Of a DNA stretch of 64,000 nucleotides, positions 1 through 64,000 are shown piece after piece. Source of the DNA: an uncultured Actinomycetota bacterium. GTDB lineage: Bacteria; Actinomycetota; Actinomycetes; Actinomycetales; JAHECE01. Position numbers and translations under genes: made by a program. The stretch covers positions 981,454 through 1,045,453 of the forward strand of contig CAWACR010000003.1 in the NCBI GenBank assembly GCA_963780675.1, read 5' to 3'. Within the stretch, counting starts at the first letter, position 1; the number at the start of each line of letters is the position of its first letter. The notes under the pieces are model-generated. The model had not been told where the DNA came from. It searched no databases and saw only the letters and a list, made by a program, of their open reading frames with translations.

Positions 1-299
1 TCGTCGGCGGCCGACCCCTCGTCGAGGAACGTGGCGACCCCCTCGTTGGAGTGGGCTAGCGCCTCGCGAGCCGCCTCGACCACGCGGACGGCGGTCACCG
101 GCGCAAGCACGTCTGCCGTTCCGAGGTCCCAGGCCGCGGTGGCCCGGCGGACGAGCTGGGCGTCGAGCGTGGCCCGGGACTCCCGCACGCGGCGGTGGAG
201 GCGGTCGAGCCGCGACGCAGCGGCCCACACCACCCAGAGGGTGATCAGAACCGCCACGAGGACGACGAGCGCCCAGGCGGTCCATGCGGCGTCGGTCAC
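1..299 (-). CDS. membrane-anchored hypothetical protein, 5' part only (continues past the left edge)
   Basis: GTG at 299 overlaps the pimA stop (GTGA). Translation VTDAAWTAWALVVLVAVLITLWVVWAAASRLDRLHRRVRESRATLDAQL gives one N-terminal TM helix followed by a charged helix. It is absent from the ORF track because the window edge truncates it. Confidence 0.5.
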   Translation of the reverse strand, partial: MTDAAWTAWALVVLVAVLITLWVVWAAASRLDRLHRRVRESRATLDAQLVRRATAAWDLGTADVLAPVTAVRVVEAAREALAHSNEGVATFLDEGSAAD

Positions 300-1450
300 G
301 GTCTCCCCCGTCGGGATCGCGGGTCGACGGCGACGGGGTGCCCGGCCGTGCGGGCCACCATCGCGTAGACGTCGAGGATGTGCGCGGCCACCTGCGGCCA
401 GTCGTAGCGCTCGACGTGCCGGTCGGCGACCGCCGTCGTCCGCGCGCGCAGCTCCGGGTCGGACAGCGCCCGGCAGAGGGTGTCGGCAAGGGCCGCCGGA
501 TCGCCCACCGGAAAGAGGAGCCCGGCCTCGCCGTCGGCCAGAACCTGGCGGAAGGCGTTGAGGGCGCTGGCCACGACGCACGCGCCGGCGCTCATCGCCT
601 CGACGAGCACGATGCCGAAGCTCTCGCCACCCGTGTGGGGCGCCACGTAGACGTCGACGGACGCCAGCAGCGAGGCCTTGTCCTCCTCGCTGACACCGCC
701 GAGGTAGGTGACGGAGTCGCCGACATCGCCCAGCTTCTCCTTTGCCCACTCGACGTCGCCCCGCCCGGCGACGAGGAACCGGACGCCGGGCATGCGCCGC
801 ACGACCTCGGGGATCGCTTCGACCAGGACGGGCAGGCCCTTGCGGGGCTCGTCGAGGCGGCCGAGGAACGCCACGGTCGGGCGCTCCGGCGTGCCCTGCC
901 ACTCCGGCTTCGGCGTCGCGGCCCGGTACCGCTCGACGTAGACCCCGTTGGGGATGACGACGGCGTCCCCGCCGAGGTGCTCCACCAGCGTGCGCCGCGC
1001 CTCCTCGGACACCGCGATCCGGGCCGAGATCTTCTCCAGGGCAGGCCGCACCATCGGGAAGGCGATCTGCATCGCGCGGGACCGGTCGTTCGCGGTGTGG
1101 AACGTCGCGACGATCGGGCCGTCGGCGATGAGTACCGCGAGCCCCCCGAGGCTCGGGGTGACGGGCTCATGGACGTGAAGGACGTCGAACTGCCCGGCGA
1201 CCAGCCACTTCCGGACCCTGGCCGCGCTGACCGGGCCGAAGCTCAGGCGGGCCACCGAGCCGTTGTAGCGCACCGGAACCGTGCGGCCCGCAGACACGAG
1301 GTAGTCGGGCACCGGCGTCTCGTCGTCTGCGGGGGCCAGGACCGATACCTCATGACCGAGGGCGATGAGCTGCTCGGCGAGGTCCTGGACGTGGATCTGC
1401 ACGCCCCCGGGCACGTCGAAGGAGTACGGGCAGACGATGCCGATCCTCAT
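296..1450 (-). CDS. pimA: phosphatidylinositol alpha-mannosyltransferase (GT4)
   Basis: ATG at 1450 (MRIGIVCPYSFDVPGGVQIHV...). GT4 core is present (ESFGIVLVEAMSAG). It sits in the conserved thrS-HIT-pgsA-acyltransferase-pimA order known from mycobacteria. The longer ORF 296..2569 is only upstream read-through. Confidence 0.9.
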   Translation of the reverse strand: MRIGIVCPYSFDVPGGVQIHVQDLAEQLIALGHEVSVLAPADDETPVPDYLVSAGRTVPVRYNGSVARLSFGPVSAARVRKWLVAGQFDVLHVHEPVTPSLGGLAVLIADGPIVATFHTANDRSRAMQIAFPMVRPALEKISARIAVSEEARRTLVEHLGGDAVVIPNGVYVERYRAATPKPEWQGTPERPTVAFLGRLDEPRKGLPVLVEAIPEVVRRMPGVRFLVAGRGDVEWAKEKLGDVGDSVTYLGGVSEEDKASLLASVDVYVAPHTGGESFGIVLVEAMSAGACVVASALNAFRQVLADGEAGLLFPVGDPAALADTLCRALSDPELRARTTAVADRHVERYDWPQVAAHILDVYAMVARTAGHPVAVDPRSRRGRP

Positions 1451-2442
1451 GCGGGCTCCGTCCCCGCTCCCCTGTCCGTTCCCTTGACAGGGTCCGTCCC
1501 GGCCGCGCCGGTCGCCGCCGCGAGACGTACCGGGTCGAGGTCGTCGACGAACACCTTCTGGAGCATGTGCCAACTCTGTGGACGGGCGTTCAGCGACTCC
1601 ACGACGGCGTCGACCCAGGCCTGGGTCAGCGCCGCGATGGCCTCTTCGCGCGTGGGGGCCTGCGGCATCTCCAGGGCCGGCGCGAAGTCCAGCACGGTGC
1701 CCCACGGGGTTCCGGCGGCCCGCCGTCGTGTCCCGTGCAGCCGCTCGTAGTAGATGCGGGTGGGGTAGACCCGGGAGCCCGTGGCGAGCGAGAGCGCTGC
1801 CGGTCCGGGGGCGACCCGCGCCCGATGACCGGCGAGCGTCACCTCGATGCCGCCGCGGGAGAGGTCCCGGTCCGCGAGCAGCGGGATGATGTGCCCTCCC
1901 GTCTTCGCGTGCCGGATGAGCGTGCGGAAGACGTTGCCGCCCTTCTCGTACGGCACGACGATGACTCCCTGCGCCTCGCGGAAGGCGAGGAACTCCTGGT
2001 ACAGCTCCTCGGGCTCGAGTCGCTCCACCACGGTCACGACCGGCCCCAGGTTGCGGACCGACCACGAGCCCGAGAGGTCCCAGTTGCCGGTGTGGGCGAC
2101 CGCCAGGACGACGCTCTTGCCCTCGGCGAGGTCGGCCTTGAGGTCCTCGCCACCCGCGAGGCGCACCCGGGCGTCGAGCCGCTCGCCGGTCCAGCCGGGC
2201 ATCTGGAAGGTCTCGCAGTAGTACCGCATGTACGAGCGCATCCCGGCCCGCGACAGGCGCCGGAGCTGCCGGCGCGATGCCTCGGGCCGCAGCCGCTGGA
2301 GGTTGCGTTCGAGCTGGCGCACCCCGCCACCGTGGGCGAGCCACGCCCCGAGGGCGACCAGGTCGAAGATGGCGCGGCCCACCGGGTCGGGAAGCCTGGG
2401 GACGATCCGCCACCCCAGCGCGAAGGCCTTGCCCGCGTTCAC
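1447..2442 (-). CDS. phosphatidylinositol mannoside acyltransferase (HtrB/LpxL-type lauroyl acyltransferase family)
   Basis: GTG at 2442 (VNAGKAFALGWRIVPRLP...) overlaps the pgsA stop (GTGA). The HTGNWD acyltransferase motif is present. The stop overlaps the pimA start (ATGA). Confidence 0.85.
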   Translation of the reverse strand: MNAGKAFALGWRIVPRLPDPVGRAIFDLVALGAWLAHGGGVRQLERNLQRLRPEASRRQLRRLSRAGMRSYMRYYCETFQMPGWTGERLDARVRLAGGEDLKADLAEGKSVVLAVAHTGNWDLSGSWSVRNLGPVVTVVERLEPEELYQEFLAFREAQGVIVVPYEKGGNVFRTLIRHAKTGGHIIPLLADRDLSRGGIEVTLAGHRARVAPGPAALSLATGSRVYPTRIYYERLHGTRRRAAGTPWGTVLDFAPALEMPQAPTREEAIAALTQAWVDAVVESLNARPQSWHMLQKVFVDDLDPVRLAAATGAAGTDPVKGTDRGAGTEPA

Positions 2443-3119
2443 GCGGCGCCCCCGGCCGGCGTCGGCCCCTCGCCCTCGGCGGCGACCCGCGCCGCCGACT
2501 GGCGGTAGACGGTCGCCATCCGCTGGTAGACGGTGACGGCGCTCGCCACGGCGAGCAGGGCCAGCGCACCGGTCAGCACGGCCACCGGGGCACCGAACCC
2601 GACGGCGGCCGTGGCCACGAGAGCGACCACGAGCCGGTCGGTCCGTTCGGCGATACCGACAGCGGCCGTCATACCGAGGCCCTCGGCCCGCGCTCGGGCG
2701 TAGGGCACGATCGAGCCCAGGAACAGGCAGGCGAGAGCGGCGACGGCGGCCCACGCCGGGTCGTTCGCGCCGCCGTCGCCGGAGGCGGCCGTCGTGGCGC
2801 CCCAGAGGACCAGACCCAGGAAGATCGCGCCGTCGGCGAATCGGTCCATCGTGGAGTCGAGGAAGGCGCCCCAGGGCCCCGTCCTACCGATGCGGCGCGC
2901 CATCTGCCCGTCGATCGTGTCCGTCAGGGTGAAGAACGCGACGAGGAAGGCGCCGCCCGCCAGCCGCCCGGTGGGGAAGAACCAGAGCGCGGTCGCCATG
3001 ACGCCGAGGGTTCCGGCCACGGTGACCACGTCCGGGGAGACGCCCCGTCGCACGAGGAACGCGGCGACCGGGCCGAACACCGCGGTGGCGAAACCGCGAC
3101 CCTTGCTGCTGAGGGTCAT
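2439..3119 (-). CDS. pgsA: CDP-alcohol phosphatidyltransferase, phosphatidylinositol-phosphate synthase type
   Basis: ATG at 3119 (MTLSSKGRGF...). CDP-alcohol motif DGQMARRIGRTGPWGAFLDSTMDRFAD is present, with several TM segments. Synteny with pimA supports the call. Confidence 0.85.
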   Translation of the reverse strand: MTLSSKGRGFATAVFGPVAAFLVRRGVSPDVVTVAGTLGVMATALWFFPTGRLAGGAFLVAFFTLTDTIDGQMARRIGRTGPWGAFLDSTMDRFADGAIFLGLVLWGATTAASGDGGANDPAWAAVAALACLFLGSIVPYARARAEGLGMTAAVGIAERTDRLVVALVATAAVGFGAPVAVLTGALALLAVASAVTVYQRMATVYRQSAARVAAEGEGPTPAGGAA

Positions 3120-3757
3120 GACTGTTCCCCTTCCCGGGCCGCGACGGCGGCGAGGCGCCGCTGCTCGCGCGCCCACCCGGCGGCCAGCTTCTCGCGCGTC
3201 CGGCCGAGCAGCTCCGGCACCGCCTTCGTGCCTGCGACGATGGGCAGGAAGTTCGAGTCGCCCGACCACCGCGGGACGACGTGCTGGTGGAGGTGGCCCG
3301 CGATGCCGGCGCCGGCGATCGCGCCCTGGTTGATGCCGAGGTTGAACCCGTCGGGCGCCGAGACCGCCCGGATGACGCGCATCGCCGTCGCGGTCATCTC
3401 CGCGATCTCTACGCGCTGCTCCGGCGTCAGGTCGGCGTAGTCCGCGACGTGCTCGTAGGGGCACACGAGCAGGTGGCCGGGGTTGTACGGGTACAGGTTG
3501 AGGACGGCGTACGCCAGCGCACCGCGGTGCACGATCAGGCCCTCGACGTCGCCGCGCCCCGGCGCCCGGCAGAACGGGCACTCGGGACCGGGTCGGTCGT
3601 GCACGGGCTTGTCCTCGCCGGCGATGTAGACCATCCGGTGCGGGGTCCACAGGCGTTCGAAACCGTCCTCGGAGCGGGCGAAGGTCTCCGCCGCCTCGTG
3701 AGCCTCGCGCCCGGCGTCGGCCTCGTGCCCGGCGTGCGGGGCGCCGTCGTCGACCAT
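3116..3757 (-). CDS. HIT-family nucleotide hydrolase/phosphorylase (Ap4A phosphorylase-like)
   Basis: ATG at 3757 (MVDDGAPHAG...). Histidine triad HLHQHVVP is present. The position between thrS and pgsA matches the mycobacterial Rv2613c locus. Confidence 0.8.
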   Translation of the reverse strand: MVDDGAPHAGHEADAGREAHEAAETFARSEDGFERLWTPHRMVYIAGEDKPVHDRPGPECPFCRAPGRGDVEGLIVHRGALAYAVLNLYPYNPGHLLVCPYEHVADYADLTPEQRVEIAEMTATAMRVIRAVSAPDGFNLGINQGAIAGAGIAGHLHQHVVPRWSGDSNFLPIVAGTKAVPELLGRTREKLAAGWAREQRRLAAVAAREGEQS

Positions 3758-5777
3758 CACACCTGGGTCCGGTCGCGGACCGCGGCGACCACCCGCTCGA
3801 TCGCTTCGTCGACGGGCACGCCGTTGTCCTGGCGGCCGTCGCGGAAGCGGAACGAGACCGGCCACGCCTCGGCGTCCTCCCCGCCCGCGATGAGCACGAA
3901 CGGCACCTTCTCCTGGGTCGCGGTGCGGATCTTCTTGTGGAAGCGTTCGTCGGAGTCGTCCAGGTCAGCGCGGATCCCACGGGCGCGCAGGCGGGCGACG
4001 ACGTCCGCCAGGTAGTCGTTGAACGGCTCCGCCACCGGCACCGCGAGCACCTGGACGGGGGCGAGCCAGGCGGGGAACGCGCCGGCGTAGTGCTCGGTGA
4101 GGACGCCGAAGAAGCGCTCGATCGAGCCGAAGAGGGCGCGGTGGATCATGACGGGGCGCTGCCGCGTGCCGTCGGGGGCGGTGTACTCCAGCTCGAACCG
4201 CTCGGGCAGGTTGAAGTCGAGCTGGATCGTCGACATCTGCCACGTGCGGCCGATGGCGTCCTTGCGTCTGGACCGAGATCTTCGGGCCGTAGAAGGCGGC
4301 GCCGCCGGGGTCGGGACGCAGCTCCAGGCCCGGACTCCGTCGCCGACCTCGGCGAGGGTCGCCGTCGCCTCCTCCCAGACCTCGTCGTCCCCCACGAACT
4401 TCTCGGGGTTCCTGGTGGACAGCTCGAGGTAGAAGTCGTCGAGGCCGTAGTCCTTGAGCAGGTCGAGGACGAACGTCAGGAGCGGTGGTGAGCTCGCCCT
4501 TCATCTGCTCGCGGGTGCAGTAGATGTGGGCGTCGTCCTGGGTGAAGCCGCGGGCGCGGGTGAGGCCGTGCACCACGCCGGACTTCTCGTAGCGGTAGAC
4601 GGTGCCGAACTCGAACAGCCGCAGCGGCAGCTCGCGGTAGGAGCGCCCGCGCGAACCGGAAGATGAGGTTGTGCATGGGGCAGTTCATCGGCTTGAGGTA
4701 GTAGTCCTGGCCCTGCTTGCGTGAGCTCGCCGTCGGCGTCCGTGCTCCTCGTCGATGTGCATGGGCGGGTACATGCCCTCCGCGTACCAGTCGAGGTGGC
4801 CGGAGATCTGGAAGAGCGCGGCCTTGGTGATGTGCGGGGAGTAGACGAACTCGTAGCCCTCCTCGACGTGGCGGCGGCGGGAGTACTCCTCCATCTCCTT
4901 GCGGATGATGCCGCCCTTGGGGTGGAAGACCGGCGAGGCCGGAGCCGATCTCGTCGGGGAAGGAGAAGAGGTCGAGCTCGGCGCCGAGCTGGCGGTGGTC
5001 GCGCCGCTCGGCCTCGGCCAGGCGCTCCTGGTAGGCGCGCCAGCTCGTCCTTGGTCGGCCACGCGGTGCCGTAGACGCGCTGGAGCTGGGGGTTCTTCTC
5101 GCTCCCCCGCCAGTAGGCGGCGGCGCTGCGGTGAGCGGCGCAGCCGTTGCCGAGCAGCCTGGTGCTCGGCAGGTGCGGGCCGCGGCAGAGGTCCTTCCAG
5201 ACGACCGTGCCGTCCCGGCGGACGTTGTCGTAGATCGTCAGCTCGCCCGCGCCCGACCTCGACCGCCGCGCCCTCGGCGGCGGCCGCGGCGTCGGCGCCG
5301 GCCCTTGAGGCCGATGAGCTCGAGCTTGTACGGCTCGTCGGCGAGCTCGGCGACGCGCCTCCTCGTCGGTGACCACGCGGCGTCGGAAGGTCTGGCTCTC
5401 TCGACGATGCGCTGCATCACCTTCTCGAGGGCCTTGAGGTACTCGGGGGTGAACGGGCTCTGCGACGTCGAAGTCGTAGTAGAAGCCGTCCGTGATCGGC
5501 GGGCCGATGCCGAGCTTGGCGGCGGGATTGACCTCCTGGACCGCCTGCGCGAGCACGTGCGCGCAGGAGTGGCGCAGGATCGGCGAGCCCGTCGGGGCTG
5601 TCGATCGGTGACGGCGTCGATCCGTCGTCCGGACGCGACCGGCGCCGCGAGGTCGCGCAGCTCGTCGTCGACGCGCATCACGACGACGTCCCGTCGTCCG
5701 CCGAAGAGGTCGAGACCCGTGGTGCCGGGCTCGATGACCCGCTCGGATCCGTCGACGATCACTGCCAGCTCGGGCAC
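3757..5777 (-). pseudogene. thrS: threonyl-tRNA synthetase, reading frame broken by many single-base indels
   Basis: ThrRS peptides are spread over all three minus frames. Examples: VPELAVIVDG..., [210 protein letters not shown] traced about 13-15 frame changes between ~4260 and ~5610. The ends (3757-4250 and 5620-5777) are clean. Confidence 0.85.
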
Positions 5778-5922
5778 GGTGGCTCCAGGGTCGGGTGCGG
5801 GTGAACCTGGACGATGCTACCGATCGCGGGCCTGGGACCCCGGCTTCCTATCGGCGCGTACCCCGACCCGGGGGCTGGCCCGCCGCGCCGCGCCGTTGAG
5901 GAGCGACGGGCCAGGAGAGATG

Positions 5923-6075
5923 TCAGTCGTTGAGCTTCTTGGCCTGCTCGGCCACCTTGTCGACCGTCGCGTCGACGTCGTCCGACGTGACGCCCTTGAT
6001 CGTGCCCGCGACCTGATCGATCGTCTCGTCCGGCAGTGCGCTCTTCGCCTTCGCGACGATGTCGTCGATACCCAT
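5923..6075 (-). CDS. small hypothetical protein (50 aa), resembles the MT0933-type small 'antitoxin-like' helical proteins
   Basis: ATG at 6075 preceded by GGAG. Translation is MGIDDIVAKAKSALPDETIDQVAGTIKGVTSDDVDATVDKVAEQAKKLND. It is below the 60-aa cutoff of the ORF track. Confidence 0.45.
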   Translation of the reverse strand: MGIDDIVAKAKSALPDETIDQVAGTIKGVTSDDVDATVDKVAEQAKKLND

Positions 6076-6212
6076 CCGCGTCTCCGTCCATCGACCCCGC
6101 CGGCCGCGACGACCGGACGAGGCCGAGGCTAGACCTCCGTGTCAGGGGCGTCCATCGGTTCGCGTGCACAGAGAAAGGCCCGCGACGTCGATACCTCGCG
6201 GGCCATTTCTGA

Positions 6213-6287
6213 TGGTGGGCGATACTGGGTTCGAACCAGTGACCTCCTCGGTGTGAACGAGGCGCTCTACCACTGAGCCAATCGCCC
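6213..6287 (-). tRNA. tRNA-Val (anticodon CAC), CCA encoded
   Basis: Reverse complement is GGGCGATTGGCTCAGTGGTAGAGCGCCTCGTTCACACCGAGGAGGTCACTGGTTCGAACCCAGTATCGCCCACCA. It folds as a cloverleaf, with anticodon loop TTCACAC. Confidence 0.9.
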
Positions 6288-6377
6288 GTGCGGCCGGTCC
6301 CGGACCGGCCGCACGATGCTAGCGGACTCTCGTCCGGATTGCCGAACCGGGTACGGCGGACGGCCTCGGCGGCCGAC

Positions 6378-7211
6378 TCACGGGTCGACGTCGGCCGCCC
6401 GCCTCGCGTCGAAGACCTGCGACAGTCGCGCAGTCAGAGGCCCCGGCTCCAGAGCCCGCCCGTCGACCGCCACGATGGGGACGACACCCTTGAGGCTCGA
6501 GGTGAGGGCCGCGTGCCGCGCCTCGTGCAGAGCCCCGACGGGCAGCGTCACCTCCCGCACGGGCAGGCCGGCCGCGCCCGACCACTCCAGGACGAGCTCG
6601 CGCGTGACCCCGGCGAGGCAGCCCGCGCTGAGCGGCGGCGTCAGCACCTCGCCGTCGACCTCCACGAAGACGTTCGAGAAGCTGCCCTCGCAGAGCTCGC
6701 CGCGCGTGTTGGCGAAGATCGCCTCGTCCGCTCCGCGCTCGTGCGCCCGGGCCAGGGCGACGACGTTCTCGGCGTAGGACGTGGTCTTCAGGCCGGCGAC
6801 GGCAGAGCGCTCGTTGCGCGTCCAGTCGACCACGTGTACCCGCATGGGGCCGGGAGACCGGGCCGGGGCGGCGGCGACGACGAACGTCGGAGGCGCGGCC
6901 CCCCGATCCGAGCCCAGAGCCGCGGCGCCCCCGGTCACGGTGATCCGCAGCCGCCCGGTGGTCGTGCCCCACGCGGCGGTGACCTCCTCGACAGCGCCCC
7001 GGACGACGTCGTCGGGCGGGAGGGCGAGGCCGAGCCCCGCCGCCGACCGGGCCAGCCGGATCAGGTGCCGGGTCAGGGCGAAGACGCGCCCGTCGACGAG
7101 CTCGCACGTCTCGAAGACCCCGTCCCCCACGGTGAACCCGTGGTCCAGGACGCTGATCAGCGGAGTGTCGGCGTCCCGGATCGCGCCGTCGAACCAGACG
7201 ATCGTGCTCAC
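6378..7211 (-). CDS. pabC: class IV aminotransferase, aminodeoxychorismate lyase-like
   Basis: GTG at 7211 overlaps the upstream stop (GTGA). Family-typical segments are present (DHGFTVGDGVFET, LKTTSYAENV, SNVFVV-type). It is paired with a chorismate-binding enzyme. Confidence 0.7.
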   Translation of the reverse strand: MSTIVWFDGAIRDADTPLISVLDHGFTVGDGVFETCELVDGRVFALTRHLIRLARSAAGLGLALPPDDVVRGAVEEVTAAWGTTTGRLRITVTGGAAALGSDRGAAPPTFVVAAAPARSPGPMRVHVVDWTRNERSAVAGLKTTSYAENVVALARAHERGADEAIFANTRGELCEGSFSNVFVEVDGEVLTPPLSAGCLAGVTRELVLEWSGAAGLPVREVTLPVGALHEARHAALTSSLKGVVPIVAVDGRALEPGPLTARLSQVFDARRAADVDP

Positions 7212-8485
7212 CCGAGCACCATCTCACGCGAGGCGAGCGCGATGAGTCTGCTTGCCTTCAGTTCCGTCTCGTCCCACTCGAGCGCCGGGTCGCTCCCCCA
7301 GGTGATGCCGGCGCCGGTGCCGAAACGGAGCGTGCCCTCGCTCCACCAGAAGGTCCGGATCCCGACGGCGAGCTCGGCGCTTCCGGAGTCGGCGTCGATC
7401 CACCCGATCGCACCGCAGTAGGGACCGCGAGGGACGGGCTCGAGCGCCGAGATCAGGCGCAGCGCGCTCGACTTGGGCGCCCCCGACACGGAGCCGGCGG
7501 GCAGGGCGGCCGCGATCAGGTCCCGCCACACGGCGACCGGCTCGTCGGCCGCCAACCGCCCGCGCACGGTGGAGACGAGGTGGACGAGCCCGGGGTGCTC
7601 CTCGACCTCAAGGAGGCGCGTTACCTCGACCGTGCCCGCCAGGCAGACCCGCTGCAGGTCGTTCCGGACGAGGTCGGTGATCATGAGGTTCTCGGCGCGG
7701 TCCTTGTCGGTGAGGTCGGCGGCGGTGCGGCCCGTGCCCTTGATGGGCCGGGACGTGACGTACCCGTGCTCGACGGCGAGCGAGAGCTCCGGGGACGCGC
7801 TCACCACCCAGACGGGCGGGACGACGAGGTGGTGCGGGGCGCCGTCGGGAACCGGTTCGAGGTCGGCCGGCTCCGCGGGAACGTGGACCCCACCCGCGTA
7901 CGGAGCGGGGTTGCCGCCGGCCAGGACCGCGGCGAGCCCGGTCGCCGACGGCTCGCCGGACCCGGCCTCGAGCGGGGCGCTGAGCACGCGGCAGATGTTC
8001 GCCTGGTAGACCTCGCCCTCCCGGACGGCCTCCCTGACCGACTCGACCGCCCCGCAGTAGCGCTCGCGGTCCATGGAGGACCTCCAGGCCGAGAGCTCGG
8101 GCCCTGACCAGGTCGGATGCGCGGGGAGGTCGAACCCGGGCCCGGTACGCGCGACGTCGGCGAACCGCCAGGCGTGGACGGCTCCCTCGAACTCCCCCAC
8201 CACTGCCCACCACCCGCCCTCGGCGAGGGCTTCGGGCGAGAGGCTCAGGTCTGCGTACGCCGTGACCCCCCTGGCGCGCCACCCGCTGAACCAGGCCTCA
8301 CCACGGGCGACTCGGCGCGGTGGGGGACTCCCGCGGGGCGAACGGTGGTTCGTTCGACACCCGCGGGCGGGACGTGGGCACCCTCCGGCGGCATGCCGAC
8401 ACCGTAGCCGCGGGTTTGGACTCGACCGCGCGGCTCGGCTAGAGTCTGCGAGGCGCAGTTGAGCCGGGAAGCCCCGGATCAGCAC
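7208..8485 (-). CDS. pabB: chorismate-binding enzyme, aminodeoxychorismate synthase component I-like (start uncertain)
   Basis: The C-terminal chorismate-binding domain is clear (GEVYQANICRVLSAP, RPIKGTGRT, ENLMITDLVRNDLQRV, GSVSGAPK, RGPYCGAIGW). The only in-frame ATG/GTG/TTG upstream of the conserved part is GTG at 8485, 4 nt from tRNA-Gly. The first ~60 codons are Arg/Pro-rich and look non-coding. Confidence 0.65.
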   Translation of the reverse strand: MLIRGFPAQLRLADSSRAARSSPNPRLRCRHAAGGCPRPARGCRTNHRSPRGSPPPRRVARGEAWFSGWRARGVTAYADLSLSPEALAEGGWWAVVGEFEGAVHAWRFADVARTGPGFDLPAHPTWSGPELSAWRSSMDRERYCGAVESVREAVREGEVYQANICRVLSAPLEAGSGEPSATGLAAVLAGGNPAPYAGGVHVPAEPADLEPVPDGAPHHLVVPPVWVVSASPELSLAVEHGYVTSRPIKGTGRTAADLTDKDRAENLMITDLVRNDLQRVCLAGTVEVTRLLEVEEHPGLVHLVSTVRGRLAADEPVAVWRDLIAAALPAGSVSGAPKSSALRLISALEPVPRGPYCGAIGWIDADSGSAELAVGIRTFWWSEGTLRFGTGAGITWGSDPALEWDETELKASRLIALASREMVLG

Positions 8486-8489
8486 GCAC

Positions 8490-8562
8490 GCGGACGTGGC
8501 TCAGTTGGTAGAGCATCACCTTGCCAAGGTGAGGGTCGCGGGTTCGAATCCCGTCGTCCGCT
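8490..8562 (+). tRNA. tRNA-Gly (anticodon GCC)
   Basis: Sequence is GCGGACGTGGCTCAGTTGGTAGAGCATCACCTTGCCAAGGTGAGGGTCGCGGGTTCGAATCCCGTCGTCCGCT. Acceptor GCGGACG pairs with CGTCCGC, and the anticodon loop is TTGCCAA. Confidence 0.9.
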
Positions 8563-8605
8563 CGAAGGGCTCCACCACCACCCAAGGTGGGACCTGAAGC
8601 CTCAG

Positions 8606-8676
8606 GGTGGAGTGGCCGAGAGGCGAGGCAGCGGCCTGCAAAGCCGTCTACACGGGTTCGAATCCCGTCTCCACCT
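8606..8676 (+). tRNA. tRNA-Cys (anticodon GCA)
   Basis: Sequence is GGTGGAGTGGCCGAGAGGCGAGGCAGCGGCCTGCAAAGCCGTCTACACGGGTTCGAATCCCGTCTCCACCT. The anticodon loop contains GCA. Confidence 0.9.
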
Positions 8677-8689
8677 CGCATCTTGTATC

Positions 8690-8764
8690 GGGCGATTGGC
8701 GCAGCGGTAGCGCGCTTCCTTGACACGGAAGAGGTCACTGGTTCGATCCCAGTATCGCCCACCA
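8690..8764 (+). tRNA. tRNA-Val (anticodon GAC), CCA encoded
   Basis: Sequence is GGGCGATTGGCGCAGCGGTAGCGCGCTTCCTTGACACGGAAGAGGTCACTGGTTCGATCCCAGTATCGCCCACCA. The anticodon loop is TTGACAC. Confidence 0.9.
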
Positions 8765-8774
8765 GTAGAGAAAT

Positions 8775-8810
8775 GGCCCCCGACCTGCGGAAACGCAGGT
8801 ATCGGGGGCC
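8775..8810 (+). terminator. stem-loop after the tRNA cluster
   Basis: GGCCCCCGA-CCTGCG-GAAA-CGCAGG-TA-TCGGGGGCC forms a 9-bp outer stem and a 6-bp inner stem with a GAAA loop. There is no clear T-tract. Confidence 0.5.
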
Positions 8811-9062
8811 GTCGTCTTGACGAAGGCGCGGGACGGCGGAGCGCCCGGAGTACCTGCGCCGGCCGGAGGGCGAGGGCCCCCGCGAGGTGGGGGGCGCCGT
8901 CGTCGGCGCTCCTTCTGCGGAAGGTCCGTCGCGCCCACCGCAAGGAACGTTCCGCACAGGTCGCGAGCCGGTACGGGGTGACGACGGCGAGGGGCGCGCC
9001 GCGCGGTTCCGTCGCCTCGCCGGAGCGCTCGCGCGGCGTGGGCGATCTGCGGGAGGGCTGAC

Positions 9063-9830
9063 CCGCTCGCCGATGTGCGGCGCGAGGCGCAGTTCTACGA
9101 GGACGTGCGCGTCTGGATGGGCACGTTCGACGCCGAGGACCGCCAGGCACGCGGCGTCGATCCCCGAGGAGGTCCAACGGCTCCTCAACGAGCTGGTGGC
9201 CGGGGCGGTGGTCTCGGGCGAGGTGCTCGACATCTACGGCGCCGCCGGGATCCCGCGGCCGGCGCTCAGCGACCTGGACGCGGAGTTCGCCTTGATGGCC
9301 CAGGAGGCGGAGCACCCGCACCTGGCGATCGAGGCGCTGCGGGCGCTCGTCCTGGCCGAGACCCGCTCGGCCACTCGGCACAACATCGTGCGGCAGCGGG
9401 CCTTCTCCGAGCGGCTCCTGGAGCTGATGACCCGGTACACGAACGCACAGCTCACCTCGGCCGAGGTCATTGCTGCGCTGATCGAGGTGGCCCACGAGGT
9501 CGCGGCCGAGGGCAATCGCGGTGCGCGGTTCACCCCGCCGCTGTCGGAGGATGAGTTGGCCTTCTACGACGCGGTGGCGTCCAACGCCTCCGCCGTCGAG
9601 GTGCAGGGCGAGGGCGTGCTCGCGGACATCGCCCGGGCGCTCGTGGGAATCATGCGCCGCGATGTGCGCACCGACTGGACCGTGCGCGAGGACGTCAAGG
9701 CGAAGTTGCGCGCGTCCGTGAAGCGGCTTCTCGTGGCCTACGACTACCGCCCGACCAGCAGCCCGAGGCCATCCGGTTGGTGATGGAGCAGATGGAGTCC
9801 ATGGCGCTCCGGCTCGTAGCCTGTTCCTCC
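9063..9830 (+). pseudogene. hsdR: 3' remnant of a type I restriction enzyme R subunit (HsdR C-terminal region), frameshifted
   Basis: HsdR C-terminal-like peptides lie in three frames. They are REAQFYEDVRVWMGTFDAEDRQARG; then IPEEVQRLLNELVAGAVVSGEVLDIYGAAGIPRPALSDL...DWTVREDVKAKLRASVKRLLVAYDY; then PPDQQPEAIRLVMEQMESMAL. Frame changes fall near 9165 and 9760. No helicase or nuclease N-terminal part is present, and no hsdM or hsdS is nearby. End coordinates are approximate. Confidence 0.6.
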
Positions 9831-10040
9831 ACGCTTCTGCCGCGCGGCTCGCAGGAGTCACAGGCGCGCACGACGGTTAGGTCCTCGCCCTCGGTCACTG
9901 GGGAGTGGACTGGATCGTCGCTCGTTCTTGGTCGGCCGCGCTTCGATGCGACGTTGTCGCTTACGCGGCCGGTGCGACACTCGGCCACCAGACGATTCCG
10001 GCCGGCAGCAGGCGTTGACCGTCGACCCTGACCTCAGGGG

Positions 10041-11048
10041 CTAAGAGTCTCCGACCGTTCCTCTCGCCACGGGCTGAGGCTTGGGGAACTGAAAACTCCC
10101 GTCGACAATCGCCTCGAGTGTTCCGTAGAGCCGGACGAGGTAGCGCCATCCCTCGGGGGTATAGATGAAGTTCGGCTGGTCCGGGTCACCGCCGAAGTGA
10201 ATCGTGACGCTCCCGTCGTCGTTCGGCTCCGCAGTGACGCTGTTGACGCTATAGGTGTCATAGGTGTTCTTGACGACGGCCAGGTCACGGTTGTAAACGG
10301 TGACCGACCAGAACCCGTCGACCGGAACCTCGCGGACGGTGAGCATGTGTGGCGTCTTGCCGTCATTCTGGGACGGGGCACCTTGGAGGATCAGCGCTTC
10401 GGACGGTTCCGGAACTCCGGTCCATCCTGAAGCGCTGGCGACGTAGAACTTCACGGGGTCGACCTGGTGGACGTCACCGAATGCCTTCGACCAGTCGTCC
10501 ATCGTGTAATAGAGCGTCCTAAATGCCGCATCGACATGTCGGTATGATTTCCGATCCCAGTTGGGGATCTCGAAGGAGCCGACCGACGCCTGCTCCACGA
10601 CGATCTCGTTCTGGAGTTCTTGGGCTCGTCTCACGTCGACTGGGTCGTTCGGGTCGACGAAAGTGCGGAAATTCACTCCGATGTAGCGCGTGCCTGCCCG
10701 CTCTCGCGTAATCGTGTATTTGCCGGGCCTTCTGGTACTCAGCTTGAGATACTGATCTTCATTCTGGACCAGCATTGACTGGTACCGGCCCCTGGTCTCG
10801 GGCTTCGTGATCGTCACCGGCTCGGTCAGATCAAAGACTCCTAATGAGTAGAGCGTGTCCCGATTCTCCCCGATGCCCAACTGGACTTCGCCGACGGGTG
10901 CGAGCTCCCTGACATGGTAGAACTTGCCGAGCCCGCCATTCTCCACGGTTGCCTGAAATGACGCATGGCAGTTGGCGCGCGGGTAGTTCTCCCACGTGAC
11001 GGAGACCGTCCCGCCGCCTTCTGTCGTGCGCTGTGTCTCGTCGTTCAT
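10041..11048 (-). CDS. DUF1254/DUF1214 domain protein
   Basis: ATG at 11048 (MNDETQRTTEGGG...). Family-typical stretches are present (NRDTLYSLGVFDL, GRYQSMLV, VDGFWSVTVYN, PNDDGSVTIHFGG). The region is visibly more A/T-rich than its neighbours. The rest of ORF 10041..12479 is read-through. Confidence 0.7.
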   Translation of the reverse strand: MNDETQRTTEGGGTVSVTWENYPRANCHASFQATVENGGLGKFYHVRELAPVGEVQLGIGENRDTLYSLGVFDLTEPVTITKPETRGRYQSMLVQNEDQYLKLSTRRPGKYTITRERAGTRYIGVNFRTFVDPNDPVDVRRAQELQNEIVVEQASVGSFEIPNWDRKSYRHVDAAFRTLYYTMDDWSKAFGDVHQVDPVKFYVASASGWTGVPEPSEALILQGAPSQNDGKTPHMLTVREVPVDGFWSVTVYNRDLAVVKNTYDTYSVNSVTAEPNDDGSVTIHFGGDPDQPNFIYTPEGWRYLVRLYGTLEAIVDGSFQFPKPQPVARGTVGDS

Positions 11049-11228
11049 GGCTGATGCTCCTCTCAAGCGGGTGCGCCCCCCGGAGTGGTGCACGGGACCG
11101 TCGCGGGTCTCCTGGCTCTGAGTATGCCGCTCAGATGCAACAACCGGCATCCATGCGGCGCGCGTGGGGGGACGGTGCCAACCTGACGGTGAGTTCCCGT
11201 GTGCATGCCCGCTGATGGAGGAGGCGCG

Positions 11229-12449
11229 ATGACGCGCGCTCAAGAAGTTCTCGCAGGCCTCGACTCGACAAGCGTGTGGCAGGAGGACCTGTACAAACAG
11301 TTCCATGCCCACCCCGAGCTGAGTTCCCAGGAGACGCAGACGGCCGCGGAGATCGCCCGTCTTCTGGGCGGTTTCGGGTACGACGTGCAGTCCGTTGGCG
11401 GTGGCGTCGTCGGAGTTCTCGCCAACGGGCCCGGCAAGACGGCGCTCATGCGGGCGGACATCGACGCCTTGCCCGTCACAGAGCTCACGAACCTCCCCTA
11501 TGCGTCGACGGACACCGCGGTCGACGCGACCGGTGCCACGGTCGGCGTCATGCATGCCTGTGGGCACGACGCCCACATCGCGTGCCTCCTGGGGGCCGCC
11601 GAGTTGCTCGCAGCCAACCGCGAGGCGTGGGCCGGCACGTTCATCGCGCTGTTCCAGCCCGCCGAGGAGACGGCGGCCGGGGCGACGGCGATGGTGGACG
11701 ACGGCCTGACCGCCAAGATCCCGCGGCCGGACGTGGCGTTCGGTCAGCACGTGCTGAACCACGCCGCGGGCGTGATCGGCACGCAGGTCGGCCCCGTGCT
11801 CTCGGCGGGCGACAGCGTCAAGATCACGGTCTTCGGCAAAGGCTCGCACGGGTCGATGCCCCACCTGGGCGTCGACCCGGTTGTGCTGGCCGCGTCCATC
11901 GTCCTTCGACTCCAGACCATCGTCTCCCGGGAGGTGAAGCCCGGCGAGTTCGCCGTCGTCACGGTCGGCAGCAGCGTCGCCGGCTCGAAGAGCAACATCA
12001 TCCCCGATCGCGCTGTCCTCCTCGTCAACCTGCGCACCTACGACACCGGGGTCCGACAGCGCGTGGTCGACAGCATCGAGCGCATCGTCCGCGCGGAGTG
12101 CGGGGCCTCCGGCTCGCCGGAACCGCCGACCTTCGAGTACTACGACCAGTTCCCACTCACCGACAACGACCCCGAGGTCAGTGCCACGGTCACCGAGGCC
12201 TTCCGCGCCCACTTCGGCGAGGCGAGGGTCATCAACCTCGGTCGGATCCCGGCCAGCGAGGACTTCAGCCGGATCCCGGACGCCTTCGGGACCCCGTACA
12301 CGTACTGGGGTCTCGGGGGGTTCTCGCCGGAGAAGGCGGGTCCGCCCAACCACTCTCCGTACTTCGCTCCCCTGATCCAGCCCACCCTCCGAGCGGGCAC
12401 CGAAGCCATCGTCGTCGCCGTTGCGGCCTACCTGGGAGAGGATGAATGA
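11229..12449 (+). CDS. M20D-family amidohydrolase (hippurate hydrolase / N-acyl-amino-acid amidohydrolase type)
   Basis: ATG at 11229 follows GGAGGAGG. Motifs seen are HAHPELSSQE, MHACGHDAH, FQPAEE and GKGSHGSMPH. Confidence 0.8.
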   Translation: MTRAQEVLAGLDSTSVWQEDLYKQFHAHPELSSQETQTAAEIARLLGGFGYDVQSVGGGVVGVLANGPGKTALMRADIDALPVTELTNLPYASTDTAVDATGATVGVMHACGHDAHIACLLGAAELLAANREAWAGTFIALFQPAEETAAGATAMVDDGLTAKIPRPDVAFGQHVLNHAAGVIGTQVGPVLSAGDSVKITVFGKGSHGSMPHLGVDPVVLAASIVLRLQTIVSREVKPGEFAVVTVGSSVAGSKSNIIPDRAVLLVNLRTYDTGVRQRVVDSIERIVRAECGASGSPEPPTFEYYDQFPLTDNDPEVSATVTEAFRAHFGEARVINLGRIPASEDFSRIPDAFGTPYTYWGLGGFSPEKAGPPNHSPYFAPLIQPTLRAGTEAIVVAVAAYLGEDE

Positions 12450-12450
12450 C

Positions 12451-13956
12451 ATGAGTACGACCAAGGCTGTCCCCGTCACGGGTCAGGGCTTCAAGGGAAA
12501 CGACAAAGCCCTCCTCGGCATCGTGCTCGGCGTCCTCACGTTCTGGATGTTCGCCGGAACGATCGGCACCGTCGCCCGCAGCGTTCTGACCGACATCAAC
12601 GGCGGCCTGATCGACGAGGTGTCGGACCCGTTCGTCAATCTGAACCAGATGAACCTGGCGGTCTCGATCACGGCGCTGTTCTCCGGGCTGTTCATCGTCT
12701 TCGCCGGCGGGCTGGCCGACCGCATCGGCCGCGTGAAGATCGCGATCACCGGCAATGTCTTCGGAATCGTCGGATCGATTCTGATCATCTTCGCCAAGGC
12801 GGGTCTCGCCTTGCCGCTTCTGCTCTCCGGTCGCGCAATCCAGGGCCTGTCGGCAGCGTGCATCATGCCGGCGACGATGGCCCTGGTGAAGACCTACTGG
12901 GAGGGCGAGGCGCGCCAGCGCGCGGTCTCCATGTGGTCCATCGGCTCGTGGGGCGGCTCCGGCGTGGCGGCCCTGTTCGGCGGCTTCGTGGCGTCCACGG
13001 GCAACTGGCGCATCATCTTCTATGCGTCCGTCGTGGTCTCGATCATCTCGATCCTGCTGATCAGGGGCATCCCCGAGAGCAAGGCACCCCAGACCTCCCA
13101 CAAGAAGTTCGACCTGGTGGGCCTCATCATCTTCATGATCTCCGTGCTCGCCTTGATGATCGTGCTGATCTTCGGTCGCCAGATGGGCTGGACTGCTCCC
13201 TCGACGCTCGGCCTCGCCGCCGTCGCGTTGGTCGGGTTGGCCGTCTTCGTCCTGTACGAGAAGAGGCCGGAGAACCCGTTCATCGACTTCAAGCTCTTCA
13301 AGAACACCATTTTCACGGGCGCGACGATCTCGAACTTCCTCCTCAACGGAACGATCGGCCTGCTCATCGTCAGCCAGCAGATGCTGCAGATCGCTCGGCC
13401 CGAGCTCTTCGACCCCTGGAAGGCGGGGCTCCTGACCGTCGGCTACGCCATCGCGATCATCGCGTTCATCCCGGTCGGCCAGAAGCTGCTCCGAGCGTTC
13501 GGTCCGCGCAAGCCGATGATCTGGGGGGCCATGATCGTCGCCCTCGCCTCGATCCTCCTGATGCCGACGAACCTCCTGGTGGGCCAATACACGATCCTCG
13601 CCGTGATCGCCTATGCGCTCTTCGGCGTCGGCCTGGGCTTCTACGCCACCCCGTCGACCGACGCGGCGCTCTCGAACCTTCCCGCTGCGCAGGCCGGTTC
13701 GGGCGCAGGCATCTACAAGATGGCCTCGTCCCTGGGCGGTGCCATCGGCGCCGCACTCTCGCTGACCATCTTCACGTCGTTCCTCGGCGAGGGCGTCACC
13801 GTCGTCGGCGAACTCCTGCACATGCAGGGCATCCAGTCGAACGTGACCGTGAGGCAGGCCGGCATGGTCACGATGATGTTCAACCTCATCCTGGCGCTGA
13901 TCGCGATCATCTCGATCACGGTCACCATCCCGAAAGGCAAGAAGTACTACGACTGA
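12451..13956 (+). CDS. MFS transporter, 14-TM drug:H+ antiporter (DHA2/EmrB-QacA) type
   Basis: ATG at 12451 lies 10 nt after GGAGAGG (alternative ATG at 12442). Many TM segments are present, with an MFS motif-A-like [11 protein letters not shown]. Confidence 0.8.
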
Positions 13957-14657
13957 GGTCCGCCCACCGCCGACGCCTGCGCGGCGAGCGTCCGTAGCGC
14001 GTCCACTTCCGCGGCGGCCTCCTGGGCGGAGTAGACGGCGGAGCCGGCGACGAAGACGTTGGCTCCAGCCTCTGCCGCCTGCTCGATCGTCGCCCGGGAG
14101 ATCCCGCCGTCCACCTGAACCCACAGGTCAAGGCCCTGGGCGCGTGCCGCCAGGCGCGTACGACGCACCTTGGGAAGCATCGAGGCAAGGAAGGACTGCC
14201 CACCGAAGCCCGGATCGACGGTCATCACGAGGACCATGTCCACCTCGCCGAGGAGGTCGAAGAAGGGCTCGATCGGTGTCGCCGGGCGCAGCGCCAGGCC
14301 GACCCGAGCCCCCAGCCGCCGGATCTCCCTGGCGAGCCGCACGGGCGCGGCAGCGGCCTCGGCATGGAAGGTGACCGACGCGGCGCCCGCCTCGGCATAG
14401 GCGGGGGCCCAGCGGTCCGGGTCCTCGATCATGAGGTGTGCGTCGACCGGGATCGGGCTCGCCGCCACGATCCGCTCGACGACGGGCAGGCCGATCGTGA
14501 GGTTCGGGACGAAGTGGTTGTCCATGACGTCCACGTGCGCGAAGTCTGCGTTCGCGATGCGAGCGAGTTCCCCACGCAAGTCGGCGAAGTCAGCGGTCAG
14601 GATGCTCGGCGCGATGAGGATCTCCGCCCAGGGTGCGTGGTACCCGATACCGGTCAC
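13947..14657 (-). CDS. rpe: ribulose-phosphate 3-epimerase
   Basis: [36 protein letters not shown] and VDGGI are present. The GTG start at 14657 could be later. The 3' end overlaps the MFS gene 3' end by 10 nt (convergent). Confidence 0.9.
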
Positions 14658-14666
14658 GGCTCGGCC

Positions 14667-15101
14667 TCACAGGTCTTCGAGTTGCGCGACGCGAGTGGCG
14701 TGCCGGCCGCCCTCATATTCGCCACCGAGCCACGCATCGACGATCATCAGCGCGAGGCCGCCACCGACGACGCGGGCGCCGAGGGCGAGGACGTTGGTGT
14801 CGTTGTGCTGACGGGACAGAAGGGCGGAGTACGGCTCGGAGCAGCACACACACCGCACGCCCTGCACCTTGTTGGCCGCGATGGAGATCCCGACTCCCGT
14901 TCCGCAGATGACGATCCCGCTCTCGAGTTCGCCGGCGGCCACGGCCTCTGCCACCCGGCGGCCGTAGACGGGGTAGTCCGCCCGCGAGTCGTCGTGGTGA
15001 CCGAGGTCGACCACCTCGTATCCGCGCCGCTCGAGGTGGCGTTTGATCTCCACCTTGAGCCTGTAGCCGGCATGGTCGTTGCCGAGACCGATCGCCGCCA
15101 T
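14667..15101 (-). CDS. rpiB: ribose-5-phosphate isomerase B
   Basis: ATG at 15101 follows GAGGAAGG (MAAIGLGNDHAGYRLK...). CGTGVGISIAANK and the RpiB/LacA/LacB family signature are present. Confidence 0.9.
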   Translation of the reverse strand: MAAIGLGNDHAGYRLKVEIKRHLERRGYEVVDLGHHDDSRADYPVYGRRVAEAVAAGELESGIVICGTGVGISIAANKVQGVRCVCCSEPYSALLSRQHNDTNVLALGARVVGGGLALMIVDAWLGGEYEGGRHATRVAQLEDL

Positions 15102-15209
15102 GTGCCTTCCTCTCGCGAGATCACGTATCACCCCGGCCCGCGCCGGACCCCAGCCCCTCGTCGAGAGGCCAGGCTCCGGCGTCGGCCGGGTCGAGCCGGT
15201 GGTGCCGGG

Positions 15210-17272
15210 TCAGCGGGCGTGGCGGGTGATCTGTTCTTTGGCTTTGGACACGACGGCGTCGGGGGTGAAGCCGAACTTGGTGAGGAGTTCCTTCAGGGGG
15301 GCGGAGGCGCCGAAGGTCGACATCCCGATGATCGCGCCCTGGGGGGCGTACCGCTCCCACCCCAGGGTGGAGGCCTCCTCGACGGCGACCCGGGCCTGGA
15401 TCGCCGGGGGCAGGACCTGGTCCTGGTAGGCCTGGTCCTGGCGGGCGAACAGCTCCCAGGACGGCATGGACACCACCCGGGCGCGGATCCCCTCCGCCGT
15501 GAGGGTCTCGTAGGCGTCCACGACGAGCGCGACCTCCGAGCCGGTCGCGATGAGGATGACCTCCGGATCCTCCCCGTGGGCGGGTCGGCCAGCACGTAGG
15601 CGCCGCGGTGCAGGCCTGAGGCCGGGGCGTACTTCGTGCGGTCCAGCGTCGGCAACGCCTGGCGGGACAGGAACAGGGCGACCGGGTCATGGCGGCGGGG
15701 CATGAGCCAGCGCCACGCTTCGGCGACCTCGTTCGCATCCGCCGGGCGGATGTCCACCAGGCCCGGGATCGCCCGCAACGACAGGATCTGCTCGACCGGC
15801 TGATGCGTGGGCCCGTCCTCCCCCACCCCGATCGAGTCGTGCGTGTACACGTGGATCACGGGCAGCTCCATCAGAGCCGACAAGCGCACCGCACCCCGCT
15901 GGAAGTCGGAGAAGATCAAGAACCCCGCCTGATACGGGCGCACCTTGCACAGCGACAGGCCGTTCGCGATGCACCCCGCGGCGTGCTCACGCACCCCGAA
16001 GTGCAGGTTCCGCCCCGCCCGGTCCGCCGCCGAGAAGTCCCCCAGCCCGGTCATCGTGGTCTTCGTCGACGGCGCCAGGTCCGACGCCCCGCCCACCAGC
16101 CACGGCACGCCCGCCGCGACCGCGTTCAAGACCTTCCCCGAGGCTTCCCGCCCGGCCAGGCCCTTCGCATCCGCCGGGAACATCGGGATCGCGGCGTCCC
16201 AGTTCTCGGGCAGGGTCCGCTGCTGCATGTGCTCCAACTGGGCCGCCAGGTCCGGATGCGCCACCCCGTACGCGGCGTAGAGCTTCTCCCAGTCCGCCCG
16301 CACGGCCGCGCTGCGCGCCCCGATCCCGGCCTGGAAGTGCGCGTACACCTCATCCGGCACCAAGAACTGGGCATCCTCGGGCCAGCCGTAGAACCGCTTG
16401 GTGCCGCGGATCTCCTCCACACCCAGCGGCTCACCGTGCGCCCCGTGGGTGCCTTCCTTCGTCGGGGCACCGTAGGCGATCCGCGAGTCCACGATGATCA
16501 ACGTCGGGCGGCTGCCCTCCGCCTTGAACGTCCGGAACGCCCGCGCCAGCATCCGCCGGTCGTTCGCATCCCCCACCCGGGTGACGTTCCACCCGTAGCC
16601 GATGAACTTCGTCGCGATGTCATCCGAGAACGCCACCGACGTCGAGCCCTCGATCGTGATCTCGTTGTTGTCATAGATCCAGCACAAGTTGTCCAAGCCC
16701 AGGTGCCCCGCCAACGACGCCGCCTCCTGCGCGACGCCCTCCATCATGCAGCCGTCCCCACCCACCGAGTACACGTCGTAGTCGAACAGCTCATACCCGG
16801 GCCGGTTGAACGTCGCGGCCTGCCACTTGCTGGCCATCGCCATCCCGACCGAGGTGGCGTAGCCGGTGCCGAGCGGGCCCGTCGTGGCCTCCACCCCGGC
16901 GGTCCACCGGTACTCCGGATGACCCGGACACTTCGAATCCAGCTGCCGGAACCGCCTGATGTCGTCCAGGCTCACCGACGGCTCCCCCAACGTCTCGTAC
17001 TTCGGGTTCACCGACCGCACACCCGTCAAGTGCAACAACGAATACAACAACGTCGAGGCATGCCCCGCCGAGAGCACGAACCGGTCCCGATTCGCCCAGA
17101 TCGGCGCCGCCGGATCGAACCGCAAAAACTCCTGCCACAACGTGTACGCCACCGGCGCCAACGCAATCGGCGTCCCCGGATGACCCGAATTCGCCGCCTG
17201 CACCGCATCCATCGCCAACGTCCGCATCGTCGCGACAGCCATGTCGTCCAGATCGGTGATGTCTACCTTCAT
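15210..17272 (-). pseudogene. tkt: transketolase with one apparent 1-nt deletion near the 3' end
   Basis: The protein is intact from ATG 17272 (GHPGTPIALAPVAY, GDGCMMEG, THDSIGVGEDGPTHQP) to ...GAYVLADPPTG. The remaining C-terminus (EDPEVILIATG...VVSMPSWELF...STFGASAP...) continues in ORF 15210..15521. Total length is 3n-1. The C run at 15572-15575 is one base shorter than the reading frame requires. Confidence 0.85.
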
Positions 17273-17394
17273 TGACACGTGTGAACTCCCATTCGGCGAT
17301 CGAGGTCGGCGCGTCGGCGTGCTGCCGCGCAGCAGAGATGGCTACCCGTTCACTCTGACGTCCCCGGTCGCCGCTGGGAACCGCTTGCCACCAG

Positions 17395-17408
17395 TTGCCC
17401 CGGGGCAA
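17395..17408. promoter_or_regulatory. perfect 14-nt palindrome TTGCCCCGGGGCAA in the tkt / larC divergent region
   Basis: It reads identically on both strands. It is preceded by CTTGCC plus 4 nt (17384-17393). Confidence 0.35.
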
Positions 17409-17486
17409 GGCAGGGGCCGAGACGGCCATGCCGGCAGTCGGCCGTGTTCCGGGCGTCCGGCACGCGCGGCAGCGTTAGCGTGCCGT

Positions 17487-18725
17487 GTGAGAACCTCCGA
17501 GCCCGTGCCGTCGCCTGCGCCCCACCCGCAGCTCCACGCCTGGATCGACGCCCGGGGCGGCATCGCCGGTGACATGCTCCTGGGCGCCCTCGTCGATGCC
17601 GGCGCCCCGCTCGCCGCCCTCCAGCGCGCCGTCGACGCCGTCATCCCCGGCACCGTGCGGCTCAGGGCCGGCACCGTGCACCGTGCCGGCATGCGCGCGA
17701 CAAAGGTCGACGTCGACAAGGTCGCCGACGACCTCCCCCACCGGCACTGGACCGACATCCGCGCCATGCTCGAACGTGCGGACGTCGACGACCACGTCCG
17801 CGCTCGGGCGCTCGCCGTCTTCGGCCGGCTGGCCCTTGCGGAGGCCCGCGCGCACGGCATCCCGCCCGAACAGGTGCACTTCCACGAGGTCGGCGCCTGG
17901 GACTCGATCGCGGACGTCGTCGGGGTCGCCGCGGCGTTGCACGAACTCGGCGTGGCGACGCTCAGCGCCGGGCCAGTCGCCCTCGGTTCGGGCTCCGTCC
18001 GGACGGCGCACGGAGAGATCCCCGTCCCGGTGCCCGCGGTGCTCGAGCTCGCCGCCGGCCGGCGCGTTCTCGGGGGCGGCACGGGCGAGCTGGCCACGCC
18101 CACGGGGATGGCGGTGGTCGTCGCCCTGGCGGAGGCGTGCGACGAGATGCCGGACCTGGAGGTCACCGCCGTCGGCGTCGGCGCCGGCACGCGGGACACC
18201 GCGGGTCGACCCAACGTCGTCCGCGTGGTGCTCGGGACGGCGGCCGAGCCGCTCAAGGTGAGCGACGCCGTCGTCCTCGAGGCGAACGTCGACGACCTCG
18301 ACCCCCGGGTGTGGCCCGGCGTGCTCGCGGCGTTGCTCGAGGCGGGGGCGTCCGACGCGTGGCTCACGCCGATCCTCATGAAGAAGGGACGACCTGCCCA
18401 CACGCTCGCCGTGCTCGCGGCGCCCGCGCGGGTGCCCGAGCTGCGCTCGCGCGTGTTTGCCCTCGTGCCCACGCTCGGCGTCCGGGAGACGGGGGTGCGC
18501 AAGACGGCGCTCGAGCGGACGTGGCGCACCGTCGACGTCGACGGCGCCGCAGTCCGGATCAAGGTCGCCCACGCGCGCCGGGTGATCGCTACGGCGACGC
18601 CGGAGTTCGAGGACGTGGCGCACGCGGCGGCCGCCTCCGGAACGCCCGTCCGGCACGTCCTCGACCGCGCGGTTGCCGCGGCCGTCGAGGCCGGGCTGAC
18701 GTCGGGCCGGCGGCTCCCGGACTGA
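17487..18725 (+). CDS. larC: nickel-pincer cofactor biosynthesis protein LarC (nickel insertion, DUF111 family), single fused ORF
   Basis: HAWIDARGGIAGDMLLGALVDAG, HFHEVGAWDSIADVVG and LMKKGRPAHTL are present. The start is GTG at 17487 or 17505 and remains uncertain. Confidence 0.85.
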   Translation: MRTSEPVPSPAPHPQLHAWIDARGGIAGDMLLGALVDAGAPLAALQRAVDAVIPGTVRLRAGTVHRAGMRATKVDVDKVADDLPHRHWTDIRAMLERADVDDHVRARALAVFGRLALAEARAHGIPPEQVHFHEVGAWDSIADVVGVAAALHELGVATLSAGPVALGSGSVRTAHGEIPVPVPAVLELAAGRRVLGGGTGELATPTGMAVVVALAEACDEMPDLEVTAVGVGAGTRDTAGRPNVVRVVLGTAAEPLKVSDAVVLEANVDDLDPRVWPGVLAALLEAGASDAWLTPILMKKGRPAHTLAVLAAPARVPELRSRVFALVPTLGVRETGVRKTALERTWRTVDVDGAAVRIKVAHARRVIATATPEFEDVAHAAAASGTPVRHVLDRAVAAAVEAGLTSGRRLPD

Positions 18726-18763
18726 CGGCGACGTCGCCGGGCGCCCGCACGGTGCGCCGGTGG

Positions 18764-19444
18764 CTACCGCGGAGCGGCGATCTGGGCGGCGAGGTGCCCG
18801 GCACCGTAGCCGTTGTCGATATTGACGACGGCTACGCCCGGCGCGCACGAGTTGAGCATCGTCAGCAGAGCCGCGAGGCCCTCGAAGGCGGCTCCGTAGC
18901 CGACCGACGTCGGTACGGCCACCACCGGAGCGGACACGAGGCCCGCGACGACGCTCGGCAACGCCCCGTCCATCCCGGCGACGACGACGACGGCGCTCGC
19001 CCGGCGGAGGAGGTCCAGTCGCCCCAGCACCCGGTGCAGGCCCGCGACACCGACGTCCATGACCAGCTCGCAGGACCGGCCGAGATAGGTCGCGGTCAGG
19101 ACCGCCTCGCGGGCGACTCGCAGGTCCGAGGTGCCGGCCGCGGCCACGACCACGAGCCCGCCCGTGGCTTCCGGGGGCTCCGGCGGCCAGGCGAGGAGGC
19201 CGGCCTCGGCGTCGACCATGGCGTCCGGCAGCTCGGCGAGGACGGCCTCGACGTGCCCGTCGCGCGCGCGGGTGAACAGGGTCTGCGTGCCGTTCCGGCG
19301 CACTCCGGCGGCGATCACGCGGAGCTGGGCGGGGCTCTTGTGCTCGCAGTAGACGGCCTCGGGATAGCCGCGGCGGCGTGCGCGGTCGTGATCGAGATCG
19401 GCGATGCGCGCCAGCGAGGCGGGCACCTCCCACGCGTCAGCCAC
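18764..19444 (-). CDS. larB: nickel-pincer cofactor biosynthesis protein LarB (AIR-carboxylase-like)
   Basis: GTG at 19444 overlaps the larE 3' end by 8 nt. IADLDHDRARRRGYPEAVYC, AAAGTSDLRVAREA, VAGMDGALPSVVAG, VAVPTSVGYG and VNIDNGYGAG are present. Confidence 0.85.
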   Translation of the reverse strand: MADAWEVPASLARIADLDHDRARRRGYPEAVYCEHKSPAQLRVIAAGVRRNGTQTLFTRARDGHVEAVLAELPDAMVDAEAGLLAWPPEPPEATGGLVVVAAAGTSDLRVAREAVLTATYLGRSCELVMDVGVAGLHRVLGRLDLLRRASAVVVVAGMDGALPSVVAGLVSAPVVAVPTSVGYGAAFEGLAALLTMLNSCAPGVAVVNIDNGYGAGHLAAQIAAPR

Positions 19445-20324
19445 GGACGGCGACCAATGGAAGGGTGAAGGCGCCCGACTGGATCCCTGCCACGTCGAGA
19501 GCCACGAAACGGAAGCCGGCTGCCCGCACCACCCGGATGACCTGCTCGCGCAGGCCGGGCGAGACAGCGCGCACGAGGTCCTCGGCGGGCAGCTCGATCC
19601 GGGCGACGTCGCCGTGGTGGCGGACCCGGCAGTCCCCGAACCCCAGACCGCGCAGGGCCGACTCCGCGGCGTCGATCTGCCGCAGCTTCTCGGGCGTGAC
19701 CTCCTCGAAGTGCGGGATGCGCGAGGCCAGGCAGGGGGCGGCGGGCTTGTCGGCGCAGGGTAGGTCGAAGGCCCGGGCGACGGCCCGCACCGCCGGTTTG
19801 TCGAGGCCGGCATCGGCGAGCGGGCGGAGCACGGCGTGGTTCGTGGCAGCGCGGGACCCCGGGCGGTCGGGCCGGCGGGCGTCGTCGGCGTTCTCGCCGT
19901 AGGCGATGGCCGTCAGACCGAACCGGCCGGCGACGTCGTCGGAGATCCGCGTGAAGAGCTCGTCCTTGCAGTGGAAGCAGCGGTCGGGGCCATTGGCCCG
20001 GTAGGAGGGGTTGTCCCCCTCGTGCGTGGCGACCTCGACCAGGGGAACGCCGACATGGGCAGCGACGGCGTGCGCGGCAGCCCGCTCGTCCACGGCCAGG
20101 CTCGGCGAGACCCCGAGGACGGCGAGCGTGCGGTGGGCACCCAGCACGCGGACAGCGACGGCGAGCAGGACCGAGGAGTCGACGCCCCCGGAGAACGCCA
20201 CGCCGAGCCGGGCGGGCCGGCCGATCGCGGCGGCGACGCGCGCGATGGCGGCCTCGACGTCGACCTCGGTGCCGGTCGCCGGGGCACCGCCCGGCTGGCG
20301 GACAGGGGAATCGGGGGTGGCCAC
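19437..20324 (-). CDS. larE: ATP-dependent sacrificial sulfur transferase LarE (PP-loop ATPase)
   Basis: PP-loop [21 protein letters not shown] and the Cys-containing PCLASRIP are present. The start is taken as GTG at 20324; alternatives lie upstream as far as 20453. Confidence 0.8.
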
Positions 20325-20390
20325 GGGTCCAGCGTGCCTCGCGGGGCGGCCCTTGCCAAGACGGTTGCGCCGAGTTGCCCGGCCGTCCGC

Positions 20391-20413
20391 GCAACTTCTG
20401 GCAAACGGTTGCC
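20391..20413. promoter_or_regulatory. candidate LacI-type operator (half-site + 14-mer) between larE and tal
   Basis: GCAAC-ttct-GGCAAACGGTTGCC. The 14-mer is a near-palindrome with a central CG. The same architecture occurs at 25871, 29395, 38188 and 40253. Confidence 0.4.
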
Positions 20414-20480
20414 CAAGGTCGCGGGGCCCGCGAACCATGACCGGAGAACACACTCACCCCACCCCACGAGGAGACCTCTG

Positions 20481-21596
20481 ATGAACGAAGCCTTGCGCGC
20501 CCTCTCCGCGGAGGGAGTCGCCGTCTGGCTCGACGACCTCTCGCGCGATCGACTGACCACGGGCGGACTCGCCGCGCTCATGGCGGACAAGTCCGTTGTC
20601 GGCGTCACGACCAACCCGTCGATCTTCCAGGCCGCCATCACGGGGTCGGACCTGTACGCGGGCCAGGTGGAGGCCCTCGCCGCCCAGGGGGCCGACCCCG
20701 ACGCCGTCGTCCGCGCCCTCACCACCGACGACGTCCGCGCGGCGTGCGACCTCTTCGCACCCGTAGCGGAGGCCTCGGGCGGCGTCGACGGCCGCGTGTC
20801 CATCGAGGTCGACCCCCGGCTCGCGCACGACACCGAGGGCACCATCGCTCAGGCGCGCGAGCTGTGGGCCCAGATCGACAAGTCGAACCTGCTCGTCAAG
20901 ATCCCGGCGACCCTCGCCGGCCTCCCCGCGATCCGCACGGCCATCGCCGACGGGATCAGCGTGAACGTGACGCTCATCTTCTCCCTCGACCGCTACCGCG
21001 CCGTCATGGAGGCCTACCTCGGCGGGCTCGAGGACCGGCTCACCGCCGGCCTGCCCGTCACCGGCATCGCGTCGGTCGCGAGCTTCTTCGTCAGCCGCGT
21101 CGACACCGCGATCGACCCGCTGCTCGAGGCGATCGGAACGTCCGAGGCCCTCGACCTGCGCGGCAAGGCCGCGGTCGCCAACGCCCGCCTCGCCTACCAG
21201 GCGTACGAGGAGACCTTCAGCGGCCCCCGCTGGGCGACCCTCGCCACCGCCGGCGCCTGGCCTCAGCGGCCGCTCTGGGCGTCCACGGGCGTGAAGAACA
21301 AGGCGTACTCCGACACGCTCTACGTCACCGAGCTCGTGGCCCCGGGCACCGTGAACACGATGCCCGAGGCGACACTGCTCGCGGTGGCCGACCACGGCGT
21401 GGTCCACGGCGACACCATCCGCGGGGAGTACCCGGGCGCCGCGGCCGTCATGACCGCGCTCGCCGAGGTGGGCATTGACGTGGCCGCGGTGACCGAGAGG
21501 CTCGAGGCCGAGGGCGTCGAGAAGTTCGAGGTCGCCTGGGAGGAGCTCCTGGCCTCGGTCGAGGGCGCCATCGAGAACGTCCGCCCCAAGGTGTGA
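20481..21596 (+). CDS. tal: transaldolase (actinobacterial long type)
   Basis: ATG at 20481 lies 7 nt after [49 protein letters not shown] and ASFFVSRVD are present. Confidence 0.9.
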
Positions 21597-21631
21597 GCGG
21601 GCGACGGGTCTGACACGCACAAGTCTGAGGC

Positions 21632-21676
21632 GCACGACGAAGGCGGTGGCCCGCAGGGCCACCGCCTTCGTCGTGC
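21632..21676. terminator. bidirectional hairpin terminator between tal and the mutarotase gene
   Basis: GCACGACGAAGGCGGTGGCC - loop - GGCCACCGCCTTCGTCGTGC forms a 20-bp perfect stem between convergent genes. Confidence 0.7.
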
Positions 21677-21702
21677 GTCGGGCTCGACGTGAGCGCTGCC
21701 GG

Positions 21703-22620
21703 TCAGTCCGTGGCGGACACCGCCACCGTCGCGACCATCGCGTGGCGCGCTCCGGGTGCCAGCGTGATGGCGCCGTCGAGCACGTTGCAGGTCTCGACGC
21801 ACACCATCCGGGTCCACTCGTCGTCCCCGAAGTCGCCCATCGCGGCCGCCTTGGCGATCCATGGGTTCCAGACGACGGCGTTCGCGGAGCCCTGTGCCGT
21901 GACGGTCAGGGTGCGGGCGCCGGCCCCGTCGGCGACCGCGATCGTCCCGGGCTGGGCGTACACCCGGTCCGTCTCGGCCGTGATCGTCAGCCGCGCTCCG
22001 GTCGGCTCGAGCCACTCGGGCGAGACGAGCCTGTCGACGTACGGAGCCTGCTCGAGGCCGGTGATCGACGCCTCGCGGATGTCGCCAACGCCGAGGTAGG
22101 TGTGGAACGCCTCGGCGAACGTGATCGGTTCGGCGCCGGTGTTGGTCACCTCGAGCGCGAGCGTGAGGTTCGCGCCGACCGTGACCGTGTAGCGCGCGTC
22201 GAACCGGTGCGGCCACACCGACGCCCGCGTGGCGTCGGTGTCGGACAGGGTGAGGACCAGCACCACCTCGTCGCCCTGCTCCGTCACCTCTGCGAGGGTC
22301 CACTCCGAGATCCGGGCGAAGCCGTGCAGCGGAGCGTTGCCCGACGGGTGCGGCCCGAACCACGGGAAGCACACCGGGACCCCGCCGCGGAGGGGCGTGC
22401 CGGGCGCGAACGCGCTCTTCTCGCTCATCCAGATCACGTCGGCCTGCCCGGCGGGCGCCCAGGCCGTGACGTGCGCCCCCTGCAGATAGACCTCGGCGGT
22501 GGCGGCCGCAGTCGACACGACGACGCGGGGCAGGCCGCCCCTGCCGGCCTCGGCTCGCACCGAGGCCGGCAGTGCAGTCCCGACCGGCAGTGCAGTCCCG
22601 ATCGGTGGGAGCTCGGTCAC
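21703..22620 (-). CDS. D-hexose-6-phosphate mutarotase (aldose 1-epimerase family, YeaD-like)
   Basis: [27 protein letters not shown]-like [16 protein letters not shown] and VVWNPW are present. The GTG start at 22620 is tentative. It contains an exact in-frame 18-nt tandem duplication (22566-22601). Confidence 0.75.
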
Positions 22621-22621
22621 C

Positions 22622-24104
22622 TCATGCCTCGATCTCGGTGCGGTCGCCCGACCACAGGGTGTGGAAGGTGCCGTCCTTGTCGATGCGCTTGTAGGTGTGG
22701 GCGCCGAAGAAGTCGCGCTGGCCCTGGACGAGGGCGGCGGGCAGGCGCTCGGCGCGCAGCCCGTCGTAGTACGACAGCGACGAGGCGAACGCCGGGCGTC
22801 GGGATGCCGTGCAGCGCGGCCTGGGACACGACGCGGCGCCACGCGCGACGCGCCGTCTCCATGACGTCGCGGAAGTACGGGTCGGCCAGCGAGGAGCGAC
22901 GAGGTCCGCCTGGCGCTCGTACGCCTCGGTGATGCGGTTGAGGAAGCACGCGCGGATGATGCAGCCGCCGCGCCAGATCCGGGCGATCGCCCCGCGGTCG
23001 ATGTCCCAGCCGTACTCCGCGCTCGCGCGGCGATCTGCGTCGAAGCCCTGCGAGTACGCGACGATCTTCGAGGCGTAGAGCGCCAGGCGCACGTCCTCGA
23101 TGAACGCGGCCCGGTCGGTGACCTGCCAGGAACCGGCCGGGCCGGGCAGGACGCCGCGGGCGGCCTCGCGCTGCGGGCTCCGGCTGGACAGCGCGCGGGC
23201 GAAGACGGCCTCGGCGATGCCCGAGACCGGGACGCCGAGGTCGAGCGCGGTCTGCACGGTCCAGCGCCCGGTGCCCTTCTGGCCGGCCTGGTCGACGATG
23301 ACGTCGACGAGCGGCTTGCCGGTCTCGGCGTCGACCTGCGCCAGCACCTCGGCGGTGATCTCGATGAGGTAGGACTCGAGGTCGCCGTCGTTCCACTCGG
23401 CGAAGATCTCGCGCGATCTCGGCGGGCGTCTCGCCCGTGCCCTGCCGGAGGAGGTCGTACGCCTCGGCGATGAGCTGCATGTCGGCGTACTCGATGCCGT
23501 TGTGCACCATCTTGACGAAGTGGCCGGCGCCGTCGGGGCCGACGTGGGTGCAGCACGGCTCGCCGTCGACGACGGCGGCGATCGACTCGAGGATCGGGCC
23601 GAGGGCGGCGTAGGACTCGTCCGAGCCGCCGGGCATGATCGACGGGCCCTTGAGCGCGCCCTCCTCGCCGCCGGAGATGCCGGCGCCGACGAAGTGGAGC
23701 CCGGTCTCGCGGAGCGCGGCCTCGCGGCGGATGGTGTCGGTGAAGAGCGCGTTGCCGCCGTCGACGATGATGTCGCCCGGCTCGAAGAGCGGGACGAGCT
23801 CGTCGATGACGGCGTCGGTGGCCGCGCCGGCCTGGACCATGATGATGATCCGTGCGGGGCCGTTCGAGGGTGGCGACGAACTCCTCGAGCCTCGTCGCGG
23901 GGACGAAGCGAGCCCTCGGCGCCGTGCTCAGCCATCGATGGCGGTCGTCCGGCCGGGGCTGCGGTTGTAGACGGCGACGGTGTTGCCCTCGCGGCTGGCG
24001 AGGTTGCGGGCGAGGTTGCTGCCCATCACCGCGAGGCCGACGACGCCGACCTGCGCGGTCGCGACGGTGCTGTCGCTGGGGGTGGGGATGGTGTCGGTGG
24101 TCAT
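22622..24104 (-). pseudogene. gnd: 6-phosphogluconate dehydrogenase (decarboxylating), frame broken about 6 times
   Basis: ATG at 24104 (MTTDTIPTPSDSTVATAQVGVVGLAVMGSNLARNLASREGNTVAVYNRS). Later pieces are in other frames: [51 protein letters not shown]...[16 protein letters not shown]...[41 protein letters not shown]...KGTGRWT...[20 protein letters not shown], and [33 protein letters not shown]. The frame changes lie between ~22790 and ~23935. Confidence 0.85.
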
Positions 24105-24171
24105 TCCAAGTCACTCTTCCTGGTGCGGGAGCGGGCGGGTGGGGAGGGGTCAGGGGCCGGTGGCGGGGTCA

Positions 24172-24207
24172 TGATGCCCCGTGGTCCAGCAGGACCACGG
24201 GGCATCA
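24172..24207 (-). terminator. hairpin terminator downstream of the GPH transporter gene
   Basis: TGATGCCCCGTGGTCC-agca-GGACCACGGGGCATCA forms a 16-bp stem. Confidence 0.65.
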
Positions 24208-24241
24208 CATCGGGTCTCCGCCGGTCGTGGTCAGGACGTGG

Positions 24242-25693
24242 TCACGCCTTGGCGAGCGGCTCGACGGACGAGGTGGCCTCGCGCTCGGCGCGCCGCGCGG
24301 AGATCTCGCCGACGATGTCCTTGAACACCTTCTCCGTCAGCGGGTAGAAGGCCATGATCAGCAGAGAGATGAGGATGAAGCCGCCGGTCAGCGCGCCGGC
24401 CGCCAGCTGGATGCCCTCGATGGTGCCCGTGGACTGAGCCGTGCCGTCCTTGGCTGCCTGCGAGTTGAAGGCGACCCAACCGAGCGCGTACGCCCCGAAG
24501 GCACCGCCGAGGGCCTGCCCCATCTTGCGGGTGAAGGAGAACAGCGCGTAGGTGGTGCCCTCGGTGCGGATACCGGTCTTCCACTCGCCATACTCCACGG
24601 TGTCACCCTCGAGAGCCCACATGAGGGTGTTGACGCCGCCCATCCCGATGCCCAGGACGAAGAAGCCGAGCACCGCGACCATCGGGGTCTCCCGGGGGGC
24701 CAAGGCGAGGAGTGCACCGGCGAAGACGCCGACGATGCCCAGCGAGATGTAGCCGTTCTTCTTGCCGAACTTGCGGACGATCAGGGGGATGAAGGCCGCG
24801 ACGAGGAAGGTGCCGACCGCCTGGGCGACGGCGTTCCAGGCGATGAACTGGGGGTCGTTGAGGACGTAGATCGCGTAGTAGGGGGCCATCGTCCCGAGGG
24901 CGGTGAGGCCGGTGAGGAACATGAGGCTGCCGACGCACAGCCACAGCAGCGGCTTGTTGTGGGTCAGGGTGCCGAAGCTCTCCTTGAGGCTCGGCGCGGC
25001 GACGTCGCGGTGGACCCGCTCCTTCACGGTTGCCACCGTGTAGAGGTACAGGGCCATGCCGACGACGACGAAGATCGCCGTGGTGATGAAGAGGGACCGC
25101 TGGAGGCCGGTCGGGTCACCCACGAACTTCTTGATCTGCGGCGCCACCACGAAGGACAGCATGAGGATCGTGATGTTCGAGCCGTACACGCGCCACGTGG
25201 CGAGCTTGGCCCGCTCGGTCGGGACCTGTGTCATCGCCGGGGCGATCGAGCCGTAGGGGATGTTGACGAGGCTGTAGAGCGTGCCCATCACGGCGTAGGT
25301 GATGTACGCGTAGATCAGGCCCTGCGTCGCGCTCATGCCCGGGAAGAACGTGTTGGCCGAGAAGATCGCCATGCTCGAGACGAGCAGCGGCAGCGAGAAG
25401 TAGAGGATGAACGGCCGGAACTTGCCCAGCTTGCCCGGCCGCTTGCCGTCGACGGCCCGGCCGACGGCAAGGTCGGCGAGGGCGTCCCAGAACCGGATGA
25501 GCAGGAACATCGTGCCGAGCGGGGCGGCTTCGAGGCCGACGACGTTCGTGTAGTAGAGGAGGAGGAACGAACCCGCCATGGAGAAGGCCAGGTTGTTGGC
25601 GGCGTCGCCGGCGGCATAGCCGGAGTACTGCTTGAAGCCCAGTTTCGTGGGCGTGGTCGCCTTGGTGGGTCCTGGTCTGGTCAGGACTGACAT
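24242..25693 (-). CDS. glycoside-pentoside-hexuronide (GPH):cation symporter family transporter
   Basis: ATG at 25693 follows AGGAGA (MSVLTRPGPTKATTPTKLGFKQYSGYAAGDAANNLAF...). It has 12-TM topology and the GPH-typical RFWDALADLAVG and GKFRPFIL motifs. Confidence 0.8.
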   Translation of the reverse strand: MSVLTRPGPTKATTPTKLGFKQYSGYAAGDAANNLAFSMAGSFLLLYYTNVVGLEAAPLGTMFLLIRFWDALADLAVGRAVDGKRPGKLGKFRPFILYFSLPLLVSSMAIFSANTFFPGMSATQGLIYAYITYAVMGTLYSLVNIPYGSIAPAMTQVPTERAKLATWRVYGSNITILMLSFVVAPQIKKFVGDPTGLQRSLFITTAIFVVVGMALYLYTVATVKERVHRDVAAPSLKESFGTLTHNKPLLWLCVGSLMFLTGLTALGTMAPYYAIYVLNDPQFIAWNAVAQAVGTFLVAAFIPLIVRKFGKKNGYISLGIVGVFAGALLALAPRETPMVAVLGFFVLGIGMGGVNTLMWALEGDTVEYGEWKTGIRTEGTTYALFSFTRKMGQALGGAFGAYALGWVAFNSQAAKDGTAQSTGTIEGIQLAAGALTGGFILISLLIMAFYPLTEKVFKDIVGEISARRAEREATSSVEPLAKA

Positions 25694-25780
25694 GAGTGGA
25701 TCTCCTGTAGGTGTCAGGCTCTGGGCCTGGTGGACGGGTGGTGTTCGTGCGCCCATTGAGTCAGGGGCCTGGCTCGAGCG

Positions 25781-25803
25781 GCTATCGGTTGCTCTTTGTT
25801 GTC
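25781..25803. promoter_or_regulatory. candidate LacI-type operator (reverse orientation) in the GPH / lacI-1 divergent region
   Basis: The plus strand reads GCTATCGGTTGC-tcttt-GTTGTC. The reverse complement reads GACAAC-aaaga-GCAACCGATAGC. Confidence 0.35.
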
Positions 25804-25870
25804 CGCCGGTGCGGCTGGCTGGGTGCGACCACACGGTTGGGCCGCGGTGACGCTCTATTCCCCCAGCCGG

Positions 25871-25905
25871 GACAACCCCGTGACAATCGGTTGCCGTGTG
25901 TTGTC
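25871..25905. promoter_or_regulatory. candidate LacI-type operator flanked by half-sites in the GPH / lacI-1 divergent region
   Basis: GACAAC-cccgt-GACAATCGGTTGCC-gtgt-GTTGTC. The core has a central CG, and the outer half-sites are inverted. Confidence 0.45.
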
Positions 25906-25926
25906 CGACCGTCCTAGCCTGGACGC

Positions 25927-26973
25927 GTGACGGACGACGGCACGAGGCGGCCGGCCCCGACCATCTACGACGTCGCCCGGGTGGCGGGTGTGGCCCCGTC
26001 GACGGTGTCGCGCGCCTTCTCGCGACCGGGGCGCGTCAACTCGGAGACTGCGGCCCGGATCCGAGCAGTGGCGGAGGAGCTGGGGTACCGGGCGAACCCC
26101 GTGGCCCGCGCGCTGTCGACTTCCCGCACCCAGATGGTCGCGGTGATGATCTCCGACGTCACGAATCCCTTCTACGCACCCCTGATCCGGGGCGCCCAGT
26201 CCGCCGCGGCGGAGGCCGGCTTCGTCGTGCTCCTCGAGGACGCGCAGGAGTCCGGCCAGATCGAGCGCCAAGCCCTGGAGCGTGTGCTGCCCGTCGTCGA
26301 GGGGATCGTCATCGGAAGCTCCCGGGTGTCGGACACGGCGCTGCGGATGATCGCCAAGCAGAAGCCGATGGTCGTGCTGAACCGCGAGGTCTCGGGCATC
26401 CCCAGCGTCGTCACGGACAACCCCCGGGGGATGCGGCGGGCCGCCGAGCACCTCGGGGAGCTCGGGCACGTCGGCATCACCTACGTGGCCGGTCCCGAGG
26501 CCTCGTGGGCCGACGGCGTGCGCTGGCGGGCACTCCGCGAGGCCGGGCACGAACTCGAGCTGACCGTCCGCCGGGTCGGCCCGTTCATCCCGACCGTAGC
26601 GGGCGGCCTCAAGGCCGCAGACCAGTTGGTCGAGGGCCGGCCTCCCACCGCCGTCATCGCCTACAACGACCTCATGGCCATCGGCGTCATCCGAGGGCTC
26701 GAGCGAGCCGGGCTGCACGTGCCGCGCGACGTGAGCGTGGTCGGCTTCGACGACATCCTCGGGGCCCAGCTCGTGACGCCGGCCCTGACCACCGTCGCGG
26801 CTCCCCTCCACACGATGGGCGTGATGGCCGTCCGCAACCTCCTGGCCATCGTCAAGGGCGCCCGCGCCCAGACCGGCCACGCCTTCGTCCTGCCCACCCG
26901 GCTGATGGTCCGGGACTCGACCGCGCGGCGCAGGACCGGGCCGGATCGCCCGGCCGACCCGCCGACCCCCTGA
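25927..26973 (+). CDS. LacI-family transcriptional regulator (paralog 1)
   Basis: N-terminal HTH (PTIYDVARVAGVAPSTVSRAFSRPGRV) followed by a periplasmic-binding-protein-like sugar-binding core. GTG start at 25927. Confidence 0.85.
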   Translation: MTDDGTRRPAPTIYDVARVAGVAPSTVSRAFSRPGRVNSETAARIRAVAEELGYRANPVARALSTSRTQMVAVMISDVTNPFYAPLIRGAQSAAAEAGFVVLLEDAQESGQIERQALERVLPVVEGIVIGSSRVSDTALRMIAKQKPMVVLNREVSGIPSVVTDNPRGMRRAAEHLGELGHVGITYVAGPEASWADGVRWRALREAGHELELTVRRVGPFIPTVAGGLKAADQLVEGRPPTAVIAYNDLMAIGVIRGLERAGLHVPRDVSVVGFDDILGAQLVTPALTTVAAPLHTMGVMAVRNLLAIVKGARAQTGHAFVLPTRLMVRDSTARRRTGPDRPADPPTP

Positions 26974-27072
26974 ACGCACTCGGCTCGCGCGAGCCCGATC
27001 CGACGGTCCTGGGTCAGACGGTCCTGGGACAGCCGGAGGGAGCGCGCGTACGGTGACCGTGGGAGGTGTCCC

Positions 27073-28128
27073 TTGACAGGTCCGTCCGTCCCGACGATCT
27101 ACGACGTCGCGAAGCTAGCCGGCGTCTCGGCGTCGACGGTCTCCCGTGCGTACTCGCGTCCGGGCCGGGTCGCCCCGGGGACGTCCGAACGGATCCTGGG
27201 CTCCGCCGCGAGACTCGGCTATCGCGCCCACGTCGTCGAGGCGGCGCCGTCCGGGAACGCCGACGTCGTGGCCTTGATCGTCCCCGATTGCGCGAGCCGC
27301 TTCGATGCAGAACTGGTGCACTGGATGGGCACCTACGCCGCGCGGGCCGGCCACTCGGTGGCAGTGGTCCTCGTCGGAACCGAGGACTCCCGGCTGGGTG
27401 AACGTCCATCCATCGAGAGGGTGCTCCCCGCCGTCGGCGGGGTCGTGATCTCCGGGCCTCGCATGCCCGACTCGACCATCCGCGTGATCGCGAAGCAGCG
27501 GCCGACGGTGGTGCTGAACCGGGTGGTCGCCGACGTCCCCAGCGTGGTCCGCGACACCCTGCACGGCATGCGCCTGGCGGTCGAGCACTTGGCGACGCTC
27601 GGCCATCACGACGTGACCTACGTCGCGGGCCCCGCGGACTCGTGGGCGGACGGGGTCCGCTGGCGCTCGATCCGGGAGGCGTCGCTTGACCTCGGGGTGC
27701 ACGCGCGCCGGATCGGCCCCTGTCCGGCGGACATCGCGTCTGGGGTGCGGGCGGCCGACGAGCTGCTCGCCCAGCGCGACTCGGCGGCCATCGCCTTCAA
27801 CGACGTCCTCGCCCTCGGCGTCATCCGTGGCCTTGCTGCCCGTGGACGTCGCGTCCCGGCCGACGTGAGCGTCGTCGGCGTCGACGACATCGAGTTCGCC
27901 TCGCTCGTGACCCCCTCGCTGACCACGGTCAGCCTCTCCAAGCAGGTGATGTGCGCCCTTGCCACGGCGACCCTCGACAGGCTCATGCGAGGCGAGACAC
28001 CCGGGCCGGACGACCGCGTCCAAGTGGTGCCCGCCCGGCTCGTCGTCCGCGACTCGACCGCTCAGCGCAGGCGGAAGAGCACCTCTCCGGCGTTGGGCAC
28101 GACCAGGGTCTCCGGATCGGACTCGTAG
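27073..28128 (+). CDS. LacI-family transcriptional regulator (paralog 2)
   Basis: TTG at 27073 follows GGGAGG. The HTH is PTIYDVAKLAGVSASTVSRAYSRPGRV. It aligns with paralog 1 along its whole length. The 3' tail overlaps the convergent LarA-like gene by 67 nt. Confidence 0.8.
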   Translation: MTGPSVPTIYDVAKLAGVSASTVSRAYSRPGRVAPGTSERILGSAARLGYRAHVVEAAPSGNADVVALIVPDCASRFDAELVHWMGTYAARAGHSVAVVLVGTEDSRLGERPSIERVLPAVGGVVISGPRMPDSTIRVIAKQRPTVVLNRVVADVPSVVRDTLHGMRLAVEHLATLGHHDVTYVAGPADSWADGVRWRSIREASLDLGVHARRIGPCPADIASGVRAADELLAQRDSAAIAFNDVLALGVIRGLAARGRRVPADVSVVGVDDIEFASLVTPSLTTVSLSKQVMCALATATLDRLMRGETPGPDDRVQVVPARLVVRDSTAQRRRKSTSPALGTTRVSGSDS

Positions 28129-29351
28129 GCCGCCAGGTCGAAGTCCTGGGGGGCGATGTAGCCGAGGTTCGCCTTGCGCACCTTCTCCTCGGGGATCGTC
28201 GTGACGAGCGTGACGTCCACGCGGCACTTCTCGCCCTCGACCTCGTCGTACGTCCCGGCACCGCGCAGGTGCGTGCTGTGCGCGAGGACGCCCCAGTGCA
28301 CGTCCTTGAACCGGTCCCACTGCTTCACGAAGTAGTCCCGGCAGTGGTAGCCGATCTCGTAGATCTCGTGGTGGGTGAACGAGATCTCGGAGATGTGCGG
28401 GGCATAGATGATGACCTCGCCGCCGTCCGCGACGACGGGCTCGAGCTTGTAGAAGCCCTTGGCCGCCGTCCAGATCTCCGGGTACTTCTCGGGGATGATC
28501 GAGACGACGCGCTTCACCGGGGCATCCAGGTACCGGACGTGCGTCTCGGCGGTGACCTCGGCCGCGGACGCCCACGCGGTCTCTGTGGTACCGAACGTCA
28601 CGGCGTGCAGGGAGTACGAGCCGGCCTGCGGCACGATGCACAGCGCGAGCTTCTCGCTCGGGATGAGGTTCGACGCCTCGTTGATGAGGGCACGCACGGG
28701 CGTGATCCCGCGGGTGCCGATGATCTGAGCACTCGTGATCAGGGCGCCGACCCAGTGGGTGAGATCGATGATGTCCTGACCGGCGACACCCGGGAAGAAG
28801 TACTTGTTGCCGCCCGACATGCCCACCACCTCGTGCGGGAGGACCGGGCCGATGACCAGGGCGACGTCGTTCTCGACGACGGCGCGGTTGAGGTCCACCT
28901 TCGCCGGGACGTCGAGCCGTCCCTCGGTCAGCTCCTTCACCCGCTCGGCGCTGATCGTGCCCAGCGAGGCGAACGTCTCCGGCTCCCACCACTCGTGCTG
29001 GATGACGTTCAGGCCCGGGTACGTGGCCTCCAACCCGTGCTCCTCGTACCCCATCCAGTGAGCGAGCTCCGTCTCGCTCATCGCGGCGTGGGTCCCCAGG
29101 GCGATGAGGGCTGTGAGGGCGCTCACCCGGCCGACGAGGGCTTCGTGCACGCAGGAGAGGAGCATCGGCAAGGGGCTGCTGCGGGTGGCGTCCGGGAGGA
29201 CGAGGCACACGCTCTTGCCGTCGAGGTCGGCACCGCCGAGGGACTCGAGGATGAAGGCGCGCACCTCCTCGGTGGTGAGAACCCGGTCCGGTCCGCCGAT
29301 CCGGGAAGCGTCACGGGCCAGCGCGGAGACGTCGTCGAGAGTCGCGGTCAT
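28062..29351 (-). CDS. LarA-family nickel-pincer-dependent 2-hydroxyacid racemase/epimerase homolog (DUF2088)
   Basis: ATG at 29351 (MTATLDDVSALARD...). LVLPDATRS is present. PHEVVGMSGGNKYFFPG matches the LarA H..G.SGG.K..PG segment that carries the cofactor-tethering Lys. LAHSTHLRG is also present. Substrate is unknown. Confidence 0.75.
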   Translation of the reverse strand: MTATLDDVSALARDASRIGGPDRVLTTEEVRAFILESLGGADLDGKSVCLVLPDATRSSPLPMLLSCVHEALVGRVSALTALIALGTHAAMSETELAHWMGYEEHGLEATYPGLNVIQHEWWEPETFASLGTISAERVKELTEGRLDVPAKVDLNRAVVENDVALVIGPVLPHEVVGMSGGNKYFFPGVAGQDIIDLTHWVGALITSAQIIGTRGITPVRALINEASNLIPSEKLALCIVPQAGSYSLHAVTFGTTETAWASAAEVTAETHVRYLDAPVKRVVSIIPEKYPEIWTAAKGFYKLEPVVADGGEVIIYAPHISEISFTHHEIYEIGYHCRDYFVKQWDRFKDVHWGVLAHSTHLRGAGTYDEVEGEKCRVDVTLVTTIPEEKVRKANLGYIAPQDFDLAAYESDPETLVVPNAGEVLFRLR

Positions 29352-29360
29352 AACCCCACC

Positions 29361-29386
29361 TTGCCCCGACGACGATGGCGGGGCAA
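29361..29386. promoter_or_regulatory. inverted repeat TTGCCCCG-N10-CGGGGCAA in the larA-like / uxaC divergent region
   Basis: The arms are identical to the two halves of the palindrome at 17395-17408. Confidence 0.35.
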
Positions 29387-29394
29387 GGGCCCGC

Positions 29395-29418
29395 GGCAAC
29401 ACCCGGCAACCGATTGCC
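29395..29418. promoter_or_regulatory. candidate LacI-type operator (half-site + 14-mer) in the larA-like / uxaC divergent region
   Basis: GGCAAC-accc-GGCAACCGATTGCC, with a central CG. Confidence 0.45.
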
Positions 29419-29448
29419 GGTCCGTCGTCGCCCGGGCAAGCATGCGTC

Positions 29449-30858
29449 ATGGCCACGCTCACCCTGCATCCCGATCGCCTCCTGCCCGCCGACCCGACCA
29501 CCCGCGGCATCGCCCGTGAGCTCTACGCCGCGGTGCGCGACCTTCCGATCATCTCCCCCCACGGCCACGTCCCGCCGCAGTGGCTGGCCGACGACGTCCC
29601 CTTCGAGGACCCGACCTCTCTGCTCATCACGCCGGACCACTACGTGAACCGGATGATGCACGCGCACGGCGTGTCGCTGTCCGACCTGGGCGTGGGCCAG
29701 AGCGGGTTCACTCCTGAGCAGTCGCGCAACGCCTTCCGCATCCTCTGCTCGCACTGGAAGGCCTACCGCGGCACCCCGGTGAAATTCTGGTTCGAGTCCG
29801 AGCTCGTCGACATCTTCGGGATCGAGGTCGTGCCCTCGGCGGAGACGGCCGACGAGATCTACGACGCCATCGCCGAGAGGATCGCGACCCCCGAGTTCCT
29901 GCCGCGGGCCCTGTACCGGTCGTTCCCGATCGAGTTCATCGCCACGACCGATGACCCGTCCGACGACCTGCGCCACCACATCAAGCTCGCGGACGACCCC
30001 ACCTGGGACGGCTCAGTCGCCCCGACCTTCCGCCCGGACAAGTACCTGGAGCCCGCCACGCCCGCCTGGAACGGCCTCGTCGACCGGCTCGCCGAGGTCT
30101 CGGGCATCGACACGGGCACCTACGCCGGCTGGGTCGCCGCGATGGAGAACCGGCGCGCCTTCTTCAAGGCCAACGGCGCCGTCTCCACCGACCACTCCCA
30201 CCGCGACGCACGCGTCGAGCCGATCAGCGACGCCGAGGCCGAGCGCCTGTACGACCTGGCCCGCGCGGGAACGATCACGGTCGAGGAAGGCCACACCCTC
30301 CGCCGGAACTTCATGTTCCAGCAGGCCCGGATGGCCGCGGACGACGGCTTGGTCATGACGCTGCACCCGGCGGTCTACCGCAACCACCACAGCCCGACCT
30401 TTGAGAAGTACGGCGCCGACGTCGGTGGCGATATCCCGATGGGCGTGGAGTTCACCAACGCCGTCCAGCCGATGCTGTCGGCGTTCGGCACGGCCCCCAA
30501 CTTCCAGGTCATCTTCTTCACGATCGACGAGACCGTGTACTCGCGCGAGCTCGCTCCGCTGGCCGGCTTCTACCCGTCGGTCTACATCGGCGCCCCGTGG
30601 TGGTTCATCGACTCGCCCGAGGCCATGACCCGGTACCGCAGCGCGGTCACCGAGACGGCCGGCTTCTCCCGCACGTCGGGCTTCATCGACGACACCCGGG
30701 CGTACCTGTCGATCCCCGCCCGCCACGACACCAACCGCCGGATGGACTCGGGCTTCCTCGCGAAGCTCGTCGCCGACCACCGCCTGACCATGGACGAGGC
30801 CCTCGACACCGCCTACGACCTCGTCGTCACCAACCCCAGGAAGGCCTTCAAGCTGTGA
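29449..30858 (+). CDS. uxaC: glucuronate isomerase
   Basis: ATG at 29449 (MATLTLHPDRLLPADPTTRGIARELYAAVRDLPIISPHGHV...). The TIM-barrel UxaC family signature runs throughout, including FTIDETVYSRELAPLAG and WWFIDSPE. Confidence 0.9.
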   Translation: MATLTLHPDRLLPADPTTRGIARELYAAVRDLPIISPHGHVPPQWLADDVPFEDPTSLLITPDHYVNRMMHAHGVSLSDLGVGQSGFTPEQSRNAFRILCSHWKAYRGTPVKFWFESELVDIFGIEVVPSAETADEIYDAIAERIATPEFLPRALYRSFPIEFIATTDDPSDDLRHHIKLADDPTWDGSVAPTFRPDKYLEPATPAWNGLVDRLAEVSGIDTGTYAGWVAAMENRRAFFKANGAVSTDHSHRDARVEPISDAEAERLYDLARAGTITVEEGHTLRRNFMFQQARMAADDGLVMTLHPAVYRNHHSPTFEKYGADVGGDIPMGVEFTNAVQPMLSAFGTAPNFQVIFFTIDETVYSRELAPLAGFYPSVYIGAPWWFIDSPEAMTRYRSAVTETAGFSRTSGFIDDTRAYLSIPARHDTNRRMDSGFLAKLVADHRLTMDEALDTAYDLVVTNPRKAFKL

Positions 30859-32243
30859 GCGACACGACCACCCCCGCCCCCCGGCTCTCCCGGGCGGCCG
30901 GCCACGGCCGACCGGCCGCACCCGTGCGCATCGTGCACGTGGGCCTCGGCAACTTCTTTCGGGCGCACCAGGCCTGGTACACGGACAAGGCGCCCGACGC
31001 GGCCGAGTGGGGCATCGCGGCCTTCACCGGTCGATCGGCCGCCATGGCGAACGCTCTGAACCCGCAGGACGGCCTCTACACGCTCATCACCCGGGGTGCG
31101 ACCGACTCGTTCGACGTCATCTCGAGCGTCTCAGCCGTGCACGCGGCGTCCGACCACGAGGCCTGGGTCCGCTACTGGTCCTCTCCGGACCTCGCCGTCG
31201 TCACCCTCACGGTGACGGAGGCCGGCTATATGCGCGCCCCCGGTGGCGCCCTCGACACCTCGCGCGAGGACGTCCGGGCCGACATCGCAGCGCTGACGGC
31301 CGACCCGCTGGCCCCGGCGGCCACCGCGCCCGGCCGGATCGTCTCCGGCTACCTGGCGCGTCGCGCTGCCGGCGCGGGAGCGATCGCGATCGTGCCGTGC
31401 GACAACCTCCCCGACAACGGCCCGGCGCTGACGCGGGTGGTCGGCGACTTCATCGCGGCAGTCGACCCGACCCTGGCCGACTGGGCCGCCGAGAACGTGG
31501 CGTTCGGCACGACGATGGTCGACCGGATCACTCCGGCGACCACGGACGAGCACCGTCAGGCCGTTCTCGCCGCCCTCGGCGTGGTCGACGCCTCCCCGGT
31601 GCCGACCGAGCCGTTCAGCGAGTGGGTCATCTCCGGTGAGTTCCCGAAGGGGCGGCCGGCGTGGGACGCCGCAGGCGCGTCGATCGTCGACGACGTGGTG
31701 CCCTTCGAGCAGCGCAAGTTGTGGCTGCTCAACGGCTCGCACTCACTCCTCGCCTACTCCGGCACGATCCGCGGCCACGAGACCGTGGCCGACGCGATCA
31801 ACGACCCGGTGAACCGGGCCTGGGTCGAGGAGTGGTGGGACGAGGCGTCCCGCCATCTCACCCTTCCCGAGGCCGACGTCGCGGCGTACCGGCAGGCGCT
31901 CCTGACGCGGTTCGAGAGCCCCAACATCCGCCACGTCCTCGCCCAGATCGCCGCCGACGGATCCCAGAAGATCCCGGTGCGGATCGTCCCGACCCTGCGG
32001 GCCGATCTGGCCGCCGGCCGGGTGCCCGTGGGCGCGACGCGCGCCGTCGCCGCGTGGGTCTGCCACCTGCGCGGCCTCGGCGCCCCGATCAAGGACGCCC
32101 GCGCGGCCGAGGTCGCCCCGTTCGGTGAGGGCAGCCTGGAGCAGTCGGTCGAAAAGGTCCTCGCCTTCCTCGGCGACGATCTCGCCGCCGACGGGCGAGT
32201 GGTCGCCGCCGTGCTGGCGCACGCCCGCGGATTCTCGGCGTAG
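30855..32243 (+). CDS. uxuB: mannitol dehydrogenase-family oxidoreductase, fructuronate/mannonate reductase-like
   Basis: GTG at 30855 overlaps the uxaC stop (GTGA). IVHVGLGNFFRAHQAWY, TVTEAGY, VPCDNLPDNG, MVDRITP and KLWLLNGSHS are present. Substrate assignment rests on context only. Confidence 0.7.
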   Translation: MSDTTTPAPRLSRAAGHGRPAAPVRIVHVGLGNFFRAHQAWYTDKAPDAAEWGIAAFTGRSAAMANALNPQDGLYTLITRGATDSFDVISSVSAVHAASDHEAWVRYWSSPDLAVVTLTVTEAGYMRAPGGALDTSREDVRADIAALTADPLAPAATAPGRIVSGYLARRAAGAGAIAIVPCDNLPDNGPALTRVVGDFIAAVDPTLADWAAENVAFGTTMVDRITPATTDEHRQAVLAALGVVDASPVPTEPFSEWVISGEFPKGRPAWDAAGASIVDDVVPFEQRKLWLLNGSHSLLAYSGTIRGHETVADAINDPVNRAWVEEWWDEASRHLTLPEADVAAYRQALLTRFESPNIRHVLAQIAADGSQKIPVRIVPTLRADLAAGRVPVGATRAVAAWVCHLRGLGAPIKDARAAEVAPFGEGSLEQSVEKVLAFLGDDLAADGRVVAAVLAHARGFSA

Positions 32244-32257
32244 GGGGCGGCGGGACC

Positions 32258-33820
32258 ATGACGACCTCAGTCGACGAGGCCGGCCGGACCGGCGAGGCCG
32301 GCCCGGCGGCTGAGGTCGTCATCGGTCTCGACGTCGGGACCACCGCCACGAAGGCCGTCGCCTTCGAGCTCGGCTCGGCCTGGCGGTACACCGCCATCCG
32401 CGAGTACCCGCTCATAGCACCCCAGCCGGGGTGGCAGGTCCAGGAGCCCGCGGCGATCAGTGCGGCCGTGGTGAGCGCGCTGGCCGAGTGCGTGGCAGCG
32501 GTGGGCGGAGCCCCCATCATTGCGCTCTCCGTCAGCACCGCCATGCACGCGGTCATCGGCCTGGACGCGCAGCTCGAGCCCCTGACGTCGATGATCACCT
32601 GGGCCGATGCACGGTCCACGGCCGAGGCGCGCGGCCTGCGCGCGTCCGACCTCGCCACGGACCTCTACCGGACCTCCGGGACGCCCATCCACCCGATGAC
32701 GCCCCTGACCAAGATCATGTGGTATTCGCGCCGGGAGCCGGTGTTCACCTCGCGCGTGCGGTGGTGGGCCGGGTTGAAGGACTTCGTGCTGGTCACGCTC
32801 ACCGGGACGATGGCGACCGAGCTCTCGTCGGCGTCCGGCACCGCGATGCTCGACCTCACCACCCGGGACTGGAGCCCGCTGGCGATCGAGCTGGCGGGCA
32901 TCCGAGCCGACCAGCTCCCCCCGATCCTGCCGACGACGGCGACGCTCGGGCTCTCCGAGGCGGTCGCCGCCGCCGTCGGGCTGCCGGCCGGGCTGCCGGT
33001 CGTCGTGGGAGCGGGCGACGGCCCGCTGGGGAACGTCGGGACGGGCGCGATGGCGCCCGGCGTCGCCGGGCTCTCGCTCGGCACGAGCGGCGCCGTACGG
33101 ATGCTCGTGCCCCGGCCCACGCTCGACCCGGCCGGACGGCTCTTCTGCTACGCCCTGACCGAGGACCAGTGGATCGTCGGCGGCGCGGTGAGCAACGGCG
33201 GCGTGGTGGTCCGGTGGGCCGGCGAGGTGTTCGGCCACGGCCTCGGCGCCTCGGACGACACGCCGCACGACGCCGAGCTCCTCGCTCTCGCCGAGGCGGT
33301 CCCGCCGGGGAGCGACGGCCTGCTCATGCTGCCCTACCTGCTGGCGGAGAGGGCGCCGCTGTGGGATCCCGACCTTGCGGGCGCCTACCTGGGCATTCGG
33401 CACGGGCACACCCGCGGCCACTTCGTCCGCGCGACGGTCGAGGGCGTCGCGCTGCAGCTCTCGACCATCGTCGAGGCGCTCGACCGGATCGAGCCGGTGC
33501 GGTCCCTGCGGGCGACGGGCGGGGCGTTCCGCTCCGTGCTCTGGCGCCGTGTGCTCGCGGCCGCCCTGGGGCGTCCGGTCACCGTCACCGCGGGCGCCGA
33601 GGGCTCCGCGCTTGGGGTGGCCGCCCTCGCCCTCGTCGCCCTCGGGCGGGCGCCGGACCTGACCTCCGCCGTCGAGGCTCTCGGTCCGCCGACGGACGCG
33701 CGGCCGGTCGAGGTGCCCGAGGTGGCGAGCCCGGGCGAGGTCGCGTTCTACCGAGGGCTGCGGGCGTCGGTGCCGAGTCTCCTCGCGGCGTACGACGAGG
33801 TGGCACGGCTGTTCGCGTGA
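32258..33820 (+). CDS. gntK: FGGY-family carbohydrate kinase, gluconokinase-like
   Basis: VIGLDVGTTATKAVAF, GWQVQEP, TWADARS, GAGDGPLGNVGTGA and GGAFRS are present. The gluconate assignment is by resemblance to FGGY-type GntK and by context. Confidence 0.65.
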   Translation: MTTSVDEAGRTGEAGPAAEVVIGLDVGTTATKAVAFELGSAWRYTAIREYPLIAPQPGWQVQEPAAISAAVVSALAECVAAVGGAPIIALSVSTAMHAVIGLDAQLEPLTSMITWADARSTAEARGLRASDLATDLYRTSGTPIHPMTPLTKIMWYSRREPVFTSRVRWWAGLKDFVLVTLTGTMATELSSASGTAMLDLTTRDWSPLAIELAGIRADQLPPILPTTATLGLSEAVAAAVGLPAGLPVVVGAGDGPLGNVGTGAMAPGVAGLSLGTSGAVRMLVPRPTLDPAGRLFCYALTEDQWIVGGAVSNGGVVVRWAGEVFGHGLGASDDTPHDAELLALAEAVPPGSDGLLMLPYLLAERAPLWDPDLAGAYLGIRHGHTRGHFVRATVEGVALQLSTIVEALDRIEPVRSLRATGGAFRSVLWRRVLAAALGRPVTVTAGAEGSALGVAALALVALGRAPDLTSAVEALGPPTDARPVEVPEVASPGEVAFYRGLRASVPSLLAAYDEVARLFA

Positions 33821-33949
33821 CCACGGCTGTTCGAGTAGCGCAGTGCGGCGCCCCGGCTGTGAGCGGACGGCGTCGGGAAGGACGAGGCCGGCGCGGCCGG
33901 CGACGACGCGGCCCGAGAGGCCGACCTTGGAACGAAAGGGTGCACATTC

Positions 33950-35023
33950 ATGAAGCTCCGTCACGACGCGAAATGGTCCCTCGTGGTACCGACCTCCATG
34001 GGGATCCGGATCACCCCTGAGAACGGCCAGCCGGTCCACACCAGCGACCGCTTCCTCATGCAGGTCACCTCGGCCGAAACCAACGTGGCCGCCGTCCCCT
34101 CCTACCTCGGCATGCCGACGCTGGTGCTGACCAACTTCGTCCAGGACAGCCCCATCTCCGCGATGATCAAGTCGAACCTGCTGGCGCGGCACATGCAGTA
34201 CGAGGGCCCCGATGTGCCGCAGGGCGATGCCTGGGGATACCGCCACCAGTTCAACATCGCCGACTCCGGCTACGGCAGCCGCGGCCCTCGCGTGTGGAAC
34301 GACCGAGCAGGCGAGGTCGGGCGCACCCTGAACGTCAAGGACTTCGACCTCGACCGCGTCTTCGGCGACGAGGGGGTCAGAATCCTCCACATGTCCGGCG
34401 TCATCGCCGCCCTGTCCTCGGACACCTCGAACTTCTGCCTCGAGCTCGCGCGGGCCGCCAAGAAGTACGGCACGGCGATCTCGATGGACATGAACTACCG
34501 CGCGTCGTTCTGGAAGGGCCGCGAGGCCGAGTTGTCCGCCGCCTTCAAGGAGATCGCCGGCGAGTGCGACATCCTCATCGGTAACGAGGAGGACTTCCAG
34601 TACTGCCTCGGCTTCGAAGGGCCCGAGACCGGCGGCACGGGCATCGCAGGCAAGATCGACGGCTTCAAGGAGATGATGGACCGCGTCATGGCCGCCTATC
34701 CGAAGGCGTCCTTCTTCGCCACCACGCTGCGCGAGGTCCGCTCCGCCAACAGCCACATGTGGGGCATGCTCGTCTACGGCGACGGCGAGTTCCACGTCGC
34801 GGACCTCCGGGAGATCGGCGTCCTCGACCGCGTCGGCGGCGGCGACGGCTCGGTCGGCGGCCTCATCTACGGCATCCTCAAGGGCTGGCCGGCCGTGAAG
34901 TGCATGCAGTTCGGCTGGGCCACCGGAGCCCTGGCCGCCACGTCGATCACCGACTACGGCGCGCCGGCCGACGAAGAGCAGGTCTGGTCGATCTGGCAGG
35001 GCAACGCCCGCGTCAAGCGCTGA
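33950..35023 (+). CDS. PfkB-family sugar kinase, 2-keto-3-deoxygluconate kinase-like
   Basis: ATG at 33950 (MKLRHDAKWSLVVPTSMGIRITP...). The PfkB C-terminal motif DRVGGGDGSVGGLIYG is present. Confidence 0.65.
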   Translation: MKLRHDAKWSLVVPTSMGIRITPENGQPVHTSDRFLMQVTSAETNVAAVPSYLGMPTLVLTNFVQDSPISAMIKSNLLARHMQYEGPDVPQGDAWGYRHQFNIADSGYGSRGPRVWNDRAGEVGRTLNVKDFDLDRVFGDEGVRILHMSGVIAALSSDTSNFCLELARAAKKYGTAISMDMNYRASFWKGREAELSAAFKEIAGECDILIGNEEDFQYCLGFEGPETGGTGIAGKIDGFKEMMDRVMAAYPKASFFATTLREVRSANSHMWGMLVYGDGEFHVADLREIGVLDRVGGGDGSVGGLIYGILKGWPAVKCMQFGWATGALAATSITDYGAPADEEQVWSIWQGNARVKR

Positions 35024-35166
35024 TTCGCGCGCACCCACACCTCCGCGCGCACAACCGGTTGCGGAACTCCGTCATGAAGGAGTGAGGAACGCCGCGGTGG
35101 ACGAGGACTTCACCTCGCCGTCCGCGGCGAACACGCCCGCCTGGTGGTCAGAACACGTGGTGGTGG

Positions 35167-36027
35167 TCAGAACAACGAGCCGTACCCGAGGGAGAGGAGA
35201 TGGTCGCGGGACATCGCGAGGGACTCGAACGGGTCACGCCCGTACGTGTCGTCCTGCTCCACGAGCAGGTACTCCGCGCCGCCGGCCAGGGCCTGCTCGA
35301 TGATGGCGACCCAGTCGAGGTTGCCCTGGCCGACCTCCGCGAACTGCACCACACCGGTGAACGCGGACATGAAGGCACCGAAGTCGCCCGCCGCGAGGAA
35401 CTCCAGGGCGGAGATGGGGAACTGAGCGATCCGGTAGTCCTTGAGGTGCACCAGCCGCACTCGACCGGCGTACTGGGCGAGGACCTTCACCGGATCCAGA
35501 CCACCGCGGTGGATCCAGTGGACGTCGAGTTCCAGCCCGACCTCCGGTGCGGTCTCCGCGATGATGTCGAGCATGTAGCGCCCGTCGAACTTCGCGAACT
35601 CGATGTGGTGGTTGTGGTAGTAGAGGTCGATGCCCTCGCCGCCGAGCCGGCGGGCCATGTCATTGCTCTTCTTCGCGAAGTCGATCACCAGGTCCAGCGA
35701 CCCCATCGCGTCGAACGGCAGCATGCCGATCCGCAGGATCGAGGTGCCCAGGGTGCTGCAGTCCGCAACGATCTTCGCGAAGTCGTCGGTGAGAGACTCG
35801 AAGACCGCGCCGGGCTGCGTCGTCAGCATCGCCGACAGCGAGGCGATCTCCATCCCGAGCTCACCTTGGGCGCGCTTCATCTCCGCGACGTTCGCGGGCG
35901 TCATCGGGACCTGCGAGATCTCGATGGCGTTGTAGCCGAGGGCGCTCACCTTCCGCAGGGTCTCGAACGTGCCGACCTCGCCGAACGAGTTCTTGATCGT
36001 GCTGGCCTGGACGCCGAACTTCGCCAT
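35167..36027 (-). CDS. xylose-isomerase-like TIM-barrel protein (sugar phosphate isomerase/epimerase family)
   Basis: ATG at 36027 (MAKFGVQASTIKNSFG...). GYNAIEIS, HNHHIEF, HLKD and EQD carry the metal ligand-type residues typical of the AP_endonuc_2 fold. Confidence 0.75.
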   Translation of the reverse strand: MAKFGVQASTIKNSFGEVGTFETLRKVSALGYNAIEISQVPMTPANVAEMKRAQGELGMEIASLSAMLTTQPGAVFESLTDDFAKIVADCSTLGTSILRIGMLPFDAMGSLDLVIDFAKKSNDMARRLGGEGIDLYYHNHHIEFAKFDGRYMLDIIAETAPEVGLELDVHWIHRGGLDPVKVLAQYAGRVRLVHLKDYRIAQFPISALEFLAAGDFGAFMSAFTGVVQFAEVGQGNLDWVAIIEQALAGGAEYLLVEQDDTYGRDPFESLAMSRDHLLSLGYGSLF

Positions 36028-36044
36028 CGTCGTACTTCTCTCTC

Positions 36045-36092
36045 GTCGGTTCGTGAAGCAGTCGGTTCGTGAATCAGTCGGTTCAGGTCTCG
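36045..36092 (-). repeat. three tandem 16-nt units in the leader of the TIM-barrel gene
   Basis: Plus-strand units are gtcggttcgtgaagca, gtcggttcgtgaatca and gtcggttcaggtctcg. They lie 18-65 nt upstream of ATG 36027. Confidence 0.8.
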
Positions 36093-36127
36093 ACCGTTTC
36101 GTGGCCGGAACCTGCGGGGCCGCGCGA

Positions 36128-37213
36128 TCAGAGCGTGACGACGGTGCCGGTCCGGGCGGAGGAGTAGATCGCTCGGACGAGCTCGACGGCGTTGCGGCCC
36201 TCCGAACCATCGACGAGCGGCGTCCGGCCGCCTTCGACGGCGTCGATGAAATCGAGCAGCTGCCTGCGATGCGCCTCACCCCAGACGTCGGCCGGGTCGA
36301 CCTGCTCGGCGGCCGCCTCGGTGAGGGTCTCGTCGACCGCCTTCGTCGCCGCGCGTGTGCCGCCCATCGCGACCTGGAGGGCATGGGCATTCGCTCCTTC
36401 ACCGCCGAGCGGCTCTCGGCCGACGACGGCGAGCGCCGCCAACCTGTCCCCCTCGATCACGGCCCCGCCCGCCGTCCCGTGGATCGCGAGGCGCGCCGGG
36501 AACCCGGGATAGGCACTGGTCGACGCCATGACGGTGCCGAGAGCGCCGTTGGCGAACTCGATGGTGGCGCAGACCACGTCCTCGACCTCGATGCGCTCGT
36601 GCGCGGCCGTGCGGGCCTGGGCGTACACGGAGCGGACGGGCCCGCACGTCCACCGCAGCAGGTCCACGGTGTGGACGCCCTGGTTCATCAGGCAGCCGCC
36701 GCCGTCGAGCTCCCACGTCCCGCGCCAGTCGCCGGAGTCGTAGTACTCCTGGGACCGGAACCACGGCACGCGGCAGTCCGCCAGGATCAGCCGTCCCAGG
36801 TCGCCGTCGTCGATGGACCTCTTCACCAGCTGGGACGCCGGGTCGAAGCGGTGCTGGCAGATGACGCCGAGGGCCGTGCCCGAGACGCGCTGGGCCTCCA
36901 GCAGGAGGTCGCACGCCTCGACCGTGACCTCCATCGGCTTCTCCACGATCACGTGCTTGCCGGCGAGGAGGGCGGGCACGCCCACCTCGGCGTGCAGGCC
37001 GCTCGGGGTGCAGACCGTGACCGCGTCGATCGTGGGATCGGCCAGGACGTCGGCGTAGTCGGCGGCCCGGAGGCCGAAGCCCTGGGCAAGGGCGGCCGCC
37101 CGCGCCGGGATCACGTCGGAGCAGGAGACGAGCTCGGCGCGATCACCGAGCTGCTGCAGTGCCCGGACGTGGGTCGGCGCGATGACTCCGCAGCCGATGA
37201 GGGCGAATCGCAT
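36128..37213 (-). CDS. Gfo/Idh/MocA-family NAD(P)-dependent oxidoreductase
   Basis: ATG at 37213 (MRFALIGCGVIAPTHVRAL...). The Rossmann GxGxxA motif and EKP motif (VIVEKPM) are present. Confidence 0.8.
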   Translation of the reverse strand: MRFALIGCGVIAPTHVRALQQLGDRAELVSCSDVIPARAAALAQGFGLRAADYADVLADPTIDAVTVCTPSGLHAEVGVPALLAGKHVIVEKPMEVTVEACDLLLEAQRVSGTALGVICQHRFDPASQLVKRSIDDGDLGRLILADCRVPWFRSQEYYDSGDWRGTWELDGGGCLMNQGVHTVDLLRWTCGPVRSVYAQARTAAHERIEVEDVVCATIEFANGALGTVMASTSAYPGFPARLAIHGTAGGAVIEGDRLAALAVVGREPLGGEGANAHALQVAMGGTRAATKAVDETLTEAAAEQVDPADVWGEAHRRQLLDFIDAVEGGRTPLVDGSEGRNAVELVRAIYSSARTGTVVTL

Positions 37214-37257
37214 GGGTTGACCTGTTCTCGGATTCGGCAAGGGGGCGCTTCGCCCGG

Positions 37258-38085
37258 TCACCGGTAGGGAATGCCCTCGGTGTCGAGGATCGCTGTGAAC
37301 GCCTTGGTCGCGCGGATGAAGTTGTCGGGACCGGAGAACCCGCCGAGGTGGTGGGCGTCAGCCAGGTGCGGCTCCATCGAGAAGAAGCCGTCGAAGCCAT
37401 CGGCCGCGAGCGCTCGCACCGTCTCGCGGATCCGGCCGTCGCCCTCGCCGGCCGGGACCACCTCGGCCGTGGCGAGCACCGCGTCCTTGATCTGGATGTA
37501 GTCGGTGTAGGGGCGGAGCAGCTCGTAGCCTTCAGGGAAGGGCACGACGCCGCACTGCACGTAGTTCGCGGCGTCCCAGGCGAGCCGCAGGGCGGGCGAG
37601 CCGACCGACGTGACGATGTCGTGGACCCGGCTGGGGACGTCGCCGAAGATCTCCTTCTCGTTCTCGTGGAGCATGATGACGCCGCCCGCCTGCGCCTTCT
37701 CGGCGAGTGCGGCCATCCGCCGGATCACCTCGTCCCTGTGGTCCTCGGGCCGCTGCTCAGGGGTGAGGAAGAACGAGAAGACCCGGATGAACGGGGCGCC
37801 CAGTTCGCGCGCCACCCAGACGGCGCGGTCCATCCGCACCAGATGGGCGTCGAAGTCGTCCTCGATGTTGATCTTCCCGATCGGGGAACCGATGGAGGAG
37901 ACCCGGAGACCGTGCTCGGCAAGGATGCGCGTGGCGTCCTCGATCTGGGCGTCGGTGAGGTCCAGCACGTTCACGTCCCACGCGCTGCGGAACTCCAGGT
38001 AGCGGATGCCGAGGTCGTTCAGCACCGTGCACTGGGTGGCGAGGTCGGCGTCGATCTCATCGGCGAAGCCGGACAGCGTCCACAT
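37258..38085 (-). CDS. xylose-isomerase-like TIM-barrel protein (sugar phosphate isomerase/epimerase family)
   Basis: ATG at 38085 follows GGAGA (MWTLSGFADEIDADL...). YLEFRS, HENEKE and SMEPH are present. Confidence 0.75.
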   Translation of the reverse strand: MWTLSGFADEIDADLATQCTVLNDLGIRYLEFRSAWDVNVLDLTDAQIEDATRILAEHGLRVSSIGSPIGKINIEDDFDAHLVRMDRAVWVARELGAPFIRVFSFFLTPEQRPEDHRDEVIRRMAALAEKAQAGGVIMLHENEKEIFGDVPSRVHDIVTSVGSPALRLAWDAANYVQCGVVPFPEGYELLRPYTDYIQIKDAVLATAEVVPAGEGDGRIRETVRALAADGFDGFFSMEPHLADAHHLGGFSGPDNFIRATKAFTAILDTEGIPYR

Positions 38086-38187
38086 CGTGGGTCTCCGATC
38101 AGTTGCATGGCGGCACTCGTGCCGGTCGGCCGCACGGGCGGGACCGAACGAGCATGGGCCGACGCTAGAGACGGCTTCGACACGCGG

Positions 38188-38209
38188 CCATCGTTTGCCG
38201 TCTGTTGCC
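38188..38209. promoter_or_regulatory. candidate LacI-type operator (reverse orientation, right arm degenerate)
   Basis: The reverse complement reads GGCAAC-agac-GGCAAACGATGG. It lies in the divergent region between 38085 and 38455. Confidence 0.3.
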
Positions 38210-38407
38210 GCGCCGCTCCCCCGGGCCACTGCCCCGAGCCACTGCCCCGAACCGCGGGCCGGAGCGCGGGCCGACCTCACGGCGGGCGCTCCAGGCACAC
38301 GGCAACTCCAGGCAACAGGTGGTCCCCGCGTCCGCTGCCTGACCTAATGGGCGGCGGACGCGACGGGATTCGCGGGTGCGGTGATGCGCCGAACCGAGGT
38401 GCGAAAC

Positions 38408-38452
38408 GAGAAGTCGCGAGAAGAGAAGTCACGAGACGAGAACGGGAGATCT
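38408..38452 (+). repeat. three tandem 15-nt purine-rich units immediately upstream of ATG 38455
   Basis: Units are gagaagtcgcgagaa, gagaagtcacgagac and gagaacgggagatct. The last unit includes the probable RBS GGGAGA. Confidence 0.8.
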
Positions 38453-38454
38453 CC

Positions 38455-39624
38455 ATGGCGGACACGGTGCGGCTCGGCATCATCGGCCTCGGGCAGCAAG
38501 GCGGCATGTACGCGACGGTGATCGCGCAGGGCATGGTGCCCCACATGTCGATCGGCGCGATCTGCGACACCGATCCGGCCAAGCGGGACCTCGCGCGGGA
38601 GAAGTACCCCGACGTCGCGGTCTACGAGGACTACCAGGCGATGATCGCGAGCGGCGACGTCGACGCGATCATCACGACCGTGCCGCACTACCTCCACCCG
38701 GAGATGGGCATCGCCGCCCTCGACCGCGGGATCCACGCCCTCATCGACAAGCCGGCCGGCGTCTACACGAAGCAGGCGAAGCAGCTCATCGCCTTCGCCG
38801 CGACCAAGCCGGAGCTGACGTTCGGCATCATGTTCAACCAGCGGATGAACCCGCTGTACCAGCGGCTCAAGGCGATCGTCGAGGCCGGCGAGATCGGCCG
38901 GATCCTCCGCACCAACTGGATCATCACCACCTGGTGGCGGCCGCAGGGCTACTACGACTCGAGCGCGTGGCGCGCCACGTGGGGCGGGGAGGGCGGCGGC
39001 GTCCTCGTCAACCAGGCGCCGCACCAGCTCGACCTCTGGCAGTGGATCTGCGGCATCCCGACGTCGGTCTACTCGAAGCTCGGGTACGGGATCGGGCGGG
39101 ACATCGCCGTCGAGAACGAGGTCACGGCGGTGGTCGACTACGGCGACGGCGCCACCGGCACGTTCGTCACCTGCACCTACGACATCGCCGGCACGGACCG
39201 GTTCGAGATCCTCGGGGACAAGGGCAAGATCGTGGTCGAGGACAGCAAGACCGCGACCGTGACCCGGCTGCGCAAGCCCGAGGCGGAACTGAGCGCCGGT
39301 ATGGACATGTCCGACGTGATGAAGCTCTTCATGGGCCAGGTCGACCTCAACACGCTCTACACGCAGGAGACATTCGAGGCCGAGTCCCCGTGGGGTCGGC
39401 AGCACTCCGACGTGCTGGAGAACTTCGCGCTGAACATCCTGGACGGCACCCCGCTGATCGCCCCCGGCGCCGACGGCATCAACGGCGTCCGCCTCGCGAA
39501 CGCTATTCACCTCTCGAGCTGGACCGGCCGGGAGGTCCCGCTCGACTTCGACGAGGACGAGTACCTCACCCTGCTCAACGAGCGGATCCGCGAGGAGGGC
39601 ACGTTCCCCGAGCGCGACACATGA
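38455..39624 (+). CDS. Gfo/Idh/MocA-family oxidoreductase
   Basis: MADTVRLGIIGLGQQGGMY and LIDKPAG are present, followed by the C-terminal alpha/beta domain. Confidence 0.8.
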   Translation: MADTVRLGIIGLGQQGGMYATVIAQGMVPHMSIGAICDTDPAKRDLAREKYPDVAVYEDYQAMIASGDVDAIITTVPHYLHPEMGIAALDRGIHALIDKPAGVYTKQAKQLIAFAATKPELTFGIMFNQRMNPLYQRLKAIVEAGEIGRILRTNWIITTWWRPQGYYDSSAWRATWGGEGGGVLVNQAPHQLDLWQWICGIPTSVYSKLGYGIGRDIAVENEVTAVVDYGDGATGTFVTCTYDIAGTDRFEILGDKGKIVVEDSKTATVTRLRKPEAELSAGMDMSDVMKLFMGQVDLNTLYTQETFEAESPWGRQHSDVLENFALNILDGTPLIAPGADGINGVRLANAIHLSSWTGREVPLDFDEDEYLTLLNERIREEGTFPERDT

Positions 39625-39713
39625 CCCAGGGCGGCCGGCGAGAGGTCCTCGTCGGCGCCGAGACGAGCACGGGCGCCGTCGACGGCCGTGCCGTGAACCG
39701 CTGAGGAGGGACC

Positions 39714-40184
39714 GTGCAGGAGATCACGCACAGCACCGTCATCGCGGCGCCGGTCGAGAAGGTCACGGAGGTCGTTCTCGAGCCGAGCCTCTGGGCGACC
39801 TGGCTCGTCAGCCTCGGCGAGGTGGGTGAGGTCGACGGCGACGGCGGGGTCGGCACGACGGCCCGGCACGCCTACCACGCGGCCGACGTCCGCTTCTCGG
39901 TGACCAGCCGCGTGGTCGAGAGCACGCCGACGCCGTCCGGGGGCCACCGCTGGCGAGCGGTCTTCGACGGGCCTTTCAGCGGCTGGCAGTCCCTGGAGTG
40001 GCAGCCTGTCGGCGGTTGGGACGGGGAGCCCGGCCGGACCGGCACGCTCGTGACCGTCGAGCTGCGGTATCGGATCAGCGACGACGTCACCCTCGCGACC
40101 GCTGCCCGGGACCTCATCCGGGTGTACGAGGACGCGGTGGTCCGCCAGACGCTCGCCAACCTCAAGCGCGTCGTCGAGGGCTGA
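39714..40184 (+). CDS. SRPBCC (START/polyketide cyclase-like) family protein
   Basis: GTG at 39714 follows GAGGAGGG. It is 156 aa and begins with a pattern typical of the fold (THSTVIAAPVEKVTEVV). Confidence 0.6.
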   Translation: MQEITHSTVIAAPVEKVTEVVLEPSLWATWLVSLGEVGEVDGDGGVGTTARHAYHAADVRFSVTSRVVESTPTPSGGHRWRAVFDGPFSGWQSLEWQPVGGWDGEPGRTGTLVTVELRYRISDDVTLATAARDLIRVYEDAVVRQTLANLKRVVEG

Positions 40185-40252
40185 GCCGGGATCCGGGCTC
40201 CGGCCTCGCGACGGCGCGCGGCCGGCCCACCCCACCCCATCACTCCGGCCCG

Positions 40253-40276
40253 GGCAACGGGCGGCAACTCTTTGCC
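40253..40276. promoter_or_regulatory. candidate LacI-type operator (half-site + 14-mer) upstream of the HAD gene
   Basis: GGCAAC-gggc-GGCAACTCTTTGCC. The centre lacks CG, so this is a weaker site. Confidence 0.3.
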
Positions 40277-40364
40277 GCCGGATCCGGTCACGGAATCTAC
40301 TTCTTGTATCACCCACCAGATCCGCGCCCGCCCGACCGGGCCGTCTCACCCCCGAGGAGCAGTC

Positions 40365-41303
40365 GTGAGCACAGTCCCGCCCGCCGCCCAGGTGCTCGTC
40401 GATTTCGTCCCCACGAAGAAGTACTTCGTGGGTATCGATTCCGACGGCTGTGCCATGGACGCGATGGACATCAAGCACCAGGAATGCTTCACCCCCTGCT
40501 ACATCAAGCACTGGGACCTGCAGCCGATCTCGACGCTCGCGCGCCAGACGGCCCTGTTCGTCAACCTGGGCTCCGTCACCCGCGGGCTGAACCGCTGGCT
40601 CGCCCTGAAGCAGGTGCTCGACTTGCTCCGTGACCGCGTCGAGGTCGCCGAGCGCGGCATCACGATCCCCGAGTACCCGGAGCTCGCAGACTTCGTCGCC
40701 GCGCCCGGCTACCCGCTGTCCGACAAGGGCATCGCGAGGTACTACGAGGACCACCCGTCGGAGACCATCGCCCGCGCCATCCGCTGGGGCGACGCCGTGA
40801 ATGCGTCCATCGCCGACATGGTGCACGGCTGCGGGCCGTTCCCCGGCGTCCGCGAGGCCATGATCGCGATGCAGGACGACGTCGACTGCATGACCGTCTC
40901 CGCGACCCCGCTGCACGCGCTCGAGTACGAGTGGAACGCCCACGGGATCGCCCAGTACGTGCACATCATCGCCGGCCAGGAGATGGGCTCGAAGGCCGAG
41001 CACGTCGAGTACGCGGCCAAGGGCAAGTACGACGCGGACAAGATCATGCTCGTCGGGGACGCCCCCGGCGACCGGGACGCCGCCGCCAAGGCCGGCTGCC
41101 TCTACTACCCCATCCTGCCGGGACACGAGAAGCACTCCTGGCAGCGATTCAAGGACGAGGCGCTGCCGAAGTTCTTCGACGGGACGTTTGCCGGCGAGTA
41201 CCAGCAGGCCCTCATCGACGAGTTCAACAGCTACCTGCCCGGCGAGGTCCCCTGGGAGACCATCTCCGGCAACACGACCGTTCCCATGCCCAAGGTGAAG
41301 TGA
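40365..41303 (+). CDS. HAD-superfamily hydrolase (phosphatase-like)
   Basis: GTG at 40365 follows GAGGAG. Motif I is GIDSDGCAMD, and the motif IV-like segment is LVGDAPGDRDAA. Confidence 0.65.
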   Translation: MSTVPPAAQVLVDFVPTKKYFVGIDSDGCAMDAMDIKHQECFTPCYIKHWDLQPISTLARQTALFVNLGSVTRGLNRWLALKQVLDLLRDRVEVAERGITIPEYPELADFVAAPGYPLSDKGIARYYEDHPSETIARAIRWGDAVNASIADMVHGCGPFPGVREAMIAMQDDVDCMTVSATPLHALEYEWNAHGIAQYVHIIAGQEMGSKAEHVEYAAKGKYDADKIMLVGDAPGDRDAAAKAGCLYYPILPGHEKHSWQRFKDEALPKFFDGTFAGEYQQALIDEFNSYLPGEVPWETISGNTTVPMPKVK

Positions 41304-41315
41304 AAGGAAATCGCC

Positions 41316-43038
41316 ATGCCCACACTTGTCGACCTCAGGGCCGAGCCCTACAACCTCGATGACGAACAGATCGCCTGGGTCGAGGGCACCCTCGCGGCCA
41401 TGACGCTCGACGAGCAGGTCGGGCCAGCTGTTCACCAACCTGTTCTTCTTCGGCGTGGATGAGTTCTCCGGCAACCCGTACACCGCCGAAGAGATCATCG
41501 AGAAGTTCCACATCGGCATCGCCCGCTACCACGGCGGCACTGCAGAGAAGGTCCAGGGCCTGCTCAACCGGCTGCAGACCGCCTCCAAGATCCCGCTGCT
41601 GATCGCCGCCAACTGCGACTCCGGCGGCAACGGCGCGATGAGCGACGGCACGTACGTCGCCTCGGGCGCCCAGACCGAGGCGAGCGGGTCGACCGAGGTC
41701 GCCCGCAACGCGGGCTACGTGTCCGGCCGCGAGATGAACGCCATCGGCGCGAACCTGAACTTCGACCCGTGCGTCGACGTCTTGTTCAACTGGCGGAACA
41801 CGATCGTGAACACACGCGCCTACGGCGACACGGCCGACAAGGTGATCAAGTACACGATCCCGTTCGTCGAGGGGCAGCGCGAGTCCGGGATCCTCACGTG
41901 CATCAAGCACTGGCCCGGCGACGGCACCGAGGAACGCGACCAGCACCTGGTGCTCGGCGTCAACGAGCTCTCCCCGCAGGAGTGGGACGACTCCTTCGGC
42001 CGCGTGTACAGCGCACACATCGCCAACGGCGTCGAGATGATCATGGCCGGTCACATCGCGCTGCCGTACTACCAGCAGAAGCTCAACCCTGCGCTCGCCG
42101 ACAAGGACATCCTGCCGGCCACGCTCGCCGACGAGCTGATCAACGGGTTGCTGAAGACCCAGCTGGGCTTCAACGGCGCTGTGATCACCGACGCCTCGCA
42201 CATGCTCGGCATGACCTCGGCCATGCGCCGCGAGGACTACGTCCCGCTGGCGATCGCCGCCGGCTGCGATGCCTTCTTGTTCTTCAACAACCTGGACGAG
42301 GACTTCGCCTTCATGAAGGCGGGCGTCGAGAAGGGTGTGATCACCAAGGAACGTCTCGACGACGCCAACCGCCGCGTGCTGGGTCTCAAGGCCAAGCTCA
42401 ACCTGCACACGGCGAAGGCCGAGGGCACGCTGCTGCGTACCGCCGACGACCTGGCGGTCGTCGGCTGCGACGAGCACCTCGCCATGCGCGCTGACGCTGC
42501 CGACAAGGGCATCACGCTGGTCAAGAACACCCTCGACCAGCTCCCCCTCAACCCGACCGACCACAGACGCATCCGCCTCTACCACCTCACGGGCGAGAGC
42601 GGCATGTTCGGTGCGGTCTCCGACAAGCTCGCGCAGCTGTACGTCGAGCTGCTCACCGAGCGCGGCTACGAGGTGACGATCAACGACGGCACCACGCGCG
42701 TCAAGGGCCCGACCCTGACGTATCGCGACGAGGTGGACGCCGCCCTGATCATCGCCGAGGTCGTCGGCTACGGCGCCCAGAACAACTACCGGATCGTCTG
42801 GAAGACGGCCATGAGCAACGAGTGCCCGTGGTACGTGTGGGAGGTGCCGACCTTCATGGTCAGCCACAACTACACCACCCACCTGCACGACGCCACGATG
42901 GTGAAGTGCTACATCAACGCTTACCACTCGAACGCGGCGAACGTCGTCGCCACGATCGACAAGCTCGAGGGCAAGAGCGAGTTCAAGGGCACGCCGAACG
43001 ACCTCGTGTGGACCGAGAAGTGGCAGGCGAAGCTCTGA
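41316..43038 (+). pseudogene. glycoside hydrolase family 3 protein with one apparent 1-nt insertion near the 5' end
   Basis: ATG at 41316 gives MPTLVDLRAEPYNLDDEQIAWVEGTLAAMTLDEQVG. The frame then slips at gggCCagctg (41424/41425), where QLFTNLFFFGVDEFSG... continues in ORF 41455..43038. Total length is 3n+1. GH3 motifs KHWPGDG and GFNGAVITD are present. Confidence 0.8.
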
Positions 43039-43064
43039 ACGAGGCGTGAGCCTCGATCATGACG

Positions 43065-43103
43065 CCCGGGGTCGCACCGCCCACCAGCCGGTGCGACCCC
43101 GGG
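43065..43103 (+). terminator. hairpin downstream of the GH3 gene
   Basis: CCCGGGGTCGCACCG - 9 nt - CGGTGCGACCCCGGG forms a 15-bp perfect stem. Confidence 0.6.
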
Positions 43104-43190
43104 CTTCGTCATGTCCCCGGCCGGCACTCACTTCCGCCTCCCGGGGCCGTCGTCCCCCACACGCGGGAAGGCGTCGTCGTCGTCGCCCTG

Positions 43191-43250
43191 GCATGTGAAT
43201 AGCCGTCCGCGCATGTGAAGTGCCGTCCGGGCATGCGAATGGCCAGGGGC
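43191..43250. repeat. three tandem 20-nt units in a convergent intergenic region
   Basis: Units are gcatgtgaatagccgtccgc, gcatgtgaagtgccgtccgg and gcatgcgaatggccaggggc. The last unit merges into the inverted repeat TGGCCAGGGGC...GCCCCTGGCCA (43240-43281). Confidence 0.8.
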
Positions 43251-43299
43251 CGGGTTCCCTGCCGGGCCTGGCCCCTGGCCATGCTGCTCGCTGTCAGGC

Positions 43300-43932
43300 T
43301 CAGGAGGTCCTGGTCCTGACGGCGTCGACGATCACGTCGACGACGGCGTCCAGGGAGACCCGACTCGAGTTGATCACGATGTCGTAGCGGTCGGGGAGCC
43401 GCGGGTCCCAGCCGTAGAGCACGATCGACATGTCGGCGCGCACCTTGTCCTCGCGCGCCTGGCGCTTCGCCGCCTGCTCACGGGTGATGCCCGCCTCCTG
43501 CGCCGCCCGCGCGACCCGGTCCTCGACCGACCCGGTGAGCAGCACGTGAACCGTGTTCGGCCGGTCGGCCAGGATGACGGCGCCGTTGCGGCCCACCACC
43601 ACGCCGCCCTCGTCCGCGTACGTCCAGACCTGGCGGTTGTTGTCCATGATCAGTTCGTACTTCTGGCGCTGGGTGGTGGCGACGTCGCGGCCGTCGAAGC
43701 CGCCGTACGCGCCGCCCATCACCGAGAAGACCTGGGCCAGCGTGGCACCCTGTTCGTTCACCGAGTCCTGACCGGCCTCGATGGCCTCTGAGCTGAACGC
43801 CTGCTCGTGATAGGGGAGGCCCAGGGCCTCCGCCACCTTGCGGCCCACCTGGGCCGCGCCGGCCCCGTAGGACTCGAAGATCGTGACAACGGGCTTGGGG
43901 GAGGTCTTCCCCTGGGGGGTGGCCTCGGACAT
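43300..43932 (-). CDS. cytidylate-kinase-like (AAA/P-loop NMP kinase-like) family protein
   Basis: ATG at 43932 follows AAGGAGA (MSEATPQGKTSPKPVVTIFESYGAGAAQVGRKVAEALGLPYHE...). This resembles the Cytidylate_kin2-type family. Confidence 0.55.
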   Translation of the reverse strand: MSEATPQGKTSPKPVVTIFESYGAGAAQVGRKVAEALGLPYHEQAFSSEAIEAGQDSVNEQGATLAQVFSVMGGAYGGFDGRDVATTQRQKYELIMDNNRQVWTYADEGGVVVGRNGAVILADRPNTVHVLLTGSVEDRVARAAQEAGITREQAAKRQAREDKVRADMSIVLYGWDPRLPDRYDIVINSSRVSLDAVVDVIVDAVRTRTS

Positions 43933-44180
43933 CGGGCTCTCCTTCGATGGTTTCTCGGTGCCGTCGGACAGGTCCGAGGGCCGCGTACACAACGTGTATA
44001 GCCACCGGCAACGCATCCTGGCTCCCGGATGCCACTTGTTGCCGCGGCGGGGAAGGTCCCCCGCCGGGGCGCGGCGGGGCGAGCCCTTCCCGGGGCAATC
44101 CATGGCAATCCCGTGAGCGGATCGCCCTCGGAAACCTACGGTGACGCAATTCGACGTTGTGATGCGAAGGAGAAGCGACG

Positions 44181-46373
44181 ATGAGCGCTGGCACGAGGGA
44201 CGAGGGCGGCACGAGCACGGTCCAGACCGGTGTCCGGGACCCGGAGGCGTTCCCGTGGATGGAGGCGTCACTCTCCCCGCGGGAGCGCGCCCAGGCGCTC
44301 GTGGCGGCGATGACGCTGGAGCAGAAGATCGCTCAGCTTCACGGTGCCATGGAGACCATCGACATCTACGGGCTCGCAGCCCAGGTCACGTCCGCGGAGG
44401 AGATGGAGGCCCTCGCCGCCCAGATCGAGGTGCAGCGGCATGTGACGGGAATCGAGGAGCTCGGGATCCCGCGCTTCCGGATCACGAACGGTCCGGTGGG
44501 GGTCGGCATGGGGGACGGCACGCCGTCGCCCCCCGCCACGTCGCTGCCGATGACAATCGGCCTGGCGGCCGGCTTCGACCCGGAACTCGCGCGCCTGTAT
44601 GGCGACATCATCGGCTCGGAGACCGCCACCCTCGGCCAGCACGTGCTCGAGGGCCCGGGCGTCTGCCTGCACCGCACGCCGATCGCCGGCCGGAACTTCG
44701 AGTACTTCTCGGAGGACCCGTACCTCTCCGGCGTCATGGGCGTGCAGGTCACGCAGGCGATCCAGGCGCACGGCGTCATCGCCATGGGCAAGCACTTCGT
44801 CGTCAACGACCAGGAGTACGAGCGCTTCCGCACGAACGTCGAGGTGGACGAGCACGTGCTCCGCGAGCTCTACCTGCTGCCCTTCGAGATGCTCGTCAAG
44901 GACGGCGAGATCGCGTCGATCATGAGCGCCTACAACCGGATCCGAGGCGTGTACGCCACCGAGTACCGCCACACCCTGAACGACGTCCTGCGCCGGGAGT
45001 GGGGCTTCGACGGCTACGTGCAGTCCGACTTCTGGTCCTGCCGTTCGTGCGCGGCGTCCCTGAACGCCGGCATGGACCACGAGATGCCCGACGCGAAGTG
45101 GTTGAACGAAGCGAACGTGAAGGCCGCCCTGCACGACACGAGCCTCGAGATCCAGGCCGTCGACCGAGCTCTGGTCCGCCGCTTCACCCAGATGTTCCGC
45201 TTCGGCCAGTTCGAGCGTCCCTATGCCCCGGGTGTCATCGACGCGACGGCCCACGGCGCTCTCGCCCGCCGGATCGGCGGCCAGATCGCCGTGCTTCTGA
45301 AGAACGACGACGGCGTCCTGCCGCTGAGCAAGGACGCGGGGAGCATCGTGATCATCGGTCAGGCCGAGTACGTCGACGACGCGTGCCTCGGCGGCGGCGG
45401 CTCGTCCAAGGTTGACCCCCTCTACACCGTGCCGCCGGTGGACGGCATGCAGGACGTCCTTGCCGGACTCGGCGGGACATCCCGCGTCACCAAGGTCACG
45501 GTGGCACGCGACCTGGCCAACCTGGACGAGGCGAGGAGGGCCGCCGCGGACGCCGACGCCGTCGTCCTCATGGCCGGCCTGGTGGCGACGGAGGGCGCGG
45601 ACCAGCCGGACGCAAACATGCTCCACGGGCAGAACGAGATGCTGGATGCGCTGCTCGGCATCAACGCGACCACCGTCGTCGTGCTGAAGGACTCCAACCC
45701 CGTGCTCATGCCCTGGATCGGGAAGGCGCCAGCCGTCCTCGAGGTCTGGAACCAGGGCGCCGAGGACGGGCATGTCGTCGCCGACCTGCTGTTCGGGGTG
45801 GTCAATCCGTCCGGAAAGGTGCCGACCACCTACATGGCGGACGAGGGCGACGCCCTCTACGCCGGCCAACCCGAGCGCTACCCAGGGACCGACGAGGGCG
45901 AAGGCTTCCCGACCATCCGGTACTCCGAGGGCCTTCGGATCGGCTACCGCTGGTTCCAGAGCGGAGACATCCGACCCCTCTTCGGCTTCGGATTCGGGCT
46001 GTCCTACACCACCTTCGACCTCTCCGACGTCGCGGTCGACGCGACGACCACCGACGGGACGACCCCGGTCACCGTCTCCGCGACCGTCGCCAACACCGGC
46101 GACGTCGCCGGCGCGGAGGTGGTGCAGGTGTACCTCGGCATCCCGGTCGCTGGGCAGCCGCCCAAGCGACTGGTCGGGTTCCGCAAGGTCGCCCTAGAGG
46201 CCGGGGAATCGAGAACGGTCTCGATCACCGTGGACCCTGGCGCGACGAACCACCCGTTCAGTGTGTGGAGCGAGAACGCCCGCGACTTCGTCGTCGAGCC
46301 CGGCGCGTACACCGTGTACGTCGGGACCTCGGCGGATGACACCCCGCACCAGTTCACCGTCACGGCAGGCTGA
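44181..46373 (+). CDS. glycoside hydrolase family 3 beta-glucosidase-type enzyme with C-terminal fibronectin-like domain
   Basis: ATG at 44181 follows AAGGAGA. EKIAQL, GRNFEYFSEDPYL, KHFVVNDQE, GYVQSDF and the C-terminal GFGLSYTTF plus VQVYL block are present. The gene is intact. Confidence 0.85.
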   Translation: MSAGTRDEGGTSTVQTGVRDPEAFPWMEASLSPRERAQALVAAMTLEQKIAQLHGAMETIDIYGLAAQVTSAEEMEALAAQIEVQRHVTGIEELGIPRFRITNGPVGVGMGDGTPSPPATSLPMTIGLAAGFDPELARLYGDIIGSETATLGQHVLEGPGVCLHRTPIAGRNFEYFSEDPYLSGVMGVQVTQAIQAHGVIAMGKHFVVNDQEYERFRTNVEVDEHVLRELYLLPFEMLVKDGEIASIMSAYNRIRGVYATEYRHTLNDVLRREWGFDGYVQSDFWSCRSCAASLNAGMDHEMPDAKWLNEANVKAALHDTSLEIQAVDRALVRRFTQMFRFGQFERPYAPGVIDATAHGALARRIGGQIAVLLKNDDGVLPLSKDAGSIVIIGQAEYVDDACLGGGGSSKVDPLYTVPPVDGMQDVLAGLGGTSRVTKVTVARDLANLDEARRAAADADAVVLMAGLVATEGADQPDANMLHGQNEMLDALLGINATTVVVLKDSNPVLMPWIGKAPAVLEVWNQGAEDGHVVADLLFGVVNPSGKVPTTYMADEGDALYAGQPERYPGTDEGEGFPTIRYSEGLRIGYRWFQSGDIRPLFGFGFGLSYTTFDLSDVAVDATTTDGTTPVTVSATVANTGDVAGAEVVQVYLGIPVAGQPPKRLVGFRKVALEAGESRTVSITVDPGATNHPFSVWSENARDFVVEPGAYTVYVGTSADDTPHQFTVTAG

Positions 46374-46457
46374 GCGCGCCAGAGGCGGCGTCGCCCGTGG
46401 AATCGGGCAGCGCCGCCTCTCGTCCGCGCCCGACGCCGACCGACCCCCGCGTCACAC

Positions 46458-46505
46458 AACTTTGACACGATGTCGCCGCTGCTTTACATTCGTTCGTGTC
46501 AAGTT
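46458..46505 (+). promoter_or_regulatory. sigma70-like promoter embedded in an inverted repeat upstream of the membrane-protein / XRE operon
   Basis: TTGACA (46462-46467), 17 nt, then TACATT (46485-46490). The arms AACTTTGACACGA and TCGTGTCAAGTT flank it. The patch is A/T-rich. Confidence 0.45.
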
Positions 46506-46527
46506 TTCTGTACACGAGGGGGTTGCG

Positions 46528-46956
46528 ATGACGCTCGAGGAGAAGAGCACCTGGAGCCTGGCGGCGGTGTCGGTCGTCGCGTACGCGACGTACGTGGTCG
46601 TGATCCTCACGCAGGCCGACGGAGCGCCGCTGCCCGAGGTGGCGTACCAGGCCACGCTGCTGTGGACGATCGGCGGCGCCGTCGTCGTCGCCATCCTGCT
46701 CAACATCGCCATCCAGGTGACGTCCGACAAGGACGCCCCGGCCAAAGATCAGCGCGACCGCGAGATCTACCGGTTCGGCGAGTACGTGGGCCAGGCTTTC
46801 GTGGTGATCGGCGCAATCGCGGCGCTCATCCTGGCCATGCTCGAGGCCGCCCACTTCTGGATCGCGAACGCCGTCTACCTGGCCTTCGTGCTGTCCGCCG
46901 TCGTCGGCTCCGCGGCGAAGATCGTCGCCTACCGGCGGGGGCTGCCCACATGGTGA
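46528..46956 (+). CDS. small integral membrane protein (4 predicted TM helices)
   Basis: ATG at 46528 follows GAGGGGG. Hydrophobic segments are separated by a short charged loop (DKDAPAKDQRDREIYRF). The stop overlaps the XRE start. Confidence 0.6.
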   Translation: MTLEEKSTWSLAAVSVVAYATYVVVILTQADGAPLPEVAYQATLLWTIGGAVVVAILLNIAIQVTSDKDAPAKDQRDREIYRFGEYVGQAFVVIGAIAALILAMLEAAHFWIANAVYLAFVLSAVVGSAAKIVAYRRGLPTW

Positions 46957-47183
46957 AGCCCACCCGGGTGACCAACTCGATCCGCGCCCTGCGCTTCGCC
47001 CACGGTGAGATGACGCAGGCGGAACTCGCCCGACGCATCGGCGTCACCCGCCAGACCGTCATCGCCATCGAGCAGGGCCGTTACTCCCCCTCCCTCGAGA
47101 TGGCGTTCCAGATCGCCCAGGTGTTCGGCGTCGGTCTCGACGACGTCTTCCAGTACCCGCTCAGCGAAGGAGACGCCCGATGA
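46950..47183 (+). CDS. XRE/Cro-C1-type helix-turn-helix transcriptional regulator (77 aa)
   Basis: MTQAELARRIGVTRQTVIAIEQGRYSPSLEMAFQIAQVFG is a canonical HTH_3 segment. Confidence 0.8.
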   Translation: MVKPTRVTNSIRALRFAHGEMTQAELARRIGVTRQTVIAIEQGRYSPSLEMAFQIAQVFGVGLDDVFQYPLSEGDAR

Positions 47184-48145
47184 AGGCCATCGTCCAGGAC
47201 GCCTACGGGACGGCCGACGTGCTGCGGCTCGCCGCGATCGACCCACCCACGATCGGCGCCGACGACGTCCTCGTCCGGGTGCGCGCCGTCGGCATCGACC
47301 CGGGCCTGTGGCACCTCATGGTCGGGACCCCGTACCTGCCCCGCCTCGCCTTCGGGCTCCGCGCGCCGAGGAACCCCGTCCCGGGATCGGCATTCGCCGG
47401 TACCGTCGAGACGGTCGGGGCGACGGTCACCGGCCTGGCGCCGGGCGATCCGGTGTACGGCGTCTGTACCGGCGCTCTCGGCGAGTACGCGCGGGCTCGA
47501 GCCGGCAAGATCGCCCGCACGCCGGCCACCCTCACCTTCGAGCAGGCGGCCGCCGTACCGATCTCCGCCGTCACGGCGCTGCAGGGGCTCCGCGACGTCG
47601 GGAAGGTCCGAGCCGGGCAGTCCGTCCTGGTGATCGGCGCGGCGGGCGGCGTGGGCGCGTACGCGGTGCAACTCGCGAAAGCCTTCGGCGCGCACGTCAC
47701 CGGCGCGTGCAGCACCGCGAAGGTGAACCTCGTGCGCTCCCTCGGCGCGGACGAGGTCCTCGACTACACGCGCGAGGACGTCACCGACGGCACCCGCCGG
47801 TTCGATCTCATCCTCGACACCGCGGGCAGCCGGCCGCTTTCGCACCTGCGCCGCGCCCTCACGCCGCGGGGAACCCTCGTGATCGTGGGCGGGGAGGGCG
47901 GCGGGAAGGTGCTCGGCATCGGCCGCCAGTTGCGCGCCGTCGCGGTCTCCCCCTTCCTCAGGCAGAACCTCCGGATGCTCGTCTCGGTCGAGAAGCGTGC
48001 GGACCTCGAGACGCTCGCGGCACTGATCGACGACGGCGCCGTCCGCCCCGTCGTCGACCGGGCCTACCCGCTGGCCGAGGCGGCCGAAGCCATCCGGCAC
48101 TGGGAGTCGGGCACGGTCCGCGGCAAGGTGGTCGTCACGGTCTGA
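47180..48145 (+). CDS. zinc-independent MDR-family NAD(P)H:quinone oxidoreductase-like protein
   Basis: MKAIVQDAYG... with the nucleotide-binding VLVIGAAGGVGAYAVQLAK and the C-terminal GKVVVT. The start overlaps the XRE stop (ATGA). Confidence 0.75.
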   Translation: MKAIVQDAYGTADVLRLAAIDPPTIGADDVLVRVRAVGIDPGLWHLMVGTPYLPRLAFGLRAPRNPVPGSAFAGTVETVGATVTGLAPGDPVYGVCTGALGEYARARAGKIARTPATLTFEQAAAVPISAVTALQGLRDVGKVRAGQSVLVIGAAGGVGAYAVQLAKAFGAHVTGACSTAKVNLVRSLGADEVLDYTREDVTDGTRRFDLILDTAGSRPLSHLRRALTPRGTLVIVGGEGGGKVLGIGRQLRAVAVSPFLRQNLRMLVSVEKRADLETLAALIDDGAVRPVVDRAYPLAEAAEAIRHWESGTVRGKVVVTV

Positions 48146-48433
48146 ACCTCGGCGGACTCACGGCGCCACGATTTCCTCGCCGACGACGGCGTCCGCCCCC
48201 TCCCGGTCGACGAACCGTTCGGCGAGGGTCGCCGCCGCGAGCGGCCCGGGCAGCGCGGCGGATAACGTCCGGGCCGCGACGGGTCATGTGAATTCGCTAC
48301 GTCGCGTCGTTCCGACGGCTTCGCGCCTCGCCCGGCAACGGGCGCCCGCGCCTGTCCCCCCAGGCGTACGGTCGTGAATGACGGCCGTGCCCGCGGTGCC
48401 GCGCCCCTCCGGTCGTCCGGTCACCAGAGAGGG

Positions 48434-48889
48434 ATGAGGGCGGTGGCGAAAGAGACGCGCACGATCGTCGTCGATGCGCCGGTGGAGAAGGTCTTCGACT
48501 TCGCGAAGGACGTGGGCAGGCTCTGGGCCTGCCATCCGGACGTGGCTGTCCGCGACGTCCGGCTCACCCCCGACGGCGTCGGGACGAGTGCCCAGTGGTT
48601 CCTCCGGGTCATGGGCTTCGTGGTCGAGGGACGCGTCGAGTACACCGAGGTCGTGCCCGATCAGCGCATCCGCGCGGTGTCGAGCAAGGGCCCCGTGTTC
48701 GACATGGCCTTCCAACCGACCGACGGCGCCACGACCGTCAGGCTGGACATCGAGTGGCACGAGAACGTGCCCGTGGTCGGAGGTCTCATCGAGGGCTGGG
48801 AGGCCAAGCGGACCGCGAAGGACCTCGACGAGATGCTGGCGGCCGTCAAAACCCAGATCGAGGGGGCCGGCGCGCCGTCGTCGACCTAG
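48434..48889 (+). CDS. SRPBCC family protein
   Basis: ATG at 48434 follows AGAGAGGG (MRAVAKETRTIVVDAPVEKVFDFAKDVGRLW...). A decayed partial copy lies at 50556-50767. Confidence 0.6.
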   Translation: MRAVAKETRTIVVDAPVEKVFDFAKDVGRLWACHPDVAVRDVRLTPDGVGTSAQWFLRVMGFVVEGRVEYTEVVPDQRIRAVSSKGPVFDMAFQPTDGATTVRLDIEWHENVPVVGGLIEGWEAKRTAKDLDEMLAAVKTQIEGAGAPSST

Positions 48890-48910
48890 CGCAGCCGGGC
48901 GCCGTCGTCG

Positions 48911-48979
48911 GGCCACTGCGGAGACATTCCTGCGCCAGGTGAACGAAAGGTTCCGCACGACGGCCGACGACGGCGCCCC
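48911..48979. repeat. 69-nt exact repeat, copy 1 (copy 2 at 50790-50858)
   Basis: ggccactgcggagacattcctgcgccaggtgaacgaaaggttccgcacgacggccgacgacggcgcccc is identical at both loci. It contains TGCGGA...TCCGCA inverted arms. Confidence 0.9.
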
Positions 48980-49023
48980 TGGGATCCGCGCCCGGCGCGG
49001 CGCGCACGTGGTGCATGACCAGG

Positions 49024-49704
49024 TCAGCGCCCGGCAGCCTCGGCCCTGACCGGCTGAGGTCGGCGCTCGAGGGGGTGCGAACCCATCGCGCGATGGGCCC
49101 AGGTCCTCTCGACTGGCATCAGGTGGTCGAACTCGGCGCTGTACCGCTCTGCCATGCCTGGGTTCACCGCGACGACGTGGAGCGTCCAGCCGTAGCCGTC
49201 GCAGACCTCGCGGACATGATCAACGATCTCGGCACGGAGCCTGTAGCCCCAGCCGCGCCCGGGCTGCGCCGCCACGTGGTCCTCGACCAGCAGCCCGGAG
49301 GGCACGCGCCGGAGGCGGATCGCGCTCAGGACCGAAGGCTCCCCCTCTCCGCCTTCGAGGACGTACGAGACCGCGGAGGTGGTCTGGCGGACGGTGCGGA
49401 GTCCTGAGACGGCGGGCTGGAGGATGGCCAGCCCGATCCAGACCAGCGTCACGATGGCGAACCACGCCATGAGCGAGAGCCCGAGCCAGGGGGTCGGTGC
49501 GGTCATCCCGGCGGGAGCGACCGCGTACCACGCGGCGCAGATGCCCGCGATGCCCGGGGGAACCGATGCAGCCAGCCGACCGAACCGCCCCCGGAGCACA
49601 TTGGTCCGCGAGCCACCGTAGTAGGCACGCACGACGGCCCGACGGTCTGCCCTCGTGGGACGCCGGGCCGCGCCGAGCCGGTCCGGGAACTGTTCTGCGG
49701 GCAT
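49024..49704 (-). CDS. membrane-anchored protein with a GNAT-like C-terminal part
   Basis: ATG at 49704. Two or three TM helices (IAGICAAWYAV, LGLSLMAWFAIVTLVWIGLAIL) are followed by an acetyl-CoA-binding-like QPGRGWGYRL. The assignment is weak. Confidence 0.4.
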   Translation of the reverse strand: MPAEQFPDRLGAARRPTRADRRAVVRAYYGGSRTNVLRGRFGRLAASVPPGIAGICAAWYAVAPAGMTAPTPWLGLSLMAWFAIVTLVWIGLAILQPAVSGLRTVRQTTSAVSYVLEGGEGEPSVLSAIRLRRVPSGLLVEDHVAAQPGRGWGYRLRAEIVDHVREVCDGYGWTLHVVAVNPGMAERYSAEFDHLMPVERTWAHRAMGSHPLERRPQPVRAEAAGR

Positions 49705-49861
49705 GTCTCGATCGCCTCTCGACGTGGGTTGTCGAATTGCAGGCTACGACGACGAGCAGTGGGTGTTCACCGTGGCGCCGAGTCCTGTGGACGGTCATGG
49801 ACCAGGTCTACGGCTGGTGAAGGGGCGCACCGCCGCGGCGACGTCGCACTCGGCGGTGGAC

Positions 49862-50299
49862 CTAACGCGCCTTCCGACGGCTCGCCCGCCACGCCGTCCA
49901 CGCTCCCGTGGACCATAACGCCCACGCGACGAGGAGTGGCTGGAAGAAGAGCCGGACCAGCCGCGCCTGGTCCGAGTCCAGCCCGAACGCGTCGGTCCGG
50001 GTCACGTACTGCGAGATGTTGCCCGGGAAGATCGCCACGAAGAACGCCGCGACGATCCACCCGATCGCGATGCGACACCTGGGCAGGGCGATCAGCGCCG
50101 CCCCCAGCGCCAGCTCGACGACACCGGAGGCCACCACGACGGCGTCAGGTTCCGCCGGCACCCACGGCGGCACCTGGGCTTGGAACTCTTCGCGCTGCGT
50201 GGTGAGGTGGGCGGTACCCGCGAGCAGGAGCGCGCCGCCGAGGGCGATCCGTCCGAGCGTCCTCACCGTCGAAGAGCGCGGTGTCGGCGACGGGGCCAT
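49862..50299 (-). CDS. DoxX-like small membrane protein
   Basis: ATG at 50299 follows AAGGAGA. It has four hydrophobic helices (RIALGGALLLAGTAHL, VVELALGAALIA). Confidence 0.55.
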   Translation of the reverse strand: MAPSPTPRSSTVRTLGRIALGGALLLAGTAHLTTQREEFQAQVPPWVPAEPDAVVVASGVVELALGAALIALPRCRIAIGWIVAAFFVAIFPGNISQYVTRTDAFGLDSDQARLVRLFFQPLLVAWALWSTGAWTAWRASRRKAR

Positions 50300-50555
50300 G
50301 GGGTCTCCTTGCGGAGTGGGGATCGAGGCGAGCGGACGTCACCAGTGTGGTCTTCAGCGAACGGTCCCATCCCCCGTCCGGCGTCACGTGCAGGTTGACC
50401 TTTGGTACTGGGCGTCGTCGCCGCGCACGTCGAGCGAGGTCGAGTCGGCGCGACGTCGCGGATGCGAGTCCCCGACTCGGCGTCGTTCCGACGACTTCGC
50501 GCGCCTCGCCCGGCGATGCCTGCCCGCTTCCGTCGCCCCGGGCGTACGGTCGAAA

Positions 50556-50767
50556 GGCGAGCAGGGGGCCGGTGTTCGACTTCACCTTCACCCCGACCAA
50601 CGGCGCCACGGCTGTCACGCTCGTCTGCGAGTGGCACCACAAGGTGCCGGTCGTCAGCGGTCTCCATCGAGGACTGGGAGACCAGGCGGTCCGCCAAGGA
50701 CCTCGACGAGATGCTTGCGACCCTGCAGGCCCAGGTCGAGGGCGGCGGCGCGCCGCCGGCGGAGTAG
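50556..50767 (+). pseudogene. 5'-truncated, frameshifted copy of the SRPBCC gene at 48434-48889
   Basis: GPVFDFTFTPTNGATAVTLVCEWHHKVPVVSGL, then after a 1-nt slip near 50664, IEDWETRRSAKDLDEMLATLQAQVEGGGAPPAE. Compare GPVFDMAFQPTDGATTVRLDIEWHENVPVVGGLIEGWEAKRTAKDLDEMLAAVKTQIEGAGAPSST in the intact gene. Confidence 0.75.
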
Positions 50768-50789
50768 CCGCGGACAGGCGCCGTCGCCA

Positions 50790-50858
50790 GGCCACTGCGG
50801 AGACATTCCTGCGCCAGGTGAACGAAAGGTTCCGCACGACGGCCGACGACGGCGCCCC
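50790..50858. repeat. 69-nt exact repeat, copy 2
   Basis: Identical to 48911-48979. A diverged third copy (about two thirds identical by my hand alignment) lies at ~50951-51015. Confidence 0.9.
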
Positions 50859-51259
50859 GGCACGGCGGCGTCGTCGTCGGGGAGGATCTCGCGGAGCCTT
50901 CTAGGGCCGCGGCCTCCGCGGGGCTCGCGGGCTCGCGGGCGCGCCGAGCCGGCCCTGTGCGGAAGGAATCTTGCGCCGGGCGCACGCGAGTTTCCGCACG
51001 GGCGTCGCCGACGGGAACCCGTCCGCGCTCATCCCTTCCCATTGAGGAATTAGGGGCGTACTGTTTGCCCGGTCATTACTCGAACATGGAGGTTTCGTCA
51101 TGATGCGACAGGACCACCGACTGGGCCGCGACGGAGCGGGCGAGAACGACGACGACTCCCTGGGCTGAACCTGGCCCGGACTTGACGCGGCACCGCGCGC
51201 AAACACCGCCCGCGAGCCCCGTCCCCGAAAGCCTCCCGCGCGTGCCTACGATCGTCGCT

Positions 51260-51703
51260 ATGACCCCCGACCTACCCGTCACCGTCGACGATCTGCCCAC
51301 GGACCCCGACGTCGCGTACCAGCCCGGGGTCTGCAACATCGGCACCGCGGACGTTGCGTTGCGGCGGCGCTCCGGCCACCTCGCCGCCGCCGCGACCGTC
51401 GGGCTCCTCGGCGCTCTCGTGGTGACGCGCGCCCCCCGCGTCACCCGCCTGCTCGTCGCCGTCCCGGCTGCCTCCGCGGCGTCCGGCTACATCCAGGCAC
51501 GCTCACACTTCTGCGCGGCGTACGGCTCCGCGGGCCTCTACAACTTCGGCGCCCTGGGCAGCCGCCAGACGGTGGCCGACGCCGCCGCCCGCGCCCTCGA
51601 CGCCGCCCGCGCCCGCGGGATCGGGCTGCAGAGCCTCGCCGTCGGACTTGCCGTGGCGGGCCTGGCCGTCGCATTGCCCGGCCCACGCCACCACCGCCAC
51701 TGA
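51260..51703 (+). CDS. hypothetical membrane protein
   Basis: ATG at 51260 (MTPDLPVTVDDLPTDPDVAYQPGVCNIGTADVALRRR...). It has two hydrophobic helices. I recognise no family. Confidence 0.45.
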   Translation: MTPDLPVTVDDLPTDPDVAYQPGVCNIGTADVALRRRSGHLAAAATVGLLGALVVTRAPRVTRLLVAVPAASAASGYIQARSHFCAAYGSAGLYNFGALGSRQTVADAAARALDAARARGIGLQSLAVGLAVAGLAVALPGPRHHRH

Positions 51704-51714
51704 AGGGGGCGGCT

Positions 51715-52683
51715 ATGGCAACGGGCCCAGGGATCCCCGGAGCCAGCGGCCAGGTCTCGACGGCGATCGAGGTGGACGGCGCGAGGTTCGGCGAGGGCGG
51801 CTTCCGGCGGACCGTCGACCGGTTCACGGCCGCGGCCTTCACGGCGGACGCGGACGCCGTCGGCCGGCTCCTCCCGACCCCCACCCTGCGGCCGCTGCGG
51901 ATCTCGCCGCGTCGCGCCGTCGTCTTCGCCTACGGCGCGACCTACGAGTGGCACATGGGCTCGCTGCCGCCGTTCCGGAGCGGGGAGATGGCCCTGCTCG
52001 CGCTCGTCACGCGCGGTCCGGCGTCGTCACCTCCCCTCCTGCCGTTCCTCGGGAACCGCAGCACCCGGCTGTCGGAGCGGTACGGGGTCGGCTCCGTCTT
52101 CCTCGAGGTCGGGACCACCAACCGCGTGGCGCGCGAGGTGTACCGGCGCGCGTTCGGGCTGCCGGCATTCCTCGCCGACGTCCGCAACGACCAATGGCCG
52201 GGTTCGGACCGGTTCCGGTGCACCGAGGCGGGGCGGCTCGTCCTCGACCTCACCGTCCACGCGGACGTCCGCCCGCGCCGGATCACCGACCGCACCTGGG
52301 TCTACGGATCGCGGGACGGCGCGATCACCGGCTTCCCCAACACCGACTCCGGCTCGGTGCGGCGGCGCTTCGCACCTGGCGCTGCGCGGCTCGACCTCGG
52401 TGACCACCCCGCCGCGGCGCGCCTGCGCGGCCTGAGCATCTCGCCGCGCTCGCTCTTCGGCGACATCTGGACGGGCGGGCTGTCGGTGCCGGGACCGATC
52501 CAGGTCCTCGGGCGGGCGGAGTGGCCGGGAACCGCCCACGAGGGGACCGACCGCGCGCAGGGGCAACTCGTGGTGAGCCGGGTGCCCGGGGAAGACGTCG
52601 AGGTGGACCAGGGTCTGGGTGGTCTGCCGTTCGACCCCATGGGCGCGTTCGGAATCGATCCGCTGCCAGGACGCGGGACGTAA
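51715..52683 (+). CDS. hypothetical protein
   Basis: ATG at 51715 follows GAAGGGGG, 11 nt after the previous stop, giving 322 aa. No motif I can name with confidence. Confidence 0.45.
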   Translation: MATGPGIPGASGQVSTAIEVDGARFGEGGFRRTVDRFTAAAFTADADAVGRLLPTPTLRPLRISPRRAVVFAYGATYEWHMGSLPPFRSGEMALLALVTRGPASSPPLLPFLGNRSTRLSERYGVGSVFLEVGTTNRVAREVYRRAFGLPAFLADVRNDQWPGSDRFRCTEAGRLVLDLTVHADVRPRRITDRTWVYGSRDGAITGFPNTDSGSVRRRFAPGAARLDLGDHPAAARLRGLSISPRSLFGDIWTGGLSVPGPIQVLGRAEWPGTAHEGTDRAQGQLVVSRVPGEDVEVDQGLGGLPFDPMGAFGIDPLPGRGT

Positions 52684-52703
52684 CCGCCGTCCGCGCGACT
52701 CCG

Positions 52704-53831
52704 TCAGGACGCCAGCGCCGGACGAGGTCCGACGCCGTGCCCGCGCCGCGTCGTCGGCCCCACCGGTGCGCCTCCGAGCGCGATCACCCGCCGATAGAGG
52801 GCGAGGTAGTCGTCGACCATCCGGCGCGCGGAGAATCGGACCTCGACGTCGGCCCGGCACGCGGCGCGGTCAATCCGGGACACCTCGCCCAGGGCACGAG
52901 CGGCGTCCTGGACGTCGTCCACGAGGAAGCCCGTGACGCCGTCGCGGACGATCTCGGGCGCGGCACCACGCGGGAAGCTGATCACCGGCGTCCCGCAGGC
53001 CAGGGACTCGATCATCACGAGCCCGAAGGGCTCGTCCCACTGGATCGGGTTGACCAGGGCGAGGGACCCCGCCAGTTCGCGGTCGCGCTCCTGCGGGCTG
53101 ATCTCCCCGAGATAGACGACGTCGGTACCGAGTTCCGGCTCGATCCTTGCCTCGAAGTACGCCTTCTCGTCGGGCTCCCGCATCTTGCCGGCGATCCGCA
53201 ACGGCACCCCCGCCCGGCGGGCGATCTCGATGGCGAGGTGCGCCCCCTTCTCGACGGTGAACCTCCCCAGGAACAACGCGTAACCTCCGCCGCCGGTACC
53301 CACCCGGATGCGGTCGGTGTCGAGCCCGTGGTGGATCACCGCGCTCACCTGCGCCTCTCCGGCGCGCGAACGGTGGTCCTCGGAGATCGCGACCACGGCC
53401 ACGCCGAGGCGAGCGGCCGCCGCGTAGAGCGCCCGGGCCTCGCGGGTGAACTCGCCGTGATTCGTCGCCACGACCGGCGGCATCCCGGGCCGTCCCCCGG
53501 CCCACAAGGGGCCGGCGTTCGTGTGGTCGTGGACGACGTCGCAGCCGGCGAGCGTCTCGTAGGCGCTCGTCACCTGGAAGAGTTCGGGGATCACCGCCCC
53601 CATCGGGGTCATCGGGTGCTCGTAGACCCAGGCGCGCGGCACGGGGCACGTCGCATCCCCGACCGTGAAGAGGGTGACGTCATGGCCCCGGGCGTGAAGT
53701 CCGCGCGCCAGCGTGTCGATGACGCCCTCGGTGCCTCCGTAGTGGGTGGGCGGAACGGGAACCCACGGTGCCGCCACCAGCCCGATGCGCAACCGGTCCG
53801 GGGCCTTGCCGCCAACGGCACGGGCGGGCAT
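52704..53831 (-). CDS. GT4-family glycosyltransferase
   Basis: ATG at 53831 lies 5 nt after GGGAGG (alternative ATG at 53870). YGGTEGVIDTLARGL is present, with the EX7E-type region EPFGLVMIESLACGTPVI. Confidence 0.8.
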   Translation of the reverse strand: MPARAVGGKAPDRLRIGLVAAPWVPVPPTHYGGTEGVIDTLARGLHARGHDVTLFTVGDATCPVPRAWVYEHPMTPMGAVIPELFQVTSAYETLAGCDVVHDHTNAGPLWAGGRPGMPPVVATNHGEFTREARALYAAAARLGVAVVAISEDHRSRAGEAQVSAVIHHGLDTDRIRVGTGGGGYALFLGRFTVEKGAHLAIEIARRAGVPLRIAGKMREPDEKAYFEARIEPELGTDVVYLGEISPQERDRELAGSLALVNPIQWDEPFGLVMIESLACGTPVISFPRGAAPEIVRDGVTGFLVDDVQDAARALGEVSRIDRAACRADVEVRFSARRMVDDYLALYRRVIALGGAPVGPTTRRGHGVGPRPALAS

Positions 53832-54017
53832 CTCGGCCTCCCGTCTCTCGTCATCGATCCGTCCCTCCATGGTGTCACCGAGCTGCCGATTGCGCAGCCC
53901 CCTAGGTCCAACTCGGGGTGGCCGTCCCGAAGGCCGGCCCCTTTGCGCCGTCCACCCCGTTGACCCGTGTGGTTCGCTTCTGTCACGGGAGCCATCAGCC
54001 ACGAAGGGAGTCGCATC

Positions 54018-56156
54018 GTGGTCCAGGCGTGGGCGTACAGCGGCGGGCCTCCGACCCGCTCCGGGACGGGCGGCTCGGTGACGCTCGTCGAGGGATCGAC
54101 GTTCTGCATCTCGGATGAGTCGGGCGACCTGCACCCCGGTACCGAACAGGGCCTGTACTTCCGTGACACGCGGCTGATCAGCAAGTTCACTTTGCGGATC
54201 GACGGGCGCGCCGCCGAACCGGTGTCGACCCGAGTCGGGGACCCCTTCTCCTGCACGTTCCTCGCGCGCCGCCGGCCGCGTCTGGGGCTTGCCGACAGCA
54301 CCCTGCTCGTCGTCCGTGAGCGGCGCCTCGGCGACGGATTGCGCGAGACCATCTCGATGCGCAACCTGGGCGACGAGCCGACCGCCGTGACGCTGATGCT
54401 CCATGTCGACGCCGATTTCGCGGACCTCTTCGAGGTCAAGGAGAGCCGGGTCGAGCCCCGCGTGGGCATCACCGTGACGGCCGACGACGGCGACATCACC
54501 TTCACGCTGCGACAGGCGCACCACAGTCGCGGGGTGAGCGTCTCGGCACCGGGCGCCCTGGCTCTCGATTCCGGAACCCTGACCTGGCAGGTCGCCGTCC
54601 CCGCCAAGGGCGTGTGGTCGACGTGGGTGCATGTCACGCCCGTGGTGGACGAGCAACCGGTCCCGGCCCATTACCACCCGGGAGACCCCGGAAGGGTGGC
54701 CGAGCCGGCGGCCAGGCTCGCCGAATGGCGCAGCCGGACCCCTCGGATCGCCACACCGGACGCCGCGCTGCGCCGGCTGGTCGAGGTGGGTGTCGAGGAC
54801 CTGGGTTCCCTGCGCATCTTCGACCCCGAGCACCCCGAGCAGGCTGTCGTCGCGGCCGGCGCACCCTGGTTCATGACGCTCTTCGGGCGTGACTCACTGC
54901 TCGCCTCGACGATGCTCCTGCCGTTCGACTCCTCGCTGGCCGTCGGGACGCTACAGACCCTCGCCCGGTACCAGGGCAAGCGGGTGGACGCCCTCACCGA
55001 AGAGGAGCCCGGTCGGATCCTCCACGAGATGCGGTTCGGCCTCGACGCCTCGCTGTCCCTCGGGGGCGGCAACGTCTACTACGGCACGGCGGACGCCACC
55101 CCGCTTTTCGTCATGCTGATGGGCGAGGTGCGGCGCTGGGGAGCCGCCAAGGCGCAGGTCGACGCGCTCCTCCCCCACGCGGACGCCGCGCTGCGATGGA
55201 TCGAGCGCTACGGCGACCGCGACGGCGACGGCTTCGTCGAGTACGTGCGCGCGACCGACCGCGGCCTGGTGAACCAGGGCTGGAAGGACTCGTTCGACGG
55301 GGTGACCTTCGCAAACGGCGAGATCGCGCGTCCCCCGATCGCGTTGGCCGAGGTCCAGGGCTACGTCTACGCGGCCTACCTCGCGCGCGCCCTCCTGGCC
55401 CGTGAGGCGGGCGACGACGCGGCCGATCGGCACTGGACGCAGCGCGCCACTCGCCTGAAGGAAGCGTTCAACGAACGCTTCTGGCTCGAGGAGGTCGGCT
55501 ACTACGCCGTGGGCCTCGATGCGGCCAAACGCCCCATCGACTCGCTGGCCTCGAACATGGGCCACTGCCTGTGGACGGGAATCGTCGACGCGAACCGGGC
55601 CGGCGCCGTCGCCGATCGGCTGGTCGGGCCCGAAATGTTCACGGGATTCGGCGTGCGGACGCTCGCGAGCAGCCAGACGGCCTACAACCCGATGAGCTAC
55701 CACAACGGATCGGTGTGGCCGCACGACAGCGCCATCGCCGCCGCAGGGCTCATGCGCTACGGGTACGTCGAGCACGCGCATCGGGTGGTGCAGGGGCTGC
55801 TGGACGCGGGCGGCCACTTCGGCGGGCGCCTGCCGGAGCTGTTCTGCGGCTTCGACTCCTCGGATTTCACCTTCCCGGTCCCCTACCCCACGTCGTGCTC
55901 GCCCCAGGCGTGGGCCGCGGCCGCACCGTTGCTCCTGCTGCGCACGCTGCTCCGGATCGACCCGGACGTCCCCGCCGGGCGGGTGTGGTTCGCGCCGGCC
56001 GTGCCGCGGCACATGCAGCCCCTGCGGCTCGACGGTCTCCGGGTGGCGGGCGCCGCGCTCTCGATCGAGGTGGATGAGAGGGGCTCCTCGCTGCTCCACC
56101 TGCCCCCGAACCTCGAGGTGTTGCCGGAACCGAGGCCGCCGGCCGGTGCTGGGTAG
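54018..56156 (+). CDS. amylo-alpha-1,6-glucosidase / glycogen-debranching-enzyme-like protein (GDE_N_bis + GDE_C type)
   Basis: GTG at 54018 follows GAAGGGAG. GAPWFMTLFGRDSL, DGDGFVEY, NQGWKDS, EVQGYVY, YHNGSVWPHD and SCSPQAWAA are present. Confidence 0.8.
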   Translation: MVQAWAYSGGPPTRSGTGGSVTLVEGSTFCISDESGDLHPGTEQGLYFRDTRLISKFTLRIDGRAAEPVSTRVGDPFSCTFLARRRPRLGLADSTLLVVRERRLGDGLRETISMRNLGDEPTAVTLMLHVDADFADLFEVKESRVEPRVGITVTADDGDITFTLRQAHHSRGVSVSAPGALALDSGTLTWQVAVPAKGVWSTWVHVTPVVDEQPVPAHYHPGDPGRVAEPAARLAEWRSRTPRIATPDAALRRLVEVGVEDLGSLRIFDPEHPEQAVVAAGAPWFMTLFGRDSLLASTMLLPFDSSLAVGTLQTLARYQGKRVDALTEEEPGRILHEMRFGLDASLSLGGGNVYYGTADATPLFVMLMGEVRRWGAAKAQVDALLPHADAALRWIERYGDRDGDGFVEYVRATDRGLVNQGWKDSFDGVTFANGEIARPPIALAEVQGYVYAAYLARALLAREAGDDAADRHWTQRATRLKEAFNERFWLEEVGYYAVGLDAAKRPIDSLASNMGHCLWTGIVDANRAGAVADRLVGPEMFTGFGVRTLASSQTAYNPMSYHNGSVWPHDSAIAAAGLMRYGYVEHAHRVVQGLLDAGGHFGGRLPELFCGFDSSDFTFPVPYPTSCSPQAWAAAAPLLLLRTLLRIDPDVPAGRVWFAPAVPRHMQPLRLDGLRVAGAALSIEVDERGSSLLHLPPNLEVLPEPRPPAGAG

Positions 56157-56201
56157 ACCCAGGCCACCACACCCTGGCCACGAACCACTCCGGGTCGACG
56201 C

Positions 56202-57202
56202 TCAGGCGTCCGCCGGAACACTCACCCGTCGGCCCGTCTCGAAGGACTCGATCGCGCAGTGCGCGAGGAGCAGCGCCCGCCGACCGGCGCGGGCGTGGAC
56301 CGGCGGCGGATCGCCGGCGCGGAGCGCAGCGAGGATCGCGTCGACGTGGCGGTCGAAGGTGCGCGTGAAGGCCGCGCTCGTCGTCGTTGAAGTAGCCGGC
56401 CTCCCACACGCGGCGGTCTCGTCGCCGGCGCGGTGAGAGGCTGAAGCGCCGCACGGTGTCGTGGATCACGAGGCGGCCCCGCGTCCCGTTGACCTCGACG
56501 CAGCTGCGAGTCCGGGTAGGCGTACGACGAGTCGTAGCTGCCGAGCATCGTCCCCACGGCGCGGTTCTCGAACTCGAGGGCGAGCGCGATGGTGCGAGTA
56601 GTCGCCGTAGGTCTTGTCGGTCATCTGGGCGACGATCGAGGCGATCGGCCCGACGAGGTGCTCGAGCATGTCGAAGCCGTGGCACTGGGTCTCGATGAGG
56701 TTCGCGTGGGGCGAGGTGCCGTGGTTCGCCTCGCCGCCGAAGCGCCAGGTCGCGAAGACGAGCTCGCCGAGCTCGCCCGCCGTCGATCGCGGCCTTGGCG
56801 CGGGCGACGGGCTCGGCGAAGCGGTGGTTGAAGTTGATGGCGAAGAAGAGGTCGCGCTCGGCGGCCTCGGCGAGCAGCGGTCCGCCTCGTCGAGGTGGAA
56901 GACGAGCGGCTTCTCGACGAGGAGCGGGACGCCCGCCTCGATGAGGTCGCAGCGTCGGCTCGAAGTGGCCCTCGTTCGGCAGGCACACGGTGACGAGGTC
57001 GGGGTGCTCGGCGCCCAGCATCTCGTCGACGACGGTGTACGGGCGTGCTCCGAACGTCGGCCGCTCGCGCCGCCGTCTTGTCCACCGTGCGGCCGACGAC
57101 GGCGCACAGCTCCGTGTCCGGCCGTCCCGAGAAGACCCGCGCGTGCTCGTGACCCCACCACGCGCCGGTGCCCACCACCGCGACCCTCAGTCGGGCAACC
57201 AT
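56202..57202 (-). pseudogene. Gfo/Idh/MocA-family oxidoreductase, frame broken about 9 times
   Basis: [24 protein letters not shown]... is followed by family-typical pieces in alternating frames. They are [83 protein letters not shown]...[53 protein letters not shown] and AFTRTFDRHVDAILAALRAGDPPPV. Confidence 0.8.
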
Positions 57203-57313
57203 CCCTCCACGATCCTCGCTCTCCGCCCGGGCGGCAGGACCTTGGACTCTCGACCGACCGACGGCGTCCGTGCGAACCTGGTCGAACGGTCGCCGATCGC
57301 AGGAGGCGCCGAG

Positions 57314-57787
57314 ATGACGACGACGTCGCGCACCCCCGCGTCGCGCCCCTTCTTGCCCCGGGGCGCCCGGTCGGCACGCGTCCGCCCGCGAGCCCAGACC
57401 TCGCCCTCCCCTTCAGCTGTCAGCGCGGGCGTCGACACGGTGTCGGTCGAGCGCCTCGAACGCCTCCTCCACCTGCGCGGCGCGGCTCTGACCGGCCGGG
57501 TCTTCACGCCGCACGAACTCACCACCTGCGCCGGGAGCCCCGCGCGCCTCGCGGCCCGCCTCGCCGCCAAGGAGGCCGCCGCCAAGGCGCTCGGCACCGG
57601 CATCGGCCCGGTCGCCTGGCGCGACCTCGAGGTCCGCACCGCCGACGACGGCGCCCCGTCCCTTGCCCTGCACGGCGCCGCCGCCGCGCTCGCCCGCCGC
57701 CGAGGCCTGACCACCTGGGCGGTCAGCCTCACGCACGACACGGGCCGCGCCGTCGCCGTCGTCGTCGCCACGGGAGGCGCGCCGTGA
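57314..57787 (+). CDS. acpS: holo-[acyl-carrier-protein] synthase (4'-phosphopantetheinyl transferase, AcpS type)
   Basis: ATG at 57314 lies 7 nt after AGGAGG. The AcpS core is [10 protein letters not shown]...RVFTPHE...[18 protein letters not shown]...WRDLEV...GAPSLALHG...VSLTHD. It carries a ~35-aa N-terminal extension. Confidence 0.8.
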
Positions 57788-59586
57788 CCTACCCGACCAT
57801 CCCCAAGGACGCCGCTGCGCTGCGCGTCGAACCCAACCTCCCCGCCGACGGCGTCGCAGGTGAGGCCTTCACCTGGGACCTGGCCCGGTCCTGGCTCGAC
57901 GGCCTGCCCGACGGGGGCCTCAACATCGCCCACGAGGCCGTCGACCGGCACGCCGCAGGACCCCGCGCGGACCACGTCGCCATCCGGTGGCTCGGCCGGC
58001 ACGGTGAACGGGACGACCTCACCTACGCGGACCTCGCCCGGCGTACGAACGCCTTCGCGAACGTCCTCGACCGCCTCGGGCTGGCCCGCGGCGACGCCGT
58101 CTTCGCCCTCACCGGCCGCGTGCCCGCGCTCTACGTCGCCGCGCTCGGCACCCTCAAGGCGGGCGCGGTGTTCTGCCCGCTCTTCTCGGCGTTCGGCCCC
58201 GAGCCCGTGCGCCAGCGCCTCGCGATCGGCGAGGGCCGGGCCCTCGTCACCACCCGCGCCGCGTACGAGCGCAAGATCGCGGGTCTGCGCGCCGGCCTGC
58301 CGCGCCTCGAGCACGTGCTCCTCGTCGACGTCGCCCCGGGCGAGACCACACCCCCCGGCACGACCGCGCTCGCCGACCTCCTCGCCGACGCGCCCGAGGA
58401 ATATGCGGCCGCGCCCACCACGCCCGACTCCCCCGCCCTCCTGCATTTCACGAGCGGCACCACAGGCACCCCGAAAGGCGCCGTCCACGTCCACGGCGCC
58501 GTCGTCATGCACCACGCCACCGGCCGGTTCGCGCTCGACCTCCACCCCGACGACGTCTTCTGGTGCACCGCCGACCCGGGCTGGGTCACCGGCACCTCGT
58601 ACGGCATCGTCGCGCCGCTCACCCTCGGCGTCACGAGCATCGTGGACGAGGCCGACTTCGACGCCGAGCGCTGGTACGCGATCCTGCGCGAGGAGCGCGT
58701 GAGCGTCTGGTACACCGCCCCCACGGCGGTGCGCCGGCTCATGCGCATCGGCGGGGAGTCCCGCGCCGGTGAACTCCCTGCGCTCCGGTTCGTCGCCAGC
58801 GTCGGCGAGCCCCTCAACCCCGAGGCCGTCCTGTGGGGGGTCGAGGCCCTCGGCCTGCCGATCCACGACAACTACTGGCAGACCGAGACCGGCGGCATCG
58901 TCATCGCGAACACCATCGCCGCTCCCATCAAACCCGGCTCGATGGGCCGCCCGCTCCCGGGCGTCGAGGCCGCCATCCTGCGCCGCGGCCCGGCCGGGGT
59001 CGTGGTCGCCGGCGGCGAGGCCGTCGTCGTCACCGAGCCCGACGTCGAGGGAGAACTCGCCCTGCGCCCGGGCTGGCCGTCCATGTTCCGGGGCTACCTC
59101 CACGAGGAGGAGCGGTACGCCCGGTGCTTCGTCGGCGGCTGGTACCTCACCGGCGACCTCGCCTCCCGCGACGCCGACGGCTACTTCTGGTTCACGGGCC
59201 GCTCCGACGACGTCATCAAGTCCTCCGGCCACCTCATCGGCCCTTTCGAGGTGGAGAGCGCTCTCATGGAGCACCCGGCCGTCGCCGAGGCGGGCGTGAT
59301 CGGCGTGCCCGATGCGATGGCCGGCGAGGTGGTCAAGGCGTTCGTCGTGCTGCGGCCCGGCGTCCCGGCCGACGCCGCGCTCCAGCGAGAACTCGTCGGC
59401 TTCGGCCGCAAGCGCCTGGGCGCTGCCGTCGCGCCCCGCGAGATCGCCGTCGTCGACGCCCTCCCCCACACCCGTAGCGGCAAGATCATGCGCCGCCTCC
59501 TCAAGGCTCGGGAACTGGGCCTGCCCATCGGGGACCTCTCCACGCTCGAGGGCGAACAACCCGACCAGACCATGGAGGCACCGTGA
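57784..59586 (+). CDS. acetyl-CoA-synthetase-like AMP-forming acyl ligase (ANL superfamily)
   Basis: GTG at 57784 overlaps the acpS stop (GTGA). [50 protein letters not shown] and [11 protein letters not shown] are present. Confidence 0.85.
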
Positions 59587-60593
59587 CCCCGACCCTCCCT
59601 CTCGGTCCCCTCGGCGTGGACCCCGGCGTTGCCGTCGGCTTCTACCGCGACATGCTGCGGATCCGTCGCTTCGAGGAGCGCTGCGTCGAGCTCTACAGCG
59701 CGACGAAGATCCGCGGCTTCATGCACCTCTACATCGGCGAGGAAGCGGTCGCGGTCGGCGCCACCGCGGCCCTGCGCCCCGACGACGCCGTCGTGTCCAC
59801 CTATCGCGACCACGGTCACGCCCTCGCGAGAGGGATGACGGCCCGCTCGATCATGGCCGAGATGTACGGGAAGGCGGAGGGGTGCAGCCGCGGGCGCGGC
59901 GGGTCCATGCACCTGTTCGACGCCGGCCTGCGGTTCTACGGGGGCAACGCGATCGTCGCCGGGGGGCTGCCGCTCGCCGTCGGCCTCGCCCTCGCGGACG
60001 CGTTGCTGGGCCGGGAACGAGTGACGCTGTGCTTCTTCGGGGACGGCGCCGTCGCCGAGGGCGAGTTCCACGAGGCGATGAACCTCGCCGCGCTCTGGTC
60101 GCTCCCCGTGGTCTTCGCGTGCGAGAACAACCTCTATGCGATGGGCACGGCGCTGGCCCGCGCGCAGTCGCAGACCGACCTCGCCCTCAAGGCGACCTCC
60201 TACGAGATGCCCGCCTGGGCGGTCGACGGGATGGACGTGCTCGCGTGCGCCGCCGCGGCCCGGCGTGCCGTCGACATGGCCCGCGCCGGCGGCGGCCCCT
60301 CCTTCGTCGAGTTCCGCACCTACCGCTTCCGCGCCCACTCCATGTACGACCCCGAGCTCTACCGCAGCAAGGAGGAGGTCGAGGAGTGGAAGAAGCGCGA
60401 CCCCCTCCCGCTCCTCGCCCGGCACCTGGGCGACGCCGGGCTCATGGCCGACGACGACGCCGCCCGCCTCGAGCGCGAGGTGGCCGCCGAGATCGACGAC
60501 GCCATCGCCTTCGCCGAGGCCGGCACCCTCGAGCCCGTGGCGGAGCTCACCCGGCACGTCTACAAGCGCGAGGCGACGGGCGGTGCGCGATGA
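59583..60593 (+). CDS. thiamine-diphosphate-dependent 2-oxoacid dehydrogenase E1 alpha subunit (pyruvate/acetoin dehydrogenase type)
   Basis: GTG at 59583 overlaps the ligase stop. [46 protein letters not shown] and [10 protein letters not shown] are present. Confidence 0.85.
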
Positions 60594-61603
60594 GCGCGAC
60601 GGGCGCGACGGGCGCGACGACGCCGCAGACCACCTTCCGCGAGGCCTACCGCGAGGCGATCCGGGACGCCCTGATCCGCGACCCGCTCGCGTTCCTCATG
60701 GGCGAGGACGTCGGCCGGTACGGCGGCTGCTTCGGCGTGAGCCGCGGCCTGCTCGAGGAGTTCGGGCCCGAGCGCATCCGCGACACCCCCCTCTCGGAGT
60801 CCGGCTTCACCGGCGCGGGCATCGGGGCGGCGCTGGGCGGGATGCACCCGATCGTCGAGATCATGACGGTCAACTTCGCGATGCTCGCGCTCGACCAGAT
60901 CGTCAACAACGCCGCGACGATGCTCCACATGTCCGGCGGGCAGCTCAACGTCCCGCTCGTCATCCGGATGACCACCGGCGCGGGGCGCCAGCTCGCGGCG
61001 CAGCACTCGCACAGCCTCGAGGGCTGGTTCGGGCACATCCCCGGCATCCGGGTGCTCGCCCCGGCCACCCTCGAGGACGCCCGCGGCATGCTCTGGACCG
61101 CCCTGCAGGACCCCGACCCCGTGCTGATCTGCGAGAACGGCTCGATGTACCCCGTGGCGGGCGACCTCGCGCCCGACGCCGGGCCGGTGGAGATCGACCA
61201 CGCCGCGACCCGCCGCGCGGGCACCGACGTCAGCCTGATCACCTACGGCGGCTCGCTCCCCAAGGTCATGAGAGCCGCCGAGGTCCTCGCCGAGGACGGG
61301 ATCTCCGCCGAGGTGGTCGATCTGCGGACACTGCGACCCCTCGACAACGCCACGATCCTGGCGAGCGTCACGCGGACCCACCGCGCCGTCGTCGTCGACG
61401 AGGGGTGGCGCAGCGGGAGCCTGTCCGCCGAGGTGTCCGCCCGGATCATGGAGGGCGCGTTCTACGACCTCGACGCACCCGTCGCCCGGGTGTGCGGCGC
61501 CGAGGTGCCGATCCCCTACGCCCAGCACCTGGAGCAGGCGGCCGTGCCCCAGGTCGAGGGCATCGTCACGGCCGCACGCGAGGTGGTGGGCCAGGGTGGC
61601 TGA
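60590..61603 (+). CDS. 2-oxoacid dehydrogenase E1 beta subunit
   Basis: ATG at 60590 overlaps the E1-alpha stop (ATGA). [48 protein letters not shown] and DLRTLRPLD are present. Confidence 0.85.
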
Positions 61604-62940
61604 GTTCAGGATGCCATCGCTCGGAGCCGACATGGAGTCGGGCACCCTGATCGCCTGGCACGTGAAGCCCGGGGACCACGTGGCGCGTGGCGACATCGTC
61701 GCCGAGGTGGACACCGACAAGTCCGTGATCGACGTCGAGACGTTTGCCACCGGCACGGTTGAGGAGATCCTCGTCTGGGAGGGCGACCGGGTGCCGGTCG
61801 GGACGCCGCTCGCGATCATCCGGGAGGACGTCGCGGCCGAAGGTGTGGGGGGCGCGGGGGGTGCACCGGAGCCGGAGGGTGCGGAACGCGCGGGTGCGGA
61901 GGCTGCGCGTCAGTCCACCACACCCGTCGACCGGACGGCGCCCGAACCGGCCGTGCCCGAACCGGCCGCGCCCGAAGCCGGCCGTGCCCGAACCGGCCGT
62001 GCCCGAGTCGACGTCCGAGTCGATACCCCTTGCGCCGGCAAGTCGGCGCGGCGGCCCCTCCGCGTCACCGCGCGCCCGACGGCGAGCAGCCGAGTTGGGC
62101 GTCGACCTCGCCGAGGTCGGCGGCACGGGGCCCGGCAGCTCCGTGACGAGCGACGACGTCGAGGCGTTCGCGGCCGCGCGCGCGGCTGTACAGGCGTCGG
62201 CCGGACCTGGGGCCGAGGTGCCCGTTCCCCCCGCCGAGGCGACGGCGCCTGCCGCTCCCCTCTCCGGAGCCGACCGCCGCGCCGCCCTGCGACGGGCCGT
62301 CGCGGCGTCGATGGCGCGGTCCAAGCGCGAGATCCCGCACTACTACCTCGCGAGCGACCTCGACGTCACCGACGCCGTGCGGTGGCTCGAGGAGCGCAAC
62401 GCGGCGCTCCCGATCACCGAGCGCGTGCTGCCCGCCGCGATGCTCCTGAAGGCGACGGCGCTGGCACTTCGGGACACGCCCGAGCTCAACGGGTTCTTCG
62501 AGGAGGGCGCATTCCGGCCCGGGGACGGCATCCACCTCGGCGTAGCCATCGCCATCAAGGGCGGGGGCCTCGTGGCGCCCGCGATCCGCGATGCCGACCA
62601 CCTGTCGATCGGCGACCTCATGGCGAACCTGCGCGACCTCGTCGCCCGGGCACGGTCCGGGGGCCTGCGGGCCACGGAGATGTCCGACCCGACCGTCACC
62701 GTGACCAGCCTCGGCGACCAGGGCGTCGACACCGTGCTCCCCGTGATCTACCCGCCACAGGTGGCCATCGTGGGGTTCGGGCGCATCCGGGACCGGCCCT
62801 GGGCGGTGGGGGGCGCCGTCGTCGTCCGCCAGATCGTGACCGCAACCCTGGCCGCCGACCACCGCGTCAGCGACGGCCACAGGGGCGCCGTCTTCCTGAG
62901 CGGCCTCGACCGAGCCCTCCACGCTCCCGAGATGCTCTGA
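61596..62940 (+). pseudogene. dihydrolipoamide acyltransferase E2 (lipoyl domain + PSBD + catalytic domain) with one extra base in the linker
   Basis: GTG at 61596. The lipoyl domain contains [16 protein letters not shown]...[14 protein letters not shown]. The PSBD ([16 protein letters not shown]) and the catalytic domain (IPHYYL..., [14 protein letters not shown]) are in the +1 frame (ORF 61744..62940). Total length is 3n+1. The extra G is at 61977, inside a 15-nt tandem repeat. Confidence 0.85.
61941..62001 (+). repeat. four tandem 15-nt units encoding the PEPAV linker of E2
   Basis: Units are cccgaaccggccgtg, cccgaaccggccgcg, cccgaaGccggccgtg (16 nt) and cccgaaccggccgtg. Confidence 0.9.
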
Positions 62941-62971
62941 CGCCCCACCTCACCGAACGAAGGGGACGCGC

Positions 62972-63226
62972 ATGGACCAGACCACGATCCGCGAGACGGT
63001 GCTCCGCGTGCTCGGCGAGGTGGCGCCGGACGTCGACGTGGGCAGCGCCGACCCGGCCGCCGACCTGCGAGAGGAGTACGAGCTCGACTCGATGGACATC
63101 CTCAACCTGGCGATCGGCCTGTTCCAGGCGACGGGCGTCGAAGTGCCCGAGCGCGACTACCCGAAGATCGTCACGGTCGACGGGTGCGTGGGGTACCTGG
63201 AGGCGCGCCTGGTTCCGCCCGGCTGA
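62972..63226 (+). CDS. stand-alone acyl carrier protein (phosphopantetheine-binding)
   Basis: ATG at 62972 follows GAAGGGGA, 31 nt after the E2 stop. It is 84 aa, with the attachment motif [12 protein letters not shown]. Confidence 0.75.
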
Positions 63227-63305
63227 GCGGGAGGAGTTGAGGACGGGAGTCCGCCCGGGACCCCCTGCCCAGGCCCGGCGGCTCCGCCGTGGGTACTCTG
63301 CGCCC

Positions 63306-63899
63306 GTGCCCCGTCTCGGCCGCGTCGTCGCTGCGCTCCTCCTCGGGCTCGTGGGGTTCGCCGTCGCCGGCACCTGGGCCTCGGCACCGGCGAGCGCACA
63401 CGACCAACTCATCGGGAGTTCGCCCGCAGCCGACGCCGTGCTCGATGCCGCCCCGAGCGACGTCACCCTCACGTTCAACGCGGACGTCCTGCCCATCTCG
63501 CCGACGATCATCGTGCGGGACGCGGCCGGCGCCGTCGTCGTCGACGCCGAACCCACGGTCAGCGGCGCGGTCGTCTCCACCCCACTGCCGGCGGACCTCC
63601 CGCCCGGGACCTACGCCGTGGTCTGGCGCGTGGTCTCCACCGACGGCCACCCCATCGAGGGGACGTTCGCGTTCACGATCGCCGGGGCCGCGCCCCCTCC
63701 TCCCGCGCCGGGCGAGCCGACGACGGCGCCCACCACCAGCGAACCGGCCGCGACGGCAGCCTCCCCCACGCCCGAGACCGACGACGACGCCGACGCCGCA
63801 GGGATGTCCTCGTTCGTGCCGCTCGCCCTCGCCGTAGGGGCCGCCGGGGCGGTCGGGGCGGCCGCCCTCCTCGCGGTGCGGCGTCGGCGAGACTCCTGA
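63306..63899 (+). CDS. copC: CopC-domain copper resistance protein with signal peptide and C-terminal membrane anchor
   Basis: GTG at 63306. The signal peptide ends [31 protein letters not shown] and [15 protein letters not shown] are present, followed by a Pro/Thr-rich spacer and a C-terminal TM plus RRRRD. Confidence 0.8.
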
Positions 63900-63938
63900 C
63901 AGACCGCGACGCCCCGCCCTCGGAGCGGTCGGTGCGCC

Positions 63939-63975
63939 ATACCCCCTGGGGCATATCGCTTTACCCCGGGGGGTA
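63939..63975. promoter_or_regulatory. two CsoR-type operator-like palindromes at the window edge
   Basis: ATACCCCCTGGGGCATAT (63939-63956) and TACCCCGGGGGGTA (63962-63975) both show the TACCCC...GGGGTA arrangement typical of actinobacterial CsoR sites. The regulated gene would lie beyond the window. Confidence 0.4.
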
Positions 63976-64000
63976 TGGGACCTAGATCCCTCGGAACCGC

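Follow-up and report, generated by a model that had tools for sequence, protein, structure and literature searches.

Genomic evidence for a probable glucuronide/glucuronate catabolic island with a predicted nickel-pincer epimerase gene in an uncultured Actinomycetota bacterium

The window analysed here, a stretch of 64,000 nucleotides from an uncultured Actinomycetota bacterium, carries genes for pentose phosphate metabolism, nickel-pincer cofactor synthesis, hexuronate conversion, transport and LacI-type regulation, together with short operator-like sites (Table 1). What was computed comprises the gene identities, the clade and conserved residues of the epimerase, the conservation of neighbourhoods and the operator common to several operons. 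Family searches placed every gene listed in an earlier note on this DNA where it had been reported or within a few codons of it, but gnd and tkt proved not to be intact. The cofactor supply, described there as larC, larB and larE lying between tkt and tal, is present and complete, each gene scoring over its NCBIfam equivalog cut-off.

Table 1. Coordinates of genes and operator-like sites in the window.
Feature	Position	Strand	Evidence or context
rpe (ribulose-5-P 3-epimerase)	13947..14657	-	Pfam Ribul_P_3_epim, 250 bits
rpiB (ribose-5-P isomerase B)	14667..15131	-	Pfam LacAB_rpiB, 190 bits
tkt (transketolase), one -1 frameshift	15210..17278	-	Pfam, three-frame translation, L002 comparison
Operator-like site GGAACCGCTTGC	17377..17388	.	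GTTGCC 5 nt further; divergent tkt/larC promoter region
larC (nickel insertion, LarC1 and LarC2 fused)	17487..18725	+	Pfam Ni_insertion, 422 bits; NCBIfam LarC1, LarC2 above cut-offs
larB (NaAD carboxylase/hydrolase, nickel-pincer cofactor)	18764..19444	-	NCBIfam LarB equivalog, 270 bits (cut-off 175)
larE (sacrificial sulfur transferase)	19437..20324	-	NCBIfam TIGR00268 LarE, 267 bits (cut-off 150)
Operator-like site GCAAACGGTTGC, perfect match	20401..20412	.	Flanking GTTGCG; divergent larE/tal promoter region
tal (transaldolase, actinobacterial type)	20481..21596	+	NCBIfam transaldolase, 537 bits (cut-off 367)
YeaD-like aldose-1-epimerase-family protein, putative hexose-6-P mutarotase	21703..22560	-	Pfam Aldose_epim, 164 bits
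gnd (6-phosphogluconate dehydrogenase), disrupted	22622..24104	-	Pfam 6PGD C-terminal domain
GPH-family symporter, glucuronide-transporter-like	24242..25693	-	467 bits with the NCBIfam glucuronide transporter model, under cut-off 528; gph subfamily model passed
Operator-like site GCTATCGGTTGC	25781..25792	.	Followed by GTTGTC; GPH/lacI1 divergent region
Operator-like site ACAATCGGTTGC	25883..25894	.	GACAAC/GTTGTC on both sides, forming a long palindrome; GPH/lacI1 divergent region
lacI1, conserved LacI-family regulator of the cluster	25927..26973	+	Pfam LacI and Peripla_BP_3
lacI2, second LacI-family regulator	27073..28128	+	Pfam
LarA homolog, Group 19 (predicted GntE1-type nickel-pincer D-mannonate/D-gluconate 2-epimerase)	28062..29351	-	PDB 4NAR match, GntE1 identity, signature residues
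Operator-like site GCAACCGATTGC, perfect match	29406..29417	.	Flanking GTTGCC; 97-bp divergent larAH/uxaC region
uxaC (glucuronate isomerase)	29449..30858	+	NCBIfam equivalog, 544 bits (cut-off 387)
uxuB-like fructuronate reductase (mannitol dehydrogenase family)	30855..32243	+	Pfam Mannitol_dh N- and C-terminal domains
FGGY-family gluconokinase-type kinase (GntK-like)	32258..33820	+	NCBIfam gntK_FGGY best match, 367 bits, under cut-off 648
PfkB-family kinase, KdgK-like	33950..35023	+	PDB 2AFB (T. maritima KDG kinase), 111 bits; NCBIfam KDG-kinase models match under cut-offs
Operator-like site ACAACCGGTTGC	35051..35062	.	Between 3' ends of kdgK-like gene and TIM1; no flanking half-site
TIM1, xylose-isomerase-like TIM-barrel protein 1 ('sugar phosphate isomerase' type)	35167..36027	-	Pfam AP_endonuc_2
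Gfo/Idh/MocA oxidoreductase 1	36128..37213	-	Pfam; PDB 8TDI 129 bits, DgpA 105 bits
TIM2, xylose-isomerase-like TIM-barrel protein 2	37258..38085	-	Pfam AP_endonuc_2, 93 bits; PDB
Operator-like site GCCATCGTTTGC	38187..38198	.	Followed by GTTGCC; divergent TIM2/GFO2 promoter region
GFO2, Gfo/Idh/MocA oxidoreductase 2	38455..39624	+	Ortholog-level match to P2B11 glucuronide 3-dehydrogenase

Within the uxaC operon, the GTG start of the uxuB-like gene overlaps the uxaC stop. The encoded reductase reached 270 bits with the NCBIfam fructuronate reductase model, under its cut-off and with almost equal scores for other polyol dehydrogenases, and its closest solved relatives include PDB 1LJ8 and the E. 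coli mannitol-dehydrogenase-family protein YdfI (4IM7). The best PDB match of the FGGY kinase was a gluconate kinase (3GBT, 282 bits, vs 166 for xylulokinase). The YeaD-like protein matched PDB 2HTA (159 bits) and the hexose-6-phosphate mutarotase 2CIQ (101 bits).

Domain profiles run over the scanned ORFs of the window detected neither UxuA nor an enolase-type mannonate dehydratase nor a KDPG aldolase, and tblastn with E. coli UxuA and Eda probes gave no match, neither in the window nor across the 1.38 Mb that the 80 related loci make up. Aldarate-pathway genes were likewise not found in the window. Both searches agree with the earlier observation that uxuA and a KDPG aldolase are missing from the window although a KdgK-like kinase is there. 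Since this kinase sits in the uxaC operon, it suggests a KDG branch coexisting with the epimerase route, and at the scale of this one window a parallel UxuA/KDG route is at least as likely as the reading that the epimerase operates instead of it.

The LarA homolog had been put forward as a mannonate/gluconate 2-epimerase, and its position in the LarA superfamily favours that assignment. It matched T. maritima GntE2 (PDB 4NAR) over the full length (E 4.5e-60, 207 bits, 35% identity). Identity was 52% with the characterised GntE1 of C. glutamicum, 61-68% with those actinobacterial Group 19 proteins that were compared and 49% with the Roseiflexus protein. Every catalytic, cofactor-binding and Group 19 signature residue was kept (D54, R57, H88, H173-E174-V175, K183, H199, W294 and K298 among the conserved positions), and in the 20-residue Group 19 signature it was identical to GntE1 save for one Leu/Ile position. 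By identity and signature, the protein belongs to Group 19, the GntE1-type D-gluconate 2-epimerases, a clade with proven D-mannonate/D-gluconate 2-epimerase activity. With the nickel-pincer cofactor, GntE1 and also GntE2 convert D-mannonate to D-gluconate in vitro (Desguin et al. 2020, PMC7583248). It should be added that the KM of GntE1 for D-mannonate is 120 mM and that its discoverers doubted mannonate as the native substrate, suggesting an aldarate or uronate (PMC7583248).

Conservation of the neighbourhood across genomes, on which the earlier proposal depended, was assessed in 80 related actinobacterial loci around the LarA homolog, 49 of them with full 10-kb flanks. UxaC was encoded divergently adjacent to the LarA homolog in 55 of the 76 loci with enough flank, and a uxuB-like gene came next after uxaC in 55 of 68. 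Among the 49 full-flank loci, at least one lar gene was present in 34, a LacI gene in 33 and a beta-glucuronidase gene in 15; gnd or an FGGY kinase occurred in 25, and both in 11. The FGGY kinase was found in only 17 of these 49, and in some Propionibacteriales-type loci a PfkB kinase was the only kinase nearby. Linkage with uxaC, the uxuB-like reductase, the GntK-type kinase, gnd and lar genes is thus conserved across Actinomycetota, and dozens of further genomes have these neighbours near their LarA homolog, so that chance does not account for the clustering. At the corresponding position, L001 has an ortholog of the GPH symporter with 93% identity, and a lacI1 ortholog adjoins the LarA homolog in 61 of the 80 loci; lacI2 has a counterpart in only one of the 80.

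A search for the 12-bp LacI-type motif GCAANCGNTTGC with one mismatch allowed returned seven copies in the window, against 1.3 expected, a number reached in none of 100 shuffles. All seven were intergenic and inside the cluster, six of them in divergent promoter regions (tkt/larC, larE/tal, GPH/lacI1, larAH/uxaC and TIM2/GFO2), and an additional half-site GTTG(C/T)(C/G) stood 5 nt away from six. The function of ACAACCGGTTGC is doubtful, as it has no flanking half-site. In relatives, the operator site was present upstream of the LarA homolog in 14 of 79 loci, approximately 66-121 nt away and mostly at 66-68. Being common to the lar, pentose phosphate and uxaC operons, this operator would tie them into one LacI-type regulon, although directly upstream of gnd no copy was found in the window, which counts against the route discussed below.

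The four genes at 35167-39624, absent from the earlier note, are homologous to P2B11, a system reported recently that cleaves glucuronides non-hydrolytically (Nasseri et al., bioRxiv 10.1101/2024.03.25.586180; PDB 8TDI), which likewise comprises two Gfo/Idh/MocA and two 'sugar phosphate isomerase' TIM-barrel proteins. GFO2 aligned with 8TDI at 58% identity over 385 residues (E 1.2e-149, 502 bits) and kept six of the six active-site residues named in the P2B11 paper; the PDB matches of TIM1 (8TCT, 8TCS, 8TCD) carry the annotation of sugar phosphate isomerases. Gene order in the window differs: the dehydrogenase gene is divergent from the other three, which share a strand. Moreover, no transporter or regulator was apparent near the published P2B11 fosmid genes (bioRxiv 10.1101/2024.03.25.586180), whereas the module in the window has as neighbours the genes of a glucuronide-type transporter, of LacI regulators and of the downstream pathway for glucuronate, and shares the operator of the cluster. 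Given this transporter and the neighbouring cleavage module, the substrate taken up by the GPH symporter is likely a glucuronide and not free hexuronate, which qualifies the original proposal.

Taken as a whole, the region from about 13.9 to 39.6 kb probably constitutes one island for the catabolism of glucuronides and glucuronate in a Cellulomonadaceae-like actinobacterium, controlled by LacI-type regulators and with a route into the pentose phosphate pathway via a nickel epimerase; we infer which substrates it handles, which way the flux runs, whether epimerase or kinase acts first and that its operons are co-regulated. A glucuronide would be imported by the GPH symporter, and D-glucuronate freed via a 3-keto intermediate by the four-protein oxidative module homologous to that of P2B11. 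UxaC would convert glucuronate to D-fructuronate, which the translationally coupled UxuB-like reductase would reduce to D-mannonate. The GntE-type LarA homolog may then invert C2 to yield D-gluconate, a hydride being removed transiently to leave a 2-keto intermediate, with the nickel-pincer nucleotide that LarB, LarE and LarC synthesise as its cofactor. Gluconate would be phosphorylated by the GntK-type FGGY kinase, and 6-phosphogluconate decarboxylated by Gnd to ribulose-5-P for rearrangement by a dedicated Rpe/RpiB/Tkt/Tal set. If true, glucuronate would reach the pentose phosphate pathway without net redox cost. Against the route stand the KM of the characterised clade member GntE1, the state of gnd and tkt in the window sequence, the scores of FGGY kinase, reductase and transporter, each under its NCBIfam equivalog cut-off, the scarcity of the FGGY kinase in full-flank loci, and the KdgK-like gene, which points to some flux through KDG.

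The middle of the pathway can be drawn differently. The FGGY (or PfkB) kinase might act before the epimerase, phosphorylating D-mannonate, and the LarA homolog would then convert 6-phospho-D-mannonate to 6-phosphogluconate. Extracts of Lactobacillus suebicus indeed formed 6-phosphogluconate from mannonate only with ATP, via 6-phosphomannonate and with no genes assigned (Valk et al. 2020, PMC6978723), and both the poor affinity of GntE1 for free mannonate and the sub-threshold gluconokinase score of the FGGY kinase would agree with such an order. Nevertheless, free mannonate is epimerised in vitro by GntE1 and GntE2 (PMC7583248), the closest solved relative of the FGGY kinase is annotated as a gluconate kinase, and among the sequences that the published LarA dataset assigns to Groups 18-20 none is from Lactobacillus; we consider this order improbable. 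The L. suebicus route shares with the one proposed here a UxaC/UxuB upper pathway linked to 6-phosphogluconate and a redox-neutral entry to pentose phosphate metabolism; it differs in the kinase-first order, the phosphoketolase downstream and the unassigned genes (PMC6978723). The epimerase could also act one step earlier, turning D-fructuronate (5-dehydro-D-mannonate) into 5-dehydro-D-gluconate, which the mannitol-dehydrogenase-family enzyme would reduce to D-gluconate. From chemistry, fructuronate is a 2-hydroxyacid with 5-keto-D-gluconate as its C2 epimer, and the ambiguous score of the reductase and the high mannonate KM (PMC7583248) would suit this scheme. Such an activity is, however, without report in the literature examined, the uxaC-uxuB translational coupling is the usual layout of the classical first two steps, and the reductase has YdfI among its closest solved relatives; we regard the scheme as very improbable.

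Alternatively, the native substrate of the LarA homolog may be another compound, for example an aldarate (the GntE1 discoverers suggested an aldarate or uronate, PMC7583248) or another hexonate, with glucuronate degraded via the classical UxuA-KdgK-Eda route encoded elsewhere and gnd and the pentose phosphate genes serving gluconate or pentose metabolism. The KdgK-like kinase in the uxaC operon and a view limited to one window of the genome speak for it. However, the tightest conserved partners either make mannonate (uxaC, the uxuB-like reductase) or consume gluconate (the GntK-type kinase, gnd), the aldarate-pathway, UxuA and Eda genes were not found in the window nor UxuA/Eda homologs in the 80 loci, and the pentose phosphate operons have the operator in common; we consider this reading quite improbable.

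The integrity of the downstream genes bears on the route in another way. The tkt ORF (15293-17278) contains the Transketolase_N and Transket_pyr domains, whereas the C-terminal domain (to approximately 15210) lies in another frame after a single frame change in a G run near 15565. In gnd, the 6PGD domain match begins only at profile position 38, and the ORF from ATG 24104 meets an in-frame TGA at 23930-23928 after 58 codons. Compared with the intact gene of the relative L002, it carries seven insertion events of 1-2 bases (8 bases in total) and one deletion, these indels lying near 23937, 23909, 23853, 23413, 23038, 23026, 22901 and 22793, and tblastn with the intact L002 Gnd spread the homology over two frames. 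The downstream half may be decaying in this genome, with gnd (eight indel events and the stop) and tkt (one frameshift) true pseudogenes and the island non-working as drawn unless paralogs elsewhere compensate. This is supported by the confinement of all nine frame-disrupting changes to these two genes, the others compared with L001 and L002 aligning in a single frame, and by the location of the gnd indels outside homopolymers. Still, gnd retains a strong codon-position GC bias and is intact in relatives, and a 7 to 1 excess of insertions over deletions would be expected more from errors of assembly or consensus (two gnd paralogs mixed together, for example) than from natural decay; we hold decay to be rather unlikely.

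The core path from hexuronate to pentose phosphate, as originally proposed, is thus backed by the epimerase clade, the lar set, the conserved linkage and the shared operator, and is weakened by the broken gnd and tkt; nor is it new. The route was proposed for Thermotoga maritima by Rodionova et al. 2012, according to the accounts in PMC7583248 and PMC6978723, and Desguin et al. 2020 (PMC7583248) showed the activity, noted that mannonate probably thereby enters the pentose phosphate pathway and tabulated the uronate-related gene context of Group 19 (their Table S1). The island is most likely a well-supported new example of a known route, not a new pathway. The T. maritima gntE-gntK-gnd branch, as related in these sources, likewise runs from fructuronate reductase through a LarA-type 2-epimerase and gluconate kinase to 6-phosphogluconate dehydrogenase with clustered genes, in a hyperthermophile, in a pectin/galacturonate context and beside a coexisting classical UxuA/KdgK/KdgA route; the window differs by its glucuronide-utilisation context, its actinobacterial origin and the interleaving of lar and pentose phosphate genes. 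GntE2 (TM0442) itself belongs to LarA Group 20. With the classical (Ashwell) UxaC-UxuB-UxuA-KdgK-KdgA pathway, the window operon shares UxaC, the UxuB-like reductase and the KdgK-like kinase, but in the window and the 80 related neighbourhoods UxuA and KDPG aldolase are absent, and a LarA-type epimerase, GntK-type kinase and gnd occur instead. C. glutamicum GntE1 (LarAH19) is alike in its Group 19 membership and its requirement for the LarB/C/E-made nickel-pincer cofactor, while the LarA homolog of the window is closer to uncharacterised actinobacterial members such as Intca_2465. The published Group 19 context (LarE, LarB, LacI, glucuronate isomerase, COG0246 dehydrogenase, LarC and beta-glucuronidase) matches what was observed here. 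That analysis took in three genes to either side and listed for this group neither gnd nor a GntK-type kinase nor the non-oxidative pentose phosphate set, whereas the epimerase gene of the window is linked to all of them.

The G+C content of the window is approximately 70%, and genes were therefore called by codon-position GC bias, and sequence searches of Pfam, NCBIfam and PDB gave their identities. All genes listed in the earlier note were recovered, their boundaries agreeing with those proposed there exactly or to within a few codons; presence and conserved clustering of this gene set stood, and intactness did not hold for gnd and tkt, both of which are interrupted. Genes for UxaC, fructuronate reductase, epimerase, gluconate kinase and Gnd are clustered within 11 kb of the window, with the GTG start of the reductase gene overlapping the stop codon of uxaC. 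The three genes larB, larC and larE, each scoring above its equivalog cut-off, also all lie within 11 kb. The PfkB kinase showed its top similarity to the KDG kinase of T. maritima (111 bits) and scored far below the NCBIfam cut-offs.

Genes and sequence features of the island and its surroundings (window positions)
Feature	Position	Strand	Remarks
Type I restriction R subunit	9196-9783		C-terminal part only
Regions with little coding signal	4236-6378, 8203-9196		beside the R-subunit fragment
rpe, rpiB, tkt		-	
larC		+	
larB, larE		-	
tal		+	
YeaD-like aldose-1-epimerase-family gene, gnd		-	
GPH symporter		-	467 bits on glucuronide-transporter model
lacI1	25927-26973	+	LacI regulator, conserved
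lacI2	27073-28128	+	second LacI regulator
LarA homolog	28062-29351	-	candidate GntE-type epimerase
uxaC, mannitol-dehydrogenase-family reductase, GntK-type FGGY kinase, KdgK-like PfkB kinase		+	divergent from LarA homolog
TIM1	35167-36027	-	TIM-barrel protein
GFO1	36128-37213	-	oxidoreductase
TIM2	37258-38085	-	TIM-barrel protein
GFO2	38455-39624	+	oxidoreductase
Glycosidases, GH3	41455-43038, 44181-46373		one NagZ-like, the other of beta-glucosidase/xylosidase/arabinopyranosidase type
Operator-like site	17377		between tkt and larC
Operator-like site	20401		between larE and tal
Operator-like sites	25781, 25883		between GPH symporter gene and lacI1
Operator-like site	29406		between LarA homolog and uxaC
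Operator-like site	35051		between 3' ends of KdgK-like gene and TIM1
Operator-like site	38187		between TIM2 and GFO2
GC-rich hairpin, strong	21640-21680		between convergent tal and mutarotase genes
GC-rich hairpin, strong	24165-24205		between GPH stop and gnd start
Short tandem direct repeats	26974-27072 and 22561-22621		intergenic; CAGACGGTCCTGGG twice, CCGGCAGTGCAGTCCCGA twice

The LarA homolog carries a Pfam Lar_N domain (69 bits) and is matched over nearly its full length (residues 46-428, E 4.5e-60) by PDB 4NAR, which is T. maritima TM0442, the enzyme named GntE2; LarA and Mar2 matched more weakly. The top NCBIfam model, 'Group 18 putative hexonate epimerase', scored 163 bits versus a cut-off of 500, and a Group 19 model was absent among the NCBIfam matches. 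This Group 18 reading was dropped, because direct comparison with published sequences put the protein in Group 19. The comparison was made by alignment with Group 18-20 sequences and by signature residues taken from the supplement to Desguin et al. 2020 (PMC7583248), and gave 49-68% identity to seven Group 19 sequences (Intca_2465, 68%; Franean1_3196, 66%; C. glutamicum LarAH19/GntE1, 52%), 35% to GntE2 (Group 20) and 27-31% to Group 18.

In the same alignment, the equivalents of the LarA catalytic and cofactor-binding residues D72, R75, H108, H174, K184, H200 and K298 (PMC7583248) were all present, as D54, R57, H88, H173, K183, H199 and K298. The published 'G2E2' signature of Group 19 consists of E-V after the catalytic His, W-T-A-K in helix 11 and G-L-A-S-T-H-R in helix 14 (PMC7583248); the motifs PHEVVG, IWTAAKG and WGVLAHSTHLRG agree with these columns, and the signature is complete (E174-V175, W294-T-A-A-K298 and G-V-L-A-H-S-T-H-L-R). 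In vitro, and with the nickel-pincer cofactor, GntE1 and GntE2 turn D-mannonate into D-gluconate; the KM of GntE1 for mannonate is 120 mM, and those who discovered the enzyme suspected that its native substrate is a related compound (PMC7583248). The earlier note had proposed such an epimerase, and the superfamily placement supports this, Group 19 being a group with shown D-mannonate/D-gluconate activity. The LarA homolog is thus a predicted D-mannonate/D-gluconate 2-epimerase, a function well supported by sequence comparison. An exact-sequence query of public assemblies with this protein gave no record.

Scanning a single genome for each species returned 495 stretches with relatives, and the best 80 were taken for comparison; all belonged to Actinomycetota and were 62-94% identical, the closest being an Actinomycetales MAG and an Actinotalea MAG. 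The gene uxaC divergently adjoined the LarA homolog in 55 of the 76 loci with enough flank, and a uxuB-like gene came next after uxaC in 55 of 68. In the 49 loci whose 10-kb flanks were complete, one or more lar genes occurred in 34, a LacI ortholog in 33, gnd in 19, an FGGY kinase in 17 (gnd or FGGY kinase in 25), a GPH transporter in 17 and a beta-glucuronidase in 15. The FGGY kinase gene directly followed uxuB in 15 of 50 loci; elsewhere, e.g. in Knoellia, it was paired with gnd. Within the best 80 of 495 loci, tkt and tal lay near the epimerase gene only in the nearest relative, L002. ORFs after uxuB that have no counterpart in the window were set aside as unrelated genes at the operon end. 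A division of Group 19 into uronate-linked PVLPHEVVG(M/I) and unlinked PVFPHEVVGF proteins was abandoned, as both types mostly adjoin uxaC/uxuB.

A neighbourhood not conserved in relatives, which the earlier note had counted against its own proposal, was not what we observed: the linkage is robust across the best 80 of 495 loci. This comparison links Group 19 LarA homologs with mannonate-making and gluconate-consuming enzymes, and therefore bears on their native substrate. For Group 19, a context table has been published that covers three genes to each side only and already includes LarE, LarB, LacI, glucuronate isomerase, a COG0246 dehydrogenase, LarC and beta-glucuronidase (PMC7583248); the addition from the present loci is the linkage to gnd and gntK.

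From the computed gene identities, clade membership, conserved residues, linkage and operator we infer substrates, order of steps and flux as follows. Glucuronides would be imported by the GPH symporter and oxidatively deglycosylated to D-glucuronate, which UxaC would convert to D-fructuronate and the UxuB-like reductase to D-mannonate. The nickel-pincer GntE would then form D-gluconate, GntK would phosphorylate it to 6-phosphogluconate, Gnd would yield ribulose-5-P, and Rpe, RpiB, Tkt and Tal would carry out its rearrangement. Such a route would lead uronic acids into the pentose phosphate pathway at zero net redox cost, which has been pointed out as an attraction for engineered fermentation of uronate-rich biomass (PMC6978723). 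The function of the epimerase and the logic of the pathway, as put forward in the earlier note, are well supported by Group 19 membership and linkage; the same does not hold for operation instead of the classical route, for the step order and for the novelty that the note implied.

With regard to the classical route, the reported lack of uxuA and KDPG aldolase in the window was confirmed by both Pfam and tblastn. UxuA, enolase-type dehydratase and KDPG-aldolase domains had no Pfam match in any window ORF scanned, and E. coli UxuA and Eda probes (which scored 795 and 348 bits in validation) had no tblastn match in the window or in the best 80 of 495 related loci. The KdgK-like kinase within the operon suggests a parallel KDG branch alongside, with uxuA and eda possibly elsewhere in the genome. 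The epimerase might instead act on fructuronate to give 5-keto-D-gluconate. Among its relatives, D-mannonate/D-gluconate 2-epimerase activity is known only for GntE1 (52% identical) and GntE2 (35% identical). A further possibility reverses epimerisation and phosphorylation, in that Group 19 LarA homologs would be the missing 6-phosphomannonate 2-epimerase and the FGGY kinase (PfkB in loci of Propionibacteriales type) a mannonate kinase. Exactly this epimerase activity is present in L. suebicus extracts, with no gene assigned (PMC6978723), and a phosphorylated substrate would agree with the high KM of GntE1; the demonstrated conversion of free mannonate by GntE1 and GntE2 speaks for the order set out above, and we hold the reversed order to be rather unlikely. 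If true, it would provide genes for two orphan activities as well as a reason for the 120 mM value. We continue with epimerisation of free D-mannonate as the preferred reading.

In the loci of Propionibacteriales type (L007, L009, L010, L014 and L015), the KdgK-like PfkB kinase gene directly follows uxuB, some 4 kb away from the LarA homolog, and an FGGY kinase was not found within 10 kb. The gene gnd is nearby in some of them, and the PfkB kinase is there the only kinase near uxuB/gnd; since an FGGY kinase is missing within 10 kb, the PfkB kinase might replace the gluconate/mannonate kinase.

The intergenic regions share a recurring near-palindrome, GCAANCGNTTGC, which was first recognised by eye and tested statistically afterwards; a strict scan of the same regions for AT-rich palindromes gave nothing useful. 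Allowing at most one mismatch, it occurs seven times in the window versus 1.3 ± 1.1 expected, and none of 100 shuffles reached seven. Each of the seven copies falls between genes, although only about 17% of the window is intergenic, and five of the six regions bearing them are divergent promoters. In six of seven copies the operator is composite, GCAANCGNTTGC being followed after 5 nt by a half-site GTTG(C/T)(C/G), and the copy at 25883 has an extra half-site on both sides, giving a palindrome of roughly 35 bp. Furthermore, 14 of 79 related loci have a site about 66-121 nt, mostly 66-68 nt, upstream of the LarA homolog. The element fits the pattern of LacI-family operators, being palindromic with a central CG and recurring at promoter regions. 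On this in-silico evidence, which is not proof, a single LacI-type regulon is predicted to span the operons of the lar, pentose phosphate, transporter, epimerase and uxaC genes. The earlier note had reasoned that lar genes lie among pentose phosphate genes because both serve the same route, and the shared operator favours this: it indicates that larBCE, the non-oxidative pentose phosphate set and the hexuronate genes belong to one regulon, which would give a testable explanation for their odd interleaving.

Both GC-rich hairpins are probably terminators, and because of the one at 24165-24205, gnd may not share a transcript with the transporter gene. The second regulator gene, lacI2, and the LarA homolog lie on opposite strands and share 67 nt at their 3' ends; lacI2 has a counterpart in only one of the best 80 of 495 relatives.

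Directly downstream (35167-39624) lie two Gfo/Idh/MocA oxidoreductases and two xylose-isomerase-like TIM-barrel proteins. GFO2 matched PDB 8TDI, 'P2B11 glucuronide-3-dehydrogenase', with E 1.2e-149, 502 bits and 58% identity, and all six active-site residues that the P2B11 paper names are kept (N128, W160, R162, Y166, N186 and H190, corresponding to N147, W179, R181, Y185, N205 and H209 of P2B11). The second oxidoreductase, GFO1, and the two TIM-barrel 'isomerase' proteins, TIM1 and TIM2, adjoin it. The P2B11 set comprises two oxidoreductases and two 'sugar-phosphate isomerases', cleaves alpha- and beta-glucuronides via a 3-keto intermediate, and has no nearby transporter or regulator on its fosmid (bioRxiv 10.1101/2024.03.25.586180). 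The window thus holds the same protein types in a gene order that differs from the published cluster (TIM-barrel, oxidoreductase and TIM-barrel on the minus strand, the second oxidoreductase divergent), and unlike the fosmid it has the island operator and a glucuronide-type transporter alongside. As a P2B11-type set with this operator stands beside such a transporter, the gene content suggests that the island most likely starts from glucuronides, and not from free hexuronate.

The beta-glucuronidase gene uidA was looked for in the window and not found. It was near the LarA homolog in 26 of the best 80 of 495 loci by tblastn (e.g. L049, 12301-14115; the identity was established by an NCBIfam equivalog score of 885 bits), and relatives often have it in place of, or besides, the P2B11-type set. 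In many loci uidA lies just past the LacI regulator, where the window has the GPH transporter. The two GH3 glycosidases further downstream have homologs of 75-83% identity in six and three related loci, and because of this recurrence they may join the same glycoside-utilisation neighbourhood.

The enzyme class and the idea of the pathway have already been published, so the island is not a discovery of principle. Later papers (PMC7583248 and PMC6978723) trace the proposal of a mannonate-to-gluconate bypass in T. maritima, drawn from gene context, to Rodionova et al. 2012. For Groups 19 and 20 the activity itself was shown by Desguin et al. 2020, who considered that it probably lets mannonate into the pentose phosphate pathway (PMC7583248), and a eukaryotic GntE was added by a 2024 study. 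We found no report in the literature of in vivo flux from hexuronate to 6-phosphogluconate in any actinobacterium. Useful additions are the link of Group 19 to gnd and gntK, the operator of the predicted regulon, and the coupling, both physical and regulatory, to a P2B11-type module. Non-hydrolytic glucuronide cleavage is thereby supplied with a physiological setting of transporter, regulator and downstream pathway, all of which the original fosmid was without.

Within the gnd region (22622-24104), the ORF starting from ATG at 24104 ends after 58 codons at an in-frame TGA (23930-23928). Relative to the intact gnd of L002 it has eight indel events: single-base insertions near 23937, 23909, 23853, 23413, 23038 and 22793, a two-base insertion near 22901 and a deletion near 23026, none of them inside a homopolymer run. 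In tkt there is one frame change, at a G run near 15565, which leaves the C-terminal domain in a different frame. Uniform sequencing noise is an unlikely source of the gnd indels, as eight of nine frame-disrupting events fall in one 1.5-kb gene and all other genes comparable with L001 or L002 align in a single frame. The interruptions could stem from a local assembly problem, e.g. paralogs merged in one consensus, or the pentose phosphate genes could be a paralogous set that is truly decaying. Elsewhere in the window, the two regions of little coding signal beside the restriction R-subunit fragment may be further gene remnants.

What the first reader, a model, noticed from the sequence alone, without database searches (positions are those of the whole stretch)
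28062..29351. LarA-family enzyme located away from the lar genes and inside a sugar-acid cluster
The 429-aa product carries LarA-like segments. LVLPDATRS lies near the N-terminus. PHEVVGMSGGNKYFFPG matches the His...Gly-Gly-x-Lys region that holds the cofactor-tethering lysine in lactate racemase. Its partners are uxaC, a mannonate-type reductase and a gluconokinase-like kinase, not lactate-metabolism genes. Its 3' end overlaps the convergent LacI gene by 67 nt.
Basis: partly seen in the sequence, partly recalled or inferred. Interest (0 to 1): 0.6.

Follow-up and report, generated by a model that had tools for sequence, protein, structure and literature searches.

The report
Nickel-cofactor mannonate/gluconate epimerase (GntE type)
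The gene encodes an ordinary member of an already described branch of the lactate-racemase superfamily, a nickel-pincer-cofactor sugar-acid 2-epimerase that most likely lets this actinobacterium feed glucuronate into the pentose phosphate pathway through gluconate.

Summary
A 429-aa minus-strand ORF (28062-29351) is an intact LarA-superfamily protein with all cofactor and catalytic residues. It lies beside uxaC, a fructuronate-reductase-like gene and an FGGY kinase, and overlaps a convergent LacI gene by 67 nt.

It is not a new kind of enzyme. It matches 20 of 20 signature positions of published LarA-homolog Group 19. It is 52% identical to Corynebacterium glutamicum GntE1 and 34% identical to Thermotoga GntE2 (PDB 4NAR), both assayed D-gluconate 2-epimerases. 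The AlphaFold model matches 4NAR (TM 0.87). The gene context (LarB/C/E, LacI, glucuronate isomerase, mannitol-type dehydrogenase) is the one already tabulated for Group 19.

Most likely role: glucuronate, fructuronate, D-mannonate, D-gluconate, 6-phosphogluconate, pentose phosphate pathway.

- It is the only LarA homolog found in the genome.
- UxuA, ManD, Eda and P-loop gluconokinase were not found (genome 86% complete).
- One LacI-type operator recurs at the tkt/larC, larE/tal, transporter/lacI and gntE/uxaC promoters.

Still open: whether epimerisation precedes or follows phosphorylation (6-phosphomannonate).

The scan's own notes on this window had already recorded the operator and the gnd frame breaks.

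The parts
28062..29351 (-). gntE-type LarA homolog (LarAH Group 19), 429 aa. Key residues: D54, R57, H88, H173, E174, V175, K183, H199, K298, A357, H358.
29405..29418 (.). LacI-type palindromic operator GGCAACCGATTGCC in the 97-nt divergent gntE/uxaC intergenic region.
   Evidence: 0 mismatches. Conserved upstream of gntE in at least 13 related loci.
29449..30858 (+). uxaC, glucuronate isomerase.
   Evidence: Pfam UxaC, 245 bits; NF002794, 545 bits, above cut-off 387
30855..32243 (+). Mannitol-dehydrogenase-family reductase, most like fructuronate reductase UxuB. Its GTG start overlaps the uxaC stop by 4 nt.
   Evidence: fructuronate reductase 270 bits versus tagaturonate reductase 171 bits, both below cut-off
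32258..33820 (+). FGGY-family hexonate kinase (gluconokinase-like; could be a mannonate kinase).
   Evidence: TIGR01314, 367 bits, cut-off 649. No P-loop gluconokinase found in the genome.
27073..28128 (+). LacI_2, an extra LacI paralog (50% identical to LacI_1). It is convergent with gntE and overlaps it by 67 nt.
   Evidence: Absent from the closest relative L088.
25927..26973 (+). LacI_1, ortholog (74%) of the single LacI in the closest relative. Candidate repressor of the regulon.
24242..25693 (-). GPH-family glucuronide/hexuronide transporter.
   Evidence: glucuronide transporter 467 bits, cut-off 528; TIGR00792 above cut-off
25780..25895 (.). Two operator copies (25780-25793 and 25882-25895) in the transporter/lacI_1 divergent promoter region.
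22622..24104 (-). gnd, 6-phosphogluconate dehydrogenase. It is the only copy in the genome and is broken by about six single-base frame changes in this assembly.
20481..21596 (+). Transaldolase.
20400..20413 (.). Operator GGCAAACGGTTGCC in the larE/tal divergent promoter region.
   Evidence: 0 mismatches
19437..20324 (-). larE, sulfur transferase for the nickel-pincer cofactor. The start codon is uncertain.
   Evidence: TIGR00268, 266 bits, cut-off 150
18764..19444 (-). larB, carboxylase/hydrolase for the cofactor.
   Evidence: NF033503, 270 bits, cut-off 175
17541..18725 (+). larC, nickel insertase (single ORF).
   Evidence: PF01969, 422 bits
17376..17389 (.). Weaker operator copy (2 mismatches) in the tkt/larC divergent promoter region.

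Best explanation
The gene encodes a nickel-pincer-nucleotide (NPN) dependent 2-hydroxyacid epimerase of LarA-homolog Group 19 (GntE1 type). The cofactor is made by LarB, LarE and LarC. It is tethered to K183, and H199 completes the nickel coordination. H88 and H173 alternately take and give the C2 proton while the hydride is parked on the cofactor (proton-coupled hydride transfer through a 2-keto intermediate). The result is inversion of C2 of a hexonate. In this cluster the physiological reaction is most likely D-mannonate to D-gluconate. A glucuronide or glucuronate is imported by the GPH transporter. UxaC makes fructuronate, the UxuB-like reductase makes D-mannonate, and GntE makes D-gluconate. 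The FGGY kinase then makes 6-phosphogluconate, and Gnd plus the adjacent tal, tkt, rpe and rpiB genes take it through the pentose phosphate pathway. The transporter, gntE/uxaC, larBE/tal and tkt/larC promoters share one LacI-type operator, so cofactor synthesis is probably induced together with its only client enzyme. Shown here: family membership, residues, fold, gene content and operator sites. Inferred: substrate, direction, order of steps and regulation.
For: - Homology: PDB 4NAR (T. maritima GntE2) is the best hit at E 4.5e-60.
- Signature: 20 of 20 Group 19 signature positions match. Identity is 52% to the assayed GntE1 and 61-68% to other actinobacterial Group 19 members, against 34% to Group 20 and 27% to Group 18.
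- Structure: AlphaFold pLDDT 93.3. Foldseek ranks 4NAR first (TM 0.87/0.89), then LarA structures at TM about 0.7.
- Residues: D54, R57, H88, H173, K183, H199 and K298 are invariant in 40 homologs. They correspond to LarA D72, R75, H108, H174, K184, H200 and K298 through the GntE2 numbering in PMC7583248.
- Pocket: E, V, A, H, the GntE pattern given in PMC11770544.
- Cofactor genes: larB, larC and larE are present and above cut-offs. This is the only Lar_N hit in the genome.
- Neighbours: UxaC, a UxuB-like reductase and an FGGY gluconokinase-like kinase. The closest relative has the same order.
- Related loci: UxaC lies within 10 kb in 46 of 80 and UxuB in 48 of 80.
- Class sample of 201 genomes: 18 of 20 GntE19-positive genomes have UxaC, against 12 of 181 others. 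In 12 of the 18 the two genes are divergent neighbours, spread over 7 families.
- Alternative routes: UxuA, ManD, Eda and P-loop GntK were not found in this genome.
- Operator: 13 strand matches against 1.7 expected, reached by 0 of 100 shuffles. All seven good sites lie in promoter regions, and the site is conserved upstream of gntE in many genera.
- Published context: the table for Group 19 lists LarE, LarB, LacI, glucuronate isomerase, mannitol/altronate dehydrogenase, LarC and beta-glucuronidase.
Against: - The only assayed Group 19 enzyme, GntE1, has a KM of 120 mM for D-mannonate. Its authors suspected a different native substrate.
- The reductase and the kinase both score below their NCBIfam cut-offs, so their substrates are not fixed.
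- gnd, the required next step, carries about six frame breaks in this assembly.
- Eda is present in 12 of 20 GntE19-positive genomes, so this route does not generally replace the classical lower pathway.
- The genome is only 85.7% complete, so the absences are provisional.
- No expression or activity data could be obtained.
Confidence: 0.62

Rival explanations
1. The net pathway is the same but the order is reversed. The FGGY kinase is a mannonate kinase, and the LarA homolog is the so far unidentified 6-phosphomannonate 2-epimerase, converting 6-phospho-D-mannonate to 6-phosphogluconate.
For: Lactobacillus suebicus extracts convert mannonate only after ATP addition, and they interconvert 6-phosphomannonate and 6-phosphogluconate. 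The epimerase gene is unidentified, and a gntE homolog is abundant in galacturonate-grown cells (PMC6978723). GntE1 has a KM of 120 mM for free mannonate. Phosphorylated substrates are not mentioned in either LarA-superfamily survey. The FGGY kinase is below the gluconokinase cut-off. Group 19 has polar or basic S359, T360 and H361 where GntE2 has V, I and N.
Against: GntE1 and GntE2 do epimerise free D-mannonate in vitro, with kcat of 59 and 197 per s. An FGGY kinase lies within 10 kb in only 11 of 80 related loci. I have no structural evidence for a phosphate site, because the model coordinates could not be inspected.
Confidence: 0.2
2. It is an NPN-dependent 2-epimerase for another sugar acid of uronate metabolism. 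Candidates are D-altronate/D-allonate, L-gulonate/L-idonate, or an aldarate such as D-glucarate/D-mannarate, the last suggested by the authors of the family.
For: High KM of GntE1 for mannonate and the authors' own suggestion. UxaC also acts on galacturonate (established knowledge). The reductase is below the cut-off for both fructuronate and tagaturonate reductase.
Against: The reductase scores 270 bits for fructuronate reductase against 171 for tagaturonate reductase. The kinase is most like gluconokinase, and gnd and pentose phosphate genes are adjacent. No uronate dehydrogenase or glucarate dehydratase genes appeared among those annotated in the window.
Confidence: 0.12
3. It is a true lactate racemase that happens to lie in a sugar-acid cluster.
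For: Same superfamily and the same cofactor and catalytic residues.
Against: NCBIfam LarA scores 53 bits against a cut-off of 460. The pocket is E, V, A, H instead of F, F, W, E/Q. GntE1 and GntE2 showed no lactate racemase activity (Table 1 of PMC7583248). No lactate-metabolism genes appeared among those annotated in the window.
Confidence: 0.01

Closest known systems
LarAH19 / GntE1 of Corynebacterium glutamicum (WP_004567503.1; Group 19 of Desguin et al. 2020, PMC7583248)
   Same: 52% identical over about 390 residues. 19 of 20 signature positions are identical to GntE1 itself, and 20 of 20 to the Group 19 consensus. Same actinobacterial setting and same context type (LarB/C/E, LacI, UxaC, mannitol-type dehydrogenase).
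   Different: L356 instead of I. Here the cluster also holds an FGGY kinase, a glucuronide transporter and gnd plus pentose phosphate genes, and the lar genes sit among the pentose phosphate genes under the same operator.
LarAH20 / GntE2 of Thermotoga maritima (TM0442, PDB 4NAR)
   Same: Same fold (TM 0.87, rmsd 2.5 A), the same catalytic and cofactor residues, and the same proposed pathway position between fructuronate reductase and an FGGY gluconokinase, with gnd nearby.
   Different: Only 34% identical. Eight of 20 signature positions differ (S, A, G, N, A, V, I, N), so it is a different LarAH group.
Lactate racemase LarA of Lactiplantibacillus plantarum (PDB 5HUQ)
   Same: Two-domain fold (TM about 0.7), Lys-tethered nickel-pincer cofactor, and the two-histidine proton-coupled hydride transfer residues.
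   Different: 15-16% identity. The hydrophobic pocket F175/F176/W358 is replaced by E/V/A plus H. The substrate is a hexonate, not lactate, and the gene is not in a larABCDE operon.
Mannonate kinase / 6-phosphomannonate 2-epimerase route of Lactobacillus suebicus (PMC6978723)
   Same: Links the upper hexuronate isomerase pathway to 6-phosphogluconate, bypassing UxuA, KdgK and Eda.
   Different: There the order is kinase first, then epimerase, and the genes are unassigned. Here the order is unknown.

Membership tests
LarA superfamily (NPN-dependent 2-hydroxyacid racemases/epimerases) | Lar_N domain (PF09861) above the gathering score | tested here: met
   69.8 bits against 23.3
LarA superfamily (NPN-dependent 2-hydroxyacid racemases/epimerases) | Two-domain LarA fold | tested here: met
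   AlphaFold pLDDT 93.3. Foldseek: 4NAR TM 0.87; 9EIA, 2YJG and 5HUQ TM 0.68-0.74; probability 1.00. The Pfam C-terminal LarA model is not hit, as in all close homologs.
LarA superfamily (NPN-dependent 2-hydroxyacid racemases/epimerases) | Cofactor residues: Arg (R75), tethering Lys (K184) and Ni-ligand His (H200) | tested here: met
   R57, K183 and H199 align to GntE2 R41, K164 and H180, and are invariant in 40 homologs
LarA superfamily (NPN-dependent 2-hydroxyacid racemases/epimerases) | Catalytic residues D72, H108, H174 and K298 | tested here: met
   D54, H88, H173 and K298
LarA superfamily (NPN-dependent 2-hydroxyacid racemases/epimerases) | LarB, LarC and LarE present to make the cofactor | tested here: met
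   NF033503 270 bits, TIGR00268 266 bits, PF01969 422 bits, all in the window
LarA superfamily (NPN-dependent 2-hydroxyacid racemases/epimerases) | Nickel-pincer cofactor actually bound | not testable with these tools
   Needs purified protein (mass spectrometry, metal analysis)
LarAH Group 19 (GntE1-type D-gluconate 2-epimerase) | 20-position signature D R H H E V K H V W T A K G L A S T H R (Dataset S2 of PMC7583248) | tested here: met
   20 of 20. The same alignment reproduces the published signatures of the Group 18, 19 and 20 reference sequences.
LarAH Group 19 (GntE1-type D-gluconate 2-epimerase) | Closest by sequence to Group 19 members | tested here: met
   45-68% identity to nine Group 19 members, against 34% to Group 20 and 27% to Group 18. 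No tree was built.
LarAH Group 19 (GntE1-type D-gluconate 2-epimerase) | Published context: LarB/E/C, LacI, glucuronate isomerase, mannitol/altronate dehydrogenase | tested here: met
   Also seen in 80 related loci.
LarAH Group 19 (GntE1-type D-gluconate 2-epimerase) | D-mannonate/D-gluconate 2-epimerase activity | not testable with these tools
   Assayed only for GntE1 (KM 120 mM) and GntE2
Lactate racemase LarA sensu stricto | NCBIfam NF033504 above 460 bits | tested here: not met
   53.2 bits
Lactate racemase LarA sensu stricto | Pocket residues F, F, W, E/Q at LarA positions 175, 176, 358, 359 | tested here: not met
   E174, V175, A357, H358
LarAH Group 18 (NCBIfam NF052594, putative hexonate epimerase) | Score above 500 bits | tested here: not met
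   163.9 bits. It is the best NCBIfam hit but far below the cut-off. 27% identity and 7 of 20 signature positions differ.
LarAH Group 20 (GntE2, 4NAR) | Group 20 signature (…E S…A W T G K N A A V I N R) | tested here: not met
   8 of 20 positions differ; 34% identity

The most novel reading that the evidence does not exclude
Group 19 LarA homologs, this one included, are the missing 6-phosphomannonate 2-epimerase, and the adjacent FGGY kinase is a mannonate kinase. That would explain GntE1's KM of 120 mM for free mannonate and assign genes to the two orphan activities found in Lactobacillus suebicus. In addition, one LacI regulator would switch on transporter, pathway, pentose phosphate genes and nickel-cofactor synthesis together.
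Probability: 0.2. Interest if true: 0.55.

Novelty: new member of a known kind. Interest (0 to 1): 0.2.

Why it matters
For annotation, the gene should be named an NPN-dependent hexonate (D-gluconate/D-mannonate) 2-epimerase of the GntE1 type. The databases currently call it and thousands of homologs 'lactate racemase domain-containing protein'. For biology it adds little, because the family, one assayed member and the gene context are published.

Two small points go beyond the papers. First, in this genome the epimerase route is the only detectable outlet for mannonate, which argues that mannonate or its 6-phosphate is a real substrate of Group 19. Second, the cofactor genes appear to belong to the same LacI regulon as the pathway. 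The order of phosphorylation and epimerisation remains an open question that is easy to test.

Tried and rejected
- GntE replacing the classical pathway: I tested this across 201 genomes. UxuA is rare in the class anyway (5 of 201; 1 of 18 GntE19+UxaC+ genomes), and Eda is present in 12 of 20 GntE19-positive genomes. The replacement idea holds for this genome but not in general.
- ManD: the only strong enolase-superfamily hit in the genome is MenC, not a mannonate dehydratase.
- Possible 5'UTR hairpin: the inverted repeat 29361-29386 just upstream of the gntE start folds no better than shuffles (z = -1.06), so I make no claim of an RNA element.
- Unbiased clustering of neighbour ORFs in 80 loci: two frequent clusters had no Pfam hit and look like antisense ORFs of this high-GC DNA. 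I used the tblastn counts instead.
- NCBIfam has no model that captures Group 19; the best hit is the Group 18 model, far below its cut-off.
- I did not build a phylogenetic tree. The supplement sequences are cut at 400 residues, and signature plus identity already separate the groups.
- The AlphaFold coordinates could not be inspected, so I could not look for a phosphate site.
Full report
**Observation.** The window is high-GC DNA (about 70% GC). The minus strand of 28062-29351 encodes a 429-aa protein starting MTATLDDV. A longer ORF reaches 29510. Homologs are 426-431 aa and share this N-terminus, and an AAGGTGG sequence lies just upstream of the ATG, so the 429-aa start is the supported one. 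The 67-nt overlap with the convergent LacI ORF 27073-28128 is real as ORF arithmetic. It arises mainly from a 17-aa non-conserved tail of that LacI. The overlapped C-terminus of the target is conserved among homologs.

**What it is.**
- Pfam finds only Lar_N (69.8 bits).
- NCBIfam's best hit is the Group 18 'putative hexonate epimerase' model at 164 bits (cut-off 500). The lactate racemase model scores 53 bits (cut-off 460).
- The best solved structure by sequence is 4NAR (E 4.5e-60). Desguin et al. identify this as GntE2, an assayed D-gluconate 2-epimerase of Thermotoga maritima (PMC7583248).
- The same paper defines 25 LarA-homolog groups by a 20-position signature. Its Dataset S2 lists the Group 19 members, among them GntE1 of Corynebacterium glutamicum.
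- I aligned the target with nine Group 19, two Group 18 and one Group 20 sequences. The alignment reproduces the published signature of every reference and gives the target D R H H E V K H V W T A K G L A S T H R, the Group 19 consensus, 20 of 20.
- Identity is 52% to GntE1, 61-68% to other actinobacterial Group 19 members, 34% to GntE2 and 27% to Group 18.
- The residues equivalent to LarA D72, R75, H108, H174, K184, H200 and K298 are D54, R57, H88, H173, K183, H199 and K298. They are invariant in 40 homologs of 55-94% identity.
- The four specificity positions read E, V, A, H. Urdiain-Arraiza et al. give this as the GntE pattern, against F, F, W, E/Q for lactate racemases (PMC11770544).
- An AlphaFold model (pLDDT 93.3) matches 4NAR with TM 0.87/0.89 and rmsd 2.5 A. 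All further significant hits are LarA-family structures.
- The family is very large: more than 8000 database proteins, mostly annotated 'lactate racemase domain-containing protein'. At least 597 species genomes have a match.

**Surroundings.** Gene order:
- rpe, rpiB and tkt (minus strand)
- larC (plus strand)
- larB-larE (minus strand)
- tal (plus strand)
- an aldose-1-epimerase-family gene and gnd (minus strand)
- a GPH glucuronide transporter (minus strand)
- lacI_1 and lacI_2 (plus strand)
- the target (minus strand)
- uxaC, a uxuB-like reductase, an FGGY kinase and a PfkB kinase (plus strand)
- then TIM-barrel/Gfo oxidoreductase pairs and GH3 glycosidases

The closest relative (94% identical protein, locus L088) has the same order: transporter, LacI, target, UxaC, reductase, FGGY kinase. 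It has only one LacI and no PfkB kinase. LacI_1 is the ortholog of that single LacI (74%). LacI_2 is a 50% paralog.

**Genome-wide checks.** The genome is 3.28 Mb in 13 contigs and 85.7% complete.
- The target is the only Lar_N hit, so LarB, LarC and LarE have no other LarA-type client.
- UxuA was not found.
- KDPG aldolase (Eda) was not found.
- P-loop gluconokinase was not found.
- The only strong enolase-superfamily protein is MenC, not ManD.
- gnd is single-copy.
- A CbiM-type transporter component exists on another contig. A NiCoT-type transporter was not found.

**Conservation of the context.**
- In 80 related loci from many actinobacterial genera, the following lie within 10 kb: UxaC in 46, the reductase in 48, a LacI in about 32, LarB/C/E in about 30, an FGGY kinase in 11, and a GH2 (beta-glucuronidase-like) gene in 8.
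- This is the published Group 19 context (Table S1 of PMC7583248).
- In an even sample of 201 genomes of the class, 20 carry a Group 19-like gene. Of these, 18 also have UxaC, against 12 of the 181 others.
- In 12 of those 18, gntE and uxaC are divergent neighbours, spread over 7 families.
- These genomes are related to one another, so the counts describe the sample and are not a statistical test.

**Regulation.**
- The palindrome GGCAAMCGRTTGCC, with up to 2 mismatches, gives 13 strand matches in the window. 1.7 are expected, and none of 100 shuffles reaches 13.
- Seven of the eight distinct sites lie in promoter regions:
  - tkt/larC (17376)
  - larE/tal (20400)
  - transporter/lacI_1 (25780 and 25882)
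  - gntE/uxaC (29405)
  - two sites in the downstream TIM/Gfo/GH3 cluster (38186 and 40263)
- The same site lies 40-170 nt upstream of the gntE match in at least 13 related loci from Kineococcus, Streptomyces, Kribbella, Modestobacter, Actinotalea, Nocardia, Actinoplanes and others.
- The lar genes are therefore physically apart from the target but probably belong to its regulon. This is an inference from sequence; binding was not tested.

**Mechanism.**
- By homology the enzyme inverts C2 of a 2-hydroxyacid. It works by proton-coupled hydride transfer to the Lys-tethered nickel-pincer cofactor, with H88 and H173 as acid and base.
- The flanking genes make a coherent route: glucuronate, fructuronate (UxaC), D-mannonate (UxuB-like), D-gluconate (target), 6-phosphogluconate (FGGY kinase), then Gnd and the pentose phosphate enzymes next door.
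- This is the route proposed for Thermotoga and supported by the GntE2 assay (Rodionova et al. 2012, as cited in PMC6978723).
- In this genome no alternative outlet for mannonate was detected.

**Caveats and rivals.**
- GntE1, the only assayed Group 19 enzyme, has a KM of 120 mM for D-mannonate. Its authors suspected another native substrate, such as an aldarate.
- Valk et al. showed that Lactobacillus suebicus phosphorylates mannonate first and then epimerises 6-phosphomannonate. The genes are unassigned, and a gntE homolog is abundant in the proteome (PMC6978723).
- Neither LarA-superfamily survey mentions phosphorylated substrates, and no other paper in the library mentions 6-phosphomannonate.
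- The order of kinase and epimerase is therefore open here. I put the reversed order at about 0.2.
- The reductase and kinase are both below their NCBIfam cut-offs.
- Eda is present in 12 of 20 GntE19-positive genomes, so the route coexists with, rather than generally replaces, the classical lower pathway.

**State of gnd.**
- Relative to intact homologs, gnd carries three single-base insertions in its first 250 nt.
- A fourth lies near 23410, in GAGATCGCG[C]GAGATC.
- A compensating pair lies near 22900 and 22795 (reading; also noted earlier as e1-3220843).
- tkt is split as well, and a class II aminoacyl-tRNA synthetase is present only as a fragment.
- All genes of the hexuronate cluster and the lar genes are intact.
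- Essential genes are affected and the breaks come in patches. I think assembly or polishing error in a metagenome-derived genome is more likely than decay.

**Verdict.** This is an ordinary new member of LarAH Group 19. Interest is low. The residual interest lies in the unresolved native substrate of Group 19 and in the shared LacI operator that ties nickel-cofactor synthesis and pentose phosphate genes to the hexuronate cluster.

Noticed in passing
window 22622-24104 (-): The only gnd copy in the genome has about six single-base frame changes: three insertions in the first 250 nt relative to the 94%-relative's contig, one near 23410, and a compensating pair near 22900/22795. Its neighbours are intact. 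This is probably assembly or polishing error, but it is unverified.
   Followed up: partly
window 15210-17341 (-): Transketolase is split. The N-terminal and pyrimidine-binding domains are in one frame (15293-17341), and the C-terminal domain is in another frame (15210-15686).
   Followed up: partly
window 3757-4500 (-): Only the C-terminal part of a class II aminoacyl-tRNA synthetase (end of the core domain plus the anticodon-binding domain) is in frame. This is another broken housekeeping gene in this assembly.
   Followed up: no
window 27073-28128 (+) and 33950-35023 (+): A second LacI paralog (50% identical to LacI_1) and a PfkB kinase (KDG-kinase-like, below all cut-offs) are present here. 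Both are absent from the otherwise syntenic contig of the closest relative (L088).
   Followed up: partly
window 29361-29386 and 17395-17408: A perfect inverted repeat, TTGCCCCG-N10-CGGGGCAA, lies just upstream of the gntE start. A related palindrome, TTGCCCCGGGGCAA, lies in the tkt/larC spacer. As RNA the first folds no better than shuffles (z = -1.06). It may be a second regulator's site.
   Followed up: partly
window 38186-38199 and 40263-40276: The same LacI-type operator occurs in the promoter regions of the downstream TIM-barrel/Gfo-oxidoreductase and HAD/GH3 genes. This suggests that this glycoside-processing module belongs to the same regulon.
   Followed up: no
window 21703-22620 (-): An aldose-1-epimerase-family gene lies immediately downstream of gnd with almost no spacer. 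It has no NCBIfam match and its role is unknown.
   Followed up: no
G000 contig 2, 68020-68640 (locus L089): A CbiM-type ECF transporter component is present, a candidate nickel or cobalt importer. No NiCoT-type transporter was found in the genome.
   Followed up: no
class sample: None of the 8 sampled genomes of the window's own order carries a Group 19 gene, although 4 of them have UxaC. The distribution is patchy.
   Followed up: no

Follow-up and report, generated by a model that had tools for sequence, protein, structure and literature searches.

Why genes resembling those for pyruvate dehydrogenase (PDH) should be accompanied by their own acyl carrier protein (ACP) is the question raised by this locus, which lies near the end of the window (the whole 64,000 nt stretch of DNA analysed here). 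The first-pass annotation had described six co-directional genes, and domain searches found all of them in place and with the domains assigned to them (Table 1). The junctions are also as described, with GTGA overlaps at 57784 and 59583, ATGA at 60590, an 8 nt overlap at 61596 and a 31 nt gap before the ACP gene. The first GTGA is shared by the acpS stop and the ligase start (translational coupling), and GGAGG-like ribosome-binding sites precede the starts, including a GGAGG before the ATG of acpS. No E3, ketosynthase or other FAS/PKS gene was seen in the whole 64 kb window, as reported earlier, and the published literature likewise yielded no characterised system of exactly this composition.

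Table 1. Features of the PDH-like locus (window coordinates).
Feature	Coordinates	Strand	Evidence and remarks
acpS, AcpS-type holo-ACP synthase, 157 aa	57314..57787	+	ATG 57314; PF01648 E=1.8e-12; TIGR00516 67.4 bits vs cutoff 59.8
AcsA-type acetate-activating ANL ligase (putative), 600 aa	57784..59586	+	PF00501 + PF13193; NF003313 acetate-CoA ligase 858 bits vs cutoff 729
E1alpha, ThDP-binding subunit, PDH type, 336 aa	59583..60593	+	PF00676 E=1.8e-90; TIGR03182 PDH_E1_alph_y 451 bits vs cutoff 394
E1beta, PDH type, 337 aa	60590..61603	+	PF02779 + PF02780; NF006667 397 bits vs cutoff 321
E2 5' part: lipoyl domain (lipoyl-lysine motif DTDKS) and first stretch of Pro/Ala linker	61596..61976	+	Frame of 61596; PF00364 E=8.3e-21; aligns to N-termini of intact orthologs; GC3 frame plot
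15-nt tandem repeat, 4.4 copies, encoding PEPAV linker of E2	61940..62006	+	TRF period 15, 3% indels
E2 3' part: E3/E1-binding domain (PSBD) and acyltransferase catalytic domain (DHRVSDG)	61978..62940	+	+1 frame relative to 5' part; PF02817 E=3.6e-12; PF00198 E=2.5e-57; aligns to intact orthologs
Stand-alone dedicated ACP, 84 aa, pI 4.05, attachment Ser40 in ELDSMD	62972..63226	+	PF00550 24.9 bits vs cutoff 20.8

By family assignment, E1alpha and E1beta are mitochondrial-type PDH E1 subunits. The best PDB match of E1alpha is human PDH E1alpha (269 bits, against about 127 for BCKDH), and that of E1beta is human PDH E1beta (297 bits). Acetoin, suggested earlier as a possible substrate beside pyruvate, is unlikely because both subunits are of the PDH type, score above the PDH cutoffs and have human PDH E1 as their best match.

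The E2 gene had been read as a single ORF, but its lipoyl domain lies in a different frame from the PSBD and catalytic domains. The frame is broken by a single additional base (G61977) within copy three of the tandem repeat CCCGAACCGGCCGTG, the copies of which lie at 61941, 61956, 61971 and 61987 (spacing 15, 15 and 16 nt). Removing one base at 61975-61977 (G61977) gives an intact E2 of 447 aa that is colinear with intact orthologs of 395-451 aa. As it stands, E2 is formally disrupted and this copy of the operon could therefore be inactive. A genuine frameshift in a decaying, non-functional operon, which we regard as unlikely, would fit the split at 61977 as read and the at least six frame changes in the adjoining Gfo/Idh/MocA gene. 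However, frameshifts in the window also affect the essential thrS (at least ten frame changes), tkt and gnd, which fits an indel-rich assembly better than gene decay; both halves of E2 retain a strong coding signal and full domain matches, and the other five genes of the locus are intact. A sequencing or assembly indel is thus the most likely cause.

Apart from the frameshift, E2 is the diverged component of the unit. Its orthologs reach about 263 bits against the TIGR01349 cutoff of 445, it is the sole component to fall below every NCBIfam E2 cutoff, and it evolves faster, with a median identity of 52% compared with 65-70% for E1 and the ligase. The closest PDB match of an E2 ortholog is a mitochondrial-type PDH E2, and the canonical E3/E1-binding domain and catalytic DHRxxDG motif are retained, as in ordinary CoA-dependent complexes.

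The arrangement is far beyond chance. Among unrelated representative genomes of at least 13 phyla, the order ligase-E1alpha-E1beta-E2-ACP recurs in 57/58 informative loci (those with at least 4 kb of downstream sequence), with identities of 61-78% for the ligase and 30-55% for the ACP, and a search based on the ACP recovers loci with the gene order unchanged. The adjacency of E2 and ACP, on which the first-pass annotation had made its proposal depend, is therefore conserved well beyond close relatives. The distance from the end of the E2 match to the start of the ACP match is 0 in 23/55 loci and at most 32 nt in 49/55, and stop/start overlaps of the two genes are frequent. The PPTase, by contrast, brackets the operon only locally: acpS stands at the 5' end here but was linked only in Micrococcales (the window and loci L001, L002 and L088), where it is translationally coupled in all four genomes, and none of the other loci examined has it. 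Orthologs occupy the matching position in Cellulomonas sp. P24, Myceligenerans indicum and C. soli. The conserved unit is accordingly one of five genes rather than six, and apparently undescribed until now. Its flanks vary everywhere (even the most frequent flanking family is present at 17 at most of about 80 loci), and it is found with unrelated surroundings in Nitrospira, Planctomycetota, Binatia and others. The locus is best read as one copy of a five-gene module that is self-contained and horizontally widespread, and to which AcpS is coupled at the 5' end in Micrococcales. Since one gene order is kept in at least 13 phyla, a carrier protein seems to be built into a set of central-metabolism enzymes.

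The carrier itself is, by sequence and predicted structure, a real one. The Asp-Ser site (D39/S40) is invariant in 63/63 module ACPs, within the family signature IAPE..DLDSxD..IPExDY, and the AF2 model (pLDDT 92) places Ser40 at the start of helix II and has a TM-score of 0.87 to the Thermus ACP 1x3o. The ACP belongs to a family of its own, with about 1,100 clusters. None of the NCBIfam ACP models reaches its cutoff on this protein, and 1,098 cluster representatives are recovered at E<=1e-10. Among the best 150 of the 1,098 representatives, no ACP was fused to E2 or ligase in an informative way.

By its sequence the ligase seems to be a genuine AcsA specific for acetate, and it is about 55% identical to the solved 572 aa AcsA 9g79, a bona fide acetyl-CoA synthetase. 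The acetate pocket (V/T/V/W), G524, R584 and K609 are invariant among module ligases (n = 78), while R194 is replaced by K, so that a basic residue is kept there; R584, G524 and the basic residue 194 contact CoA in S. enterica Acs. The conserved pocket (78/78) and the PDH-type E1 together point to C2 chemistry for the module, and the ligase may simply make acetyl-CoA. This leads to the main rival of transfer to the ACP, an ordinary acetyl-CoA supply operon in which a second PDH-type E1/E2 (using host E3) and AcsA each produce acetyl-CoA, starting from pyruvate and acetate, while the ACP plays an ancillary part, for instance as regulator, scaffold or secondary acceptor, rather than being the main acyl acceptor. 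The ligase score above the acetate-CoA ligase equivalog cutoff and its CoA-contact residues, the PDH scores of E1, the full set of lipoyl, PSBD and catalytic domains in E2, and the neighbours at some loci (the central-carbon genes for PEP synthase and malic enzyme, and Pat-like GNATs, a kind known to regulate Acs) all agree with such a role. It leaves no role, however, for an ACP that is conserved as strictly as the enzymes and coupled to E2, nor does it explain the coupled AcpS of Micrococcales or the E2 scores below every equivalog cutoff, and we consider it rather unlikely.

Our preferred reading, tentative and by analogy, is that the lipoyl arm of E2 hands an acetyl group derived from pyruvate on to the dedicated holo-ACP, outside biosynthetic clusters and beside stress genes. 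The first-pass annotation cited the quinocarcin and naphthyridinomycin pathways, and the precedent is stronger than this suggests. The scleric acid cluster encodes a PPTase, E1alpha-like, E1beta-like and E2-like proteins and an ACP (SclP/SclQ1-Q4), and the account of it describes QncN/QncL/QncM, citing Peng et al. 2012, as glycolyl-ACP cassettes (PMC6335953); in the pepteridine pathway, the PDH E2-like protein Plu2796 carries fused T and C domains, and the authors propose that its carrier is primed in place of CoA (PMC5384830). In the module, apo-ACP would be converted to holo-ACP by AcpS, or by a host PPTase in other lineages. E1alpha/E1beta, from their family membership, would decarboxylate pyruvate, with reductive acetylation of the lipoyl arm of E2. 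Because of the strict linkage and these precedents, we infer that the E2 catalytic domain could then acetylate the phosphopantetheine thiol of the ACP encoded just downstream, instead of or besides CoA, giving acetyl-S-ACP. The ligase would link the same C2 thioester pool to free acetate and ATP, either as a second entry route or in reverse to regenerate holo-ACP, and the dihydrolipoyl arm would be re-oxidised by E3 or another oxidant encoded elsewhere. Counting for transfer to the ACP are the gene order, the E2-ACP coupling, the self-contained nature of the unit, the coupled acpS, a real carrier protein, the C2 chemistry, the diverged E2 and the precedents; counting against it are the closeness of the ligase to an acetyl-CoA synthetase and its CoA-contact residues, the PSBD and DHRxxDG motif of E2, the lack of a linked, conserved consumer of acetyl-ACP, and the lack of an informative ACP fusion among the best 150 representatives.

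No conserved consumer was seen at the approximately 80 loci, nor were Lpd, FabD/F, AcpP, AckA/Pta or LipA/B found within 7 kb on either side of the module. Only one of the readings dispenses with an external consumer. In it the ACP acetylated by E2 would be the substrate of a ligase working backwards, which converts acetyl-ACP, AMP and PPi to acetate, ATP and holo-ACP. The net effect of this closed, CoA-independent cycle would be the oxidation of pyruvate to acetate, and the cell could gain energy, reduced lipoyl groups or both from it under hypoxia or oxidative stress. The AMP-forming Acs of Syntrophus operates in reverse, and Ohr/OsmC peroxidases use lipoylated proteins as reductant. An OsmC-family domain is fused to an ACP directly after a module E2 in one case, an OsmC ORF lies 3' of the ACP in L044, and recurrent neighbours include Usp, Hsp20, CBS, nitroreductase, DnaJ/CbpA and NiFe hydrogenase. 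Yet none of these stress genes occurs in more than 10 of about 80 loci, just two loci have OsmC, a DosR-box test gave no enrichment, reversal of an AMP-forming ligase is thermodynamically demanding, and the scheme is purely inferential; we think it distinctly improbable.

Among known systems, the ligase resembles the Bacillus subtilis-type AcsA (NF003313/PRK04319; PDB 9g79) in identity, length class, acetate pocket, catalytic/acetylated Lys and conserved C-terminal tail, and in the Pat-like GNATs that adjoin it at some loci, but in each of the 80 closest representative genomes it shares an operon with E1/E2/ACP. Ligation of acetate to an ACP has a precedent in citrate lyase, where the ATP-dependent ligase CitC acetylates the thiol of a dedicated carrier, CitD, from free acetate. 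However, CitC lies outside the ANL family, no 2-oxoacid dehydrogenase takes part, and the prosthetic group of CitD is phosphoribosyl-dephospho-CoA and not an AcpS-installed phosphopantetheine. The canonical PDH complex with heterotetrameric E1 (mitochondrial/alphaproteobacterial) shares E1 subunits that meet curated PDH cutoffs and match human E1 best, and an E2 in which a single lipoyl domain and a PSBD accompany a DHRxxDG catalytic domain that is most similar to mitochondrial E2p. The module differs in that lpd is missing from the operon and from the 7 kb around it (about 80 loci), that E2 scores far below the E2p equivalog cutoffs, and that a carrier protein and AcsA are fixed members. With pepteridine it shares PDH-type E1/E2 chemistry, a phosphopantetheinyl carrier as the proposed direct acceptor and an E3 borrowed from primary metabolism, but in pepteridine biosynthesis E2 and carrier form one protein, in which an acyl-consuming condensation domain comes next, whereas the module ACP is free-standing and has no linked consumer.

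The Scl/Qnc systems are similar in their ThDP-dependent E1-like subunits, lipoyl-bearing E2-like acyltransferase, stand-alone dedicated ACP and (in scl) adjacent PPTase; E3 is not encoded but borrowed from the host, and the acyl group is proposed to reach the ACP instead of CoA. The parts list of SclP/SclQ1-4 could suggest that the module is itself an extender-unit cassette, in which E1/E2 would turn a ketose phosphate into glycolyl-ACP for use in a non-ribosomal peptide or another natural product. We give this almost no credence: ketosynthase, NRPS/PKS or tailoring genes are absent from the 64 kb window and the approximately 80 loci, the module recurs in phyla with unrelated flanks, E1alpha/E1beta are PDH equivalogs, and there is an additional ligase that appears acetate-specific. 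The cassette reading is largely refuted by genomic context. Scl and Qnc sit inside NRPS clusters, use ketose phosphates and yield a glycolyl product, and SclQ4/QncL have lipoyl and acyltransferase domains only (domain table, PMC6335953), whereas the module E2 also has a PSBD; the module combines PDH-equivalog E1 subunits with an integral, probably acetate-specific AcsA, outside any biosynthetic cluster, in at least 13 phyla.

Searches with Pfam and NCBIfam models bore out the six co-directional genes that the first-pass annotation had described, with their domains and positions (see table), and every junction it had listed is exact: GTGA at 57784 and 59583, ATGA at 60590 and an 8-nt overlap at 61596, with a gap of 31 nt between the E2 and ACP genes. 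GGAGG-like sites lie upstream of the start codons of the operon. The G+C content of the window is about 72% and raw ORF lists are consequently noisy; coding frames were called from third-position GC (GC3). The reported absence of E3, ketosynthase and other FAS/PKS genes was upheld across the 64-kb window, in which NRPS genes are lacking as well, and the genes around the operon encode glycosidases, glycosyltransferases, pentose-phosphate enzymes, Lar cofactor proteins and a CopC protein. No intrinsic terminators or sigma-70 promoters were detected in a scan of 56.9-63.7 kb, and an Rfam search (E ≤ 0.1) gave no match.

Genes of the operon, with window coordinates, strand and the model collections used to assign them
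Gene	Position	Strand	Models
acpS, AcpS-type PPTase	57314-57787	+	Pfam, NCBIfam
ANL ligase	57784-59586	+	Pfam, NCBIfam
E1alpha	59583-60593	+	Pfam, NCBIfam
E1beta	60590-61603	+	Pfam, NCBIfam
E2	start 61596, +1 frame ends 62940	+	Pfam, NCBIfam
84-aa PP-binding protein (ACP)	62972-63226	+	Pfam, NCBIfam

Elsewhere in the window, lactate-racemase cofactor genes stand among sugar-acid genes (uxaC, mannitol dehydrogenase). They are LarC-like (Ni insertion; 17505-18725, +), LarB-like (AIR carboxylase domain; 18764-19426, -) and LarE-like (19437-20324, -), and a LarA-like Lar_N protein is encoded at 28062-29264 (-). A 236-aa fragment (9073-9783) resembles a type I restriction HsdR-like protein, with the match limited to the C-terminal part of that protein. 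The fragment adjoins the stretch of lowest GC (10001-14000; 0.64-0.65 vs about 0.72), where an MFS transporter and an M20 peptidase are encoded. The fragment and the low-GC stretch may be acquired DNA.

The first-pass annotation was mostly right about the operon; it missed a frameshift in E2, and the scope of the association is wider than it noted. E2 had been taken as a single intact gene, and is instead split, with the lipoyl domain in the frame of 61596 and the E3-binding and catalytic domains in the +1 frame. The break is due to one surplus base, G61977, in a 15-nt tandem repeat encoding a PEPAV linker; the affected copy is the third. The two parts align with intact orthologs of 395-451 aa from end to end, and removal of G61977 restores an intact E2 of 447 aa. 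Frame changes are also found in thrS, the gene for the essential threonyl-tRNA synthetase (3757-6400, -; at least ten, across all three frames), in the genes for a transketolase (about 13950-17150, -; one, near 15,580) and 6-phosphogluconate dehydrogenase (22622-23935, -; one, near 23,410), with no stop codon at either of the last two junctions, and in a Gfo/Idh/MocA-type oxidoreductase gene directly upstream of acpS (56200-57210, -; at least six). In all of these the segments between the breaks are still well conserved, which in the case of thrS suggests an indel-rich assembly. Since other conserved genes of the window are frameshifted in this way, the break in E2 is probably not biological, and an indel-prone assembly fits better than gene decay. 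The Gfo/Idh/MocA-type gene, unrelated to the operon, has become a pseudogene or else falls in a stretch of low quality. A region of about 2.8 kb (48917-51749) has no consistent coding frame by GC3, yet contains long overlapping ORFs, and may be true non-coding DNA or one more gene with many frameshifts. The only identical ACP elsewhere in public data is on a 1-kb Logan contig that does not include the E2 linker, and an exact look-up of the window E1beta among public assemblies returned no record.

Most homologs of the ACP belong to Micrococcales, and distant ones occur in Binataceae. The gene order of the operon recurs around them, with acpS in Cellulomonas sp. P24 and Myceligenerans indicum and without it in Binataceae. 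With the ligase as query and one genome per species, 80 loci (61-78% identity) were recovered, their source groups including Actinomycetota, Chloroflexota, Acidobacteriota, Pseudomonadota, Desulfobacterota, Myxococcota, Nitrospirota (among them Ca. Nitrospira defluvii), Planctomycetota, Verrucomicrobiota, Gemmatimonadota, Deinococcota, Methylomirabilota and Binatia. Gene order was counted wherever a locus has 4 kb or more of downstream sequence, which is the case for 58: ligase, E1alpha, E1beta, E2 and ACP are colinear in 55 by tblastn, the ACP was found by inspection in two more, and one is interrupted. The match to E2 ends where that to the ACP starts in 23 of the 55 colinear loci, and the two are no more than 32 nt apart in 49.

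Outside these five genes little recurs. When the flanking ORFs of about 80 loci were clustered, the commonest family occurred at only 17, with strands and sides mixed, and E. coli AceF, FabH/D/F, AcpP, AckA, Pta and LipA/B used as queries on the same flanks found nothing recurrent. Lpd gave no convincing match within ±7 kb (one weak match, 9e-06), nor was a recurrent biosynthetic neighbour or NRPS/PKS seen at these loci. The adjacency of E1/E2 and a PP-binding gene, which the first-pass annotation had singled out, is conserved across at least 13 phyla; acpS in front of the module, the other adjacency it raised, is confined to Micrococcales among the loci searched. Outside Micrococcales, the AcpS proteins nearest to this linked one are from Chloroflexota, where their gene contexts are unrelated. 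Because the flanks differ everywhere and no flank query recurs, the conserved unit consists of five self-contained genes, and acpS is a lineage-specific, translationally coupled addition. A profile search at E ≤ 1e-10 of a library clustered at 50% identity retrieved 1,098 representatives of the ACP family, nearly all of them stand-alone proteins; among the best 150 there are no E2-ACP or ligase-ACP fusions and one ACP-OsmC fusion. The tie between PDH-type E1/E2, AcsA and a dedicated ACP holds in hundreds of species.

E1alpha scored 451 bits against TIGR03182 (cutoff 394) and E1beta 397 bits against NF006667 (cutoff 321), and their best PDB matches are human PDH E1a and E1b, far above the branched-chain enzymes. 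This family assignment points to pyruvate as the E1 substrate; acetoin, put forward earlier as an example, does not agree with the PDH-type scores and PDB matches. An acetoin dehydrogenase was rejected on family scores: E1alpha belongs to PDH_E1_alph_y, a model whose description, as we understand it, places acetoin enzymes outside it, and the AcoC-type model NF011457 matches the E2 orthologs in the lipoyl domain only (78-90 bits vs 307). E2 combines a single lipoyl domain with a PSBD and a catalytic domain (DHRxxDG) that most resembles mitochondrial E2p. Intact orthologs nevertheless reach only 250-264 bits against TIGR01349 (cutoff 445), and they fail all other E2 models as well. No other enzyme part of the module is as poorly conserved as the E2 catalytic domain (median identity 52% vs 65-70% for the ligase and E1 subunits). 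Nearly all of 60 module E2 C-termini (loci L001-L085; window 62900-62940) end in ...LQEPExL, right after PExL. Canonical E2 cores have longer, hydrophobic C-terminal tails that mediate trimer-trimer contacts, and the short C-terminus here may influence core assembly and ACP access; a core of trimers only would open the CoA-side entrance to an arm carried by a protein.

The ACP scored 24.9 bits against PF00550 (cutoff 20.8), has a pI of 4.05 and carries a family signature of its own, in which Asp39-Ser40 is invariant in 63 of 63 sequences. It is modelled as a four-helix protein (pLDDT 92) with helix II at 40-54, Ser40 at the start of that helix and a TM score of 0.87 to 1x3o. Identity with the housekeeping AcpP of FAS was rejected, as the best score against AcpP models was 30 bits (cutoffs 65-106, none reached) and no fab genes lie beside the ACP in the flanks of about 80 loci. 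AcpS, assigned to the group I PPTases, scored 47.7 bits against PF01648 (cutoff 25) and 67.4 bits against TIGR00516 (holo-ACP synthase; cutoff 59.8).

The ligase scored 858 bits against NF003313 (acetate-CoA ligase; cutoff 729) and is about 55% identical to a solved AcsA of 572 aa. Residues were read from an alignment of 78 module ligases with E. coli Acs, and their roles (acetate pocket, catalytic Lys, nucleotide part of the CoA contacts) are assumed to be those of S. enterica Acs. Acetate-pocket residues T311, V386 and W414 and the catalytic Lys609 are invariant in all 78, V310 is V in 75 and I in three, and G524 is conserved throughout; R584 is also present in every sequence, R194 is replaced by K in 77 and R191 falls in a gap. 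Conservation of the acetate pocket implies that the acyl group of the ligase is C2. The sequence is compatible with CoA as the acceptor, and an ACP acceptor would be compatible too. A role for the ACP as octanoyl donor for lipoylation of E2 was rejected, the pocket being acetate-sized and invariant and LipA/LipB not linked in the flanks of about 80 loci.

The module is strictly conserved and self-contained; it acts on a C2 unit, and one of its members is a genuine carrier protein, which in one lineage is co-translated with its activating enzyme. The tentative reading preferred here, to which we would give slightly less than an even chance, is that pyruvate-derived acetyl passes from the E2 lipoyl arm to the adjacent holo-ACP. 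It is based on gene linkage and on the logic of the scleric acid (SclP/SclQ1-Q4) and quinocarcin (QncN/QncL/QncM) glycolyl-ACP cassettes and of the pepteridine E2-like fusion Plu2796. E1 would load acetyl from pyruvate onto the lipoyl arm, E2 would give it to the holo-ACP encoded next door, and the ligase would connect the same thioester pool with free acetate. This reading is favoured by the strict coupling of E2 and ACP, by E2 being the diverged component and by the addition of acpS, and is weakened by a ligase that looks CoA-competent, an intact PSBD and a consumer that is never linked. The main rival is an ordinary acetyl-CoA supply operon with the ACP as an accessory, which we regard as rather unlikely. 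The earlier proposal that the operon may make an acyl-ACP is plausible and now better grounded.

Recurrent but non-universal flanking genes encode tandem Usp, Hsp20, CBS-domain proteins, a dienelactone-hydrolase-like protein, Pat-like GNATs, PEP synthase and malic enzyme. In a few genomes genes are inserted inside the module: a DnaJ/CbpA-like protein with a CbpM/MerR-like partner in a Nitrospira sp. (L038:11807-13084), nitroreductase and flavodoxin-like proteins in a member of the Burkholderiaceae (L085:11786-13016 and 14049-14609), and an FNT-family channel in a member of the Pyrinomonadaceae (L051:11777-12643). In Cellulomonas soli (L088:1-7904) a Usp gene is directly upstream of acpS and a complete V/A-type ATPase operon also precedes the module, and in Binataceae a NiFe hydrogenase lies downstream. 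Ohr/OsmC peroxidases are reduced by lipoylated proteins; on a metagenomic contig (L091:518-1237) the gene directly following a module-type E2 encodes an ACP joined to an OsmC-family domain, and a Methylomirabilota MAG (L044:6180-6611) has a separate OsmC-like ORF after the ACP. These neighbours suggest a setting of stress or energy limitation, each association being found in a minority of loci. A DosR-type box was not enriched upstream of the module (loose match in 23 of 84 regions; background 0.30 per 480 nt). An improbable further alternative is a closed, CoA-independent cycle around the private ACP, a portable module for survival of hypoxia or oxidative stress spread over at least 13 phyla. 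E1/E2 would oxidise pyruvate and park acetyl on the ACP, the AcsA-type ligase would discharge acetyl-ACP as acetate, with AMP and PPi yielding ATP, and the reduced lipoyl arm would be re-oxidised by E3 or by lipoyl-dependent peroxidases such as OsmC. Such a cycle would account for the absence of any linked consumer. Its carriers would include Nitrospira and many soil aerobes.

Few enzymes of central metabolism are understood as well as pyruvate dehydrogenase and acetyl-CoA synthetase, and to our knowledge no carrier protein is expected to be required by either. Annotation of the genes as ordinary pdhABC, acs and acpP conceals their association, which is present in environmentally important Nitrospira, Acidobacteriota, Planctomycetota, Binatia and soil Actinomycetota. 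Should the ACP thiol serve E2 or the ligase as acceptor, then oxidising pyruvate would yield acetyl-ACP in place of acetyl-CoA in a setting other than secondary metabolism, and the concept of carrier priming by E2, known from a few antibiotic pathways, would apply to a widespread module with a housekeeping or stress role.

Like the canonical PDH complex, the module has E1alpha and E1beta of the pyruvate-specific clade, with family cutoffs reached. Its E2, in contrast, has the expected domains but falls below the E2p family threshold, and there is no linked E3 in the 64-kb window or within ±7 kb at about 80 loci. E3 is often encoded away from the complex in other organisms, so its missing linkage is weak evidence. 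Like the Qnc/Scl cassettes, the module joins an E1-like protein, a lipoyl-E2-like protein and a dedicated ACP (parts list in PMC6335953); unlike them, it stands outside any NRPS or other biosynthetic cluster that would use the acyl-ACP, both in the window and at about 80 loci, and a Qnc-type natural-product role is accordingly unlikely. Those cassettes turn a ketose phosphate into a glycolyl unit; the substrate suggested by the E1 family here is pyruvate. Acyl transfer by E1/E2 to an ACP has been proposed for Scl/Qnc (PMC6335953), and priming of the carrier by E2 for the pepteridine E2-T fusion (PMC5384830), with E3 absent in both. A search of full text, mostly outside subscription journals, found these analogies only and no description of an acs-pdhABC-acp operon, in keeping with the first-pass annotation, which had known of no characterised system of this composition. 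All parts of the module are of known families, and the priming of a carrier protein by E1/E2 is an idea already known from secondary metabolism; what appears to be new is a fixed and very widespread module of primary metabolism or stress, in which a PDH-type E1/E2 and AcsA are combined with a private ACP.
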